A stretch of 64,000 nt of DNA from Carpediemonas membranifera BICM. Lineage: Eukaryota; Protista; Fornicata. Shown piece by piece: positions 1-64,000 of the stretch. Where the stretch lies: NCBI GenBank assembly GCA_019828565.1, contig JAHDYR010000002.1, forward strand, positions 1 to 64,000, written 5' to 3'. The notes under the pieces are model-generated. The model searched no databases. It had not been told where the DNA came from and worked only from the letters and a program-made list of their open reading frames with translations. The translations under genes were made by a program, and so were the position numbers. How positions within the stretch are numbered: the first letter of the stretch is position 1; the number at the start of each line of letters is the position of its first letter.

Positions 1-904
1 TTCTTGCTGCATTCTACGCAGTTTATGCACCAGCCAGCTTCTGCCGCAGCAATGACACAGCACCAAGAGCGTGGCACACACCCTTCAATGACCCATAGCA
101 GGTTGGGTGGGTCTTGGCGTCAGGCTGTTTTTCTTTTCAATCATTTCCAATCATATCCTGCACAGACTTCCGTTGATGAAGAAGTTCTGCTATGACGAAG
201 CCGGCTTGTCGCGACGAGAACTGGGCCATAGAACTGAAATCGGCATCCGAATATCGCGGCACGCATGGGTATTTACCCCCATGAAATGTTCAAAGTGTGT
301 TCGTGTTCGGTCATTCCGCCGTCAACGAGCGCCATACGAGACCTCCAAGCATACGCGCATGACTGCATCGGCTCTTCCCGCCTGTTCTTCATGTCGTCAC
401 ACCTGCCTCCGACATTTTACTCGTGCGGTGTAGTCATTGCTCTTTTACGGTCTCCCCAAGTCCCCCTTTGCCGCGAAGGTGACTGACATGGCGCAGATCG
501 ACAACAAGAAGAAGAATAAGATGCTGAAGCTTGGTAGCTTGCTGAACTGGTGCCACTTTCTATGGTGGGCAGTTGCAGTTGTCACGTAAGACACTCGGAA
601 CCGCTCAGAGATTGTCTCAACTTCGTGAACGTGAACTCTGCACTACCGATTCGCGGCACAACGCCACCCACTTGCCTCGGAATGTACGATCTGGCAAATG
701 CAGATGCTCCACTTCGACCCAACGAAGCGTCCCACTGCTGCCGAATGTCTTGACAAGCTCAAGGTCATCATGCGCGTGCATGAATGCGTCGCCAAGCCGA
801 GTCCGCTTCTGTTAGATGACACTGAACAGGTCTTACTCTCTGTAGATCAGCGAAAGAGAATGGTCGACTGCTGCCAACTGGGGGTCCTGGAGGAAAAAGT
901 TTAG
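1..904 (+). pseudogene. Ser/Thr protein kinase-like gene, C-terminal part, frameshifted and 5'-truncated by the window edge
   Basis: Joining frames across homopolymers gives YRGTHGYLP(H)EMF (subdomain VIII, ~254-290) and SDI(Y)SCGVV (subdomain IX, ~408-435). MLHFDPTKRPTAAECL (subdomain XI) is in ORF 698..904. Confidence 0.6.
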
Positions 905-1662
905 GTATGCGATTCGAAAGGGTCGTAGCATTGAACTCGAAACCATGAGTCCTAAGAACACCGGCGCATGCCCAACACTCACCCCCGGTGGCCTGGCCGT
1001 GGTTTGAACATATACCGACACATAACTGGGTAAATACGTAAATGTTGTGCGAAAAATTGCGTCTTGTTCTGCACAGAGCGATGACGAAACTAAAAACGGA
1101 ACAAGAAGAGGCCTGAAGATTTAACTGCCCGGCGGTGCAGGTTCGTCAAGTGGCCGGAGATGCCGCTTCCAGTAAGGTGTATGCCGTACAGCTCGCCGTA
1201 TCCATCTCCGTGCCCGTCTCCATCCCCCCACTCCGCCTTCAACGCCAGCCCCCCGCCACGCCTGTTGTAAGTCCGCCTCCATCTCCTGTCCGCAGTTCAC
1301 CACCGAGTCTCGAAATCGAATCACCTCACTACCATGATTCCCCGCAATACCATGATGTATGTGATGACCATTAAACGATCTCCTTCTATACAATGACTTC
1401 TGAAGCCGTCCGACCAACGGCACAGAACGGTTTATAGCATGCATATGATCCATTCTGGTGCCTTTATCCTCTATAACCAACATCAGTCCATCAAAAGTGA
1501 ATCTTGCAACAGAATACTCATCCACACGCATCGAGAACGAAAAAGAAGCATATAACCAACATCAACAACCTAATAGAAGGCTGCATGCAAGCGTAGAGCT
1601 CTCCTAGTCGATTCTTCAATTTATCAAGCATCAATCTCCACGTCAGGATGAAATCAGTGTTT

Positions 1663-1819
1663 AAAGCTCAGAGATGCCGTTATAGATGATATAACGACGT
1701 CTCTGAGCTTTTCAGCGATGTCAGTTTCTGGCCACGTCCAAGTTCGGCTCTGCGAAAATAACAGTGCATTGCACTATAAGTCATACATTTGGAATACAGC
1801 AATGCACTGTTATTTTCGC
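1663..1819. repeat. Two adjacent inverted repeats
   Basis: 22-bp arms at 1663-1684/1690-1711 (2 mismatches). Perfect 21-bp arms GCGAAAATAACAGTGCATTGC at 1752-1772/1799-1819. Confidence 0.85.
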
Positions 1820-2284
1820 CAAAACCACGCTGACCTACCATTGTCCATGGGCTTGACGGGGGTGATCTTCTCGGCTTGGATTTGGCTGAAACTTGGTATA
1901 TGTGTAGTATTTGATATGTTAGGACGGATCCAAGATTTTTTTACATATCGTTCGAGTCTATTTACCGAGATATACGTAAAGCAAAAAAATTAGGGTTGAG
2001 TCTATTCTGGCTGAAAAGCGGTATGGTGGGTTCTCTGACTGTCTGAACACGGCTCCAGAAGTTTTTACGTGATGAATTGGCATATTTATATTGCTTTGCG
2101 TAAACAGAAAAATTTTTGACAGTACCTACAATCAACTACCTGCATATACATGCTATAAACATGCTTAAAATGCCTTCAGTCGTACGTGCTATATACTAAA
2201 AGCTCTTCCTGCATCTTATTTCGAAAGAACAAAAATATTCACTCTGAAAAATAACACTGCATTGCTGTGAAATTTTGGAAAAAG

Positions 2285-3805
2285 ATGCTAGATATCACTA
2301 TTCTACGCAGCTGGATTCGTGAGCATCATGAGAAGACCGTTAGGATTGCTTCTGCTGCACCTGGTCAAGAGCGTAAGGCTATTCGAGCAGATAAGAGTAT
2401 GTTCGAGAGATGGTTCGCACTCCGGACGAATAAGAGCCGCTTGGAGCACCTCAAGGAGCACAAAGTGATAACGAAGACAGCCCCTGAGATGCGCGCTGGT
2501 CGATAACATCGTCATTGACGAGATTCGTGATGTGTTTGGTCTCGCTGGCCGAGTTTCACTAATGGATCTCATCAACAAGGCTTCCCTTCCCGAGCTCATG
2601 GCCATTAGTGACGACCTTGCCCGGCCCGAGCTGTCTAAGGTTCCTGCAGGCTTGTTTATGGAGGATGATCAGGTTGAAATCGTGCGGAAGCAGTTTTTTT
2701 GACCACTACACCGGATCAGCGATCACCTTTTGAGGATAACCGCGAGGCTGTCATGCCGTCACATCGTGGCTCTATTCATCTAGAAGGAACAGGCCGTCTC
2801 TTTCTTCCAGATCAAGTCAACCTGATCCTTCGCGCTCTCTTCGTCGCCCCTGAGGGCACTGTCGAGGCCCGCCGCGTGCATTCCCCCTACGAGGACATTC
2901 TTTCTGGTTGCAAGAATGATCCGGGAAGCGATGTGACATCAGCCCAGCTTGAGCGGTTGCGTCGAGATGTTGCCAAGGCAGCCGCCGAAGCTATTCAGGC
3001 AAGGAATGACCGCGAGGAAGCCATACACTCGCTTGAACTCGTTACTGCATCCTATGCGCAAGATACAGGGCATGCATATGTGACACCACCCGCCAGCGAC
3101 GCCGTGGAATTTTTCCGACACTGACGAGGACGAGTCCGATGGCCACGCTGAACCGGCCGCCATGCAGGGTGACGGCGTTCCTTTGCCCCAGACTGATCAA
3201 GACGTCGAAGTAGAGTCCGATGTGGACGACACAGACACCGTTGGTCTCCCAGACGGTTTACGATGTTGATGCAGAGGCCGATCATGACGTCCGCGAGCCA
3301 GTGTCCCTGCTTAATCACAGCTTAGCACAGCTAGACGACACCATTGCAGGCCTTGATGATGTACCCGAGTCTGTGCGCTTGTTGGAGCAGTACGAGCCCC
3401 TTGATGAAACGGCTTGCTGAGGAGAGGGAGGCGAGGGAGGCGCTTGAACAGGCTAACAGAGATTCTGAGGAGTCCCAGAAGAGACTAGAAGCTGAGTTAG
3501 GTCAGCAGAAGGGCGAGGATCAGGCGATCCATCAGTTTACTCAAGCAGAGTTGGCACGCGCGAGTGAGGCTGGGCTTGAAGCACTCGCCGATGAACTCGA
3601 AGACAACTGGGCGGAGCTTATCAGGCGCGCCGAGGAGGCAACAATCGAGCTTGACCGCTACGTTGCTCTCGCTGCCTTGATGGAACTGTTCCAGAGGAAC
3701 AATGTGGCTGGAGCTTTGTGGACTCGGATCAATAGCACCATGATGAGGTACGGGGGCCAGAAGTTCATAACGGTCCCACCCCCTAGACCTCGGTCTTACG
3801 CCTGA
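2285..3805 (+). CDS. Hypothetical acidic/coiled-coil protein, probably one ~500-aa gene split by frameshifts
   Basis: Successive same-strand ORFs 2267..2506, 2699..3124, 3220..3420 and 3344..3805, several breaking at T or C runs. E/A/R/Q-rich helical C-terminus. Confidence 0.45.
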
Positions 3806-4500
3806 GATGAAGGCTATCATCGCACAGCACTCTCGAGAGAAGAAGACAAAAAGCTCGTGTAACACAGGGAGAGAAGCTGGAGTTTCCCCTGGAAGGGCGT
3901 TCATGCTAGTGGAGCAGTTGAAGTAAATGGGCACGGCGACAGGGCGGAACAAGCAACCGCGAAATAGAGATATCAGGTCATCCCCTGACATTGTATGGCG
4001 AGAACTGTTCTCAGTCTCCCGCTTTGGGAGCTCTAAGATCAGTCTGAGATGAGTTACAGATGTCCACACGGTATTCGTCAAACTGAGCACTTCTCCAAAT
4101 GAAATGTACTCGTGCTGCTTTTAATGAGTCTTTGTTGTAGTCATAAAACATAAGCAGCACCAATTGCCTTCATTTTTGCCTGTTTCTGCCATTATTGATC
4201 TGCATATTGATTCCAAGCGACTATCTAAACAAAAGCGGCTTTGAATTTCTTCAACAATGCCAATTCCGCGCATAATGTCCGATGAAATGCTGACCACTTG
4301 TGATGCAGCTCCCTCAGGCGTTTCTAGATGTGGTTTCATTGGTTTCATTCTCAGTGACACCCTTTACATAATTCATTTACGTTATAAAACATATCGAACG
4401 AAATGAAGCAAGTGCCGAAAAAAAGAAGTCTCCTGGAACCTATCGCGCGTTCACTGGTCATGATCTTACTACAAATCTTTCAAAGATCACTTTTCGGGCC

Positions 4501-5636
4501 ATGTTGACATGCTTCTTTGTCATTGTCGATGATATCGACGTAGACAGTGGCCTCTCACTGGGAATGCCCAAAGACTCCGTGTTATCGGCCTATAACACTG
4601 TCGTGTCGAACTTGCTTGTCCCTGTGTACGGTGGTTTTGTTGCTTTGAAGAAGAAGAACTTCAACGAGAAGGGGTTGCTAGACTGGGCGAGAGATTTGGG
4701 TTATAAGCTCGGTTACACCAAGACTAAGCCGATCATCTACCACCAGTTGACGCCGAAAGAGAAGCCTAGCGCCAAGGATCTGTCAGTTTTCATGAAGGAG
4801 ATGGCGAATGTCCTCAGACTAGCCAACGCCCCTGATATGGACATCGAGAACCTGAAGAAGATGAAGTTCATCTTCCCGACAGGTCTACTTCTTGATGCCA
4901 GGCAAAGATATCACAAGCAAAGCGTGCAGACCAAAAAGGCTGAGGGGAGATGAACCCAGCTTTCCTGCGTCTCCAATCAAATCTGAGTCACTGCTCAACG
5001 ATAACAGCCTTCTTGGATCCATTAAGACTGAAAGAGATGCGAAGACTCCCGCTCGTGACTCTTCTCTGACAAATCCTTCGGTCCAACACCAAATGATCCA
5101 GGATCTTCACCAATACGTTGTTGGTGAACGAAAGTTCGATATGGCACATCAGCAAGAGCTGAAGCGTCCTACTGCTGATGACAGTGATGACAGTGATGTC
5201 AGCATTGCTGAGAAGACAGGTCCGCTGATTTCTTTCGATATGTTTATGCGTCAACTAGCATTTTGCTGCGGGCATTGCACTTCCCCGGATTGGTTGGGCA
5301 ATCCGGAGAACGAAACTGACTTCGCCCAGTGCGGATCATGCAACCGCTACTACCATGGGAGGTGCGTGAGGTGGCTCAGCAATGGGAAGAAGGCCATTAC
5401 CAATTTCACGTGTCCGGATTGTGCTGCTGCTTCTGAATGCACCCGCTGCAAGGCTAAGATCAAATCGTCAAAGGGAAGGGACTCTTTCTTCTGCAACATG
5501 TGCAAATCTTGGTATTGCAAGCCATGCGGTGTGGCCATGTGGGAGACCTCGATTGATGGAACCGTTGCCAGGTTCTTATTTTTGCCAGGTCTGCAAGGAA
5601 AGCCTCCTGGCACTGAATCCGAGTCTGGCATTGTGA
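4501..5636 (+). CDS. Double PHD-type zinc-finger protein, module 1 (frameshifted)
   Basis: ORFs 4501..4953 and 4892..5674. C4HC3 finger CGHC..CGSC..H..C..CPDC, then CTRC..CNMC..CKPC..CQVC (last pair after a T-run shift, stop 5636). N-terminus resembles ORF 45824..46141. Confidence 0.75.
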
Positions 5637-5848
5637 GAGTAAAGGAAGGAAGAAGCGATCCAGCCTTTATGTAATTTAATCACTTGCGGCTTATCTACAT
5701 ACAGCGGCCGGCCGGGGTTAGCCACTCACTGGGGTCAACATCATCCCACGGCAGCAAATTCGCTGCAGTAGATTGACTGTCGTCCCCGCTGGGGAAGGTG
5801 GGGAAGGTGTGGAGACGTTTCTATTACGCGTTTATTGGGCAATGTGGG

Positions 5849-7372
5849 TCAAACAACAATTTCTGCTGGTATTGGTTTCTCATACAACGGCATCCATGGA
5901 AGAGTTGGTGTCCACCGCAGAATATTGTTGTACGCGTACCACCGTTTGTTGAGTGGGTTGAACAGCCAGTAAGTGCTGGGGGACTTATCCATCAGTGTCA
6001 CTGCATATTTTGATGCCTCAAAGCGCGCAATAGCAGGAAACCCATGCGATTGTCTCGAAACCACAGTTTGTCTGCTCCCGCCGTCTACTCGCACATAGAT
6101 AAGGACGTTGTTGGGCAATAGCACAAACTTGGAAAGTGGGTACAACCTATACACCTCATGTTCGCTGCAAGGAATCGGGTTTGGGTCCAAAAATAGAGAT
6201 CGGACAATGTTGGGGATGAGTCGGGATCTACCGATGAGATAGCAATCATTGCCAGATCTAACGATCATAAACCTAGACTGTGCAACAAAGATGATTGCGT
6301 CGATCCAGACAGGTGTCCTCCTGAACCCCGGATGGGCGACATCCGTCATGTCATCAGCGGGAATATGACCAGTGGTATTACCGGTGAAGAACTGGGCTGG
6401 GACTATATTCTTTGTCTTGGATGCCCGGACCGTTCCGGACAAGATAACAAGTCCAGGCACGGCCCTGATCCCTCCAAGATTGACGGGAAGTTTCACCTTA
6501 GCAAACGAAGAGAATCGGTGAGTGAGGGCCACATCGTGTCCAAACCAAGCCATCATATTAACGCCATACTCCTGAGAAGGCGCTGTAACGAGCACCCCGT
6601 GCATTGTGTGCAACATGATGTAAGTGTTGCAGTGGCAGTCAAGAACAAATCGATGCCTGCACCACAGATGCATCTTGGCAAGCTTCTCAGCTATGGCTGC
6701 GGGGAAAACCGCCTGATGGACAGATGTAACACGAGCGAACCACAAGTTGCCAATGTAGAACGCCTTGCTGGTTGAGAAGAAGAAACACTTGCCATCAGAC
6801 CAGAACCGCATGATCCGGTGACGGAATGAACGATGATTGTCGTGGAAGACAAACCCACAATAATGCACGAGCTCTGATGCATCATAGCTCTTGATGACAG
6901 TCCGATCTCTCTTAGCAACACTATGTGAAAACATGAACTTCCTGCACATGAACCAGAGAGCGCTCGAGTCACCATCGGTCACCGTCCTCAGTATGGCCCA
7001 CAACGTCCCTTGTATAAGCGTGTGAAGACGGTCGGGCAGCGATTCGCCTTCGCGAAGCTGAACATCCATGCTTAGCTGTGGATGGCTTCGCAGTTTGATG
7101 ACGCGAGAGAGAATCCGGGCAACCTGCGATGCCTGATCCGAATTCTCAAGCTCTTGCGCGTGAAGACAAGCAAGCTGAAGCATGTCATCAAACGTCTCCA
7201 GGTCTTGAAAGATGTGATAGAAATGCGAACGCGCAGGGAACATAAAGAAGACCCTTGTGGCTTGTTCTAAATAGCCCGGCAGGTTGTTGGGCAAAGTTTT
7301 GCACAGGACACAAGAGTTCCAGTAAAGGTCACAAACACTGAGCGACAATTGTCTGTGATTAGAATCAGTCAT
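5849..7372 (-). CDS. Helical N-domain plus RCC1/BLIP-II-like beta-propeller protein, module 1
   Basis: Intact ORF, likely start MTDSNHR at 7372. LHTLIQGTLWAIL..ALWFMCRKF aligns with LFTLLQATVWAIF..PWWFACKMF of the 44491 paralogue, which has the RCC1-type motif WIAGDNTHGQLGVG. Confidence 0.6.
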   Translation of the reverse strand: MTDSNHRQLSLSVCDLYWNSCVLCKTLPNNLPGYLEQATRVFFMFPARSHFYHIFQDLETFDDMLQLACLHAQELENSDQASQVARILSRVIKLRSHPQLSMDVQLREGESLPDRLHTLIQGTLWAILRTVTDGDSSALWFMCRKFMFSHSVAKRDRTVIKSYDASELVHYCGFVFHDNHRSFRHRIMRFWSDGKCFFFSTSKAFYIGNLWFARVTSVHQAVFPAAIAEKLAKMHLWCRHRFVLDCHCNTYIMLHTMHGVLVTAPSQEYGVNMMAWFGHDVALTHRFSSFAKVKLPVNLGGIRAVPGLVILSGTVRASKTKNIVPAQFFTGNTTGHIPADDMTDVAHPGFRRTPVWIDAIIFVAQSRFMIVRSGNDCYLIGRSRLIPNIVRSLFLDPNPIPCSEHEVYRLYPLSKFVLLPNNVLIYVRVDGGSRQTVVSRQSHGFPAIARFEASKYAVTLMDKSPSTYWLFNPLNKRWYAYNNILRWTPTLPWMPLYEKPIPAEIVV

Positions 7373-7498
7373 GTTCCCCCTATAGCTGTTCTTAAACTGC
7401 ACTGCCAAAATGAGGTGGAGAAAATGGCATCGACATTTTTTTACGTAGGACCAATATAAACAGCGAAAAAAACGTAAAGGAAACAAAACTGGGAGGAC

Positions 7499-10069
7499 AT
7501 GCATATCTCCACACAAGCTACTTTGGTCATCTGGAGAATGACACCTTACGGTAACATTCTAGCACCATCAAGCGTTTCCGCCGTCAATGTCATTCTAGCA
7601 AACGTTTACACCTCGATCCAAGGACACCACGCTAATGGCATGGATCGACGGTTCCGTCAATGCGATAAGGATTCGCGTTCGTTGTTCAAGGCTGTCTTGC
7701 TATCTCTAACTGATGGTGATATTGACAAGAGCATTCTTGATCCTGTCTTTGTTTCCTTGCTTGATGGTAATACGGATCGTTTTCGACGTAACATATGTGC
7801 TACTGTCAGAGAGTACACACCAACATGGTCCCATGCCTTCTCACCTGCGTCGGACGAGAGAGATAGCTTGTGCGAGGACAACCACCTGCTACTCGAGAAG
7901 ATTGAGAACACCGAGCATGCATTTCAGTTCGCAATGGCGCTCAAGCGGATCACTGAAGGTGTCAATGTCGTTGATGATGAGGTTACTGTCTTTAACGCGA
8001 TCGCCAAAAGGCTGGGTATCCAGACCATGAAGTTTGATGTCTCACATTATGCTCTCAAAGACCTTGGGTGTGATATTAGGAACGTGTTCGGAGTGAAAGA
8101 AGCCATGAAAGATCACGAGGCAGATTTTTTTCGAGAGTCTTGTACCAGACGAGATACACTGTTCGCACAACACGTTTCGTTATGATCAAAACAACCAGAA
8201 GTTCCCTCTCGAACATACGACACGTTTCCCAATTGCAGCTGACGCAATAGGCTCCTTGCCGGTTCCGGTCAACAACTACTTACATGATGGAACGCACATT
8301 ACTATCTTCTTCAACAGCGAAGATGAACGAGATCAATGTGTCTCCATGCTTTCCCACCCTCAACCCCACCAAGTTGAAAAGCGATCGGTGGGCCTTTGTC
8401 AAGTCGGTTAAGTATAACATTTCCAGCCGTATTGCACGAGGCATTCAGTCACCACAGTATCTCGAGACAGCCAGAGATATTTGGTATGATACAACGACAC
8501 ATGTTAGCAGAGAAGCGCGTGTTGAAGCTAGCTACATTCCAGTTGACATTCTCATCTGGTTTGATGCATGGCGAGGGACTACGACCGCTGTCAAATTCAG
8601 GCTGATTGACATGACAGGAGAGGTCTTTCCGCAGAGAGTGACATCACCATTCAGACTGCTTGAGTACCAGGGAAAGGAGGATCTTTTGCCAACATACTTT
8701 GAGTATATTCAGTCTAACGTGGAAGAGGCAATCCAGAAGTCATTCCAAGTGCGAGAAACTGGAAGGTGGGCAAGAATCAACAGAGTATTGCTGATTGGTG
8801 ACCACCCCTGCCATGTCGACAGTTGTGGGCTCGCTGCAAGGAGGGCATTATCCATCGCCTTTCCAATCGAATAGTAAGCGAAACATGGGTTGGATGCCGT
8901 TTGGCGCCACGTTCCGGACCACACTTCAGCACGTCCTCCAAGCCAAAGAAGGTAGTATTGCTGAATCTACATCGGGTATTCCAGATCCTGCCGCGCACTG
9001 GGGCAGCTTTCTCCTGGCGACTGACCGAAGGCGTTCGTTGGAATACAGAAGAAGAAGGTTACGTCAAACTCTCTTTGAGGGATCGTCGATTGCTCCTGAC
9101 AGTGTGTTTCTTATCCCCCAATCATGCACTGTTGCCATCATTTCATGGGTCAGGTGGCCCTAATGGCGGGAATGTTCAAACCGCGGAATGACGGCTCACG
9201 AGAAGAGAACGCTCAGTGGGGACGTTATCTGCAATCTATCCAAGATTTCAAACCGCCAGATCGTACAACTGGGTGTAATGAGCATATGTTAGGCCGCAGG
9301 TTGATGGCCAACATGGCAACGACGTACTATCATGCGTTTCCTGTCTCTGTTCAGTCCATCTTCAGACTAATGGGATATCTTTTCTCCCATTATTACTCAA
9401 CTGCGACAGTGACGGAAGATATCGTGTGGTGGCATCGAGTTGCTGCACTGTTGGTCCACTTACTCCATGTAAGCCTCTCCTTGGTCACTGATAAGCCCAT
9501 CCCGGTTCCCACACCATCCGAGGCAAAAATCAATGCGGCCATTCACTCAGACGCTATATAGCAATGCAATTGTCGCAACCATTCCCGAGATACAAGCCGC
9601 AACAATGCTTCCTTTTGGTGTCATCATTGAGGAGTACTTCGAGAGAGACTTCATTGGCAACCAGGATGCTCGTGTACATTTGAGGAGGAACACAGTTCTG
9701 CAGCAAGTTATTCTGAGAGAACAAGCGGAGATGTTCTATCGGTTCCTGCGCGGTCCTGTATCTTATGGTCGACGTGAGGGCCACGTACCACTTCTTTCCC
9801 CTCTGATCAGCCTCCGAGTACACAAATGTTGCAAAGATCACGCTCAATGGATTCGTATTCAACAGGATATGACAGAAACGTTGCCAAAGTCTGATGTCAA
9901 CGATCTGAATAGAAAATTCGAGCAGAACGTCGCTCATTTGTGGGAAAGCATGCTGAGACGAGCGCGAAAGTCATGGAACAATGAAGACTGGCTGTTTATC
10001 AAGGTTCGGGATGATCGTGAGAACGGTGTTCGTCTTGACGTGTGTCTATGCAGAGAAGGCTGTCCATAA
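7499..10069 (+). CDS. RAG1/Transib-like DDE transposase, copy 1 (several frameshifts)
   Basis: Collinear with 46160..48757: IWFDAWRG (D at 8563), LIGDHP..GGHYPSPF (D at 8800), RTTGCNE, LYSNAIVATIP, FGVIIEEYFERDF (E at 9641). Confidence 0.7.
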
Positions 10070-10137
10070 ATCGTAGTTGTATTTAGCGGGGGAGACAATA
10101 ATCAACCACACGCCCGACCAAGCAGGAAAGTGACGCC

Positions 10138-10178
10138 CCTGGGATTGACGGGGGGAAACCCCGCATATTCCGGCAGCA
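10138..10178 (+). other. Conserved stem-loop downstream of the transposase stop
   Basis: CCTGGGATTGACGGGGGGAAACCCCGCATATTCCGG matches the minus strand of ~50692-50730, CCTGGGATCAATGGGGGCAACCCCACGTATCCCGG. Confidence 0.55.
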
Positions 10179-10661
10179 AAACTTCGCTGAAACGGAACCA
10201 CATAATTACTTGACTGATTTTGGATCTTAGAGAAGACTTGACGCGCATAAACTCAGGTTGATCGTCAAGATCTCCGAAAGGAACGCAACTGCTGCCTAAA
10301 TCACCTTTTTATCATTATTAGTCGGTTCAGCTTTTTTCTCGCAAGTCCGTCATCATTTCGTGACATAATCCGCGGGATCCGTAGCGAACGATGACTCCTC
10401 GGAAAAAAACACATAGTTGTGCTCTACACTTGACCTACATTCCAAATATTCACTTTGTTCTTTCCAACGGCTCAGTTTTGTCATGCGTTGACCGACCAAG
10501 AATGTGAGCGTACACTGACACTATTGGTTGCATGATGTGAAACATCGTGTATTGCGTACATGAACAAAGTTTTAAGCTGTTATGACTCGTATTCGTTGAG
10601 ATATGGCTGTTTGTTCATACGCCTAAAAATGCACACATGGTCAAATCTGTCGAAACAAAAA

Positions 10662-10797
10662 AGAATTGGGAATATCTCGGGAATGACACGTTGCCGTTTT
10701 TCAAAAATCGGGCAAGCCCAACGAATGATAGTATGGGATCGCCTGCATCATTTGCAAAAAAACGGCAACGTGTCAATCTCTAGATATCGCCAATTCT
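10662..10797. repeat. Subterminal imperfect inverted repeat with 40-bp arms
   Basis: Perfect core TGACACGTTGCCGTTTTT / AAAAACGGCAACGTGTCA with imperfect outer arms. Confidence 0.8.
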
Positions 10798-10940
10798 GCA
10801 TAAAAACTTTTTTTTGCAAGGCATAGAACTCTACACTGTGAGCACTAGTGTATTAGTGCTTGCAGAAGCGGTTACTTGAGTCGATGAAGTATACGCACAT
10901 GACATAATTAATTAAAACAGTTTAATATTGAGTGAGCCAC

Positions 10941-11038
10941 CAGGAATTTCCCTTATCCAATCAGGGAATTTCCTCGGGGGAAAGCCCGAGGAAATTCCCC
11001 TACCCAATAAGGGAAATTCCTGCACCCTGGACAGTATG
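10941..11038 (-). mobile_element. Right end (type c) of a CATACTGT-family DNA transposon
   Basis: Ends ...GACAGTATG at 11038, identical to the last 9 bp of the TSD-verified end at 41844. Four GGAAWTTCC palindromes centred 23, 45, 70 and 92 bp from the end. Confidence 0.75.
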
Positions 11039-11214
11039 ATGGGAGCACAGAGACAGTAACAACATCAAGAAGACCTCTCGATTTACGAGAGGGGCCGAAA
11101 CGCCGCTGAAGAGGCCGCGGGCCAAGATGTCAGGGAACGAGCGCATGGAGGGTGCCTGAGCTGCAGCTTAGCTTGCTTATTATTGATTTATAAACGGGTC
11201 GAATTCTGAGAACG

Positions 11215-11918
11215 ATGTCGGAAGAAACGATCGTAATCCCCTCGGAGGGTTCTAGCATGTCTCGTCATGACTATGAGCTGCTGTTTGACAAAATACCGGC
11301 AGACTTGAAGGATATTGACTGGAAGCAGGAGGGTAGCTCGTTCCTGGACCGGGACATCACGATAGCGGCCAACGGTGTCTCCAAGAGCGTACAGCTGTAC
11401 ATGACTGATCAGCGCACGCTATATGGAGGCACCGCTGGCAAGGGCATCGCGTCTCGTGCCGAAATCCCTGCGAAGAGCATCATCGGCCTGTACTGCGGCC
11501 GACTGATCGACTTCCAGCCGGATGACCCCACGTACTGCACTCGCGTTGGCACGACGAAGTTCGCTATGGATGCGTCTTCACTGATGGGCAAGCTTGGAGT
11601 CCACACGGTGAACGACTCTGCTGTTTGTAACATGCCTCTCCCCCAATTATTTAGTACCACAATGTCAGTGCTCTTCTGTGCCATGTTTGTGTGGAGGATG
11701 CAGTCTTGCCTGTCATTGTATATGAAGCAAGCGTTGACATTCGTCCGTTTGAGTTCCTCTCGGTCGCCTACGAAGATGACTATTGGGCTGACCCCTTTGT
11801 TTGCCGGCCTCTCGTTGTCGCTGACTTCGAGACACTGCTGACCGACAAAGAGATGACGAAGGAAGGCAAGTTGACCTTGGCATTGCAGTTCTTCGACAAG
11901 GTATCCACGAAGAAATAA
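11215..11918 (+). CDS. SET-domain protein with a 32-nt intron (11623-11654)
   Basis: GKGIASRAEIPAKSIIGLYCG. Splicing GTTTGT..TTTAG gives in-frame NDSAYHN..ASVDIRPFEFLSVAYEDDYW (SET NHS and ELxxxY-like motifs), 223 aa. Confidence 0.75.
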
Positions 11919-12178
11919 ATATCTGTCTGATTGAGTGATAGTCAAGCGCCACGGGTGATACTACGTCCGCCAACCTTACCTTGCCTTTAAGTATGCCAGT
12001 ACAAAGCACTCACGTGTTACCTTACCATGTAAACAGAGAAATGTGGCATTTATCAGTTGAAGCAACGCCCAGCCCACATCAATATGGGCTGTAGGTTACG
12101 TTTCTGCTGTCTCTAGACGCGCAGTGATCTCACTTACCACCGAACATTTCTTTAGAATTTCGTTCTGAAGAAACCGAT

Positions 12179-13109
12179 ATGAGCTCTGGGGCGAAGGATT
12201 CAGCAGGATACGCCAGCATGATGTTTGAAGCGCTACTGAGGATGATTCCGAAGCTGCAGGAGTACATCGCGAGGTACCGTGGTGACGGTGGCGAGATGGA
12301 TCCGGCTATGCTTTTGCAAGCGATCCTACATCGTGTTCCTGATCTTCACCACGCTGATAAGAGACATATACGCGAGCTGTTGGCAGCTCGAAACTCAATC
12401 TGCCACAATCGCGATGTTTCCAGTGCTGCCGATTTTGCATCCTTTGAGATGTCGGTCACATGCGTCATGTCGTTTGTGACGCAGAAGGTGGGCCGTGATG
12501 ACGGCTTCAATGCCTTCATGGAGGCTCTGCACAACGAGGCGAACGGGGGGCCGACCAGGACGCGAGTTCACCCGCAAGCCCCTTCCCGCAGGGACTCCCA
12601 GCCTGTCAGGATAGTCGAGAAGCGGGTTGAGGTACCTGTTTACATGACTGCGCTGGGTCCTGATCCTGATAAGCCGAGGATGGTGGGAAAATGCCAGCAG
12701 TTTTCGCCACAGGGTGAGCATGCAGAGACTCAGACTGTGCGAGACCTAGAGGAGGCGTCTACTCAGACAGAGCTCTTGGTTGAGCCTGTTAGTACCCTGC
12801 GCACGGATGAATTATCTCGACGCGTCGTCAAGACCGCGATGTGCGATCTGCTTCGACAGAAGCTGAAGGAGAAAGCCACCGATCGTATTAGCAGGGTCAT
12901 GCGTTGTGTGCGGTGGGTCCGTGGACGATAGAGAGTGGGCCTGCACGCGACGTGGCACCAAGACGCCGAAGTCTAGCTGCCGAGATTTGTTGAAGCAGGC
13001 CACTGTTGATGCTTCAGCCGCAAGAGCAACAAAGAAGGCGCACGACACACGTAAGGTATATTTGACGGGAAAGGCAGTGGCCTGGCTTAACTCGCAGATG
13101 GAGAAATAA
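12179..13109 (+). CDS. HEPN (Swt1-like) domain protein, probable frameshift near 12925
   Basis: DPAMLL..ELLAARNSICH contains the RxxxxH motif in a helical context. Confidence 0.55.
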
Positions 13110-13141
13110 AAGATTCAGAGTCAATGGATATGTTTACAGCT

Positions 13142-13799
13142 TCAGTCATTCCATCTGTCGTCAGGGGTATCCAGATCGGACAGGGAGATGGGTCTTTTCA
13201 GACTCTGCATCCCCGCTTCGTGCAGGATACGGTTCGCGTGCCTGACTGTCATGGGGGACTACCCCAGAGCGAATCAAGGTCCTTGGACATCCAGATAAGG
13301 GTCTCAAAGGCAGGGTGATCCACGGCAGCCTCTTGCATCAACTCCTGTAGCGCGGGTCTAAGTCACGTAGGTCTGCGACATACGATCCCAGCCGGCAGAG
13401 AGCAACGACTAGGGCGAGCTGACGGTGGGACTCGGCAATGTCGTACTTCAGAGCACCCGTGAGCTTGTCGTACTCTTCCTCAGTCAGCACCTGGCGTGCC
13501 GGAAGCGTGTGAGTCCTTATCCTGCAAATTAGGTCGGTTTCGGCACCAGCAGTGCGAAGAAGGCGAACGAGAGCCTGTTGAGGCATCGAGATGGACTTGT
13601 ACCGTCCAAAACGGCAACAGAAGGACAGAGAGTCCAGAAACTGTTCGAATACGTCACTATTTTGTCGGATCTCTGTGATAATAACAACATCAGCATCCTC
13701 ATCGTCGCACTCAAGGTAAACGCACAGTTTTTGATATGTCTGCTTGTATTGCTCCTTCGTAGAGCGCTTCAGTCCCTCTAGAGCGTGCTTCAGCAGCAT
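13142..13799 (-). CDS. Degenerate tyrosine-recombinase-like protein (frameshifted)
   Basis: STKEQYKQTYQKL (core-binding-like), LTEEEYDKL, ALCRLGSYVADL at the GxRxxEL position, and after frameshifts ANRILHEAG..PISLSDL at the HxLR position. Catalytic residues are absent. Confidence 0.4.
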
Positions 13800-14800
13800 T
13801 TCGATCGAGATTAAAAATCACCCGAATTCTAGCTCTGTTCTGGCCGCTGCAGGCACCGCTGGGCGCGATAGAGCTCGGAGCGGCGTTGTCTGCCAAAAAG
13901 AGCATATTGCTCCCGGTGAAAATTGAACCCACGATCTGGAGGCTGTGTACAAAGTCTCTTCCCTCTATGCCACGACTTATGGGAAATCCGCCCTTATTAA
14001 TCTCCCTACAGGGAATATAGGCCATTTTGGAGGTATGAGCGACCGGGAGGGGGGAGATTGGGGGACATTTATGGTATGGCTGGACTCTACTCGGGCAGAC
14101 TATTATAACGAGGCTCAGACCATACCTCTACGGCCGCTATACGAGGAGAAACGAGCCAGTAAGGGCACTAGCGGCCCATGGCCGCAGCAGCGCCCAGCCA
14201 AACTCAGCTATAGTGTCACCTGAGGCCCCAAATGACGTGCTGATCAGGTCGACTCCCATCTATTGACTTGGTAATTGCAGAGGGCGTCTGAACGCGATGT
14301 CCTAATAACCGACTTGGTCGGAGCGGTTCGGCGATGACTCCGTTGTATTCCACACCTTCTTCTGATGCCGAAACATGCAGTCCTTTATAGTCAACGCGCG
14401 TCCTGTCCGTCAGGCATGAAGGGCATTCAGCAGAGGCATTGCTGCGGTCTGCAGGCCGCCCTAGCGCTTCAGGATGGCCAACTGCATGATCTGGACCCAT
14501 GTCTATCAAATCCATTTTGATCACATCAAACGTGTGTCAAATCCGGCAAATCGATTTTGCGATTAAAAAAGGGGCAGAGGGGAGGAAGCGACCCATAAGG
14601 CGTACCTATGGACCATTTCCTCCCCCCTGCCCGTTTTTTGAGTCTCAACTCTCAATTCCAATTTGTCCCTATGTTACTTTTTTCTAGCAGGATTAAAAGT
14701 TTGATACTGCGCATGCGTATTGCTTAGGTATAGCCAAGTACTACCATACCACTTTGAAGATCCAGCTCCGGCTCATCGTCGAGTTCATTTTTTCTTGCAA
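13762..14800. repeat. ~1.04-kb subterminal segment, inverted copy of 32722-33758; the end-proximal ~280 bp also recur after 52920 and 56863
   Basis: Direct sequence match. ORFs 14216..14524/32997..33305 and 13945..14223/33255..33575 are near-identical. Confidence 0.9.
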
Positions 14801-14803
14801 CCG

Positions 14804-14877
14804 TAGATAATCTAGGTTTTTTAGGCCCTAGATTATCTAGAAAAAATCGTAGATTATCTACCGACTTTCACAGTATG
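14804..14877 (-). mobile_element. Right end (type b) of a CATACTGT-family DNA transposon, abutting gag of element D
   Basis: Ends ...CACAGTATG at 14877. Three TAGATWATCTA palindromes centred 23, 44 and 69 bp from the end. Confidence 0.8.
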
Positions 14878-16970
14878 GAGGCGCACGAGGCGCGTGACAG
14901 ATGGGCTAAGGAAGGTTGCAAGGGGAGGTAGTTGGAGATTGAGGGCTCTCGCTTGAACTTGGTAGTGATCGACGTCGTCCTGGAAGGTGAAGAAGGCAGA
15001 ACGCGTAAGCGATCGCAAATACGGGATGGTGATGCCAAAAGACTGCATGTAGTATCGATACTGTGCTTGGTTTGGCCTTGAAGGGAACTTTCCAATTAAT
15101 GGATGAGAACTGATTTACTCCTGGAAACCGCAGTGGTGAAAATGGTCAAAAACCAAAACCTTAAACTGCGCCTCTGTGACGGGCAGGGGACAGGAACACC
15201 GAAGGGAAACGATGAACTAACTTTAAATTGACTTTGACGATCATTGACCAATCATAAAAAGAACTGATTGGGACAGCTAACACAACGTGACACTGCCTCC
15301 ATGAGTGGGCATAGGCCGTCTATGTTCGTAGGGGGTTCAATTGGGGTCGCCATTCGGCCCCTCATCAATTGATTCAGAAGGATGGTGGTGAACTCGCATG
15401 GTGGAAAATCTGTCCGGATACACGCAAAATCATACAACGAACCGCTAAGTAACTAATCAACATCATTATTCTTGAACGGCGTCGTGTTCCGCATCATTCT
15501 CAACGCAAAGCACACAATACAAGAGCCGCACTTGCAAATCTGCGGTTTCTGCCTCCGCAATGAGAGATGTGGAGTATTATTAAGTAGATGACGACAACTA
15601 GAGAGCTTTACGGGCGCTCTTCATCTTCTTGAGCAATTGGGGATGCTCAGCAAGATAGTCGTCAAGGGCAGCGAGCTTGTCGAGGTCTCGGGTATAAGGC
15701 TCCCAAGTTGCCTCACTATCGTCGTAGCCGTGCCAGAGCACGTGGAATTGGAGGTTCCTCTGCCTCCAGCGGTGGGCGTCAACTCCTCGGACGACATACT
15801 CGTTGTGCAGGCGGGCGGCCCATCGTTGCAGCTCAGCATCTGTATATGACCCCTTAAACGTATAAAGAGAGTCTGCGTGCGCTGTGACGGTTGCAAGAGT
15901 TGTCAGGTCCCTGAGGGTGTAGACGTTAGGGTGGTCGCCAGGTGAGAGGACTCGCATAGGGCCTCGGATGATAGGGCCAACGGGCGTGTCTCGCCGGAGT
16001 AGAACCGCTGCGCCAACGATTGGTGCGTGCGTCTCCGAAGGGGGCTCACGTGACACTGCTGATCCTTGGTGGGCCTGAAGGGCGAGGAGGGATGAGCGGA
16101 AGTGCTCGAGGGAAATAGGGGAGTCATCGGTCGCGTTGTTGGTCGTGTGGAGCTGCTTGCCGAAGAGAGCAGCGTTGGCTGAAAAGGCCGCTGTACTCAT
16201 AGGGGATGTCGTTGAGCAGAATCACTGTGTTGGGGACTTCCTCAGGCCAGCTCCTGCCTGATTCAAGGGTAAAAGCCTTCAAATGGCGCTTGATCTCGGC
16301 GTTGCGTCTTTTCAACTACACCACGGCCTGCCGGGTGATAAGCTGTACGGAGTTTATGCCTAATGCCATTCTCGGCCACGAATGACTTGAATGCCTGGGA
16401 AGAGAATCCGGATGCGTTGTCAGAGACGATAGCTTCGGGTATTCCATAGTGTTTGATCCAGTGTTCTAAAGAGTTGATGACCTCTGCTGTCGAGGTCGAC
16501 TGTGTCGGGTACACTTGGGTGAGCTTAGAGAATGTGTCAACTACGACTAGTGCGTGCCGGAGTGAGGGGTGACCATCTAGCGGACCAATGTGGTCCATTT
16601 GTACCACTTGGAAGGGGTATGCCCCAGCCAATGCATGCGGGTGCTGGCTGACGGGTTGAACGTTCAGACGGGTGAGCTGACAGACTGGGCACTCACTTAC
16701 CCATTGTTGGACGTCTTTGTGGAGACCCGGCCAAGATTGTCCCGCATTCGCGATGCGTCGGCAGGTGGCGCGAACACCGAGGTGTCCTGCTGAACCGCCA
16801 TGGTGTGCCTTGAACGTCTCGCGCTTGTTGAGCGATGCTTCTGCAGTGCTCACATGGACTAGGCGAGATAGCGTGTCAGCGACGGTGTTCTCTTGACCAG
16901 GGATATGGACGAGGTCGAAGTCGAACTCATTCATCGCCAGCGAATGACTTTGGCGTTGGTGGATTTGTGG
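14878..16970 (-). mobile_element. Ty3/gypsy family D fragment: RNase H end, integrase, chromodomain, PPT, LTR (15062-15292), palindrome (15052-15061) and gag start (15048)
   Basis: HH..CPVC, MDHIGPL, SDNASGF, and chromodomain FHVLWHGYDDSEATWEP. PPT GGAGGCAG then TGTCAC..GCACA, then GTATCGATAC and ATG of MQSFGITIP. Confidence 0.85.
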
Positions 16971-18047
16971 GCAAATAAGAACCAGTCTGCAGCACTCATC
17001 CGGATCTTGAAGTGCCACGAAAGTGCCACTATCCGACGATCCCATCGCAAAGGCAATGGCCGAAAACGGGGCAGAGACAAACGTCGACATCATGGAAGTC
17101 ACAGTTGTTTGGCCATTCGAGGCCAACACAACATAAGACGCGTTCATGGCGAAGCTACAGGCACCAGTAGGAATGGAGAGACTCTGGAAGGTGCATGTTT
17201 CCTTGCCTGCGAGATTGAACGCGGTCCTGAGGCATCTAGGTGGATCGCCAGCATAAAGCAACCTAGAAACAGAGTGAATCACATTACACTTGTCTGACGA
17301 GAAGATGAGACGGTTAATCTCGACGTCAGATGGCATGAACTCTGTCAATGAGGCATTACTCCCAACTCCGAGCTGCCCATGAGTGTTATCACCAGCAATC
17401 CACTGCTTTGCTTTGATGCGAAAGACAACAAAACGATCAAATGCGTCAATTGCCGTCGGATTCAGCGAGTGAATGCAGCTGAAGCTAGCGTAATCACAGT
17501 GACTAGTCCTCCAAAACCATGTGCCCGAGACAAATATGCCTTCACTACAGCTCAAGAGCACATACTTTCTCAGCAGCTGTAGACAGGTGATGTTGACGAA
17601 CTTCCATGGCGGATAGTTACGGCAAACCTCACTGACAGAATGGAAGAACCTGACTCGATGGCAATGGTAATACGAGTCAATCCAGGTTAACCCTCCAGCT
17701 GTGATCCCGTAGCACCTCATCTCATCGTAGTAAAACTGAGGGAAGAAATGGCCGGCGACTCTAAGTTTGAGCGTGTCTCGCTTCGCGAAACAAACCCCCC
17801 GAAAGTACAAGAGAGTACCGCCGTAACAAGGGTGTTGTGCTGTCTCTCTCTTGGTGGTATGAAACTGGAGGAAGAACATCTTGCAGGCAAACCACCAGGG
17901 GCTCTCATCACCAACACCCGCCTCCATAAATATTGCCCAGACTGTCGCTTGAAGAAGCGTAAAAAGCGTGTGGGGCAAATGGGCATCTGCATCCGGGTAG
18001 TTGATCGTAAATGACGCATGCTCTGATCGGAGCATAATCTCTATGCG
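15687..18047. repeat. 2.36-kb direct duplication of 41845-44203; 14880-15688 likewise matches 31838-32645
   Basis: Near-identical sequence and shared ORF translations. Confidence 0.95.
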
Positions 18048-21000
18048 GTTGGTTCGCTCTTTCCACCATCCCATTGGCCTGAGGATGGTACGCGGTGGTG
18101 ATATGCTGCTGGAACCCCACCTCTTGCGATAGTCGTCGGAATAGGCCATTGTGAAACTCAGATCCGCCGTCTGACTGGAGTACTTGCGGCGCTCCATATC
18201 TTAGGACCCAGGTATTGATAAAGGCCTCGGCTGCTTCTTTTCCGGAGTTGCTCTTGGCAGGGACTAATTCAGTCCAGCGAGAGCACATATCTACCATGAC
18301 GGTAATATACGAGTACCCGTCACAGGACGGCAAAGGACCCATCGTGTCGATTGCCACGCGTTGTAGTGGGGTGTCAACAGCTGTGTGGAGACCGTCGGGT
18401 TGGTCGACCGGCGGCCGATCGAGGACTTGGCAGATCGGACAGTCGGATACGACCCTATCAACTGCATCGCGTGAGACTGACAGTCCTTGGCCACGGAGGC
18501 GCTCGATCGTAAGACGTCTCGACAGGTGGACGTCGGCGAACAAGTGAGCTTGGTGAATCTGTTCGGTCGTTGCTGTCTTCTTGGCCATGGCAAACACCCT
18601 AGACAAACCGTCAGCGGCACCGTTATCGAGACCGGGAACGTGGGAGATAGTGAAATCGAGATCGGCGATAGAATCGGCCCAGCGCCTGACCTTAGCGTTG
18701 ATCGACTTATACATATAGAGCAAGTTACGGTGGTCGGTCTTGATCTCGAAGCGCTCCCAGCACAAGAACTTGCGCCAGGCCTGGAGCGCGGACACAATGG
18801 CGTACGCCTCTTTTCACCAACACTCCACCGCGACTGTACATTATTAAATGCCTTCGATAGATAGCAGACGGGCTTGCCGTCTTGGAGGAGAACCGCTCCG
18901 TATCCCACGGCGGAAGCGTCAGTCATAACAACGTGTGGACGCGTGGCGTCGAAGATCGCGAGTGCATCCGCGGAGCAGAGGGCGGCTTTCGCGTCTTCTA
19001 GTGCTTTGGAGACGTCAGCGCTTGTAGAACTCGTCTTACCGGACATTGCATCCGTTATAGGCTTGACTCGCTCGGCGAAGAAAGGGATATGATCGCGGAA
19101 GTAGTTCAGGAACCCGTGAAGGGCCTGGAACCCTCTTGTGGACTTCGGGACTTTCAACTGTGCTATATCTTCAACACGCTGAGGCGAAATGCGAACCGTA
19201 CCATTGTGGATGATCCACCCCAAGAATTCAACTTCGGCACAGTCGAACTGGCACTTATCCCGACCCAGGTGGAGTCTCATCTTTTCGACTCGGGCCATCA
19301 CTCGCTCTAGGTTATCCAGATACTCTGCCTCAGAGTCTCCCATTACAATAATGTCATCAATATAGATAATGCAGGAAGCTCCGACCAGACCCTCGAACGC
19401 AGTCTCCATCGCGCGCTGGAAATAAGCCCCAGCGTTCCGCAGGCCAAACGGCATGCGAGTGTACTGATACTGTCCGAAGACAGTTCGGAAGGCCGTTAGG
19501 TGGCGACAACGCTCGGTTAGCGCGATTTGGTGGTAACCTGCTGCAAGGTCAAGAGTGGCGAAGATCCTCTTGCGACTCAATTGTGCCAAGATCTCGTCAA
19601 TGCGAGGAATCGGATAGTCAAACGGCTCGGTCAAGGAGTTAATTTCCCGGAAATTGACCACGAACCGCGTCTTCTCACCCTTCTTGGGGACAACGATCGT
19701 CGGGCTAGAATACTCAGACTGACAGGCCTCTATGAAGCCTTTTGCAAGCAAGGTGTCAACGTGCTCCTTAACGATGGGGACCTTAGGAGGAGGCACAAAG
19801 TATGGACGGACGTTCACGACCTTGTTTCCCTTGATCACCAGGTCGTAGGGGTCTAGTAGGCTAGGCGCATCACGCTCTTTGAAGTTGGAGGCGTATCGTC
19901 GAAGTATAGACGACTGTCGGTCGCGTGCCTCTTGGGACAGCTCGGACATGGCTTGTGCGATGTATTTCGTGGCCGGTGGGGTCTCACTAGAGTCCTCAGT
20001 CGGGTCGGAGGAGCTGGGAATGGCGCTTGGCAAGAGTCCGAGACTTACCATCTGAGGAAATCCGATGATGATGTCGAACGCAGTGTCTATCACGTAGGCG
20101 CGCGAATTTTGAATCCGAAACAGAATGAACACACCGACGCTGATTTACTCCCTTCTTGGTAGGGCAGTAATCGGCCAGGTGTCCTGACTTGTGGCACTTA
20201 GGGCAGAATGCCTTCGGCTCAGCGCACTTGAAAGACGGATGCCCGGGCTTACCGCAGTTGTAGCACACGTACTGCTTCTTGGGCTTGTTCTGACGGTTGG
20301 GCTTCACTATGGGCTTCGAACCTTGGCGTTCGTGGCGCTCCGAGGGATCTTGGTGGTCACTGCGTGGCTCGCGCTCGTGAACATGTGGAGCTCTGGGACG
20401 GGCAGCAGCGGGGGAGAAGGAGTTCACCATCTCTTGCGACTCCTGTTGGTCGCGTGACATTGCCATGACTTTCGGCATGATCGAGGGGATGTCGAGGCCT
20501 TCTGCGAGCTCCTTGACCTTGTACATGATCGTGTTGGATCCTTGCACGCGGAAGCATCTGCAGTACGTCTCTTTGAGCACATCCTCAGGTACATCTGGAT
20601 TGACTAACAGCTGGAGCGCCTTGAACTTCCGATTGACGTTATTGACCTCGACGGGGTCGAAGGTCTTGGCGCGTAGACGGAAAAGATCGAGCTGAGCGGT
20701 GGATCTGCTGGGACGCAGTACGCTGCCTAGGCGCTTGAGGATTCGTAGATCGCTGAAGTTGCGCTTTTGACGGCGGCGCTCGGTAGTTGCCATCAGTAAC
20801 GGTACGTAATCATCGTCTTCGGAGTTACCGGCCTCGTCGATGCATTGCGAGACATAGTCAGCGATAGATGGATCGACGAGTTCGGAGATATCGGCCTTAC
20901 CGCCGAGGGAACGGTACGTTTGGAGGTGAAGGTAAAAATCAAGCAACGCCTTCATTGAAGGGTCGCGGAATAGCGGGGGAACCGCTTTTTCTTTGTTCTT

Positions 21001-21155
21001 AAATGTCATGATGAAAGGGGAATACTAGTATTGTGGTCTGTCAAGACTTAGAAGAACTTTTAGTAAAAGCAAAGAAGAGAGGGTTTGACCCTGCTGTGGT
21101 AAATATGGCAATAATAAATATATCAACTATGTAAACAATGGGTAGGACCCTGACA
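18048..21155 (-). mobile_element. Ty3/gypsy family A, 3'-truncated: 124-bp 5' LTR (21032-21155), gag, RT, RNase H and partial integrase
   Basis: gag 19996..21009 with two CCHC knuckles. RT LDLAAGYHQ/YIDD, RNase H TDASAVG/TDHRNL, integrase up to ANGMVERANQ. LTR TGTCAG..CCACA. The protease active-site region appears deleted. Confidence 0.9.
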
Positions 21156-23247
21156 GGCCGGCGGCTCGAGGGAGCGCAGGCGGAGGCGCTGGATAGACTG
21201 GTAAGCTTCAACTTGTGTATGAAACTTGAAGAACTCGGTCGCGATAGTGTCGAAGAGGTCGCCGTCGGGGATATCGTCGATAGGGACGCGGAGGCGTGTT
21301 GGTTCATCAATAGATTATTTAATAGTCTTGAGTCGTCCAGCTCGACACATGGGTGTCGAGCTCTATTCTTTGTAAAGCTTTGTTCTCACGAACCCACAGT
21401 AACGTTACTTACAATGACTGAGGACAAGGGTCCGTTATGTACTCAACCAGAGATTAATGCTCTGCTTTCGTTTAAGGAGAAACTCGATCGCCATGTCCGA
21501 ACGGGCGGAAAACGCCGACTTATCAAGCGTTTGGGTCCGGCTGTCACCTCATACTGTGCAGCAGTTGGTGTAGACGTAGCCAAGACGTACAAGAGCGCGA
21601 AGCACAACACAGTGACGGGCGAGAAGCGTAAGAAACATGAGAGAGAGGACCTCGTTTTCAGAGCGATTGCTAACGCAATTAAGCCCACTGATCCGATCCT
21701 AGAGCGCCGTCTTTTCCAGCTAACGACCCAGGGTATTGACGTGGGACGTCTCTCACTCTATGCCGACAGATTCATCAGCCGCAAGGCCGTCTTGGCTCCC
21801 TCTTTCTCCGACGCCGTGATGCGCAGCATGTTCGTGAAGGGAATCCAGGACGAGGACCTCCGTAGGGAGGTCAAGGAGGCGGCTACAGGGCTTGACCTTA
21901 ACAGCACCATCCAGGTCGCTCTCCAGACGTGCAAGCGTCTCCAAGAGGCTGCGATGATTACTTCCAGGACCATCAAGTCCGATTCTCAGCCTCGAAACCG
22001 CCCTCCTAAGGACCAGCGCGCAAGCCATTCTCGAGGTCTGCGCCGACAGGGCGGCCCGCCTCACCCGGGTGAGCACCAGTCTCATGGCAAGCACCAGTAC
22101 CGGGGAGCCCAGTCTGAAATGCAGAGAAGTCAGCAGACCGGCTCAAGCACCGATCATCAGAGCACCAGCCGTACCATCGTGTGCTACAACTGCGGCAAGT
22201 CCGGTCACACATCGCGCCAGTGTCGGAACCCGAAGACTGTCTGCAGCAAGTGCGGTAAGCAGGGACATCAAGACAAGTTCTGTCGGGGTACTTCAGTAAA
22301 CCCCCAGGCTTGTTCATCCTTTTCTCGTGCACCCGCTCATGTCCTGACATCGTTGAGTCAGACACACAGCAACGCGCTCCCGATAGTAACAGCAGAGGTT
22401 CCGGTCGGTAATGATCACAGTGTGCAATGGGAGCGTGTACTTTTCGACTGCGGGGCGGATATTTGCTTGGTGAACCCCCAGTCGGCAACCGCTGCTGAAC
22501 TTATTCCGACGAAGCTCAGTCAACCTATCGTCATCAAGACTCCAGGGGGATCTATTGAGTCCGACGTTTGCTATGAGATTCCCCTTCTCATGCATAAGTC
22601 ACCTTTCACTCCAAAGGCACTGTCGACTACTGTCGCCGCATACGGAGTTGAATGCATCTACGACCTTCTATTGTCGTACCCAACGATGGTTGAGTGGGGC
22701 ATCCTGCCCAGTGTCGCGGAATCTCAAGCGAGCCGGGACTCTGACGATATGGAACCGTCCGTCCCCCCAATGGACGCGATGCAGTCCTACACTATGTCAA
22801 CAGATTTTACAGCGATGCATGCGCGAATCATCGCCAAGTTCAGCCGTTGCTTCGAGGAGCGTGAGGGGTTTTCTGCCTTAGAGCCTTATGACCTGATCTT
22901 GAAGGAGGACCGAGTAGTAGCGTCCAGGTCAAATTACATCCCTCACCAGAAGCAGGGTCTGTTTGATGAGCACGTCCGGGAGCTGTTAGCCAAGAAGTAT
23001 ATTGAGGCGAGTTTCTCTCCGTACTCGTCTCCAGCTCTCCTCGTCCCGAAGGGCCGAGACAGAACTCGTATGGTTGTCGATTTCAGAAGGATCAACGACC
23101 TGACTGAGCCGTTTGATTACCCGATCCCAGAGGTTCAAGCGTGCCTCGCACGGTTGGCAGGAGCTAAGATCTTCGCCACGATTGACCTTTCGAAGGGTTA
23201 TCATCAAGTCAAGTTGTCCGAAATGTCGAGACAATACACTGCGTTCC

Positions 23248-26200
23248 TGTCGGTTGAAATCATTTACAGTAAACCGCAGCGGGGTAAAAGTGGTCAAAAC
23301 TGGACGGAGCAGTTTATAGACCGGTGACACTACCTCCCTTTTTGATGAGAAAACCCCCAACCTGCAAGGAACGGGGGAAAAAGATGGTTAGTAGAGTTTC
23401 AGGTTCTTCCTCGCCTTACGGGCCAACCTCTTCATCTCCTCGAGGTGTTTCACTCCCGAGAGTGGTTCTTCCGTTATGTTTTCGAATCCTACCCACTTGA
23501 TGGCGGCTGTCCCTTCTTTCCAGTCTACCGATACTACTCGCTCTACCTCCCATTTTTTCTGGTCGAAGCTTGCAAGTTGAAGCATCATCGTGTCCGTTAC
23601 GGCATCCGTGTCGAACATCATGAGTTTTTCAATGTGGGTTGATCTGGTCGATCCGTCGAGTATCGACTGCAGGACTATTCTGTTATTATCAAGTACATCG
23701 TGTACCTTCCATGGGCCCCTGTTGCGCGCGTCTAGCTTCTGAGGGGCCTCATCTTTCCAGAGGACGTAGTCACCCGGCTTCAGTTCGGTGTTGACTATTG
23801 TCTTTTGGCCCGGGCCCACACTCTCTCTGGCAGTGGTCTCCAGGGCGTTAAGGGCCAGCTCCAGGTCCTTTTTGAACTCTGGGAAATCTCTGATCGGAGA
23901 GTTGTTGTCGTTCGTCCACCAGCTTGTAAACATGTTGTGCTCATGGCCAAATATCAGCTCGTGCGGGGAGAACTTCGTGGCCGTATGTGTCGTGCCGTTG
24001 ATAATCATCTGGACCGTCGGTAGGAGTCCGCACCACTGGTCTTTGTAGGCTATTGCCAGGACAAGCCACCGTAGGTGTCTTCCAATCTCCGCATTCCTTC
24101 TCTCCACGAGACCATTGCTCTGTGGATGAAACGGGATGGTGAAGTGGTGTGCGACTTTCAATGACGTTGTGAGTTGTTCAACTATCGAGTTCGCGTACTC
24201 CGGGCCGCCGTCGGACAGAATCTCCGCCGGTATCCCGTGTCGCGTGAAAACGTGGTCCCATAGGGCCCTGGCGGAGGTCTCGGCGTCGATCGATGCGACT
24301 GCGACGAGCTCGGTGTATCTTGTAAACATGTCTACAGCCACAATGATGTAGCGAGCGCCCAGCGAATCCGTTGGGAGAGGGCCAATTGTGTCGACTGCCA
24401 CTGTCTCCCATGGTCTGGTGCGTCTTGTCTGGCCCTTTTGGGCGATAAAGTAGTCCTTGATGCGAGTCTTCAGACAAATGGGGCACGTCTTGATGTGCTT
24501 TTTGACGTCCAAGAGCATCCCCGGCCAAAAATGCAGACGTGGCGAGTGCTTGGAACGTTGAATTTGCTCCCGTATGAAATTGGTGAGCGGTCCGAAGGGC
24601 CTTGTCGCGTGTCTCTCCCTTGGGGATAATCGGCACTCCGTCCTTGAAGTAGATCGAGTTTTCGATGGATACTCCCTCTAGTTTCTCCCAGCCGACTCGA
24701 GTTGACTCAGGTGCCATGGCCTGGGCAGCCTGGATCAACTCAAGGGTCAGCCCTGGGCCGGCGTCCTCCGCCTCTAGCAGGTTCAGCTGCGGCCCGAGGT
24801 CCCCCTCGGGGAAGGATACGCGACAGCATGTCTGCCATCTTGTTTGTCTCTCCAGCAATATGCTCGATCGTAATGTTGTAGTCCGACAAGACAGACGTCC
24901 ACCTGAGGAGTTTCTTGGAAAGCTCCTTCCTCTGCATGAGATATACCAGATTCTGGTGGTCGGTGCGGATCTGTATGTTGTCCTTGAGGCGGAAAAGTTG
25001 AGCCATGTCAGGTCTCGTGAGACAAAAAGATGATAGCATGAAGCTCTTGTTCGTAGGTCGGCCACCTAGTCTGGGTTGGCGTATGACACTTTGCGAAGAG
25101 CGAGACGATCTCTCGGTTGCCGGAGTCGTCTTCTTGGAACAGAATGCCCCCTAGTCCGTCGTTCGACGCGTCCGTCTCGAGGGTCCACTTCTTTGAGAAG
25201 TCGGGGAAATGGAGGACTGTGTCTGAGCTGAGTCTCTCCTTGAACGTTGTAAACGCCTCTTCTTGTTTGGGGTTCCAAGTTATGTTCTTTGAGTTCTCCT
25301 GTGCCGTTAGCATCTCGTTGAGAGGTTTGAGGATTCGTGATGAGTCCGGGACGAACTGGGCGACATAGTTGAATGATCCCAGTGTCCTCTGAAGCTCCTT
25401 TGCGGTGGACGGGAGCGGTATGGCGTTTACCGCCTCTACCTTCTCTGGGGCAAGTTGTTTCCCCTTCTCCGAGACAATATACCCGACGGCCTCGACGTGG
25501 GCTGAGCCTATCGTGCACTTCGGGCCTTTAAGGCGCAGTGAATAATGTCTACAGATCCTGAAGACGGTTTTGATCAGGGTGAGAAACTGGGCCTCGGTCT
25601 TGGCGTAAATCAAGATGTCGTCAAGATAGATGTCCACCCCTTTGTGGAGGACCTCGGCGAACGCCTTCTGCATGGCGCGTTGGAATCTCGCCGGGGCGTT
25701 CATCAGGCCGAATGGACATCTGGTGAACTCGCAGTATGCGTCTGGAGTGACAAAAGCGGTTTTGGGGATATCTTCCTCGTGCATCCGCATCTGGTAGTAG
25801 CCTTGTCTGAGGTCTAGGCCTGCAAAGTATTTGCAGCCTGATGCTCGGTCTACAAACTCGCGCGTGTTAGGCAGGGGGAAGTTATCCCTCACTGTCTTGG
25901 AGTTTAACTCCTTGTAGTCAATGCAAAGACGGATCTTGGTCGATCCTTTGTGGCCCTGCCTGACTACTACGATCGGCGAGCTGTACGGCCCAGTCGAGTC
26001 CTGGATTATCCCGTCTCGCCTGAGTTGTTCTAGCTCTGTCGACACCAGGCCTTGGGTCACTGGGTCGAGTCTGCGAGCGCGGCATTGTACAATTGCCCGC
26101 TCGTCTATCAGTTCAATCGACATGGGTTCCAGTCGAGACCCTTCCTTGGGTAGTTCTTCCTCGAAGATATCGTCAAATGAGTTGATTATCTCGAGAATCT

Positions 26201-27607
26201 CGGGTCGGATCTTCGACTCCGGGACGTGGACACCACAGTAGTCGTCGGTTATCGCCATGTTTGCGTCCTCCGTGAGATATTCATGGTAGAACGGCAGCCA
26301 GTCCTCGTCCTCCTCAATTGAGGAGAGCTTGTGCAGGTTAAGGTTGAGTGTGCCATCGCCAATGAGTGCGAGTGACCTCAGCAAGTCACACCCGATGAGA
26401 GCCTTGAAGAACTCACCGGGGAGTACGTAGTACTTCCATGTAACCTCCAACGGTGTGACACCTAGTGCTGGGAATGCTGCCTTAAATGTGACTGCTTGAT
26501 CTGTCACGAGGGAGCGTCCGTCTCCTAGCGTGACCTTGATCTTTTCCTCGAGAGAGGTCTGCACTGTGTCCTTGGGTAGGGTACGTAGTGCCTTCGAACT
26601 AATGAAGCTTCGGCTTGCACCAGTGTCTACAACGAACGAGTAAGTTTTGCCTTTTACAGTAGCGGGGGTCGTCAGTGGACCCTTCCCGCCCTTCTCGTTA
26701 GTCGACGCGCTGTCGGCGTTGTTGTTCTCGCTGTAGCGGGGGTGCTTATCGCATCTGAAGTCCATGTGGGGACCGCCACAGAAACGACAGGGGCGCGACG
26801 GCTTCTTGGGTCCGTCGGCCGGCGGGCGCTTGGCCGCGTCCGGGCGGTACTGGGCCTTCCTGGCCTGGGCCGGGGCCTTGGGTCCGCCGGCCGGGGGTTT
26901 GCGAGAGGGGTTGATCATGGTCATACGCCCTAGCAGCCCTAAGAGCCACCGCTACGGTGTCCTCGAAGGTCTTGACGTTGTGGAGAGCAAGCAAGGTCTG
27001 TGCCTTCTTGCGGAATGCTGTCGGGTTCAGGGACTCCCGGAAGAGCCGTGCAGCCAGCTTATCAAAGCTTGCGAGCAGTTCGTCGGCATTGGGGTTGTCG
27101 TCGATGGGGTCCAAGAACCCTTCTGGGTCTGGCGTCTTGGAGTAGAGCTCGATGCGCTTGCGGAATGCTGCCGCTTGTAGTCTCGTGCCAGCTTCGAAGT
27201 TGCGTGCGGTGCTCGGCACCATGGGGAAACGAAGGTCTTGGAGCTCTTCGACGAGTGCTAGGATGGAGTGGGGAAGGAGCCGCTGGCGACACCATTCGGT
27301 GAAGTTCTTGAGAGTGTAGTTCTTGTCGGATGTGTCTATGCCTTCGGCCTTGAGTTCGAGGGCAAATGACTCCTCAATGAGGACGGACAGTGGGATGCTT
27401 GGGGTTTGTATAGTAAAAATCGTTGCTCGGCGCTCAAACTCCTCAAGAGTCTCTAGTGTTAGATTTGAAGGAGAAAGCTCAGGAATTTGAACAGTTAACG
27501 ACATCAGCACAGCTAATACTAGTATTGTCGGTTGAAATCATTTACAGTAAACCGCAGCGGGGTAAAAGTGGTCAAAACTGGACGGAGCAGTTTATAGACC
27601 GGTGACA
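23248..27607 (-). mobile_element. Ty3/gypsy element C, full length (4360 bp), nested in RT of B
   Basis: Identical 82-bp LTRs at 23248-23329 and 27526-27607. TSD TTCC (empty site seen at ~54295 and ~58177). PPT AAAAAGGGAGGTAG. VVDTGAS, YLDD, TDASN, integrase and a chromo-like end at 23388. Confidence 0.95.
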
Positions 27608-28344
27608 TTCCAGTCCAGGCAAGTTCCAGTATACGGGCATGCCGTTTGGATTGAAAAACGCTGGGGCGCATTTCCAGTCTGCAATTGAACGGGGATTCCA
27701 CGATCTACTTGGTACCGCGTGTATCATATATATTGACGACATTATAATTTTCGGCCGCACAGAGCAAGAGTATTTGTCCAACTTGAACAAGGTGTTGGCG
27801 AGGGCCGAAGAGTTGAAACTCAGCCTCAACAAGGAGAAGTCACACTGGACTCGCAGAAGTCGAGTTCTTAGGCTGGGTGGTGTCGGGTACAGGATTTAGA
27901 ATTGCGCCAGACCGCATTCGGGATGTTGAGACGCTGCGTGTCCCGAAGACGAAGAAGGCCGCTCAAGCCCTAATGGGATTCTTGAACTTCATGAGAGATT
28001 TTTGTGCCAGGTTTTTCGAGGATCGTGCACCCTTTAGCTCAAGCCGCGTGTGGCAAGGCACCTCCCGACGGCAGCGATCAGGTCGAGGCTTTGGCGCAGG
28101 TCAAAGATCTGCTGTGTCAGGCTCCCGCCCTCGAACACTTCGATGTTACCCGTGAGCACGTCGTCATGACTGACGCGTCAGACCTTGGAATTGGCGGAGT
28201 GTTGCTACAAGACGGTAAGCCGGTGTCATACATGTCCAAGTCTTTCAACGATGTGCAGACGAGATGGAGCACAATTGAACAGGAGGCGTATGCAATCGTT
28301 TCCGCGTTGCAGAGGTGGCGCAGGTTCTTGTGTTGGACACCATT

Positions 28345-28401
28345 TGAGAGCCAGTGCAGTTTATGTAAACAGATCTACCTGCGCAAGCCAACAATGGCAC
28401 A
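28345..28401 (+). mobile_element. 57-bp solo-LTR-like insertion
   Basis: TG..CA ends with TSD CATT. Also present at ~53633-53689. Empty site at ~57570. Confidence 0.8.
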
Positions 28402-29860
28402 CATTCACATTGCTGACTGATCATCGCAATCTTGTGTTTATGTCGCGTTCTTCCAACTCCAAGGTTCAACGGTGGTACGAATCAATATCTGATCTTGATT
28501 TCACGATCAAACATGTGGCCGGAGTGGATAACAGTGCAGCCGATGGTCTCAGTCGCGTGTTTGCGGCATCGGCAGATCGGTTGCCAGTGGCGTCTGAGAC
28601 GGAGATAGCTGAGGCACACAGACACGGGCAAGCTCACCTGCCACTGCATACCACGATACAATTCTTGAGGACACATGGCAAGAGGGCGCCCGTGGATCAG
28701 GTGGCGAGGGTGATCGACAGATGTCCGGTATGTCAACTCACAGCAAAACCAGCTGAAGCCGCCAGGGCATACTTACATACAGCCGGACTCAGGCCGTTCA
28801 TGAAGGTAGCAATGGACACTATCGGTCCGTTGCCCGAGTCGCTCGGATACAAGTTCATTTTTAGTAGTAGTCGATATGGCTTCGAGGTGGACCGAGCTCA
28901 TTCCGCTGAAGACAACGAGAGCCGACGAAGCTGTCAGAGCATTTGCTGACCAGTGGATACTCAGGTATGGAGTCCCTCGAGTCCTCCAAACAGACGGAGG
29001 CAAGCAGTTTGTCAACAAGCTGTTCAAGGACTTGTCCGTCCGAGTTGGCTTTTCAATCCATACAACCACTCCATATCATCCACAGTCAAATGGAGTGGTC
29101 GAACGAGCGAACAGCAGAGTCGAGCGTATTCTGAGGGCGCGGCAGTACGAGCTGAGGTCGGAGCTGTGGTCGGAGTCGTTGCCAGTTGCACAGTACATTG
29201 TCAACGCGACACCACACTCAGCAACGCGTTTAACCCCAGCAGAGGTGATTTTTGGTAGTGATCTGCGCGTACCGGCCGACATGCTAATCGTCAAAGAACT
29301 GGGTGAGAAGGCGGTCAGCCAACCAGCGAGCAACGTAGCTGCTGCCAAACTCGCTCGAGAGCTCGCTGAAGCACGTATTAAGGCAATGCACGCTGACGCT
29401 CTCAGCAAGCTGCCCCCTCCTGAACCAATTACGTCTGAGTTTGTATTGGTCAAATACCCGAATGGGCCACCATCAAAGTTGGCTGCAGGGTGGCGAGGCC
29501 CCATGCAACTGATCCAGCCTATCATGAGGAATGACTTTCCTGTTGGTTACTGGGTTAGAGATGTCAATACGAGGACCGAATTCCAGGTCGCGTCCGAGAG
29601 GGTCAGACCATTTTCAGGCGAGCTGTCCATGCAACATGCCCAAGAGCTAGCAGCAGTGACGATCGGCGAGTATGTCGTGGAGTCGATATACGAAGCAACG
29701 CATGAGCGCAGACTCAGCGATCGGCAGTTCCACGTCCGATGGGCAGGGTACGAGCCTTCGGAAGATACGTGGGAGCCGTACCAGAACGTTAAGGGATGCG
29801 AAGCGTTGGATATATATCTGGGGAAGGCCGAATAAATGGCCCCCAAGCATCAGAAACTGT

Positions 29861-30982
29861 TTATTCGCAAGTGTCACAACGGACGTTACCATCGAGGGCA
29901 ACGTCGTCGGCGAGGTAAGACTCGTAAGACAGATGCTCAGTGAGGAACTGGGCAACGGCAGGGTGAGTCTGCATGCGCCGAGTAGCGATGGCAATGCTGC
30001 TCACATTGGGGCATTCCTCATAACTGACATGCAGGCGCAGAAGACCAGGGGCGTCAAAACGATAATGCCAAACACGCGAGACCGTGAAGGCTGCAGAAGT
30101 CATGTCTTGCAGAGTCAGCGACGGGGCGCGGTCAGCAGTAACCGGCATGAAGCCTGACAGAAGACTGAACTCCGCGTCGTCGAAGGAAGCGCCGCTACGC
30201 ATGCGAGCGAAGTACTGACGAGCGAACTCAGCGCAATCAGCGCGGGTGAGGATACCGAGGGCCTCTCCCATGTGCAGCACAAAATATAGGTTGACATCGT
30301 GGCCGAGCATGACAGCACGGAAGACATGAGGACGCATGGTGACGATGCTGAGGCCAGAGCGATTCTCGATCTCTTGCTTGAGCGCGTTCGGCACATACGC
30401 GCGTTTGTCTCGAACAGCAGTGAGGTAGGCTGAAACGATGGCAGCATCAGTCGAATCGCGACGTATGGAGAGGTAAGCCGACATCGCCTGGAGTACGATA
30501 GCGTCACGGCAGAGATCAGCGCCGGCGTCATGCGAGTGCACTGCAGCGGAAGCGCGGGTGTAAGAGTGCAGCCGGTTGTCGGTGAGCAGCAGTAACTCAG
30601 TCCGGGGAGAGTTCCAGTAGTAGCTGACTGCCTGCCGGGTGACGAGTTCCACGTAGCCAGAGAGGGATGGCGGGGTGTCGTCCGACTCGGAGTCAGACTC
30701 ATTGTCGGTTGGGTCAGGAGAAGCCGGAAGGTAGCGTAGGTCGACGGCGTTAACGCTCTCGCTGTCAGATGCAGAACTGGTTACGGCGCCAGCAAGTTCC
30801 TCTGGGACATTAGGGACGTTTTGGCGCCTAGGAGCACGTCGCGGCTGGTAAGGGGTGAACAGCTCGAGGTAGGAACCAGTTTCAGAGATATGGCGACGGA
30901 GGAGACGGCAAAATTGCATTCTCGAAGTGTTAGTCGTAAGACGATTTAGAATAGTTTCCACAGCGGCGTCGAAATCCCCCAT
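29861..30982 (-). CDS. Additional antisense ORF inside element B, unknown function
   Basis: Intact 373-aa ORF between the pol stop and the 3' LTR, convergent with pol. Confidence 0.6.
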   Translation of the reverse strand: MGDFDAAVETILNRLTTNTSRMQFCRLLRRHISETGSYLELFTPYQPRRAPRRQNVPNVPEELAGAVTSSASDSESVNAVDLRYLPASPDPTDNESDSESDDTPPSLSGYVELVTRQAVSYYWNSPRTELLLLTDNRLHSYTRASAAVHSHDAGADLCRDAIVLQAMSAYLSIRRDSTDAAIVSAYLTAVRDKRAYVPNALKQEIENRSGLSIVTMRPHVFRAVMLGHDVNLYFVLHMGEALGILTRADCAEFARQYFARMRSGASFDDAEFSLLSGFMPVTADRAPSLTLQDMTSAAFTVSRVWHYRFDAPGLLRLHVSYEECPNVSSIAIATRRMQTHPAVAQFLTEHLSYESYLADDVALDGNVRCDTCE

Positions 30983-31841
30983 GAGCTGTGATCGTCTAGA
31001 AAGTCGACTTTCCAGAAAGCAAAAAATGCGAAATCGATGAAACGCAACAATGCTGTTCAGAAGTGGAACATAGAGTTGTTTACATGGTGGAACTGATGTT
31101 GTTATTCAATATAGCCGCGTTTTCGGGATCCAAAAAGTGTTTCCGGCGGTGCAAAACGAAAAAGTGCCATATCTCGCGAACGAGAAGGAATTGGAGCCTC
31201 TTAACCCGTTTTTTGAACGCCGTGTAAGATTAGGCGGAATGTAACCAACCTCTGGTAAGAATTGACATGGGGACATCGATGGCACCTAAAAGTGCGCCAT
31301 TTGACCCTTTCAGAATCGTCGGGTATGTTTCAAAGACTTTCAAGAGGGCAGGACCCCAGGTAAGGATACCCATAACATAGCGCGCTAATACAGTGGTACC
31401 ACGCAAGATTTGATCAGATAATATTAGGTAATTTAGATTTGGTAGTGAGGTAAGCATATCTCAGAAACGTGACTGGACATCACGCCGGGCATAAGACACA
31501 GGGTTTTTATAGCCAGTCTGGTCAACGGGTATCCGGTGAACTCGAAAGTCCCGAGCTCACAACGGTTCAGGCAATAGGGCTTAGTCCATTGCCAACTCCG
31601 GCTCCATGGCGAGTCCCCATGGAAGCGACGGTTACTGGAGCTTGTATCTGGGCAATTCACCCGGACCAAGCACCTAGCACACCCTTCATAATAGTGTTGA
31701 GTTTTTTGATGCTCTACCGGAGCATGGGAGGGAAGTGTTGGTTCATCAATAGATTATTTAATAGTCTTGAGTCGTCCAGCTCGACACATGGGTGTCGAGC
31801 TCTATTCTTTGTAAAGCTTTGTTCTCACGAACCCACAGGCG

Positions 31842-32645
31842 CACGAGGCGCGTGACAGATGGGCTAAGGAAGGTTGCAAGGGGAGGTAGTTGGAGATTGA
31901 GGGCTCTCGCTTGAACTTGGTAGTGATCGACGTCGTCCTGGAAGGTGAAGAAGGCAGAACGCGTAAGCGATCGCAAATACGGGATGGTGATGCCAAAAGA
32001 CTGCATGTAGTATCGATACTGTGCTTGGTTTGGCCTTGAAGGGAACTTTCCAATTAATGGATGAGAACTGATTTACTCCTGGAAACCGCAGTGGTGAAAA
32101 TGGTCAAAAACCAAAACCTTAAACTGCGCCTCTGTGACGGGCAGGGGACAGGAACACCGAAGGGAAACGATGAACTAACTTTAAATTGACTTTGACGATC
32201 ATTGACCAATCATAAAAGAACTGATTGGGACAGCTAACACAACGTGACACTGCCTCCATGAGTGGGCATAGGCCGTCTATGTTCGTAGGGGGTTCAATTG
32301 GGGTCGCCATTCGGCCCCTCATCAATTGATTCAGAAGGATGGTGGTGAACTCGCATGGTGGAAAATCTGTCCGGATACACGCAAAATCATACAACGAACC
32401 GCTAAGTAACTAATCAACATCATTATTCTTGAACGGCGTCGTGTTCCGCATCATTCTCAACGCAAAGCACACAATACAAGAGCCGCACTTGCAAATCTGC
32501 GGTTTCTGCCTCCGCAATGAGAGATGTGGAGTATTATTAAGTAGATGACGACAACTAGAGAGCTTTACGGGCGCTCTTCATCTTCTTGAGCAATTGGGGA
32601 TGCTCAGCAAGATAGTCGTCAAGGGCAGCGAGCTTGTCGAGGTCT
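31842..32645 (-). mobile_element. Family D second copy: chromodomain end, LTR 32020-32249, palindrome 32010-32019, gag start 32006 (gag continues at 21296-21156)
   Basis: Duplicate of the 14.9-15.7 kb segment. Removing element B restores the reading frame SVTRLVRLRVPIDDIPDGDLF. Confidence 0.85.
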
Positions 32646-34257
32646 CATACTGTCAATTCCTTGACTTCAAGTCAAGTTTTTGTGACTTAAAGTCAAGGAC
32701 AAAACTTGACTTTAAGTCATTTTGCAAGAAAAAATGAACTCGACGATGAGCCGGAGCTGGATCTTCAAAGTGGTATGGTAGTACTTGGCTATACCTAAGC
32801 AATACGCATGCGCAGTATCAAACTTTTAATCCTGCTAGAAAAAAGTAACATAGGGACAAATTGGAATTGAGAGTTGAGACTCAAAAAACGGGCAGGGGGG
32901 AGGAAATGGTCCATAGGTACGCCGTATGGGTCGCTTCCTCCCTTCTGCCCCTTTTTTATCGCAAAATCGATTTGCCGGATTTGACACACGTTTGATGTGA
33001 TCAAAATGGATTTGATAGACATGGGTCCAGATCATGCAGTTGGCCATCCTGAAGCGCTAGGGCAGCCTGAAGACCGCAGCAATGCCTCTGCTGAATGCCC
33101 TTCATGCCTGACGGACAGGACGCGCGTTGACTCAAAAGGACTGCATGTTTCGGCATCAGAAGAAGGCTTGAAATACAACGGAGTCATCGCCGAACCGCTC
33201 CGACCAAGTCGGTTATTAGGACATCGCGTTCAAACGCCCTCTGCAATTACCAAGTCAATAGATGGGAGTCGACCTGATGAGCACGTCATTTTGGGCCCCA
33301 TGTGACCCTATAGCTGAGCTTGGCTGGGCGCTGCTGCGGCCATGGGCCGCTAGTGCCCTTACTGGCTCGTTTCTCCTCGTATAGCGGCCGTAGAGGTATG
33401 GTCTGAGCCTCGTTATAATAGTCTGCCCGAGTAGAGTCCAGCCATACCATAAATGCCCCCCATTCCCCCCCTCCCGGTCGCTCATACCTCCAAAATGGCC
33501 TATATTCCCTGTAGGAAGCTTAATAAGGGCCGATTTCCCATAAGTCGTGGCATAGAGGGAAGAGACTTTGTACACAGCCTCCAGATCGTGGGTTCAATTT
33601 TCACCGGGAGCAAATAGGTATTTTTGGCAGACAACGCCGCTCCGAGCTCTATCGCGCCCAGCGGTGCCTGCAGCGGCCAGAACAGAGCTAGAATTCGGGT
33701 GATTTTTAATCTCGATCGAAATGCTGCTGAAGCACGCTCTAGAGGGACTGAAGCGCTCCTCGAGGCGCCAATGAATGGAGATAGATCGTGTTGTTCGCGT
33801 TTACTTTGAATACTGCAGCAATAATGGAGATAATGAGATTTGCCGGGAACTGCAGACGAATTCCCTCACTAACTAGCCTGGAATCGTGATAAAGCTCCTA
33901 CATGATCACTCTGCATGCCCCAGAAGCATTGTACGCATGCTCAGAACCGCTTGAGCTGATGTTGGGCTGCTCCGCAGGATAAGGGATGATCGCTCATGGA
34001 CGTCTGAAAGCAGATCCTGGACGATAGAAGAGACGAAGAGAACACGTAAACATTTACATTCATTGCGACGCGTATGCCAGCTGGGTTGGCACTGGCGACA
34101 TCAACGCAGACTTCGCCATCGCTGTCGGTGGTAGGCGAGTCGTTGATGTTGTTAGGGAGTGATGTGGATGATGGAACTTGCTGTTGAGGGCGCCGGTGAT
34201 GCGGGGCTGGCGTGGCGCTGAGGGCGCTGGCGTAGGGGTGCTGTGTGGGCGCTGCGA

Positions 34258-34488
34258 TGAGGGCGCCAGGAATGAGGCGCCAGGGATGAGGGCGCCAGAG
34301 ATGAGGCGCCAGGGATGAGGCGCCAGGATGAGGGCGCCAGAGATGAGGCGCCAGAGATGAGGCGCCAGGACGAGGGCGCCAGGACGAGGGCGCCAGGATG
34401 AGGCGCCAGAGATGAGGCGCCAGGATGAGGGCGCCAGGATGAGGGCGCCAGAGATGAGGCGCCAGGATGAGGGCGCCAGAGATGAGGA
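34258..34488. repeat. Tandem repeat of a 13-15 bp unit GGCGCCAG(A)GATGA(G), about 16 copies
   Basis: Direct reading. Confidence 0.95.
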
Positions 34489-34499
34489 GTACAGTATTA

Positions 34500-34845
34500 G
34501 AACCCCGAAAACGCCATAATACCAACACCAATGAGCTTCATCAACGAAGATATGCTCACTGGTGCCGGTTATGGCGTTTTCGGGGTTCGTCGATCATTCT
34601 GCTCCCAAATCTGCACCTGAATTTTCGTGAGCATGCCCGGGAGCTATGCCTGACGAGTGATACCGCAGGGACCACGCTCAGATGCTCAGCCTCTGCCAGG
34701 CGGCACTCGTTTGAATTCTGCACGAAAAAAAATCAGACGACGAATGATGGGCAAAGGGCCGCGAAAACGCTGTAGTACCAGCGCAAGTAGAGTATTTTGC
34801 AATAAAATAGCTTACTTGCGGTGGTGCTGGCGTTTTCGGGGCCCC
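34500..34845. repeat. Two related inverted repeats
   Basis: Perfect 20-bp arms at 34500-34519/34569-34588, and an imperfect related pair at ~34756-34845. Both contain CGAAAACGC. Confidence 0.85.
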
Positions 34846-34850
34846 AATAT

Positions 34851-35075
34851 CCTCTCTCCCCCGTGCTCTCCCCCGTGCTCTCTCCCGGACGTTCCCCCGG
34901 GCTCTCTTCTCCCGTGCTCTCTCCCCCGTGCTCTCTCCCGGACGTTCCCCCGTGCTCTCCCCCGTGCTCTCTCCCGGACGTTCCCCCGGGCTCTCTTCTC
35001 CCGTGCTCTCTCCCCCGTGCTCTCTCCCGGACGTTCCCCCGGGCTCTCTCCCCCGTGCTCTCTCCCGGACGTTCC
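34851..35075. repeat. Pyrimidine-rich compound tandem repeat (CTCTCCCCCGTG / CTCTCTCCCGGACGTTCCCCC)
   Basis: Direct reading. Confidence 0.95.
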
Positions 35076-35106
35076 AGAAGAGACAATGGCTATTTCTGGA
35101 ATCCAA

Positions 35107-35362
35107 TGGACAGTTGGTGGCAGTATTGATGTTGTTTATGCAATTAAAGTTCCTATCGTTTCTTCTAGCTCGTTCCTTGTGTGGTTTCGTGGTTCCTTTG
35201 ACTCGTTTGATGTTGTTAATGAGTATCATGGGCCATAGCGGCCGTCAGACGCTATTGATGTGTTATTATGCAAGCTTATATCCTCAATAAAGCTCTATAG
35301 CTCATTGGCACTGAGAAAATAGTGGGAAGTCGGTTCCCACTATTGGTGCACTTTATGGCTCG
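35107..35362. repeat. ~256-bp direct repeat, second copy at 39837-40092
   Basis: Near-identical sequence. Confidence 0.9.
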
Positions 35363-35502
35363 ATCTCAATCCGCTGGTCTCCGACAGGCAAGAGAGCGAG
35401 ACAGGAATAAATGAATGTATATCTGACTGTCTGGTCAGCTGCGCCAAGTCGATGGCTTAGTCAGTGTTTGAGTCATTCCCACGACATATTTACTTCGTTC
35501 AT

Positions 35503-36890
35503 TTACTTCTGATGCTTTTCCTGCTCTCTCTTCTCCATCAGGTCGTCATACTCGGCCCTCGTCAGCCTCACAGTTGTCATCCCGGCATCACGGATGTGCT
35601 CAAAGGCCTCAACGGGCAGCTTCGGCATCCCGTCCTCGCTGTCGCTGCTGCTGCCCAAGTCTGACTCGCTCTCGTGATAGCGGCGAAGGCGAATGCGTCT
35701 GCTGGGCACCCTGGTCTTCATAGAGTCATAGAGCGGAGCGAGCCCACTTCCATTGGCCCCGCTACGGACACCCTCATCGGTATCTCTCTCAGACATGTCA
35801 CACTCAACCTGTTGTGACAGAACAAATGACAGGTTATCGACGAGGCTATCCTCGGCATCGCTGTCTGAACTCTCCTCATCCTCCCACTCTCCTTCCAGCA
35901 TCTCCAACCCGGCCTCATCGTCAAACTCGCCCTCCACTGCGGTCTCCGGCATCTCTGCCTCGCCAGCTGTCTCGTCAAACAGCGCCTCATCGTCAGACTC
36001 ACCCTCCCCCGTGTCGCCCCCCTCGGGCTTACGCTGATCGTGGAGCTGGACCATCCTAATCCTGAGCTTGTTGTAAAGCCAGTCATCGAGCGTCGGCGGC
36101 ACCAGGTCAGCAGAGCTTCGGATCTCCGGGTTGAGATCGAGGATCGTTGGGCGCCGCGTGGTCGTTAAGTGACTGGACGCCAACTGATGCCTGAACTGCT
36201 CATCGGTCAGGCTGATGCGCTTGTCCTTAATGACCTTACGAACCTTGATCGGATCCCTGGGCCTGCCAGTCCGTCTTTGTGTCTCAATCACCCGCTTCTT
36301 GAGCTGATTGAGATCGACATGCACAGTGGGCGCATAGCGAAGCTGGTTAACACTCAGCCCGACCGACTTGAGAGCCTGCGAGAAGGTGCTAGGCATCACA
36401 GCGGACATCGCAGATGGTGCCCCGGTGAATAGCAACCAGTCAGAGAGTTCCGGGGGAATCTGGAGCTCGCTCCATCAATATCGCGGGCTGATGTGGCAGT
36501 CATGCCCGTGTGGCTGATGATAAGAGCCAGCGCATTGTAGGGGAAGACTAGTCGGACAATAGCTTCCGATGCGACAGGCTCAAACTGCCCAAGCGGCTTG
36601 ACATTGTCTCTGCCGGAGTTTCGGAATGAGTTGACGGCACTGAGAGTGACAGCAGCGGTTGCCTTGTTCAGTGATGCAGCAAAACCGGGCACAAGCGATC
36701 TAACCTCCTCGGATCGGATCACGGAGAGCGCTTCATCCTCGGTACTCCCTCGCTCACGTTGTAAGAATTGAACGAACCGCGAAAGGTTGTTTGCAGCCGC
36801 TTTCCGGGAAGATTTCTTCTTAATCTTGTTCAACCAAGCTTCTTTCATAGCTTCCATGGTTGTTTCCATCTCCTGCGGGCTTCCTTCCAT
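35503..36890 (-). CDS. Degenerate tyrosine-recombinase-like N-region plus long acidic tail (frameshift near 36440)
   Basis: ORFs 36396..36890 and 35503..36435: SRKAAANNLSRFVQFL, ALIISHTGMTATSARDI, FSQALKSVGLSVNQLRY. Confidence 0.45.
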
Positions 36891-36891
36891 C

Positions 36892-37221
36892 GATATACGG
36901 ATTTCAGACTTTCGTCATGCACAAAAATTCGAATCTCTCCAAATGCCCAAAACAGTGGTCAAACCGTGTTCAGGGGTACAATAGAGTGCCATAGGCACGT
37001 TCTTGCATTCAAAATATTCTAGAGGTCGTTCATAAATTCTCAGATGGCCAACAGTACGAAAGTCTGAAATCCATTTATCATGAGACCCGACAAATTTGAA
37101 ATCCATTTATCGGGTGGATACATCACTGTAGAGGGTATTCATGGATATAGGTGCCTTTTTCGGTGCCGAGGGGAGTCAACATTTGAGGTCGTGCAGGCAG
37201 AAAGTCTGAAATCCGTATATC
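36892..37221. mobile_element. 330-bp MITE-like foldback
   Basis: Perfect 22-bp inverted termini GATATACGGATTTCAGACTTTC (possible TA TSD inside) and an internal partial copy at 37057. Confidence 0.6.
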
Positions 37222-38005
37222 TCATCACTGCTTATAGATCCTGGCAGACAACGGCCTCTTGGCAACGCCTGAGGTGTAAGGATTCGCTTGCCTCTGTGTT
37301 GTCGCATCAGCTTCGCTGAAAACGGGGGAACTGACCCGCGCATTCGCGCACTTTATGCTCGCAACGAGATTGAAATGGCGAACTTAAGAATAGAAAGAAT
37401 ACTGGCGGCTTTAACGTAGTAGGCATGTACACAACACTAAGAAACATCAGTTGGCGGGCGCAGAGCATCACTAAAGCAACAATAATCCCTAAACAACATC
37501 AATCATCATAAGTCCATCAGGACCATACGATATGAACAATAAATGAACCACAGAGCAGTATAGATGATTTGAGAGTACCAGGCATGGCCAGAATACCGCA
37601 ATTATCGTCCGTTGATCCACGTGACCTCCATCTTGGTCGGTATCCAGAGAACGCCCGTCAGACGCTTGCAACGGAACATTTAGGGGGTGCATCCTGAATG
37701 GGGCCAGATTTGAGGGACCCTTGGTCTGACATGCCATGACCGAGTACTCTAGGGGCCTCCACAGTGCGTCCCGAGGTACGTTATAGCACCACAGACTTGG
37801 TGTGTCTTAGCCTGCACCGCCCGAAAGCTCGCCGGATCACTCCCCATACGTTATATCGCCATTCAGTCCACATAATGGGTGTTTTCGGAGCGATTATATC
37901 CCCCGTTTGTATGGTATAACGTTTCCGACACCCCGTTGCCTACGGTTACTGGCAATTTTCTCATCTCTGTTATATGTCCATTATTGGGATATAACGAAGA
38001 GAAGA

Positions 38006-39764
38006 ATGACGTTCGAATTCCTTCACGAGTGGATCGAGAGCACCTCAGATGATGTGATTGAGGCCGTTATCACCGAATTCAAGGAGAAGAAGACAAACAA
38101 GGCGAAGAGTGCCGTTCTTCGGGACAAATTGCTCGACGAGAACGATATCTTCGATATAGTCGTCAAGAACGGTACGTAATTGGTGCAAATGTTTATATAG
38201 GGATCAACTTCAACCACCTGTGCTCATATTTCGAGATTCAGGGCGAGAAGAAGGCAGAACTCGAGGCATTGCTGTCTCAGCAGGTGCAGGATAAGACCTC
38301 GAACGAGATCATCGAGGCAACCTTCACGGAGAAGGAGATGAAGGCGTTTGAGTCGGCCGCTGTCACAGCCTTCAAGAACTCCAAGAGGGCTGAGTATGCC
38401 AAGGAGAATGAGGGCGCGCGTATCGAAAAAGAGGCGCTGAGTGTCAAGGTTCGGGCGTGGCGCAACGCGACATCCACCAACGCGCTTGTGCGCGACCATG
38501 TCACAGCAATGGTTGCCAGGGTGCGCAGCAAGGAGGCAGACCTTGCTTACATGAAGCACTCCTGCCGCTCGTACTTCGAAGAGTACATCATCGCCCTGGA
38601 ATGGTTGGAGACCCCCGCGGGAGAAGGTACGCCCCTGCTCCCCCCAGGTACTGGCGCTATCATCGATTACTATCACAAAATTGTTCGAGGATACAAGAAG
38701 AGAGTCAAGCAGTTGAGGAAGAGCTTGACGGCAAAGAGTGAGGAAGTCATCACGCTGCATCGACGCCTTCTGCAGCAGCAGGCTGAGCGAGAGGCAGCCT
38801 ATGACGCTGACAAGTCCATAGATGCATCACTCCCATGCAGCCCCATCCCGCCACAGTCTGGCACAGTCTCCAGGACTTCCTGTCCCCGACGCGATACGGA
38901 CGAGCCCGAGGCCTCCATGTCTGTGAAGCGCAAGGCCCTCATCATCACGCCCGAGAAGGCCAGGCCAGAGGACTCGGAGGAGGAGTCAGAGGAGGAGGAG
39001 ATAGAGGAGGAGGTGACTGTTGAGAAGAAGGGTGAGTCAGATGAGGAGGACGTGACCAAATGCGACGCCTGTATCCAGACTGAGCCCGAGAAGGCCAGAC
39101 CTGTGACCTGCGAGACTGGAACTGAGATGAACGAAGGTGACGACCGTACCCCGACAGATGACAAGGATGTCCAGACCGAGGAGAGAGAGGACTGCCTGGA
39201 CGAGTTCACACGTCACCTCCGGTCGAAGTTCAAGCCGTACAACCCCCAGGCGATGGTGACTGTGTTGGCCACTGCCTCAGGCATGTGTCGAACGAGCGTG
39301 ACGTACCGACAACAGATTGGCGTAAGCAGCTTCAAGCTGCTGCAGGGATTATGCAGAAGCGCGACCTACTTCCGGCAGACTATCAGCTCTTTTACAGCCA
39401 TGCCAGTTCAACAGGCAAGGGTGGCAAGAACGACAGTCTTCCATACTGCCGGGACACCGCAATTCAGGTCTGGTCACAGATTCACAACGTGCCCATTGCA
39501 TCCATCCAGGACGGCACAATCGTCTTCTTCCAGGGTAGAGACAAGGGTTACATCACCCTGACAAACACTAATGCGAGCATGTCCGTCATCCGTGTCATTG
39601 CAAACGTGATTGGCGTCAATGACTACATTTATATCTCCGGCACGCCAACTGACGTCACAGCACACGCGGAAGTGTACCATGCAACACCTGTTGAGCTGAG
39701 GAAGGCAGAATCGCACCTGTCTGCCCAACAGAACACAGAGGATGACTGTTATTTTGTGGAATGA
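38006..39764 (+). CDS. Hypothetical helical/acidic cargo protein with a 29-nt intron (38172-38200) and a frameshift near 39290
   Basis: Splicing GTACGT..TATAG joins MTFEFLHEW..VVKNG in frame to ORF 38269..39561. ORF 39285..39764 continues it. Confidence 0.6.
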
Positions 39765-41755
39765 GTCAGTAGTAAATGAATGAATTGCGGTGGCGTCGTG
39801 GTGCTGCCGTGGTGCTGTTGGCTTTGGGGCGCTGACTGGACAGCTGGTGGCAGTATTGATGTTGTTTATGCAATTAAAGTTCCTATCGTTTCTTCTAGCT
39901 CGTTCCTTGTGTGGTTTCGTGGTTCCTTTGACTCGTTTGATGTTGTTATTGAGTATCATGGGCCATAGCGGCCGTCAGACGCTATTGATGTGTTATTATG
40001 CAAGCTTATATCCTCAATAAAGCTCTATAGCTCATTGGCACTGAGAAAATAGTGGGAAGTCGGTTCCCACTATTGGTGCACTTTATGGCTCGCAACGAGA
40101 TTGAATGACGAACTCCGTCATCCGTGTCATTGCAAAAAGGTGATTAGCGTCAGTGACTACATTTATCTCCAACTCATCTACAAATGCAAATATCGAGTGT
40201 CTCCACCCCATCATCTCTGCAATCTCTGCAAAGACTGCCATGAGAACTACTCTGCAATTGCGGGAATCAAACTGAGTAAAACTGACTTGTGCTTGTGTTT
40301 TGGCGTGTCTTCGGTTGGGCTGTTGACTGACAGTGTTTATCGGCTGCTACAGGTTTCTCTCTATTTACAGATCTATTCACATCGAAAACTCGTTGTAATT
40401 TGCTATGTAGTATGAACAAAATGTCTTGATCCTTGCCGTGCAGCGCTTCATCTGCTCTAATTCACCATCAATGCGAGAATCAATGAAGTGCGCTCGTTGA
40501 ATCCCATAAACAACGTCTAGCTCCAATTCTATCCCTTCAATCGTTAATGCTATACGTTTCGCCGGCGATACCGGCGTCGCTCGTGTGTTTTCTTCATCGG
40601 GCGTCATCTGAAATGCGCAGTTTATGCGGAGCCTGGTTGGCTGTATAAAAGAGGTCCAGATGTGTATCTATCCCTGTATTGACTATCGTGCGTGGAAGAG
40701 CGGCGAGCTTCTGGAATCAACGGGGCGAATCTGCCCTGTGTATTCCGGCAGCGCACGGCCCTGCCACACACGTCCTAACTCGTCATTAAGGTCGTTAGTG
40801 ACCCTACAAACACTCATACGCGCATCATCCTACCTTTCATTAACGAGATTGGCTCTCGCGCCGCCCCAAATGGCCGTATGAACCAGGCGCTTGCCGGTCG
40901 CAACCTTTCGTCATCAATAGAACTCTATGCTCGCCACTTCACTGTTCCAGCAGGGTTATATTGCCAATGGGGACGTTTCAGATGTCTGAGCGAGCGATAA
41001 TGAGTAAAAGCCGACTTGATATTGATTAGTTGTGGGAAAAGAGGCTTATGCCATCTAGAATGAGCGAAAGCATGCTCAGATGGGCAAATATCTCGAATGC
41101 TGTCTTGCTATGAGCTCTATCACAGTCATTTCTGGATATCTCCGACATTGCTTCCGTCATTACCATTTTTTTTTCATGCAGGCGGCGTGACCTTAAACTG
41201 AACAATAACAATAACTCCCCCAATTGGAAGAGTTCACACCTGAAACCATTATGCCTGAGGTTTCAGCCAAGGGCGAGTACATTGCCGTCTTTTTAATTCC
41301 AATAACTTTAACTTTTTTCTTCGCGTTGACCGCCCAAGAATGTTCTCCTTACACGACGGTCTGGGCATCATCGTGTAGTAATACTTGTGTTTACTCGGCC
41401 TCTTGGTTTTTAGTTGCAGCGTAGAAAAATTCCCTGAGCTGTGCGCTCATCAATAACGCCTCTCGACTCGGCCCGAGTCTTTTGCTAAAAATCTCGAGAT
41501 CTGTTCTGTCCCCTTCGCAGATTTTTGTTGGATCACAAGCACTACTGGTGTAGATCAGATCCTGCAAAAAAACTGCGAAGGGGACAGAGCCAAAGTGGTC
41601 GAACTTGAAAAAAATGGCTCTCGTCGTCAAGAAGAAGTCACCCATACTCAGGTCACAGCTTAGCCCACAGTTAGCCATCAATGCAGTGAATAGAGAACTA
41701 GTACTGCTACCCAGCCATACCATTCTTATTTACTGACAGAGCCTGGTTCCTCTGA

Positions 41756-44491
41756 TTAATTCAAACGTCTTGACTTAAAGTCAAGTTTTGGCCTTGACTT
41801 TAAGTCACAAAAACTTGACTTGAAGTCAAGGAATTGACAGTATGCTCGGGTATAAGGCTCCCAAGTTGCCTCACTATCGTCGTAGCCGTGCCAGAGCACG
41901 TGGAATTGGAGGTTCCTCTGCCTCCAGCGGTGGGCGTCAACTCCTCGGACGACATACTCGTTGTGCAGGCGGGCGGCCCATCGTTGCAGCTCAGCATCTG
42001 TATATGACCCCTTAAACGTATAAAGAGAGTCTGCGTGCGCTGTGACGGTTGCAAGAGTTGTCAGGTCCCTGAGGGTGTAGACGTTAGGGTGGTCGCCAGG
42101 TGAGAGGACTCGCATAGGGCCTCGGATGATAGGGCCAACGGGCGTGTCTCGCCGGAGTAGAACCGCTGCGCCAACGATTGGTGCGTGCGTCTCCGAAGGG
42201 GGCTCACGTGACACTGCTGATCCTTGGTGGGCCTGAAGGGCGAGGAGGGATGAGCGGAAGTGCTCGAGGGAAATAGGGGAGTCATCGGTCGCGTTGTTGG
42301 TCGTGTGGAGCTGCTTGCCGAAGAGAGCAGCGTTGGCTGAAAGGCCGCTGTACTCATAGGGGATGTCGTTGAGCAGAATCACTGTGTTGGGGACTTCCTC
42401 AGGCCAGCTCCTGCCTGATTCAAGGGTAAAAGCCTTCAAATGGCGCTTGATCTCGGCGTTGCGTCTTTCAACTACACCACGGCCTGCCGGGTGATAAGCT
42501 GTACGGAGTTTATGCCTAATGCCATTCTCGGCCACGAATGACTTGAATGCCTGGGAAGAGAATCCGGATGCGTTGTCAGAGACGATAGCTTCGGGTATTC
42601 CATAGTGTTTGATCCAGTGTTCTAAAGAGTTGATGACCTCTGCTGTCGAGGTCGACTGTGTCGGGTACACTTGGGTGAGCTTAGAGAATGTGTCAACTAC
42701 GACTAGTGCGTGCCGGAGTGAGGGGTGACCATCTAGCGGACCAATGTGGTCCATTTGTACCACTTGGAAGGGGTATGCCCCAGCCAATGCATGCGGGTGC
42801 TGGCCGACGGGTTGAACGTTCAGACGGGTGAGCTGACAGACTGGGCACTCACTTACCCATTGTTGGACGTCTTTGTGGAGACCCGGCCAAGATTGTCCCG
42901 CATTCGCGATGCGTCGGCAGGTGGCGCGAACACCGAGGTGTCCTGCTGAACCGCCATGGTGTGCCTTGAACGTCTCGCGCTTGTTGAGCGATGCTTCTGC
43001 AGTGCTCACATGGACTAGGCGAGATAGCGTGTCAGCGACGGTGTTCTCTTGACCAGGGATATGGACGAGGTCGAAGTCGAACTCATTCATCGCCAGCGAA
43101 TGACTTTGGCGTTGGTGGATTTGTGGGCAAATAAGAACCAGTCTGCAGCACTCATCCGGATCTTGAAGTGCCACGAAAGTGCCACTATCCGACGATCCCA
43201 TCGCAAAGGCAATGGCCGAAAACGGGGCAGAGACAAACGTCGACATCATGGAAGTCACAGTTGTTTGGCCATTCGAGGCCAACACAACATAAGACGCGTT
43301 CATGGCGAAGCTACAGGCACCAGTAGGAATGGAGAGACTCTGGAAGGTGCATGTTTCCTTGCCTGCGAGATTGAACGCGGTCCTGAGGCATCTAGGTGGA
43401 TCGCCAGCATAAAGCAACCTAGAAACAGAGTGAATCACATTACACTTGTCTGACGAGAAGATGAGACGGTTAATCTCGACGTCAGATGGCATGAACTCTG
43501 TCAATGAGGCATTACTCCCAACTCCAAGCTGCCCATGAGTGTTATCACCAGCAATCCACTGCTTTGCTTTGATGCGAAAGACAACAAAACGATCAAATGC
43601 GTCAATTGCCGTCGGATTCAGCGAGTGAATGCAGCTGAAGCTAGCGTAATCACAGTGACTAGTCCTCCAAAACCATGTGCCCGAGACAAATATGCCTTCA
43701 CTACAGCTCAAGAGCACATACTTTCTCAGCAGCTGTAGACAGGTGATGTTGACGAACTTCCATGGCGGATAGTTACGGTAAACCTCACTGACAGAATGGA
43801 AGAACCTGACTCGATGGCAATGGTAATACGAGTCAATCCAGGTTAACCCTCCAGCTGTGATCCCGTAGCACCTCATCTCATCGTAGTAAAACTGAGGGAA
43901 GAAATGGCCGGCGACTCTAAGTTTGAGCGTGTCTCGCTTCGCGAAACAAACCCCCCGAAAGTACAAGAGAGTACCGCCGTAACAAGGGTGTTGTGCTGTC
44001 TCTCTCTTGGTGGTATGAAACTGGAGGAAGAACATCTTGCAGGCAAACCACCAGGGGCTCTCATCACCAACACCCGCCTCCATAAATATTGCCCAGACTG
44101 TCGCTTGAAGAAGCGTAAAAAGCGTGTGGGGCAAATGGGCATCTGCATCCGGGTAGTTGATCGTAAATGACGCATGCTCTGATCGGAGCATAATCTCTAT
44201 GCGTCCAAGCAGCTTGTGACCGCGATCGTCTGCGTGCGAGTCGTCCAGGAATTCTCGCATGAACCACCGAAGGTACTTGTGAAGTTCTGCTACGTCCTGG
44301 ATGAGAACCTGTTTGGGCGGCAGTGTCTCGGGCTCAGCACCAACCTGAGAGACGTATGCGAGCCGGAACATATTCGCGATGCCACCAGCGTAGTTCTCGC
44401 AAAGCGCATCAGCAGACCAATACATCAGGCAAAGCATCTGCTTTACCTCATTAGTCTTATGGACGTCCTGGAGCGTGAGATATGACGTCAT
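41756..44491 (-). CDS. Module 2 beta-propeller gene fused in frame to gypsy D integrase-chromodomain, cut by the TIR element at 41844
   Basis: 911-aa ORF: RCC1-type WIAGDNTHGQLGVG, junction near 43130, then HIPGQENTVADTLSR, integrase and chromodomain. Confidence 0.8.
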   Translation of the reverse strand: MTSYLTLQDVHKTNEVKQMLCLMYWSADALCENYAGGIANMFRLAYVSQVGAEPETLPPKQVLIQDVAELHKYLRWFMREFLDDSHADDRGHKLLGRIEIMLRSEHASFTINYPDADAHLPHTLFTLLQATVWAIFMEAGVGDESPWWFACKMFFLQFHTTKRETAQHPCYGGTLLYFRGVCFAKRDTLKLRVAGHFFPQFYYDEMRCYGITAGGLTWIDSYYHCHRVRFFHSVSEVYRNYPPWKFVNITCLQLLRKYVLLSCSEGIFVSGTWFWRTSHCDYASFSCIHSLNPTAIDAFDRFVVFRIKAKQWIAGDNTHGQLGVGSNASLTEFMPSDVEINRLIFSSDKCNVIHSVSRLLYAGDPPRCLRTAFNLAGKETCTFQSLSIPTGACSFAMNASYVVLASNGQTTVTSMMSTFVSAPFSAIAFAMGSSDSGTFVALQDPDECCRLVLICPQIHQRQSHSLAMNEFDFDLVHIPGQENTVADTLSRLVHVSTAEASLNKRETFKAHHGGSAGHLGVRATCRRIANAGQSWPGLHKDVQQWVSECPVCQLTRLNVQPVGQHPHALAGAYPFQVVQMDHIGPLDGHPSLRHALVVVDTFSKLTQVYPTQSTSTAEVINSLEHWIKHYGIPEAIVSDNASGFSSQAFKSFVAENGIRHKLRTAYHPAGRGVVERRNAEIKRHLKAFTLESGRSWPEEVPNTVILLNDIPYEYSGLSANAALFGKQLHTTNNATDDSPISLEHFRSSLLALQAHQGSAVSREPPSETHAPIVGAAVLLRRDTPVGPIIRGPMRVLSPGDHPNVYTLRDLTTLATVTAHADSLYTFKGSYTDAELQRWAARLHNEYVVRGVDAHRWRQRNLQFHVLWHGYDDSEATWEPYTRAYCQFLDFKSSFCDLKSRPKLDFKSRRLN

Positions 44492-44957
44492 TTGGAAGTG
44501 GGCTAAAAATGCAACAACACAGTCCCAAGAATTGTAATTTACTTTAGGCTTGCTGATTTACATGCTGAACAATATCACCGTCAAGTCACTGCGTTAAAAC
44601 CAATGAGCAGCTCGCATTACTCGCCAGCAGATGCTGTAGAAGCGCTATGCTCCGCACTTCACGCTTCGATCGCAACAGGAGCCTCCATTCCCGGGGATAT
44701 CCCCTCGTTGATCAGAACGGCCCTGTCGAGGCATGTGGATGCTCAAAACTGAACCTAACATGCATACTGAACTCATTCCAGTCGATATCGACGCGTATAG
44801 TGTATAAATGTGAACAGGCTAATCGGGGTTTGCAGATGGGTATCCTGTCATATAATAGTCTCTCTCTCTGCAGGAATGAGCGCCTTATCTGGGTGTCTCC
44901 GGTATCCAACTACTTGCCTCAGAACCTCAATCATTACCTTTATCTCCAATCCTACAA

Positions 44958-46063
44958 TCAAAACGTTTGCGGGGACTTATCCTGATGCTTCTGACACCTA
45001 ACACAAAGACGAATGGTGAACTGATCAGGACCAATACGGCGCACATAACTCACGAAATCCCTGTTACAAGCGGTGCAACCCCACTTCCTGCATGCATTGC
45101 ACATTAATACTCCCTTCTTCTTTGCTGCCTTGCAAACACCACAGGAATCGCCAGCAAACTTGCAGTAAATGCACTGCACGATCTTCTTCTTCTTTGTTGT
45201 TGTTATATCACCATGGAAGCAGTCAGGGTGGAAAAACTGCTTACATGTATTGCAAGTCACAAAACTATCCCTCGTGCTGGCGTTGTGAATCCAGTCCAAG
45301 CTCCGGCACGTGCTACACGTGACAGCAAGTATCTGGATGTAGATATCCCGGGGTGACTTATCCGCAAGTGGATCAACGAGGGCGGGAACAGTAGGCTGGC
45401 TACTTTCGCTGTCACCCGTACTCGTTGTGAGGGCTTTGGACACATTTCCGTTCAGCACAGACAATTTCCGCTCAAGCGACTCTATCTTGTCGTGCACCAC
45501 GTGGATGTCACCTTCTGCACGAACCGACTGGAATATCGGTCGCTCTCCAGGAGAAGTAACGACCCCCAAGTCATCAAGTGGCATCTGCTGATATGTGTTC
45601 AGCCTTTGTGTGCTGTTGTTCATTCTGAACTTGGTGGGCACTTCGCTGATCCTGATGTAGACATCAGAAGGGACAATATGTCCCAGCTGCATGGTCTTCA
45701 TGACATTCAGCAGCCCGGCCTGAAGCAAGGTGGTCTTCTGCGGTTGTCGTTTGACGAGCATATGCACGCATCCCTGGCGGTCGATGGCAAGCTTCCAGTG
45801 CGTCGTCACGTGTGTCCACTTGCCTAGGTGGTGTCCGACAAACGTTGACTAACTAGCTGGTTAAAGGCGTTGCAGACAACAGCTTTTGTCAAACCAGAAC
45901 GTCCTACGGACTCATCGATCTTGAAGCAGGCGTTAAGAACTGCTTCCATGAGAATTGCTCGAAACTTGGGCACCTTCTTATCAGGAAGGAAGGCTTTCAC
46001 CCGAGGAATGGATGGAACCTGCTCCTCTTCATCATGTGGAGCGTTGTTCTGTTCTTCCACCAT
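44958..46063 (-). CDS. Double PHD-type zinc-finger protein, module 2 (one frameshift near 45825)
   Basis: CSTC..CNTC..H..C..CIYC, then CGVC..CNAC..CTAC..CVRC. Likely start MVEEQNN at 46063. Confidence 0.8.
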
Positions 46064-46159
46064 TGTCGAGATTTTCCGATTGTCCCAAATTTTTCTATTT
46101 ACTTTTGGCTTGCAAGGATACATAATCCTACATAATTGCATTCGAAAGCGAAGCTAGTA

Positions 46160-48757
46160 ATGCTGTTGCCATCCGTCTATCTGACGACAACACATCAGGG
46201 CGATATTTTTGTGCCCAATGCAGTCAATGGCTTTGTTTCTGCCAATGTTCTACTTGCCAAGATCTATGTTTCTATTGATCCGTCCATAGTGAGCGCGTCA
46301 AGAACATTTGGCGACAAGACCAGACATAGAGAACGCTACTGCAGTATTCGAGACGATCTTCTCCGTGCTGAGATAATTCGTGCGGAAGAAATTAGCGAAC
46401 ATCTACGCGAGACCCCTCTCAACACCCGTGACTTCGTGCCAACAGTCAAAGCCCATCTCATTGGCAACCGTTGGCAGTTTTCTGCGGTACAGGAGAATCG
46501 GTTTCTAGCTTATATGCGCAGACGTCTTGAAGAATGTGAACGCCGAGAGAGAGCCACAACGGCCATGATGAGGATGCAAGATGCAATGCGAATGGTGACA
46601 GCTGGTCGGAATGAGATCCGTCGTGAACAGAGTATGCGAAGAGCAATTGCAAGGAGACATAATCTCAGTGTCGTCGATCTCGATACTGATAGCATAACAC
46701 TGAAGGAGCTTGTTTGTGACTTCCGGAAGATTGGTGGCGTGAATGAGCTCATGGATGAGGCACAGCAAGAACTTTTTCAGACCTTTGTTCCTACCAGCAC
46801 CACTACTGCCCACAGAACATGGAGAATCTCCGATGATTTGAAGAGGTATCCACTTGAGCAGACGGTGAACATCAAGGTTGATCCTTCGTCTGACGTTCTA
46901 GCACGAGTTATGGATGGTGTCAGGAATACGTCTTACGACAACAAGACACTCATTGTTTACTACGACTCTGTTGGGCATTGCCTCAATGACAAGCCTGTGT
47001 TGAAGCAATTGGGAATCACAGCGCGTTGTCAGAGTAGCTCTACTTATGAGTATGTCTCATGTGCTCAATTCGACTTGCACCGCTATGTCAAAGCGGTCAT
47101 TGCGAGTCCGCATCTGCTAGCATCGACAAAGGAGGAGAAGGAACACATAGAAAGACACCTTCGTGAACAAGATGCTGGCATTCATACTGACGAGGAACTT
47201 CACATGACAGTCTGGCTTGACGGATGGAGAGGATTGACCACGGCCGTGAAAGTGGGTCTTATTGATCGAAAGGGGTCTGTCTTTCCTCAGCGACACATTG
47301 CCCCATTTAGGATATTTGAGTATCAAGGTCCAGAATCGCAGATCTCCGAGTATATAACTGACATTGAGGAGATGATCGAGACTGTTATTCTGGGAAGATA
47401 CAATGTGAGGAACACAGGAATGACATGCCACTTCTCACAGATCATTCTGCTTGGTGATCATCCCGCGTTGTCGAAGCTCACTGGCTCCAAAAGTGGCGGA
47501 ACATATCCATCCCCATTCAGTAACGTTAAGTACTGCCTCGCTTGGCATCCTTATGGCTCCCACCCCCGTCGCACTATTGCTGATGTCATGAAGAACAAGA
47601 GAATTGTTGATAGTATCAGGCGAGGGATCCTGAATATTGACTCGAACGACTACGGCGACTTTGTAATTGATAACAGTGGAGCCTGGGGGCACACCTTTAT
47701 GTCTCCTTCTCGATTTTCTCTCGATGACATTTTTATCTGTCCGCCTGTCATGCATGTCAGCCACATGTTCATGGGTGAAGTGTTCCTCATGTGTCGGATG
47801 TTCAAGATGCATGAACTGACGGGTAATAAGGAGGAAAAGGAGGAAAAACGTGAGTGGAATGCCAAAATGCGGCAACTCGGCCGGAAAAAGTTACCCCAGA
47901 GAACAACTGGTTGCAACGAACAGGCTGAGGCAAGGAGATACATGGCCATGTTAGCTATTACTCATTTTGTCGCTTTCCCGCGTCCGGCGCAGTCATTGTT
48001 GAGATTGTGCGCGTACCTTCAAGCGCATTACTACTCTTTCGCGCCAGTGACTGATACAGTCTTGGAGTGGCACAGACTAACTTCGCTTGTTGTGCACATC
48101 TTTCATGTCACCATGGCTCTGAACCCGAGAGCATTGCAAACAGATGGTCATCTGCCCATGTTTCGTCCATGTGATGCAGGTGATCACCCTTGTGTGCGAG
48201 ATTTGTATGCCAACAGCCAGGTTGCTTCTTTACCTCGGATTCAGGAAGTTCTTCGCTTGCCATTTGGTTTCCTCTTAGAAGAGGACTTTGAGCGACAGTT
48301 CATTGCCAATCAGGAAGCAAGGGTTCATCTACGTCGCAACTCTGTGCTTAGTGCTGTAATTCTACGTCAACAAGCAGCAATGGTTAGCAAGTTCGTTGCC
48401 GGTGATTACAGTGGAACGCGTCGGGACCATGATGTGCCCAGTCTACTCCCAATTCGATCTATTACAGTACACAACTGTTGTACGAAAGGCAGGGAGTGGA
48501 TCAATATGCGAGTTAAGCTAACGAGAACAAAGTTTAAGAAGAAGGAGGACGGTGATGAAGATACATTCTCGGGTGAAGGCTGCTGGGGTGCAGAAGAGAT
48601 TGCGAAGTTAGATAAGCTATTTAATGGATGCGTCTGGGTTGGACGGTACAGAGGAAGACGACGTGGAAGAATAAACCTTTGGCTGCACCTCTTGATCGTT
48701 TATTATCCTCAGTGTTGCCCATGGTCCGTGTATGGCGCCTTGGAGGTGATGACATAA
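46160..48757 (+). CDS. RAG1/Transib-like DDE transposase, copy 2 (open; extreme C-terminus possibly replaced)
   Basis: VWLDGWRG (D at 47219), LLGDHPALSKLTGSKSGGTYPSPF (D at 47456), PPVMHVSH, KEEKREWNAKM, LYANSQVASLP, FGFLLEEDFERQF (E at 48290). Confidence 0.75.
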   Translation: MLLPSVYLTTTHQGDIFVPNAVNGFVSANVLLAKIYVSIDPSIVSASRTFGDKTRHRERYCSIRDDLLRAEIIRAEEISEHLRETPLNTRDFVPTVKAHLIGNRWQFSAVQENRFLAYMRRRLEECERRERATTAMMRMQDAMRMVTAGRNEIRREQSMRRAIARRHNLSVVDLDTDSITLKELVCDFRKIGGVNELMDEAQQELFQTFVPTSTTTAHRTWRISDDLKRYPLEQTVNIKVDPSSDVLARVMDGVRNTSYDNKTLIVYYDSVGHCLNDKPVLKQLGITARCQSSSTYEYVSCAQFDLHRYVKAVIASPHLLASTKEEKEHIERHLREQDAGIHTDEELHMTVWLDGWRGLTTAVKVGLIDRKGSVFPQRHIAPFRIFEYQGPESQISEYITDIEEMIETVILGRYNVRNTGMTCHFSQIILLGDHPALSKLTGSKSGGTYPSPFSNVKYCLAWHPYGSHPRRTIADVMKNKRIVDSIRRGILNIDSNDYGDFVIDNSGAWGHTFMSPSRFSLDDIFICPPVMHVSHMFMGEVFLMCRMFKMHELTGNKEEKEEKREWNAKMRQLGRKKLPQRTTGCNEQAEARRYMAMLAITHFVAFPRPAQSLLRLCAYLQAHYYSFAPVTDTVLEWHRLTSLVVHIFHVTMALNPRALQTDGHLPMFRPCDAGDHPCVRDLYANSQVASLPRIQEVLRLPFGFLLEEDFERQFIANQEARVHLRRNSVLSAVILRQQAAMVSKFVAGDYSGTRRDHDVPSLLPIRSITVHNCCTKGREWINMRVKLTRTKFKKKEDGDEDTFSGEGCWGAEEIAKLDKLFNGCVWVGRYRGRRRGRINLWLHLLIVYYPQCCPWSVYGALEVMT

Positions 48758-48769
48758 ACTGCACGTTTA

Positions 48770-49723
48770 CTAATACCCCACTTTAAGGAACAATGCGGGC
48801 AAGTTGACAAGTTCTGACACGCTATCGAAGGCTTCGGTGATGTATGGCAGGGCATCTTCGTTCCTGCCACGGTTTTTGATCACTTCTCTCTTCACACAGG
48901 CAAACACTGTCTCAATGGGGTTCAAAAAAGGAGCATAGCCAGGTAGAAAGAAGAAGGTTACTCCGTACTCCTTGCTCAGTGGCTCATACAGCTCAGCGCG
49001 TCCCGTCTTATGACTCCGTGCGTTATCGAGCACCATGACCTTGTGCTGACCGCGGATACGCTCTAAGAAGCGACGTAGAACAGTAAAGAAGTCGTCCGCG
49101 TTGTACGTTCCCTCGGTGATAGCCCGGTCTATGATCCCATTTACGCCGAGGAGGGCGTATACTGAAACGCGCTTGCCCACAACTTTCCCGCTGGCCCTGC
49201 TCACCGAGTCGCCCGCGGCCATCCACCCCTTGGTTCGTGCCTGATGGGGGTCGAAGGAGGTCTCGTCTAAGAAGACAAGATCTTTGAACGCGTGCTGAGG
49301 GCGGATTACCGTGGCGTACTCGGCCCAGAACTCACTGATACGTGTGGGGTCGCTCTCATACCACATCTTGAGGCACAGCTTGTAGTTGTAGCGGTGCTTT
49401 TTGAGCCAGCGGCGGAGGTGAGATACGGAGGGAGGGTCTTCTACCCAGCCTGCTAGGATGCCTCGAAGATCAGCAGCAGTGAACTGTCTGTCTTCATCCT
49501 CGCACCTAGCAACAGCTCGGATTATCAACTTGTCGTGCTTCATAGTCGATTTGTGTTCCCGCTTCCGCTTCTTGATCGTTCCTTGGTGCGTATAGTACAA
49601 CCGTTTCCAACGTGTGACTGTTGACCGGCTTATCATGCCGAGTTGCTTCATTATATCTTTCTCGGAGGCCCCTTGGTCCATCATAAGACCAAAACGTATT
49701 CGCGTCTCAATCCCATAGGCCAT
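48770..49723 (-). mobile_element. IS630/Tc1-like transposase (DD37E), intact ORF; element ends not identified
   Basis: MAYGIETR start, HTH region ISRSTVTRW, VFLDETSF, VLDNARSH, PGYAPFLNPIE. Confidence 0.9.
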
Positions 49724-50789
49724 GAGAATCAATACAATTATGACGCATGAAGTCGAGAATGAATGCGTCATTTATTCTGGCTTCGACAATAGTAGTGATC
49801 TTTGCCATTGCTGAGTTATATTCAGTCACCTATCCATTCTGTTCAGAGCTGAATGGAAAATTGTGAGACTTGAAGTCGCATTGAACAACTCCGTGGTCAT
49901 GTATAAAAAATTTAGCCTGTATTAGATGACTAATATAACTGAGTTGGACACCAGGGTCGACCTAACAGAAGTTGGAGACGACAGTGCGGTCGACAGGAGG
50001 AGTATCCAGGCTGAGACATGGTCGACAACGACTACATCGGTGACAGGGAGGACATGTGGATAGTATTTGAGCACGTGAGTAAGCGTGAAGTTCTGATCAG
50101 GATGATGCGAGGGTGGGTCATAAACATTGATGAGATCCTACCACTTTCGAGGCCCAAAGTCGCTCAAGTATTGCTTACTGTTACCTGCAGAGTAGCCCTG
50201 TATTGTTCAGTGCCTTTCAATCAAGCTCAAACACCATGCACAGGTAGCTGTGCGAAATTCGGTCTTAAAGTGCATTTTGCGACAGCTACCTGTGCGTCGC
50301 TACGAGGGAAGCAGCAGCGGAAATAAAGACAGGAATACCTTATAAATAGCATTTATCGACAACATCAGTGATTCTCTTGGCGAACAGTGGTCTCAGTGCA
50401 GAGAAGCATTTCGTGAAAATGTGTGAAAAATGCAGAAGCTCACAGATGCATGGAAAGCATGTAGTGATGTCCTGTACATCCAGGAGTGTTCAGTGCCATC
50501 TCTTTCGTGTTCTTGCGCCTTGTGAAAATGTGAAAAAGATTGCACTGAATCTAATGTTTTCACCATTTTTTCCCTGGGGCTTTTTTTCGTGAAAAAGGAC
50601 TTCCTCATGATTTCCTCAGGCATCGAAACCCCGTTTTTAACAGTACGTCTTCACCGTTTTGCCAGGCCCTCTTTCTGGTTGGCGGCCGGGTACTACCGGG
50701 ATACGTGGGGTTGCCCCCATTGATCCCAGGAGTGCCCCGCCCCCTCCCAGTCTCCGGTTCCTGGTCTCTGTTCCGCCTCTGTGCTGTTG

Positions 50790-52846
50790 TGTGGCGTTGG
50801 CTTAAAGCAAAAGGGTGTTTATCAATTGATTACTCCACACTGCCCTCCCTGAGCAGCCGAGGGTGCTTCGTCAGGTAAGATTTGGCGGCCGGCGTATGTG
50901 CAAGCGCCTCGACTGGCTCTGTCGTAATCGCGTCGGACCCGACCCAGCGGACCTTGAGTAAACCGTCGCGGGTGTGACCCACGATCTTATCTACGAACCA
51001 CTCTTCTTGGTCGCTCGAAGCGAGGTAAGCGAGCTCGCTCTCTTTGAGATCCGTCTTAAGAGGTATTCGATGAGACAGGTGCACTGTCCGTCGTGTCGGT
51101 GTTGACTGCCCTTTGTCGGCGAGGAGCGGTGTTACGACGGCATTGTAGTCGTGCACTGTGACGACCTTGAATGGGCCTGCGTGACCGTGGAGCTTGGTCT
51201 CTTGAATATTCTTTCGAAGCACGAAGTCTCCTGGCTTCAGTTTAGTCTTCGTGGGAGCCTCTGCCCTCCCTTCACGGTGGCGCTTGGCCTTCTCGTGGAG
51301 TTGCGCGGACCGAACGAGCTTGCTGAGTAGAGTGTCGGTCGTGGTGAGGTACTCTGCGACTGAGTGGAGGGGGTTGTTGTCGGCGTAGTCCGAAGCGTCT
51401 TTCGGGCGGATCACCTGGCGTGAGGCCGCCGCTGTACCGTAAAAGCAGCTCCATAGGGGTGAAGCCTGTCGTTGAGTGTGTCGTGGTGTTGAGGATCCAG
51501 GCTACATAGGGGTAAGGTAAGTAAGTTAAGGGTCTAACGGGCATCTGATGGAAGCCCTGTCGTAAGTCCATGGTGAAGAAGTAGCTCGACCCGACGAGAT
51601 CTTGGACGAGGTGCTTGATGTCCGTCATGGGGAATGCGTCGGGGATCGTGTTCTTGTTTTGCACGGAGATGGCCGCAGGGCCTCTGGGGCGATTGGAATC
51701 GGCTTTCCGCGGAGACAGTAGCACCGAAAGCCCAAGGCAAACGCTGCTGACCAGTTTGCCACGGGAAATAGGCAGTACCCCGGGGCACTCAGCTCCAAGA
51801 CAACGGGAAACAAGCTCAGTCCGGGGTCAGAATCCAAGCACCATAAATTTCTTTCTTTCTTTTCGGATCGTGTTCTTGTTGATGTCTCTGTGTCGCAGCA
51901 GAGTCTCAGCGGCTTGCGCGTGGTTGCATCTGAGCGGCGGTCGACGATGACCACTGGGCTGGCGACGTGTCCGTGGGCGTCTCTGATGATGCCCTGTGCC
52001 TCCAGGTCGGCGAGTTGTTGGTTGACCTCATCTCTCCAAGCAGGGCGGATAGGCCGCGCGGCAGCCTGTGGTAGGTAGGCCCCGGGAACGAGGTCGATCG
52101 TGGCATGCGGCAGCTTGGCGCCGCCTGGTGCGAGCTTGGGAAGGAAGACGGTGTCTCTGTACTTCTCCAGCTCGGCCTTGAGCTCGTCCTTGAGGGGGAA
52201 CTTCGGGTCTATGTCGAACGGAACGTGATCGGGCTCATCCACCTCGTCGACGTAGTCATGGAGGCGCGAAGAGTCGTAGAGGTCGTCGCCGTCGTCCGAA
52301 TTGCCGTCTTCGTCGAAGAGCTCGTCGATGAACTCGTGGGGGAACGGCGCAAACTCCGATGTATCCTCGGTGGTCGTCGTTGGAAGTGAGATGTGGATGC
52401 CTTGATCCGTCATCAGGCCGATGTGGCGAAGGACGTCAGCTCCTAGGAGCATCTTGCTGGATTTTCCCGGGATGACGGGGATGATCCAAGAAAGCTGAAC
52501 GGGATGTGGGATGATGTCAGCGATCGTAATAGTGGCTTCGATTGCTGTCTTATCCTCAATCAGGCGTTGATCTGCCGCTTTGAGCTGTAAATCGTCCGTG
52601 GAGATCTTGATGTTGTCGTTTTGCTTCCAGATCGTGGAATGTCTTGGCGGAAATGCACGTTCTTGCAGCTGGATCTATCTTAGCTAATATCTCCGTGTTA
52701 GCGACCTTGATGGTGTGATAGATGGCTTTTCCCGAGGCGCGGTGATCTTCGACTCCGTCGATATCGGAGTCGGAGTCGGATGACTCGTAGAGCTCGTTGA
52801 CGTCGCTCTCGAGGCGGTTAGTGTGAGCGTTGCGCTTCCAGGCCTT
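50790..52846 (-). mobile_element. Deleted Ty3/gypsy family E, copy 1, with 50-bp 3' LTR (50790-50839)
   Basis: Protease-like region, RT start (MDLRQGFHQM), integrase C-terminus, chromo-like end, PPT GGGAGGGCAG, LTR TGTGG..CCACA. Confidence 0.85.
51659..51864 (+). mobile_element. 206-bp SINE-like insertion (second copy at 55603-55808)
   Basis: Flanked by the 16-bp direct repeat GGATCGTGTTCTTGTT and ends in a (TTTC)n tail. Confidence 0.7.
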
Positions 52847-53200
52847 CATACTGTCAATTCCTTGACTTCAAGTCAAGTTTTTGTGACTTAAAGTCAAGGC
52901 CAAAACTTGACTTTAAGTCATTTTGCAAGAAAAAATGAACTCGACGATGAGCCGGAGCTGGATCTTCAAAGTGGTATGGTAGTACTTCGCTATACCTAAG
53001 CAATACGCATGCGCAGTATCAAACTTTTAATCCTGCTAGAAAAAAGTAACATAGGGACAAATTGGAATTGAGAGTTGAGACTCAAAAAACGGGCAGGGGG
53101 GAGGAAATGGTCCATAGGTACGCCTTATGGGTCGCTTCCTCCCCTTTGCCCTTTTTTTATTGACTTCTGATTTGCCAGATTTGACACATGTTCGAGGTGA
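52847..53200 (+). mobile_element. Orphan left end (type a TIR 52847-52920 plus subterminal sequence)
   Basis: Matches 32646 onward. Confidence 0.9.
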
Positions 53201-53219
53201 GTCTTAGATTACTCAATAT

Positions 53220-54658
53220 GGCCACCGATAGTGTCCATTGCTACCTTCATGAACGGCCTGAGTCCGGATGTATGTAAGTATGGCCTGGCGGCTTCAGCTG
53301 GTTTTGCTGTGAGTTGACATACCGGACATCTGTCGATCACCCTCGCCACCTGATCCACGGGCGCCCTCTTGCCATGTGTCCTCAAGAATTGTATCGTGGT
53401 ATGCAGTGGCAGGTGAGCTTGCCTCAGCTATCTCCGTCAGACGCCACTGGCAACCGATCTGCCGATGCCGCAAACACGCGACTGAGACCATCGGCTGCAC
53501 TATTATCCACTCCGGCCACATGTTTGATCGTGAAATCAAGATCAGATATTGATTCGTACCACCGTTGAACCTTGGAGTTGGAAGAACGCGACATAAACAC
53601 AAGATTGCGATGATCAGTCAGCAATGTGAATGTGTGCCATTGTTGGCTTGCGCAGGTAGATCTGTTTACATAAACTGCACTGGCTCTCAAATGGTGTCCA
53701 ACACAAGAACCTGCGCCACCTCTGCAACGCGGAAATGATTGCATACGCCTCCTGTGCTCCATCTCGTCTGCACATCGTTGAAAGACTTGGACATGTATGA
53801 CCGACACAGCAGATCTTTGACCTGCGCCAAAGCCTCGACCTGATCGCTGCCGTCGGGAGGCGGCTTGAGCTAAAGGGTGCACGATCCTCGAAAAACCTGG
53901 CACAAAATCTCTCATGAAGTTCAAGAATCCCATTAGGGCTTGAGCGGCCTTCTTCGTCTTCGGGACACGCAGCGTCTCAACATCCCGAATGCGGTCTGGC
54001 GCAATTCTAAATCCTGTACCCGACACCACCCAGCCTAAGAACTCGACTTCTGCGAGTCCAGTGTGACTTCTCCTTGTTGAGGCTGAGTTTCAACTCTTCG
54101 GCCCTCGCCAACACCTTGTTCAAGTTGGACAAATACTCTTGCTCTGTGCGGCCGAAAATTATAATGTCGTCAATATATATGATACACGCGGTACCAAGTA
54201 GATCGTGGAATCCCCGTTCAATTGCAGACTGGAAATGCGCCCCAGCGTTTTTCAATCCAAACGGCATGCCCGTATACTGGAACTTGCCTGGACTGGAACG
54301 CAGTGTATTGTCTCGACATTTCGGACAACTTGACTTGATGATAGCCCTTTGAAAGGTCAATCTTAGCTCCTGCCAACCGTGCGAGGCACGCTTGAACCTC
54401 TGGGATCGGGTAATCAAACGGCTCAGTAAGGTCGTTGATCCTTCTGAAATCGACAACCTTACGAGTTCTGTCTCGACCCTTCGGCACCGGAGAGAAACTA
54501 GCCTCAATAAACTTCTTCACCAGCCTCTCCTTGTCCTCAGTCATTGTAAGTAACGTTACTGTGGGTTCGTGCGAACAAAGCTTTACAAAGAATAGACGAC
54601 ACCCATGTGTCGAGCTGGACGACTCAAAACTATTAAATACTTTATTGATGAACCAACA
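53220..54658 (-). mobile_element. Internally deleted derivative of element B, copy 1
   Basis: 5' LTR 54560-54658, palindrome GTAACGTTAC 54550-54559, gag start joined to RT, RNase H fragments. Confidence 0.9.
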
Positions 54659-54734
54659 CCTCCATTGATCCCAGGAGTGCCCCGCCCCCTCCCAGTCTCC
54701 GGTTCCTGGTCTCCGTTCCGCCTCTGTGCTGTTG

Positions 54735-56789
54735 TGTGGCGTTGGCTTAAAGCAAAAGGGTGTTTATCAATTGATTACTCCACACTGCCCTCCCTGAGCA
54801 GCCGAGGGTGCTTCGTCAGGTAAGATTTGGCGGCCGGCGTATGTGCAAGCGCCTCGACTGGCTCTGTCGTAATCGCGTCGGACCCGACCCAGCGGACCTT
54901 GAGTAAACCGTCGCGGGTGTGACCCACGATCTTATCTACGAACCACTCTTCTTGGTCGCTCGAAGCGAGGTAAGCGAGCTCGCTCTCTTTGAGATCCGTC
55001 TTAAGAGGTATTCGATGAGACAGGTGCACTGTCCGTCGTGTCGGTGTTGACTGCCCTTTGTCGGCGAGGAGCGGTGTTACGACGGCATTGTAGTCGTGCA
55101 CTGTGACGACCTTGAATGGGCCTGCGTGACCGTGGAGCTTGGTCTCTTGAATATTCTTTCGAAGCACGAAGTCTCCTGGCTTCAGTTTAGTCTTCGTGGG
55201 AGCCTCTGCCCTCCCTTCACGGTGGCGCTTGGCCTTCTCGTGGAGTTGCGCGGACCGAACGAGCTTGCTGAGTAGAGTGTCGGTCGTGGTGAGGTACTCT
55301 GCGACTGAGTGGAGGGGGTTGTTGTCGGCGTAGTCCGAAGCGTCTTTCGGGCGGATCACCTGGCGTGAGGCCGCCGCTGTACCGTAAAGCAGCTCCATAG
55401 GGGTGAAGCCTGTCGTTGAGTGTGTCGTGGTGTTGAGGATCCAGGCTACATAGGGGTAAGGTAAGTAAGTTAAGGGTCTAACGGGCATCTGATGGAAGCC
55501 CTGTCGTAAGTCCATGGTGAAGAAGTAGCTCGACCCGACGAGATCTTGGACGAGGTGCTTGATGTCCGTCATGGGGAATGCGTCGGGGATCGTGTTCTTG
55601 TTTTGCACGGAGATGGCCGCAGGGCCTCTGGGGCGATTGGAATCGGCTTTCCGCGGAGACAGTAGCACCGAAAGCCCAAGGCAAACGCTGCTGACCAGTT
55701 TGCCACGGGAAATAGGCAGTACCCCGGGGCACTCAGCTCCAAGACAACGGGAAACAAGCTCAGTCCGGGGTCAGAATCCAAGCACCATAAATTTCTTTCT
55801 TTCTTTTCGGATCGTGTTCTTGTTGATGTCTCTGTGTCGCAGCAGAGTCTCAGCGGCTTGCGCGTGGTTGCATCTGAGCGGCGGTCGACGATGACCACTG
55901 GGCTGGCGACGTGTCCGTGGGCGTCTCTGATGATGCCCTGTGCCTCCAGGTCGGCGAGTTGTTGGTTGACCTCATCTCTCCAAGCAGGGCGGATAGGCCG
56001 CGCGGCAGCCTGTGGTAGGTAGGCCCCGGGAACGAGGTCGATCGTGGCATGCGGCAGCTTGGCGCCGCCTGGTGCGAGCTTGGGAAGGAAGACGGTGTCT
56101 CTGTACTTCTCCAGCTCGGCCTTGAGCTCGTCCTTGAGGGGGAACTTCGGGTCTATGTCGAACGGAACGTGATCGGGCTCATCCACCTCGTCGACGTAGT
56201 CATGGAGGCGCGAAGAGTCGTAGAGGTCGTCGCCGTCGTCCGAATTGCCGTCTTCGTCGAAGAGCTCGTCGATGAACTCGTGGGGGAACGGCGCAAACTC
56301 CGATGTATCCTCGGTGGTCGTCGTTGGAAGTGAGATGTGGATGCCTTGATCCGTCATCAGGCCGATGTGGCGAAGGACGTCAGCTCCTAGGAGCATCTTG
56401 CTGGATTTTCCCGGGATGACGGGGATGATCCAAGAAAGCTGAACGGGATGTGGGATGATGTCAGCGATCGTAATAGTGGCTTCGATTGCTGTCTTATCCT
56501 CAATCAGGCGTTGATCTGCCGCTTTGAGCTGTAAATCGTCCGTGGAGATCTTGATGTTGTCGTTTTGCTTCAGATCGTGGAATGTCTTGGCGGAAATGCA
56601 CGTTCTTGCAGCTGGATCTATCTTAGCTAATATCTCCGTGTTAGCGACCTTGATGGTGTGATAGATGGCTTTTCCCGAGGCGCGGTGATCTTCGACTCCG
56701 TCGATATCGGAGTCGGAGTCGGATGACTCGTAGAGCTCGTTGACGTCGCTCTCGAGGCGGTTAGTGTGAGCGTTGCGCTTCCAGGCCTT
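54735..56789 (-). mobile_element. Deleted Ty3/gypsy family E, copy 2 (LTR 54735-54784)
   Basis: Duplicate of 50790-52846. Confidence 0.85.
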
Positions 56790-57143
56790 CATACTGTCAA
56801 TTCCTTGACTTCAAGTCAAGTTTTTGTGACTTAAAGTCAAGGCCAAAACTTGACTTTAAGTCATTTTGCAAGAAAAAATGAACTCGACGATGAGCCGGAG
56901 CTGGATCTTCAAAGTGGTATGGTAGTACTTCGCTATACCTAAGCAATACGCATGCGCAGTATCAAACTTTTAATCCTGCTAGAAAAAAGTAACATAGGGA
57001 CAAATTGGAATTGAGAGTTGAGACTCAAAAAACGGGCAGGGGGGAGGAAATGGTCCATAGGTACGCCTTATGGGTCGCTTCCTCCCCTTTGCCCTTTTTT
57101 TATTGACTTCTGATTTGCCAGATTTGACACATGTTCGAGGTGA
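56790..57143 (+). mobile_element. Orphan left end (type a TIR 56790-56863), copy 2
   Basis: Duplicate of 52847-53200. Confidence 0.9.
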
Positions 57144-57162
57144 GTCTTAGATTACTCAATAT

Positions 57163-58552
57163 GGCCACCGATAGTGTCCATTGCTACCTTCATGAACGGC
57201 CTGAGTCCGGATGTATGTAAGTATGGCCTGGCGGCTTCAGCTGGTTTTGCTGTGAGTTGACATACCGGACATCTGTCGATCACCCTCGCCACCTGATCCA
57301 CGGGCGCCCTCTTGCCATGTGTCCTCAAGAATTGTATCGTGGTATGCAGTGGCAGGTGAGCTTGCCTCAGCTATCTCCGTCAGACGCCACTGGCAACCGA
57401 TCTGCCGATGCCGCAAACACGCGACTGAGACCATCGGCTGCACTATTATCCACTCCGGCCACATGTTTGATCGTGAAATCAAGATCAGATATTGATTCGT
57501 ACCACCGTTGAACCTTGGAGTTGGAAGAACGCGACATAAACACAAGATTGCGATGATCAGTCAGCAATGTGAATGGTGTCCAACACAAGAACCTGCGCCA
57601 CCTCTGCAACGCGGAAATGATTGCATACGCCTCCTGTGCTCCATCTCGTCTGCACATCGTTGAAAGACTTGGACATGTATGACCGACACAGCAGATCTTT
57701 GACCTGCGCCAAAGCCTCGACCTGATCGCTGCCGTCGGGAGGCGGCTTGAGCTAAAGGGTGCACGATCCTCGAAAAACCTGGCACAAAATCTCTCATGAA
57801 GTTCAAGAATCCCATTAGGGCTTGAGCGGCCTTCTTCGTCTTCGGGACACGCAGCGTCTCAACATCCCGAATGCGGTCTGGCGCAATTCTAAATCCTGTA
57901 CCCGACACCACCCAGCCTAAGAACTCGACTTCTGCGAGTCCAGTGTGACTTCTCCTTGTTGAGGCTGAGTTTCAACTCTTCGGCCCTCGCCAACACCTTG
58001 TTCAAGTTGGACAAATACTCTTGCTCTGTGCGGCCGAAAATTATAATGTCGTCAATATATATGATACACGCGGTACCAAGTAGATCGTGGAATCCCCGTT
58101 CAATTGCAAACTGGAAATGCGCCCCAGCGTTTTTCAATCCAAACGGCATGCCCGTATACTGGAACTTGCCTGGACTGGAACGCAGTGTATTGTCTCGACA
58201 TTTCGGACAACTTGACTTGATGATAACCCTTCGAAAGGTCAATCGTGGCGAAGATCTTAGCTCCTGCCAACCGTGCGAGGCACGCTTGAACCTCTGGGAT
58301 CGGGTAATCAAACGGCTCAGTAAGGTCGTTGATCCTTCTGAAATCGACAACCTTACGAGTTCTGTCTCGACCCTTCGGCACCGGAGAGAAACTAGCCTCA
58401 ATAAACTTCTTCACCAGCCTCTCCTTGTCCTCAGTCATTGTAAGTAACGTTACTGTGGGTTCGTGAGAACAAAGCTTTACAAAGAATAGACGACACCCAT
58501 GTGTCGAGCTGGACGACTCAAAACTATTAAATACTTTATTGATGAACCAACA
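57163..58552 (-). mobile_element. Internally deleted derivative of element B, copy 2
   Basis: LTR 58454-58552, palindrome 58444-58453. Confidence 0.9.
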
Positions 58553-58628
58553 CCTCCATTGATCCCAGGAGTGCCCCGCCCCCTCCCAGTCTCCGGTTCC
58601 TGGTCTCTGTTCCGCCTCTGTGCTGTTG

Positions 58629-60914
58629 AACATTCTATCATCACCGTTTTGCTCCGAGGATGATCGAGAGTGGGCCCCATAAATGGGAAATGGAATTGCG
58701 GGCAGTGGGAGGCAGGAGAGCTGAAGCATGGCGATTCGCTTGGCTTGGGCTGGAGGGAGTCTGGTACTCCTGTCGTACCGGGTAGTTCGTGCAAGTGGGG
58801 GCGGCAAGGGAGAGACCCCGTGTGACCATCGCAACTGTGTTTCCTTGGGCAATGGAGTCGTAAGACAGCTGCGCCGCTCGAGTACGAATGAGCTGGTGAT
58901 TGGCTGCGTATGGGCCGAGCTCGGCACCTGCATCGGCTGAGGGAGTGAATTCCACCGTAAGCGCTGCCTGGCCTTGTCCGCCAAGAGCATGGCCGAGGGG
59001 TGCACCCAAGTTCCAAATATTTTGCTTGAGATGCTGTGCTGTTGACTCTGAGCGCTAGTGAGGCCAGGTGGCTTATACATGATAGGGACTTGCTGTCCGC
59101 CCTGTTGCTGACGCGCTTACAGTTGCTGACGCGTAAGTGAGTTTTGGGACCATGTACGAAGCGGGAGTGGCGTATCCCGATGGCTTTGAGCCAAGTGATC
59201 TCCTTCTCGTAGGCCTTGGCGTTGTGCGTCTCGAAGGTGTCGACCACACACGTTTGATGGCCGGTTTCTTCTCGATAAGATGACCTCTGATAGACTCGGT
59301 GCGTCTGCGATGAAACATGTCTTGTGATTTGGCTGCAGCTCCTCCATCACTAGCCAGGCTGCTGTGAGGGCTCGTGTGAGAAGATCAAGATTTGGCGATG
59401 TCGTCCATGTATACTGAGACTGTGGTAAACTGGGGCGATGTCAGTCACGTGCCAGCTGCACCAGGTCATCATAGTCCGGAGCTAGCGAGTCTAAGTAGTC
59501 CCGGTCGAGAGAGCTCAGGGCCCTGAGCCATGGTACATCTGCGAGGTATTGGACAAAGAGGAACGGCGCCGTGGTGCAGCCTTGGCGGACGCCGAGATTC
59601 GTGCTTGCAAATGTGGTGAGATATGTGGTGTTGGAGTGCATTTCTCTGAGGAGTTCAATGAGCCGCGCGTGTCCTTGGAGGTAAGGTAAGGTAAGGTAAG
59701 GTCATTCGGGAAACCAATTGCTTGGATCTCTGCCTGCATCGAAGCTTAGGTTTGTCACACTTTCGGTTACGCAGATGTGCCGCCCCTCCTCTCACGGCGA
59801 TTCTGCAGGCAGGGTTTGCTGTGAGCCGGCGACGTTGTTCTTACACAGCTGCCTCACCCGAAAGCCCCTTGGTAATGCGCCTGTCTGTGCCGCGTGAGCA
59901 TCGGCTCACGTTCTTTCTTTTTTCCCCACTGGGTTTTTTTGGCCCTCCGCGCGAGGACTAGCTTTCAAGGGGGTGGCTGATGTAAGTCGTCAATGTGGCG
60001 AACGCAACTGTTCTTGAGACCACCCATTTGGGGGCCTGATCAGCCCGCCTGTTCGTCCCGGGTTGCGGCCGGTAAGGTAAGGTAAGGTAAGGTAGGCGTG
60101 GCCCGTCCCCAAGGGGATGGAGGCCTGGCACCGTATCTAAATCAATAAACTCAAACTCGTAAACGTGGGTGCGGAAAATGTAGTTGAGCTCTGCAGATCC
60201 TGAGCATTCTGAAGGCGCGTAGTCTCGCCGCGTGGGCTCATACGCTTGCTGAATGGCGGCCGCTAGAGCCTCGATGCGTGTCTTCCACTCATTGAACCTA
60301 CCTCTGAGACACTCGTTGTATGCGCCCAGGAGCGTGTGCTCTCGGACTGTGTCCTTCAAGGTGACGTCTCCACTCCCACAGTCAATGATCTCTCGACTGT
60401 CCCCTTACAGATGACCGTGATCTTGATAGGGTTGAGGTGGAGGTTGGCTTTAAGTGCAGCCGATTGCATGGCTGTGATGGCTTGTTCCGCTTCTTAGTGT
60501 GGACAAAGATAACAACATCGAGTATGCCCGCAGGGTGTCTGCGTGTCCAGCGAGACTAGGCAGGTCGTGAGGACATATCTCATAGCAAGAGAGAACAACG
60601 GGCCAAGAGAGACCTTTGCTGCGTTCCCTCAACTGACTGGATGGTTGAGGCCGCCTGTTGGGGAAATGCGGGCCGGGCAACTGTACATTGTCCTGAGAGG
60701 GCAGGACAGATGCGTTCGACTGCTTCGCGCACCAGTTAGCGTTTGTGAAATCAAATGTCACCAGGTAGGCGCCCCCTTCATAGCACTGGCGGGCCCACTC
60801 TATGATGCGCTCGCATCCAGCACTCTCGCCCAGACCATACTGGTTTTTCGGTCGGTTACTGTGGGCTTTATCCTTGTTGTTGCGGCGGACCCAAGCAAAC
60901 ACAGCTGAGATCAA
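58629..60914 (-). mobile_element. Degenerate non-LTR retrotransposon remnants (CRE-like RT motifs)
   Basis: NQYGLGESAGCERII..LVTFDFTNA in ORF 60450..60914 and NLGVRQGCTTAPFLF in ORF 59441..59641. Fragmented. Confidence 0.65.
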
Positions 60915-61192
60915 TTATTCCTTGGGGAGCGGTGAAATGAAATGTGCAGATCCCTGGAAGACATCCGGAAGCGTTTTGCGTTTCATTTCCATTTGTCGAG
61001 AACGTAAGCTGAAAGGAGACTACTTCCAGTCGTTCGCTGTTCGGACTCGTGATCATCGCGAGAAAACGGGCTCTCGACAAGGACCGCTCGCTGATTTATA
61101 TCTGACGCTGTGCAGTTGATATCGCGCTGGCATCAACAGAATATTTATAAATTTTTTTATAAATTTTTATTTATAATATTTATACTTCAAAC

Positions 61193-63918
61193 TTACGTCG
61201 AGCTTGGGTCCCCACCAAGCCTCTCAAAAACGTCCTCAAGGCTCGAGTCGCTGATTTCCCAATCCCGCACACCACCACCACTAGATACGACTGACTCCAG
61301 TGCCTGATAGATGGATGACAGCGCCGTGGTCGTCGGGACCCTGAAGGTGAGGATGCCCACAGATCTGAACAGAAGTGCGGCTCCTGGGAGGGCTTGGATG
61401 ACACTGTCTATGGCCCTATCCTCCTGGGCGATGCCGCAGGTTACGCGGACAGAGTATCCAGTCTCAATCTTGGCCTTCAGCTGCGATGGAGTTCCGAGAG
61501 CGACAAGCTGGCCGTGTGCGAGGAAGGCGATGCGGTCGGCGAGGTAGTCGGCCTCAGCCATGGAGTGGGTCGTGATGAGCATCGACCGCTTCTGCTTCAT
61601 GGCGAGCAGGGTCTCCTGAAGCTCCATGGAGGTCGCAATGTCGAGGCCGCTCGTCGGTTCGTCCAGGAGGCAGAGGGCGGGCTCGCCGACAAGGGCCATG
61701 CCGATACCGAGGCGCCGCTGCATGCCACCGGAGAGTGCCTTCGCCGTCTTCTTGCGGTGGGGTAGCAGGTCAAGCTCGGTCAAGATGCTCTTCACCGTCT
61801 TCCTTAGCGTGATCGGGTTGACAACGCCTCTGATGCGAGCAAACAGAGCCAGGTTCTGGGACACCGTGAGGGTCGGGTAGTGGATGTTGCCCTGGGGGCA
61901 CATGCCAACCTCGCCCTCGCAGTGAATCGATACGGAGCCGCCAGACTTGGTCGAGATGCCGGAAAGAATGTTAATGAGTGTCGATTTTCCTATGTAAATG
62001 GAACTGATGATAACGTACCTGCACCGTTGACGCCGAGGAGTACGAGGGCCTCATGGTGCCTGATTTCGAAGCTCACGTGGTCTAGAGCATTCACGGTCAT
62101 GCCGTTTGATGTCCGGAAGATCTTTGTGAGATCATCAATACTGCACAGCGAGTCGCTGCCGGGCGTGCGGATGATGAGGTCGGATGGAGCGGTCTGGGGG
62201 ATCGGCTGCTCGCCGTCAATGAGGGCCTCGATGTCGTCATCGGCCTGCCGTCTTCTGAGGCTGGTGATGGCACCGACGAGAACGCCGATAGAGCCCTTGA
62301 GGACCTTGCTGATCGTGAAGGACACCAATCTGATGGCGTCCTGGAGGTGTGACTCGAGCAACACGATCAGGGCGAAGAGGGTGAAGTTGACGACTGTATG
62401 AACGGCAATGAGACCCAGGTCCAGCCAAGGCTCGCTGAATTGCCACGTGGGGAATGCAAACGCATCTCTCATGCTCATACGCCAGGCGATTGCATGGATG
62501 AACCGAGCAATGGTGAGGGGCATGAAGAGGTGCAGCACGACGGGCATCTGGAAGCTGTCAGGGTAAAGGAAGCCGTTGAGAATGAGGATAAGCGGGAACG
62601 CAAAGGCAAGGACGGTGAAGCAGACAGGGTGGACGAACCTGGGGGCCCTTATGATCTGGGAGAGCAGCAGTGTGAAGGAGAAGACGGCTGGGGCCAGAAG
62701 TAAGAAGAATGGGATGAACAGCGGATGCAGGATGCTGAACGTGCAGTATGTCATGACAATGACGGTTATTACCCACAGTGCAATGTACTCTAGCATGAAA
62801 GTGACCGACCGCGACACTGAGTAGACTGTGCGACGGAGTCCGGACTGTCGTAGGAGGGAGACGACGCCGAGCACGCGCTCCTTGACAATGTCTGAGAGCA
62901 CCAGGGGTACAAGCATGAGGAACACGGGCGTGAGGGCTGCTGCCGCGACCTCGCCAACGAAGATGGCGTTCGTCTGGCCATTGACGGTGACGTCCATGTT
63001 GAGGGCCTCGTCAAGGCCATAGGACGCGAACGTAGTGTCATTAAGAAGCCAGTACGGGTAGATCTCGTCCGGCCAGCATGACTCCCGGTCGGATGAGAAG
63101 ACACTACTCGGGATGCTCATGGCATATAGGTGGTTGAGCTGAATCAATGGGACACGGAATGAACTGCCCATGCCGACTGTAGCCATGAACTGGGGCACTG
63201 ATGGAACGTACATGTCAAGCTTCATGCTGGCGATGGCGTCTCCATCAGTGGTGGCCTTGAACTCCTTGATGTCCCAGCCACCGTTCTTGGGCACAGTTGG
63301 GGCGTCGTCGGAGAGATACTGGCCCTCGGTCTCATATTGAAACCAATAGCCCCACCTTCTCATCTCAGACTCGAACTTGCTGTGGTCGGTAGTGACGTTG
63401 AAGGAAGGGACGTTAAGAACCGGGTCGGACAGATACTGTGCAACGCGGAGCTTTCCAAGGAGGCCCGATCGTCCTGCTGTGTCGCCAGTGACTGGGGCAC
63501 TGCCGAGGAGGGCGGCGACCGACTCTGAGGCATGCACTGGAAGGTTGTACGGCCACATCGACGGAGCGTTCATGGCGTCATCAGCGAACTCCACCCACTC
63601 GAAGTATGTGTTATCCATGCCTGTGCGAGTGTCAGTCAGGAGGTCTGGATCGTGCTCGAAGGCCTTAAGGATGGGGCTGCCGATCGACACGGGCGCGAAC
63701 AGAAAGCTGATGCCACGGAACTCCTTTGCAATGAAAACAACGAGGAATGCGATTGCTGGCATCAGGACTAGGTAGCAGATGACGGAGATCTTGCTATGCC
63801 ACATGAGGAGCAGGTCCTTGATGATCAGCGCGATAACCTGGCTGCAATACACGTGAATCTCATGTAATATGCGTTGTAGACCGCTTGGACGAACGGTCTT
63901 TTGCTCTGTGGCGTCCAT
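61193..63918 (-). CDS. ABCA-family half transporter with a 29-nt intron (61990-62018)
   Basis: TMD with a large extracellular loop. Splicing restores Walker A GVNGAGKST. Signature LSGGMQRRL, Walker B LLDEPTSGLD, TTHSM and C-terminal SLEDVF. Confidence 0.92.
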
Positions 63919-64000
63919 CTGGGTTGCAGGCCTCGCCAATCTCACGACCTCAACTTCGAGATCCAGTCGAGGTGTGATCACTCTCTAGAGAAGGGTGGTG

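Follow-up and report, generated by a model that had tools for sequence, protein, structure and literature searches.

Antibody genes are assembled by the enzyme RAG1. RAGL elements that also carry RAG2-like genes are known from animals and from a single alga; how RAG2 arose, and why a nuclease of the RAG1 type should depend on a partner that reads chromatin, are open questions. RAG1 and Transib are placed in the CMCT clade (CACTA/EnSpm-Mirage-Chapaev-Transib/RAG1), which is characterised by CA..TG termini, target-site duplications (TSDs) of 2-5 bp and HHpred similarity to RAG1 (Kojima 2025, PMC12730594). The clade includes the lineages EnSpm/CACTA, Mirage, Chapaev, ESTA, Plavaka and Lanisha, and its hallmark zinc motifs are C(2)C and H(3-4)H (PMC12730594).

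The window analysed here is the whole stretch of 64,000 nucleotides from the metamonad Carpediemonas membranifera. At its start lies part of a giant multi-gene transposon of about 16.7 kb, which encodes a RAG1-core-like DDE transposase, probably of a new deep CMCT lineage, together with a PHD-finger partner and an RCC1-family gene that is probably cargo. Identity to other copies identifies positions 1..11038 (+) as the right ~11 kb of one terminal inverted repeat (TIR) transposon copy, the left ~5.7 kb falling beyond the start of the contig. The genome holds about 12 copies of this module-1 element, which differ mainly by single-base homopolymer indels, and the window copy is 98-99% identical across 11 kb to copies on the contigs C27, C39, C54, C67 and C68. 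Full copies are bounded by CATACTGTCCAGGGT(T/G)CAGGAA ends with a spacing of 16.5-16.9 kb, the left ends and left flanks of the copies being read from pattern matches only. The terminus of the window copy, ...ACAGTATG, is at 11038, 969 bp past the transposase stop at 10069, in agreement with a first-pass annotation of this DNA that had put a transposon end about 970 bp after the DDE gene. That annotation had delimited the module as 4501-11038; the genes are indeed there, but this is only the right 6.5 kb of the element. Positions 10941..11038 (+) hold the right subterminal repeats, which are of the GGAAATTCC-type and laid out as a 38-nt near-palindrome, and the terminal inverted repeat, whose last letters are ACAGTATG. 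The genome has 22 matches to the 22-nt TIR end of module 1, the reversed control none.

Regarding the wider family, a subfamily with an 879-aa transposase also ends in ACAGTATG, beyond which we found 10 different flanks; four of its elements could be mapped, each of 20-28 kb. Four Carpediemonas subfamilies and elements of a second genome have CATACTG(T/C) termini, the heptamer 5'-CATACTG...CAGTATG-3' being conserved at the element ends while the subterminal repeats differ by family. The cargo-type genes of these elements include PHD, GNAT and OTU-like genes. The module-1 element is apparently a recently active cut-and-paste DNA transposon. Unusually large (16-28 kb), apparently active, many-gene, cargo-carrying elements of this kind are documented in a genome of 24 Mb. 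As repeats, these elements also account for several contig breaks in the assembly.

The window holds a non-autonomous 9.2-kb relative as well (32646..41844, +), which has CATACTGT ends as in the module-1 group and is flanked by the 2-bp TSD CT. Its empty site, GGT-CT-CGGG, is present in five other gypsy copies, and a paralogous empty site, 99.8% identical, lies in the window at 15687-15689. Furthermore, the TSDs matched in 4 of 7 same-contig end pairs of the 879-aa subfamily (CT, CA, TC, GC) and in 2 of 7 end pairs of the module-1 family (TC, GG), the other five lacking a matching TSD. In the second genome, a TIR-delimited element of 11.6 kb (L041) has the TSD GC. The comparison of empty and filled sites, the six matching end pairs and the L041 element therefore show that integration of this group generates a 2-bp TSD and is not sequence-specific. 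The 5-bp TSD expected of Transib/RAG1 (RAGL) was not seen; the CA..TG termini (CATACTG...CAGTATG) and the 2-bp TSD are those of the CMCT clade. A host gene cluster is ruled out as an explanation of the locus by the TIRs, the TSDs and the multiple near-identical copies.

Intact copies of the module-1 transposase gene (7499..10069, +) encode 855 aa. In the window the gene falls into five frames, so the intact copies served as reference for the frameshifted genes. Against the intact C39 copy, the window gene has no substitutions but five indels of one base, each in a homopolymer run. Because these are the only differences, the frame breaks are probably assembly errors, and the reading of the window copy as a dead pseudogene is ruled out. 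Such homopolymer "frameshifts" suggest that assembly errors affect gene models of this assembly.

The AlphaFold model of the 855-aa transposase (pLDDT 85.6, pTM 0.80) and its Foldseek matches bear out the fold comparison with RAG1 that the first-pass annotation had proposed as a check, there for the 873-aa protein. The predicted structure has the multi-domain fold of the RAG1 core, aligns over about 440 residues with RAG1 and comprises dimerisation/DNA-binding helices, a pre-RNase H region, RNase H, a helical insertion and a C-terminal domain. The predicted DDE triad is D355, D434 and E710/E711, conserved in 35 of 36 members, 35 of 36 members and 28 of the 29 members that cover the site, respectively. 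In the model, D355 is on beta-1 (E344-357), D434 just after beta-4 (E422-433) and E710/E711 at the start of a downstream helix (H711-727), an arrangement as in DDE/RNase H-like enzymes. E710/E711 precedes the end of the RAG1-aligned region by 46 residues, the same distance as from E962 to residue 1008 in RAG1. Regarding the zinc ligands, after D434 the Carpediemonas transposases read GGHYPSPF where C-x2-C is expected; 10 of 36 members, distant ones only, have a Cys at that column, and the full C-x2-C is present in one distant member. A conserved H543-x2-H546 (PPIMHxxH) differs from the CMCT H(3-4)H in both spacing and position.

The enzyme could also be a divergent member of a named superfamily, Mirage or else a different lineage of the CMC group (ESTA or Lanisha, for instance), in which case its seeming novelty would come only from the missing Pfam and PDB profiles of those groups. 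Mirage, which makes 2-bp TSDs (Repbase classification), would be the likeliest of them on account of the TSD length. A fold search of the Atlas points the same way: its best per-target TM, 0.73 across 295 residues, was to a DUF1280 cluster of nematodes, DUF1280 being presumably linked to Mirage; TM values of 0.50-0.53 were obtained to Transposase_21 clusters. Likewise, the 2-bp TSD and the CA..TG termini are within the range of CMCT (PMC12730594). However, Pfam gave no match, even at E 10, for the window ORFs or any of the 36 family members, Transposase_21, Plavaka and RAG1 included. Among 1.84 billion representative proteins the family has 37 matches, none with a Pfam transposase domain, and the C2C/HxxxH motifs are not evident. 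We thus consider membership of a named superfamily unlikely. The family is probably an undescribed lineage that branches deep in the CMCT clade and is neither Transib nor RAGL, as indicated by the CA..TG termini, the length of the TSD and the fold; a sequence-level link to any CMCT member was found neither by Pfam on the 36 members nor by the family profile, which had 0 matches at E 10 among PDB sequences. The first-pass interpretation is supported in part: its undescribed protist family with a RAG1-like enzyme agrees with the fold, the ends and the lack of sequence matches.

The second gene of module 1 is a PHD-finger gene (about 4403..5636, +), which encodes 409 aa in intact copies. The window ORFs 4501-4953 and 4892-5674 (+) both belong to this single gene, in different frames; the intact ORF is present in the C54 and C67 copies, from which the window gene differs by homopolymer indels only, with 0 substitutions. 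The C-terminal ~110 aa contain a C4HC3 PHD finger and a second zinc module, in a double-PHD-like arrangement. C288, C291, C309, C312, H317, C336 and C339 are invariant in six homologues, and the sixth ligand, a Cys shortly after the His, was seen in all six. Pfam PHD scores of 18-23 bits are just below the cut-off of 24. Nevertheless, the family profile matches the double PHD fingers of KAT6A and DPF3 (E 1.3e-5 to 1e-4), with matches overall, BPTF and PHF2 included, at E 1e-5 to 1e-3; a protein-atlas search gave a weak lead (0.79) to PHD-containing clusters. In L002-L016 and L020-L024, tblastn places the gene immediately upstream of the transposase. Further instances are in the element L041, between its TIRs, on contig L042 of the second genome and, head-to-head with the transposase, on the metagenome contig L047; the orientation is usually divergent. 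Judging from this adjacency in nearly all subfamilies, the second genome and one metagenome contig, the PHD gene is a real conserved partner of the transposase.

The third gene, of the RCC1 or "propeller" family (5849..7372, -), is located between the other two, so that the clustering of the three genes is as first annotated. It encodes 507 aa from the ATG at 7372, which is head-to-head with the transposase ATG at 7499 at the 126 bp originally given; a longer ORF reading (5849-7516, -) has 555 aa. The gene belongs to a host family characterised by an N-terminal helical domain plus RCC1 repeats, and residues ~50-300 of its protein match about 60 dispersed ORFs of 500-600 aa. Pfam found no match in the 507-aa protein, RCC1 (PF00415) included, and its C-terminal half is without RCC1 signal. 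However, dispersed paralogues of both the module-1 and the module-2 proteins have RCC1 matches above the cut-off in the same frames, and this dispersed host family numbers at least 100 genes. The AlphaFold model of the 555-aa protein, from an alignment of 3 sequences only, has a pLDDT of 32; the homologous-protein search returned only its own annotated copy, and the protein-atlas search a weak lead (0.78), F-box-like.

A diverged version of the same three genes, reported at 43-48.8 kb by the first-pass annotation, was recovered as module 2. Its transposase is an intact 873-aa ORF present as a single copy (46136..48757, +), 32% identical to that of module 1. The PHD-finger gene (44958..45809, -; 283 aa, Pfam PHD E 9e-5) has 28% identity to its counterpart (E 1e-14). 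The RCC1-family gene is a fragment (43082..44491, -) truncated by a gypsy integrase (41756-43081), with which it is fused in frame into a joint ORF of 911 aa whose C-terminal half carries the rve, Integrase_H2C2 and Chromo domains. It is 25% identical to the module-1 protein over the N-terminal 170 aa only (E 7e-11), has one RCC1 repeat below the cut-off (E 0.007-0.044), and its own C-terminal half matches host RCC1-family ORFs. Homologous-protein searches with this protein and with the 873-aa transposase gave nothing useful, and no inverted repeats of at least 20 nt were found in 41845-64000.

In Carpediemonas the RCC1-family gene was seen beside the transposase in modules 1 and 2 only, and no match to it was found inside the four mapped elements of the 879-aa subfamily, among the matches listed. 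Since it belongs to a dispersed host family and was seen with these two modules only, the module-1 gene is most likely cargo captured from that family. Furthermore, the gene of module 1 and that of module 2 are not most closely related to one another, a hint that they were captured independently. The two partners once proposed as separate genes have thus fared differently: the PHD gene stays linked to the transposase, whereas the propeller family is dispersed, was seen with two modules only and is probably cargo. As for its being RCC1-like and not kelch, Pfam gave no kelch signal in the ORFs of either module, and RCC1 repeats are found in the paralogues but not above the cut-off in the two module proteins themselves.

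A stronger role for the propeller would make the trio a split equivalent of RAG2, in which transposase binding would fall to the RCC1-type propeller and the reading of histone tails to the separate PHD protein, all three forming a functional unit convergent with or ancestral to RAG1-RAG2. A RAG1-fold lineage outside Transib/RAGL would then have recruited, independently or ancestrally, both halves of a cofactor like RAG2, each in a gene of its own, namely a conserved double-PHD histone reader and, in some lineages, an RCC1-type beta-propeller. The RAG1-like fold, the resemblance of the PHD module to histone-reading double PHD fingers and the adjacency of the three genes in two lineages with no more than 32% identity between their transposases are in line with it; besides, on L042 an RCC1-repeat gene (Pfam E 1.7e-25) is located between the PHD gene and the transposase. 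However, the ends of the L042 element were looked for and not found, so that gene may lie outside the element. It was also dropped as an orthologue of the Carpediemonas gene, because hhalign of the N-terminal domain profile of the Carpediemonas family against the L042 RCC1 protein gave a probability of 2%. The dispersal of the propeller family, the signs of separate captures, the missing RCC1 signal in the C-terminal half of the module-1 protein, the low pLDDT of that protein's model, and the fact that PHD, not the propeller, is directly upstream of most transposase copies also argue against it. We find a split RAG2 rather improbable; if true, a partnership of propeller, PHD and RAG1-fold nuclease predates the Transib/RAGL split or has been repeatedly favoured.

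That the enzyme is P-element-like and not RAG1/CMCT-like is highly improbable: P elements make 8-bp TSDs as against 2 bp here, the P-element transposase did not rank among the 49 significant Foldseek matches and aligns over 349 residues compared with ~440 for RAG1, and Pfam detected no THAP domain in the window ORFs or the 36 members.

For a deep CMCT lineage with a PHD partner and RCC1 cargo, a mechanism can be suggested on the model of RAG1, Transib and CACTA. The transposase would bind as a dimer to the subterminal repeats and cleave at the heptamer using D355/D434/E710. The ~410-aa PHD protein may act as an accessory factor coupling the transposase to chromatin or to the element ends, and the RCC1-family gene would have been inserted between the PHD gene and the transposase as captured host cargo. 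The CMCT clade would thus gain a deep lineage, in a metamonad host, whose elements conserve the CATACTG heptamer and make 2-bp TSDs: a family that has the RAG1 core fold, escapes sequence searches and is consistently paired with a PHD gene. It offers a second, independent system for asking what a histone reader does with a RAG1-fold transposase.

Compared with RAG1, RAGL (ProtoRAG) and Transib, the Carpediemonas transposases have no sequence similarity detectable with Pfam or PDB, lack evident C2C/H(3-4)H zinc ligands and carry an extra RRM/ACT-like domain of ~80 residues (223-304) that RAG1 does not have. The TSD is of 2 bp versus 5 bp, and the heptamer CAC(A/T)(A/G)TG is replaced by CATACTG, with only CA..TG in common, so that the TIRs start with CATACTG(T/C) and not with an RSS-like CAC heptamer. 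Furthermore, the elements are of 16-28 kb with many genes, and the partner protein, which has a PHD finger but no kelch domain, is encoded by a gene of its own, usually divergently transcribed.

The CMCT lineages share with this family the 5'-CA..TG-3' termini, a short TSD within 2-5 bp, the RAG1-like fold and multi-gene elements with chromatin-related cargo (TET/JBP in fungi, PHD/GNAT/OTU-like here). Unlike them, it shows no Transposase_21/Plavaka Pfam signal and no evident C(2)C and H(3-4)H motifs, and neither a Metamonada host nor a conserved PHD partner is among the CMCT features that we found described in PMC12730594.

Finally, RAG2 is one RAG1-binding protein with a six-bladed kelch domain and a C-terminal PHD, whereas the putative partner genes, PHD and RCC1, are separate ORFs here, and the RCC1 gene is not conserved across the family. 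Nevertheless, as with RAG2/RAG2L, a PHD finger is encoded beside a RAG1-fold enzyme, and in two lineages a gene of the RCC1 beta-propeller family is adjacent too.

The first-pass annotation had described a cluster of a PHD gene, a propeller gene and a large DDE gene, and all three were located in the window. The PHD-like gene is split there into two ORFs (4501-4953 and 4892-5674, forward strand), and comparison with other genomic copies gave its true extent as about 4403-5636 (forward strand; 409 aa). The second ("propeller") ORF lies on the reverse strand at 5849-7516 and encodes 507 aa counted from the ATG at 7372, and the transposase gene, of 855 aa in other copies, occupies 7499-10069 on the forward strand in five overlapping frames. 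The start codons of these two genes (7372 and 7499) stand head-to-head with 126 bp between them, as had been noticed, and the element terminus (...ACAGTATG, at 11038) lies 969 bp beyond the transposase stop codon, close to the ~970 bp noted before. Relative to its intact counterpart on contig C39, the large gene carries five single-nucleotide indels, each within a homopolymer run, and no substitution, and the PHD gene differed from other copies in the same way, by homopolymer indels without substitutions. Because the indels are confined to such runs, the apparent frameshifts in both genes are most likely long-read assembly errors.

Positions 1-11038 of the window match copies on C27, C39, C54, C67 and C68 at 98-99% identity, and the similarity among these module-1 copies extends leftward past the window start. 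The genome holds 22 occurrences of the 22-nt end CATACTGTCCAGGGT(T/G)CAGGAA and the reversed control none, and paired ends 16.5-16.9 kb apart were found on C67, C54, C27, C68 (twice) and C50. Therefore, the window carries the right-hand 11 kb of an element with terminal inverted repeats (TIRs) that measures ~16.7 kb and is truncated here by the contig start. Its further ORFs of 541, 302, 285 and 488 aa gave no Pfam match, and its right end holds GGAAATTCC-type subterminal repeats forming a 38-nt near-palindrome. In another Carpediemonas subfamily, named after its 879-aa transposase, matching ends lie 20-28 kb apart (C1:550976-578545, C39:43119-66691, C67:693227-715960 and C67:130642-153379), which is very large for cut-and-paste transposons. 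Short MITE-like derivatives (0.1-0.75 kb) with the TIR of this subfamily were seen at C13:68039-68781, C56:71615-72367 and C55:47266-47377, and the same TIR at window 14857-14877 also caps a ~1-kb body (13762-14877).

Regarding integration, a non-autonomous 9.2-kb relative that shares the CATACTGT ends (32646-41844) lies inside a gypsy chromodomain with CT at either side. The empty site GGT-CT-CGGG is uninterrupted in 5 other gypsy copies and in a 99.8%-identical paralogous segment (window 14900-18047); therefore, this element made a 2-bp target-site duplication (TSD). The segment belongs to a ~3.1-kb segmental duplication (14900-18047 vs 31858-32646 plus 41845-44203, 99.8% identity), one duplicate holding the CATACTGT-ended element and the other being the empty site, and within it lies a partial second copy (16845-18050; 100% identity) of the RCC1-family gene of module 2, the diverged counterpart at 43-48.8 kb. 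In the 879-aa subfamily, ten different flanks follow the terminal ACAGTATG of the elements, and the flanking dinucleotides matched in 4 of the 7 candidate end pairs 20-28 kb apart (CT, CA, TC, GC). Among the same-contig end pairs of the module-1 family, 2/7 matched (TC, GG); the five non-matching pairs include copies with one flank in common and the other different. Flanks also match between contigs, for example the right flank AT of the window with the left flank at C1:1866512. A plausible, if unproven, explanation of the mismatches is that the near-identical 16.7-kb repeats recombined ectopically or were misassembled. Many module-1 copies abut contig ends (C3:1, C39:1, C4:355, C42:922 and C24:1063 among them); together with the cross-contig matches, such copies suggest assembly breaks at the repeats or ectopic recombination between them. 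In the second genome (assembly GCA_002919055.1), an 11.6-kb element (L041) has 74-nt TIRs beginning CATACTGCCC, with GC on either side. The termini and TSDs across the subfamilies and both genomes therefore define the group: its CATACTG heptamer is conserved, and its 2-bp TSD lacks sequence specificity.

In the 24.2-Mb Carpediemonas membranifera genome (69 contigs), the 873-aa module 2 transposase has at least 54 matches. Many are intact ORFs of 840-880 aa, forming several subfamilies with about 30-37% mutual identity, and within one subfamily several copies are identical. Searched with the family profile, 1.84 billion representative proteins yielded 37 matches only (17 strong), from Carpediemonas, the second genome and metagenomes, and none of the 37 carried a Pfam transposase domain. 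The undescribed protist family proposed in the first-pass annotation was borne out as a lineage of TIR-bounded elements with multiple near-identical copies, which is real, recently active and previously undescribed.

Module 2 itself occurs once in the genome. It has an intact transposase ORF, and a gypsy insertion has cut short its RCC1-family gene, whose ORF also holds the rve and chromo domains. A search of 41.8-64 kb gave no TIRs of at least 20 nt; the module may be an old copy that is no longer mobile. Immediately downstream lies an intact 333-aa Tc1/mariner-type transposase ORF (48770-49771, reverse strand; DDE_3 E 1e-26 plus HTH domains).

Pfam and PDB sequence searches with the window transposase ORFs gave no match, nor did Pfam for any of 36 family members at a threshold of E 10, nor the family profile against PDB sequences. 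For the intact 855-aa copy, a 36-sequence alignment gave a confident AlphaFold model (pLDDT 85.6, pTM 0.80), whose Foldseek ranks 1-49 against PDB were RAG1, amphioxus BbRAGL and HzTransib only (E 4e-9 to 6e-3; rank 50 was taken as noise), as expected of the RAG1-like enzyme proposed earlier. The ESM Atlas fold search returned RAG1 clusters (TM 0.65), a nematode DUF1280 cluster (TM 0.73 across 295 residues) and CACTA-type Transposase_21 clusters (TM 0.50-0.53). The predicted DDE triad comprises nearly invariant residues: D355 within beta-1, D434 directly after beta-4, and E710/E711. The last pair starts a helix 46 residues before the RAG1-aligned region ends; in RAG1, E962 is equally far from residue 1008. 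In the model these residues are placed as an RNase H transposase would require. An ~80-residue RRM/ACT-like domain (residues 223-304) has no counterpart in RAG1. In the C-terminus (window about 9820-10069), past the RAG1-aligned core, a conserved H-x-C-C (774-777) and a terminal C-x-C (848-850) could form a zinc-binding tail that loosely recalls those, rich in cysteine, of RAG1L and Transib.

The PHD gene accompanies the transposase as a conserved partner. By tblastn with the 409-aa protein, a homologue lies directly upstream and divergent at almost every fetched locus (L002-L016, L020-L024); others lie inside the TIR-delimited L041, ~9.5 kb upstream of the transposase on L042 (second genome) and head-to-head with it on the metagenome contig L047. 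An orf488-like gene is also common to both species. In all six PHD homologues compared, the C4HC3 pattern is invariant and a second zinc module follows; the Pfam PHD score is just under the cut-off, and the family profile matches KAT6A and DPF3 at their double PHD fingers (E 1.3e-5 to 1e-4), and also BPTF, PHF2 and MLL. We infer that the protein would be an accessory factor of transposition. Other cargo by the transposase includes a 610-aa gene with an OTU-protease-like GDGNCF motif and no Pfam match (L041:5349-7181, reverse strand) and GNAT acetyltransferase genes (L044:1451-1942, L047:1577-2620) in the second genome or metagenome.

The propeller gene behaves differently. The module 1 and 2 proteins have only the N-terminal ~170 aa in common (25% identity). 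Among the matches listed, residues ~50-300 of the module 1 protein hit about 60 dispersed ORFs of 500-600 aa and the C-terminal half of the module 2 protein about 60 more, with no transposase matches near them. A genome-wide RCC1 (PF00415) scan gave above-cut-off matches in the very same ORFs (for example C9 217 kb, C13 265 kb, C1 1101 kb, C2 152 kb, C15 62 kb and C8 763 kb), and by these matches both genes belong to a host family, at least 100 strong, of 'N-terminal domain + RCC1 repeats'. In the module 2 protein one sub-threshold repeat was found (E 0.007), in that of module 1 none, and the AlphaFold model of the latter reached a pLDDT of only 32. Since the module 1 gene is nearer to host paralogues (78 bits) than to the module 2 gene (50 bits), the comparison points to separate captures. 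The proposal that propeller and PHD proteins act as separate RAG2-like partners of a RAG1-like enzyme finds its PHD half conserved, and L042 does carry a genuine RCC1 gene between PHD gene and transposase; on L042, however, no element ends were found and the N-terminal domain of that protein has no significant homology to the Carpediemonas family, and none of the RCC1-family matches listed (lower bounds) falls inside the four mapped 879-aa-subfamily elements. We therefore regard this split-RAG2 arrangement as unlikely. Of the trio in the first-pass annotation, the PHD gene stood, upstream and divergent at almost every fetched locus, whereas the propeller gene belongs to a dispersed host family and was seen in modules 1 and 2 only; it is probably cargo. 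A RAG1-fold enzyme with a conserved PHD-finger partner bears on how RAG1-RAG2-type partnerships arise.

To our knowledge no CMC structure has been solved, and therefore the fold search is silent on which of the two, Transib or CMC, the family stands closer to. Transib, RAGL and RAG have 5-bp TSDs and heptamers starting CAC (PMC10462144; PMC9435367), whereas the Carpediemonas family has neither. Kojima's CMCT clade comprises EnSpm/CACTA, Mirage, Chapaev, Transib/RAG1, Plavaka, ESTA and Lanisha, with CA..TG termini, TSDs of 2-5 bp and C(2)C/H(3-4)H motifs, and HHpred connects CMCT-type transposases with RAG1 (PMC12730594). Its zinc-ligand motifs are not evident in our family, which has 'GGHYPSPF' at the expected C-x2-C place, where some distant members have Cys; in termini, TSD and fold, however, the family agrees with the clade. 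We have therefore filed it as a new deep CMCT lineage with a RAG1-like fold, outside Transib/RAGL.

Follow-up and report, generated by a model that had tools for sequence, protein, structure and literature searches.

The window analysed here is a 64,000 bp stretch of the Carpediemonas membranifera BICM genome (contig JAHDYR010000002.1 of assembly GCA_019828565.1, positions 1 to 64,000). It contains seven matches to CATACTGT, of which six are transposon ends of three types, a, b and c; the seventh, at 21550, sits within a gag-pol ORF, has no boxes, and was rejected as an end. A complete non-autonomous type a element of 9.2 kb lies at 32644..41846, with a 2-bp target site duplication (TSD) of CT and an empty site at 15687-15688, and no transposase match was found within it. 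Its 74 bp left terminal inverted repeat (TIR; 32646..32719, forward strand) comprises CATACTGT and three dyad boxes (32662-32674, 32683-32695 and 32707-32719), and the right TIR (41771..41844, reverse strand; boxes at 41816-41828, 41795-41807 and 41771-41783) is identical to the left at 73/74 positions.

Both other types lie on the reverse strand. The left TIR of a type b1 element (14804..14877) has boxes at 14850-14860, 14829-14839 and 14804-14814, and is followed by a 1-kb subterminal body (13762..14800, reverse strand) that is 97% identical to 32722-33758 behind the type a left TIR and is common to a, b1 and b2. The type c right end (10943..11038) has four boxes (11012-11020, 10990-10998, 10965-10973 and 10943-10951), and its element carries a transposase gene (7499..10069, forward strand) that is broken into several frames, together with a PHD-finger partner gene in two frames (4501..5674, forward strand); elsewhere, type c copies of the transposase gene keep an open frame, 837-862 aa in length. 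A different, single-copy class is represented by the transposase at 46136..48757 (forward strand), which is intact at 873 aa and arranged head-to-head with another PHD-finger partner in two frames (44958..46141, reverse strand).

Position and sequence of the boxes

The initial annotation described palindromes of unrelated sequence centred at fixed distances from the end, and all of these centres are confirmed on re-reading: TGACTT-N-AAGTCA at 23/44/68 in type a, TAGAT-W-ATCTA at 23/44/69 in type b (14877) and GGAA-W-TTCC at 23/45/70/92 in type c (11038). The spacing of two helical turns that it reported fits the first interval (21-22 bp) but not the second (24-25 bp). Type c boxes are slightly asymmetric: reflecting boxes 1-2 about position 57.5 gives boxes 3-4. 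Only two boxes are present at the type c left end.

Genome-wide there are at least 32 type a, at least 83 type b (b1 and b2) and at least 22 type c ends, and the partner ends expected for types b and c are among them; reversed control patterns give 0 matches, compared with 83 for b and 22 for c. Left and right ends are invariably of the same type, so that the palindromes, called interchangeable in the initial annotation, are not so within an element. The spacer length is identical in all 83 b ends, even though the search pattern permitted 5-16, and a dyad with arms of at least 4 falls at 22.5-23.5 by chance at 2.1% of random positions. Between b1 and b2 ends the body is 100% identical and the boxes are 90% identical, whereas the first two spacers have diverged to 44% and 27%, and there is therefore evidence of selection on both box and position.

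Coordinate and short motif searches that included the two flanking bases reveal 2-bp TSDs for 8/9 type a, 10/10 b2 and 4/6 b1 elements, as well as for a related family (L092); TSDs anticipated for types b and c are thus seen in type b, and in 2/7 cases only for type c. The termini are of the CA..TG form (CATACTGT, CATGCTGT and CATACTGC), with a constant tip of C-A-T-R-C-T-G-Y, and the C. membranifera elements are cut-and-paste elements of 9-27 kb.

A second layout, in which direct boxes stand at 30 and 41, is used by e, e2 and f, subfamilies that together account for at least 130 ends; these three and family L100 lack a dyad at 23. Relatives in two other assemblies have dyads centred at 23 (L091 and L097) and 22.5 (L092), such that a dyad at 22.5-23 recurs in 3/7 held-out end families (P = 3e-4) with three further unrelated box sequences. 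Third boxes drift over 61-72, and the second box lies at 44-50. A fixed position with a changing sequence is a property of the first box, in other organisms as well, but e, e2, f and L100 differ and the positional rule is not universal.

It is most improbable that inherited local duplications or hairpin repair produced the palindromes as by-products, with a geometry that reflects common descent free of functional constraint. Types a, b and c do form one clade in the tree (support 94/91), and copies of the same subfamily are not independent, but unrelated box sequences occupy the same position, spacers decay while the boxes between them stay conserved, and the centre at 23 is kept by distant branches in other organisms.

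The window also includes a subfamily f end (50598..50647, reverse strand) that the initial annotation overlooked and that is a counter-example to the dyad at 23: its boxes are direct, at positions 30 and 41, and its tip is CGTACTGT, whereas the f copies checked on contig-1 have CATACTGT. The transposase ORF at 46136 was rejected as its partner, f ends being accompanied by another transposase class. Asymmetric CATACTGT/CGTACTGT ends were likewise discounted for e elements, both ends of which are CATACTGT, and a presumed normal b2 right end at L079:1448 proved to be a chimera.

Genes that accompany each end type

Palindrome type had been predicted to correlate with transposase variants or accessory genes, and the first of these is observed. 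By hand count, 3/3 transposase genes of class a, 13/15 of b1, 10/11 of c and 3/3 of d lie at a constant distance from a single end type; a b2 end is at the expected 3.4 kb in 3/14 b2 transposase copies only. End type follows the transposase and the PHD partner, and not the recombinase-like genes or the cargo body.

The recombinase-like genes are represented in the window by YRb, a tyrosine-recombinase core-binding-like accessory ORF (13338..13799, reverse strand), and YRa, a second such gene (35503..36890, reverse strand) that lacks the box I arginine. If these catalytically dead proteins bound the palindromes as dimers they could be the box readers; YRb scores 0.98 against phage-integrase core-binding clusters, domains of this kind bind inverted repeats, and L092 carries a similar gene. 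This is very unlikely and already disfavoured, as neither gene tracks end type: YRb (95-100% identical) recurs roughly 1.1 kb from ends of types a, b1, b2 and d, and YRa (88-100%) is inside a and b1 elements and also near other classes; several b2 bodies have lost the accessory gene by deletion.

The PHD partner is present in every element examined, has its own class for each end type, and is often head-to-head with the transposase (44958-46141, L091 and type a). Its N-terminal part could read the boxes and bridge ends and transposase, leaving the transposase to read the tip alone, and the division of labour between TnpA and TnpD established for En/Spm (CACTA) provides a precedent. We regard this arrangement as unlikely, given that no DNA-binding domain is recognised in the partner, that two PHD fingers point rather to the reading of histones, that the gene is not always in the same place (at the opposite end in e, e2 and L092), and that a single polypeptide would be the simpler explanation of a strict distance from tip to box. 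RAGL transposons carry a convergent RAG2-like gene that combines a kelch propeller with a PHD finger. A PHD partner is present here; the 555-aa gene beside the type c transposase was set aside as a RAG2-like candidate, being probably cargo. It belongs to a large host family, occurs at high identity solely alongside c elements, and gave no match in a PDB sequence search.

The transposase and recognition of the ends

The transposase is approximately 850 aa, and its approximately 150 matches in the 24-Mb genome are annotated only as hypothetical proteins; the main text of the genome paper has no word starting with 'transpos' (PMC8516963). Sixteen members of the family yielded no Pfam match, and a PDB sequence search was also blank. 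Beyond Carpediemonas and the two other assemblies no sequence relatives were found among 1.84 billion representatives, a scan of metagenome contigs found none, and a profile search with A3 added nothing. Atlas neighbours of the transposase include DUF1280 and Transposase_21 clusters.

The best structural match of the modelled transposase is RAG1 (Foldseek E 2.6e-8; VIA Z 12.9, rmsd 6.2, 450 residues aligned), with further matches to BbRAGL (Z 12.0) and HzTransib (Z 9.7). Together with conserved residues predicted to be catalytic (D352, D431 and E709/710 in the b2 enzyme), these matches identify a DDE RNase H core of the RAG1/Transib type. Model residues 128-754 correspond to RAG1 479-1029, and residues 1-127 are left over at the position of the nonamer-binding domain (NBD). 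The resemblance to recombination signal sequences (RSS) noted from the ends gains a real basis because the fold is of RAG1 type, with an extra variable N-terminal domain at the NBD position.

Between a and b, identity in the N-terminal region is 24-29%, compared with 43-53% in the core; b1 and b2, which have the same box, reach 46% in that region. Residues 111-205 and 206-300 diverge about as much, as all non-catalytic regions do, and the identity pattern therefore does not single out the N-terminus. Fold searches with residues 1-175 gave generic helices only, with no likeness to the RAG1 NBD, and an Atlas feature search with residues 1-115 gave no matches. Another transposase domain could be the reader, either the ferredoxin/RRM-like insert at 206-300, whose fold is seen in the structural comparison, or the C-terminal tail with its C-x-C, both of which are as variable between subfamilies as the N-terminal region. 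One precedent is the CRD of piggyBac, which binds as a dimer to an internal palindromic repeat (near bp 17-33) set at a constant distance from the tip (PMC7351741); another is the RAGL C-terminal tail. We consider such a reader quite improbable; a CCGHC motif, as found in RAGL, is absent from the tail, and that of the annotated b1 protein is truncated or frameshifted, which limits what its conservation can show.

A reasonably likely scenario is that the ends belong to large cut-and-paste DDE transposons, of a lineage not described before and built around a RAG1/Transib/CMC-type core, in which a variable part of the transposase reads the boxes. The catalytic core would engage the constant tip, perhaps with hairpin chemistry, and leave the 2-bp target duplication. 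The putative reader, most likely the subfamily-specific N-terminal 110 residues before a long coiled-coil helix, would bind the dyads as a two-fold symmetric unit, and its reach from the active site would set the first box at approximately bp 23. The additional boxes, spaced by about two turns, may bring in more protomers or make the synapsis more stable. The sequence of the boxes would co-diverge with the surface that binds them such that each subfamily mobilises its own ends only, and the boxes probably act as a lock-and-key code preventing cross-mobilisation. Cargo bodies inside the TIRs may have been swapped among subfamilies through recombination.

Relationship to known elements

RAG1/RSS and RAGL (ProtoRAG) are alike in having a constant CA.. 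tip and a second element at a fixed distance, and the nonamer centre of a 12-RSS, at bp 24, is near box 1 at bp 23. They differ in having a 5-bp rather than a 2-bp TSD, C rather than T as the third base of the tip, and one conserved asymmetric nonamer in place of repeated dyads that differ by subfamily; the Carpediemonas ends are symmetric without a 12/23 rule, and the zinc ligands of the transposase are altered. Transib has the same fold family and a heptamer-like tip that is followed, at a set distance, by another motif (PMC1131882), but it retains the nonamer sequence across families, whereas here the position is retained and the sequence replaced; a CACAATG-like heptamer and conserved A-rich nonamer were not found, the tip being CATACTG and the boxes unrelated dyads. 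Transib elements also measure 3-4 kb, have a single gene and usually leave a 5-bp TSD, whereas those described here span 9-27 kb and include cargo.

The CMCT clade (EnSpm/CACTA, Mirage, Chapaev, Plavaka, ESTA and Lanisha; PMC12730594) shares CA..TG termini, a TSD within 2-5 bp, DDE order and spacing, and accessory genes with cargo. Where its C(2)C motif would follow the second D, the sequence is GGxYPxPF with at most one Cys, the H(3-4)H motif that precedes the catalytic E is absent (one His in some members, zero in others), and Transposase_21 of EnSpm/CACTA is a weak structural neighbour only (TM 0.29). The closest functional precedent for the dyad boxes is piggyBac, although it belongs to another superfamily with a TTAA target and asymmetric ends, and co-resident subfamilies with swapped boxes are not reported there (PMC7351741).

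The principle is thus already known from RSS/Transib and piggyBac; the lineage and its sequence-swapped boxes are new. Across these RAG1-fold transposases, which form a natural series, end-recognition geometry is held while the recognised sequence has been replaced several times, and domain and box swaps make testable both the evolution of heptamer-spacer-nonamer recognition and how co-resident subfamilies keep from mobilising one another. Since each element carries 9-27 kb, orthogonal large-cargo transposases could be useful tools. More speculatively, and less likely than not, this may be a separate RAG1-fold superfamily with a positional end code, its N-terminal domain a re-programmable dyad reader, with at least 10 mutually orthogonal transposase/end pairs in one genome drawing on a common cargo pool, and a natural model for the evolution of RSS-like tip-spacer-box recognition.

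Among the other ends in the window, we note a truncated type a left end at 52847..53200 and its copy at 56790..57143, both on the forward strand. They lie in a tandem segmental duplication (50714-53632 and 54659-57575, 99.9% identical) and are not independent, because one truncated insertion with a body of approximately 355 bp was duplicated.

The ends in the window and their partners genome-wide

LTR retrotransposons and DNA transposons are nested in the window region, and all of the transposon ends named in the initial annotation are located there, with dyad centres exactly as it gave them: 23/44/68 bp from the tip in type a, 23/44/69 in type b and 23/45/70/92 in type c. The spacing it described as about two helical turns applies to the first interval (21-22 bp) but not to the second (24-25 bp). 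A single type a element of 9.2 kb is bounded by the ends at 32646 and 41844, has a 74 bp terminal inverted repeat (TIR) and a 2 bp target site duplication (TSD; CT), and its insertion is demonstrated by the unoccupied site at 15687. At 52847 and 56790 there is a single truncated type a end that has been copied together with its flanks. Two minisatellites lie within the type a element (34244-34487 and 34852-35075), and in one a copy the first of them forms an in-frame fusion with a truncated transposase (P0005).

Across the 24.24 Mb genome searched (69 contigs, the window being contig 3 of the set) there are at least 32 type a ends, and pattern searches find at least 83 of type b and 22 of type c; reversed control patterns have no matches genome-wide. 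Type b forms two groups, b1 and b2, which use the same box and differ in their spacers. Convergent ends pair with their own type at distances of 9-30 kb, and 2 bp TSDs flank 8/9 type a pairs, 10/10 of b2, 4/6 of b1 and 2/7 of type c, the last count not being significant (P = 0.07). From these partner ends and TSD counts, the possibility that types b and c lack partners or TSDs falls away for b and is borne out only by half for c, where recurring flank dinucleotides suggest that the mismatches may reflect inter-copy recombination. The 50 flanks compared show no evident target preference.

Very short inverted pairs of b1 ends (112-753 bp) are present in the Carpediemonas genome (G000) at C13:68039-68781, C56:71615-72367 and C55:47266-47377, and are possibly foldback products rather than MITEs. 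At C24:165525-192436 one b2 element is nested in another, each with its own 2 bp TSD.

Position of the first box in other end families

A dyad at 22.5-23.5, for which the chance background is 2.1%, is present in 6/10 end families, and in 3/7 of those not used in the initial annotation (P = 3e-4). On the transposase tree a, b and c form one clade, and the held-out families with this dyad lie on distant branches. Among relatives from two other assemblies, the L091 end has CATGCTGT followed by a GAGTA-G-TACTC dyad at 23, and the L097 end has CATGCTGT followed by ATGGC-CTA-GCCAT at 23, the motif in both recurring 23 bp further inward; each of these two loci has a single putative end, assigned by motif and position. 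L092 is a complete 11.6 kb element that has CATACTGC at its ends and a 2 bp TSD, with its dyads centred at 22.5, 50.5 and 71.5. In the type d end the dyad near 24 is imperfect, and those at 46 and 61 are perfect. Box 2 lies at 44-46, and once at 50.5, and box 3 drifts between 61 and 72.

The proposed fixed geometry thus extends to other organisms but is not universal. No dyad at 23 is found in e and e2 (about 100 ends) or in f (30 or more ends); these have a common second layout, in which direct boxes begin at 30 and 41 and again differ in sequence, and the end of a further locus, L100, matches neither layout. Box 1 at 23 is therefore the conserved feature of one large group. In three other loci (L093, L098 and L099) the contigs break off, before the tip is reached, within a TIR that contains two ACC-TAC-GGT dyads at a 22 bp spacing. 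We also note CATACTGA at window position 44763, followed by a 12 bp palindrome centred at 24.5, upstream of a PHD/transposase module; neither a matching partner nor a TSD was found for this candidate end.

The transposase and candidate box readers

The transposase is a DDE-type ORF of 850-880 aa with about 150 matches in the genome, falling into ten or more classes of 25-60% mutual identity. It has no match among Pfam and PDB sequences, and a search of 1.84 billion representatives returns only 18 matching proteins, from C. membranifera, assembly GCA_002919055.1 and one ENA metagenome. Modelled with AlphaFold (pLDDT 83.5), the b2 enzyme has RAG1 as its first structural match (E 2.6e-8; Z 12.9, rmsd 6.2, 450 residues; residues 128-754 on RAG1 479-1029), ahead of BbRAGL (Z 12.0), P element (11.7) and HzTransib (9.7), although this ranking cannot tell RAG-like from CMC-like because the PDB match lists are without EnSpm/Mirage-type enzymes. 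Its Atlas neighbours are unnamed cnidarian, DUF1280, Transposase_21 and RAG1 clusters. The family has termini and a TSD in agreement with the CMCT clade (PMC12730594) but does not conserve the clade's C(2)C and H(3-4)H motifs, and we have therefore placed it in no named superfamily. Directly behind an 873-aa transposase is a 333-aa ORF (48770-49771) that by eye resembles an IS630/Tc1-type DDE transposase.

The initial annotation proposed correlating palindrome type with the transposase N-terminus or with accessory-gene variants. For the transposase as a whole a correlation is largely seen: in a hand count from coordinates, each class keeps a constant distance to a single end type (a, 3/3 at 2.8 kb; b1, 13/15 at 2.4 kb; c, 10/11 at 2.2 kb; d, 3/3 at 2.5 kb; e, 1.8 kb; e2, 2.0 kb), and no class is seen beside a foreign end. 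Only 3/14 b2 transposases are beside a b2 end, the remainder having no detectable right end. The two recombinase-like accessory genes, one core-binding-like and the other with the box I arginine absent, do not follow palindrome type; they are common to several end types at 88-100% identity, which argues against their products as box readers. The transposase is the favoured candidate reader, and quite probably the correct one. The PHD partner, whose gene is subfamily-specific like the transposase, is the second choice. Within the transposase the N-terminus is favoured, and seems somewhat likely to be the box-reading part: residues 1-127 stand where RAG1 has its nonamer-binding domain, ahead of a long helix, and have diverged more rapidly than the core, although other non-catalytic parts have done so equally fast. 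A fold search of this region found no known fold.

Mosaic bodies and comparison with known systems

The b1 and b2 boxes are 90% identical, their first two spacers 44% and 27% identical, and their bodies 100% identical from position 75 inward. The left ends of a, b1 and b2 have a common body of up to 1 kb (94-99%), which begins immediately inside box 3. A homologous body, 82% identical, follows the c left end, and mosaics are seen in which an a end is joined to a b1 body and b2 ends to an a body. The simplest scenario is that copy-to-copy recombination would homogenise cargo as far as the TIR, which would be held by the need to stay matched to its own transposase.

The principle of combining a constant tip with a binding box at a fixed distance is known: RSS and Transib ends have a second motif fixed in both sequence and distance (PMC1131882), RAGL uses NBD or CTT (PMC10462144), and a piggyBac CRD dimer binds a palindrome at bp 17-33 (PMC7351741). 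In contrast to RSS and Transib, the Carpediemonas-type ends keep the position and replace the sequence. The novel part is an unclassified RAG1-fold lineage that conserves box position across organisms but has replaced the box sequence at least six times; several such locks are co-resident in one genome and have cargo in common. No published description turned up in a literature search on transposons of Carpediemonas. The geometry is real and was correctly observed; the interpretation placed on it is partly supported.

Among genes in or near these elements, the b1 element carries a SET-domain-like gene split over two frames (11215-11918), with SET-like genes also in L092 and L094, and the b body a weak HEPN Swt1-like ORF (12179-12931; E 0.006) with 98-99% copies in b2 elements. 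L092 (2171-13799; GCA_002919055.1) contains transposase, recombinase-like, SET and PHD genes, and by eye OTU-like and caspase-like protease motifs. A 555-aa protein of a large host gene family (5849-7516), captured by c elements, is head-to-head with the c transposase. An in-frame fusion that joins an N-terminal part from a host family to a retroelement integrase is present in two copies (99.8%), at 41756-44491, where there is also a chromodomain, and at 16263-18197. A TG..CA LTR-like repeat, very short at about 102 bp and containing a palindrome, is present at 21297-21398 and 31736-31837.

Follow-up and report, generated by a model that had tools for sequence, protein, structure and literature searches.

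Positions 43130-48757 of the window (the whole 64,000-nucleotide stretch of the Carpediemonas membranifera contig that was analysed) raise the question of whether three neighbouring genes, for an RCC1-like propeller, a PHD-finger protein and a transposase, form a functional unit that was copied and rearranged from a related set, here called module 1. An earlier note, made from the sequence alone, had read the locus as a second, reshuffled copy of that module. Its description of the layout is accurate: the propeller gene (minus strand, ATG at 44491) is followed by the PHD gene (minus strand, ATG at 46063) and the transposase gene (plus strand, ATG at 46160), the latter two lying head-to-head with an ATG-to-ATG gap of exactly 96 bp, and module 1 does read PHD(+), propeller(-), transposase(+). 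Pairwise alignments also bore out protein-level similarity between the modules for all three genes, at 32% over 178 amino acids for the transposase (E 2e-29), 29% over 99 amino acids for the PHD protein (E 5e-14) and 25% over 171 amino acids, in the N-terminal half only, for the propeller (E 4e-11); at the DNA level, where the note had seen no obvious similarity, it is limited to one 64-bp patch at 77%. The locus nevertheless represents a family of its own, single-copy at the DNA level, rather than a duplicate of module 1; the interval 44204-48624 has no further DNA copy in the C. membranifera genome, the families A (that of module 1), B and C are multi-copy with 97-100% protein identity, and the module-2 transposase is about 33% identical to the intact family-A copies. 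The proposed reshuffling has to be turned around as well: since the head-to-head arrangement of PHD and transposase genes is the commonest order among the nearest families (B, C, D and the locus L036), module 1, the exception among these, is the rearranged one. It is likely that 43130-48757 holds what is left, on the left side, of a transposon that is dead and single-copy and belongs to a Carpediemonas lineage of the CMCT clade, with the PHD protein as its second element protein, lying beside a truncated RCC1-like gene of a host family.

The transposase gene (46160-48624, plus strand) retains codons 1-821 of a DDE transposase with a predicted RAG1-like fold, as indicated by AlphaFold, Foldseek, VIA and alignment. 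The AlphaFold model (pLDDT 76) found RAG1 as its best Foldseek match (E 7e-9) and yielded VIA Z scores of 14.2 for RAG1, 13.7 for BbRAGL, 13.1 for the P element and 11.1 for Transib; in the Atlas comparison, the RAG1 and EnSpm Transposase_21 clusters were level at 0.92. Residues D354, D433 and E711 are invariant in the transposase alignment and, judged by motif, would constitute the putative catalytic triad. The C(2)C motif of the CMCT clade is replaced by YPSP or YPCP in this lineage, with one cysteine retained in some relatives, and the H(3-4)H motif before E711 is absent, only MHxSH being retained; the alignment had no match among Pfam and PDB sequences. At least 66 transposase loci, mapped mostly by coordinates like the other loci of this genome, occur in C. 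membranifera in at least eight families of 28-60% identity. A search of 1.84 billion proteins returned only 18 matches outside the genome, and those that were traced came from a second assembly (GCA_002919055.1) and one metagenome; a metagenome scan gave no confirmed candidates. The transposase tree has support only for the C. membranifera clade and for the grouping of families B and C.

The transposase frame is open, as the earlier note stated, but the gene is not intact, as its codons from 822 on are foreign. An unrelated IS630/Tc1-like piece (48625-49791, minus strand), identified by a DDE_3 open reading frame at 48770-49771 (Pfam E 1e-26), supplies the last 44 codons (48625-48757) and the stop; this repeat is present at six other places, and its 99% copies begin exactly at 48625. 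Because the codons from 822 on belong to the repeat, the C-terminal CxC segment of related transposases is missing here; the relatives extend another 26-45 residues and end in CxC, a figure that depends on the end alignment. The IS630/Tc1-like piece itself shows no recognisable pair of terminal inverted repeats (TIRs) or TA duplication at this site and is probably left-truncated; 7 bp of it fall within the next repeat.

The PHD-finger gene (44958-46063, minus strand), recognised by Pfam and alignment, is frameshifted near 45835-45845, and its first frame stops at 45824-45826. The Pfam PHD match (E 9e-5) falls just under the cut-off, and both halves of the broken gene align to intact PHD proteins of 410-438 amino acids in families B, C and D, relative to which about 25-30 codons are missing at the break; in the alignments, an X marks the break of frameshifted PHD genes. 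An intron was considered as the cause of the split and rejected: since homology crosses the would-be donor site and these codons are gone, a deletion fits better. The break may also stem from an assembly error. An eight-taxon PHD tree was almost unresolved, with long branches. Between the divergent start codons, the AT-rich spacer of 96 bp (46064-46159) is, from its sequence and position, a candidate bidirectional promoter.

The propeller gene is preserved in its 5' part (43135-44491, minus strand), and its sequence identifies it as RCC1-like, not kelch-like or RAG2-like, and as a member of a large family dispersed in Fornicata. It matches a Fornicata RCC1 cluster in the Atlas at 0.96, with 209 shared features, and contains the RCC1-repeat motif GDNTHGQLG; the Pfam RCC1 match is weak (E 0.13), and the structure model (pLDDT 31) was not used. 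Dispersal within the genome is extensive, with 119 listed loci, a lower bound, beyond family A and the module-2 locus, and at least 50 dispersed host genes outscore the module-2 propeller when compared to the module-1 propeller. At about 43134 the gene is truncated and continues in frame into a gypsy integrase-chromodomain piece (41845-43134, minus strand; Pfam rve, Integrase_H2C2 and Chromo). This fusion of an RCC1-like 5' part with gypsy sequence occurs twice in the window, at 41756-44491 and 16263-18197 with 99.8% identity, the duplicated chimera occupying 15687-18047; it is probably a chance junction that was copied by segmental duplication. Ahead of the RCC1 repeats, at residues of about 120-155, the module-2 propeller carries an LP...CK/CR motif that is common to the propellers of the window and also present in L031; by eye only, it appears F-box-like.

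All three genes of the locus are thus damaged, the transposase by its cut at 48624, the PHD gene by its frameshift and the propeller by its cut at about 43134, and the module-2 copy is most likely dead. Across the 64-kb window, pieces of gypsy, Tc1-like and DNA transposons are nested together, with few host genes among them; an ABCA-like transporter gene at 61193-63981 is apparently the first ordinary host gene beyond this nest. Near the opposite end, a broken kinase-like sequence (186-876) has 82% similarity to the cargo gene of family B. An open reading frame at 11215-11841, SET-like by eye and lacking a Pfam match, belongs to a repeat that precedes family-C transposases at a distance of 13-23 kb and that module 1 abuts at 11038.

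The extent of the element can be approached through its relatives. Sequence sharing among copies of several families ends at CAGTATG or CATACTG, and sister elements in two assemblies have the termini CATACTG...CAGTATG. The window also contains, at 32646-41844, another member of the superfamily that is complete and 9.2 kb long; it shares sequence with family D, and its TIRs begin with CATACTG. Its empty twin site at 15687 is preserved in a duplicated segment, and the filled site is longer by the element and an extra CT, a target site duplication (TSD) of 2 bp. The 11.6-kb element L032 in the second assembly has long TIRs and a 2-bp GC duplication, and sister families have been mobile recently. 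Most verified ends consist of the heptamer, a spacer of 9-11 bp and a palindrome whose centre lies near position 23 or, for families E and F, near 28, the palindrome sequence differing between families; the ends at window positions 11038, 14877 and 41844 and in L027-L030 and L032 mostly follow this heptamer-spacer-palindrome layout, which loosely resembles a recombination signal sequence (RSS). The 9.2-kb element also holds two GC-rich tandem arrays, at 34258-34521 and 34857-35087, with 14-bp and 12-bp units.

By likeness to these verified ends, a probable left terminus of the module-2 element is found at 44763-44792 (plus strand), where CATACTG is followed by an 11-bp spacer and a perfect 12-bp palindrome at 44781-44792; heptamer, orientation and palindrome placement (+19) all match verified ends of other families. 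Background rates at this site are about 2% for a heptamer in the gap and 1.3% for the palindrome, in a test that was chosen after the site had been seen. The end occurs once in the genome, and neither a partner TIR nor a TSD survives. The site would probably mark the left end of the element between the propeller and PHD genes, which places the propeller outside the element and implies the layout end-PHD-transposase, as in family D. Just outside the proposed end, at 44693-44704, there is a second perfect palindrome of 12 bp, built around GATATC. Position 50647 was considered as the right end and rejected, as neither TIR nor TSD matches 44763; it closes a terminal segment (49785-50647) that ends in CAGTACG and, by sequence comparison, belongs to another family of the same superfamily, with 92-95% identity to seven loci and 79% to the ends of family G.

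The inference in the earlier note that the gene set is functionally coupled holds for the transposase and the PHD protein, and finds no support for the propeller. Of 58 PHD loci, 36 have a listed transposase no more than 12 kb away, compared to about 7% expected by chance; PHD genes are also present in L032, L036 and L037, and the transposase/PHD pair recurs in the second assembly and in a metagenome, so that PHD is a constant partner. None of the 119 listed propeller loci, family A and the module-2 locus excepted, has a listed transposase at a distance of 20 kb or less; the genome match lists are lower bounds, and divergent propellers within other families may be missed. Linkage of propeller and transposase was seen only in family A, the module-2 locus and L037. 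The complete element L032 contains a PHD gene and no propeller, and family D ends about 1.4 kb beyond its PHD gene, with no propeller match in that interval. L037 (PPCM01001064.1, second assembly) is bounded by TIRs and carries an RCC1-like gene behind its PHD gene, so propeller capture recurs; the relative order of the two genes matches that of the module-2 locus. The 14.6-kb L037 contig carries, between inverted terminal repeats, PHD, RCC1-like, kinase, OTU-like, SET-like and caspase-like genes and the transposase; among the cargo of the relatives, kinase and GNAT are identified by Pfam, and SET-, OTU- and caspase-like genes by motif only, without Pfam confirmation. Cargo is also exchanged: L039/L040 and L031 are 99.7% identical in transposase and right end and only 70% in the upstream gene, and recombination swaps the cargo arm between them. 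A three-gene module of transposase, PHD and propeller is not supported; repeated capture from the very large host RCC1-like family is the best account of the propeller linkage, and the module-2 propeller is probably flanking DNA rather than element cargo.

A less probable reading, which nonetheless deserves some weight, places the propeller inside the element as useful optional cargo that was captured repeatedly; it might serve as an adaptor that binds chromatin or proteins, for instance, and the true left end would have been lost beyond 43134. Family A has a propeller beside the transposase at at least seven loci, L037 encloses its RCC1 gene within TIRs, the N-terminal region of the module-2 propeller finds its best match in module 1 (37 vs. 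30 bits), and the window is rich in nested transposons and poor in host genes. However, a terminus-like site separates propeller from PHD, the propeller is missing near all other listed transposases, and the three propellers are not mutually close, the L037 gene being barely similar to those of the window (E 0.006 and 0.06).

RAG2 combines a propeller with a PHD finger, and the locus could accordingly be viewed as a three-part machine of transposase, propeller cofactor and separate PHD protein, equivalent to RAG2 split into two genes. RAG1 is indeed the top structural match, and the termini may be bipartite in the manner of RSSs and the TIRs of RAG-like (RAGL) elements (PMC9435367); yet the tie of RAG1 with EnSpm Transposase_21 in the Atlas and the Z score of 13.1 for the P element against 14.2 for RAG1 weaken the structural argument, the propeller is RCC1-like and not kelch-like, the TSD measures 2 bp and not 5, and families that moved recently have no propeller linked to them. 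Complete propeller-free elements largely refute this arrangement, which is very improbable. Domestication of the single-copy transposase as a host gene, its frame held open by selection, is hardly credible: 821 open codons with three acidic residues persist without DNA-level siblings, but the C-terminus was replaced by a recent repeat, the partner gene is frameshifted, and the locus sits in a nest of recent insertions.

The probable CMCT-clade element can be set beside known transposons. [quoted passage not shown] The lineage shares with it the CA..TG termini, a TSD within this range, the RAG1-like DDE fold and the Atlas tie with Transposase_21; it differs in the change of C(2)C to YPSP, the absence of H(3-4)H, the lack of a Pfam match and the constant PHD partner gene. 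The combination of CA..TG ends with a 2-bp TSD fits CMCT and not RAG/Transib; with C(2)C altered and H(3-4)H missing, it is a derived lineage of CMCT-like behaviour and is set in no named superfamily. With RAG1/RAGL elements (ProtoRAG, AanRAGL) and Transib it has in common the best solved-structure match, termini that begin with a CA..TG heptamer and may be bipartite, and a second gene inside the element; unlike these, it makes a 2-bp TSD instead of the 5-bp TSD of AanRAGL (PMC9435367), lacks a kelch-type RAG2L, has altered zinc-ligand motifs and reaches only 10-14% identity. It is not a RAG transposon. Chromatin proteins are also encoded by the SET-carrying Harbinger elements (HarbingerS) and the VANDAL anti-silencing transposons, which share this feature and differ in transposase superfamily. 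TET/JBP-carrying transposons of fungi, including PlavakaB (termini CATCA, TSD 2-3 bp) and EnSpm, are likewise CMCT elements with epigenetic-enzyme cargo (PMC12730594), whereas the cargo of the present lineage consists of PHD with SET-, OTU-, GNAT- and kinase-like proteins, and there is no Pfam match to Plavaka.

In an intact element of this kind, the DDE transposase would bind the terminal heptamer and palindrome, excise the element and reinsert it with a 2-nt stagger, by cut-and-paste. The PHD protein, produced as a second element protein from the putative shared divergent promoter, may read histone tails and thereby guide insertion or prevent the element from becoming part of silenced chromatin; the SET-, OTU-, GNAT- and kinase-like proteins encoded by larger relatives would act alongside it. 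The propeller would not be required; because its family is so large, it would sometimes be captured (module 1, L037) or, as at the module-2 locus, be merely adjacent.

A literature search of incomplete coverage found no paper describing this RAG1-fold/PHD transposon lineage. A bolder interpretation, doubtful on present evidence, is that of an undescribed RAG1-fold lineage that lost its zinc motifs, depends on a separate chromatin-reading PHD protein and has repeatedly recruited RCC1-like propellers as cofactors; if true, it would be a convergent protist route to the logic of RAG1, propeller and PHD in the V(D)J recombinase. The module-2 copy itself matters less, being broken and lowering the support for a propeller partner; better objects of study are families A, B and C, whose copies are intact. 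What carries wider significance is that the pairing of a RAG1-fold transposase with a PHD protein was kept over deep divergence, at about 30% identity and in two assemblies and one metagenome. The lineage provides a testable case of a transposon that brings along a chromatin reader, and it can be compared with the way in which the PHD of RAG2 came to steer RAG1.
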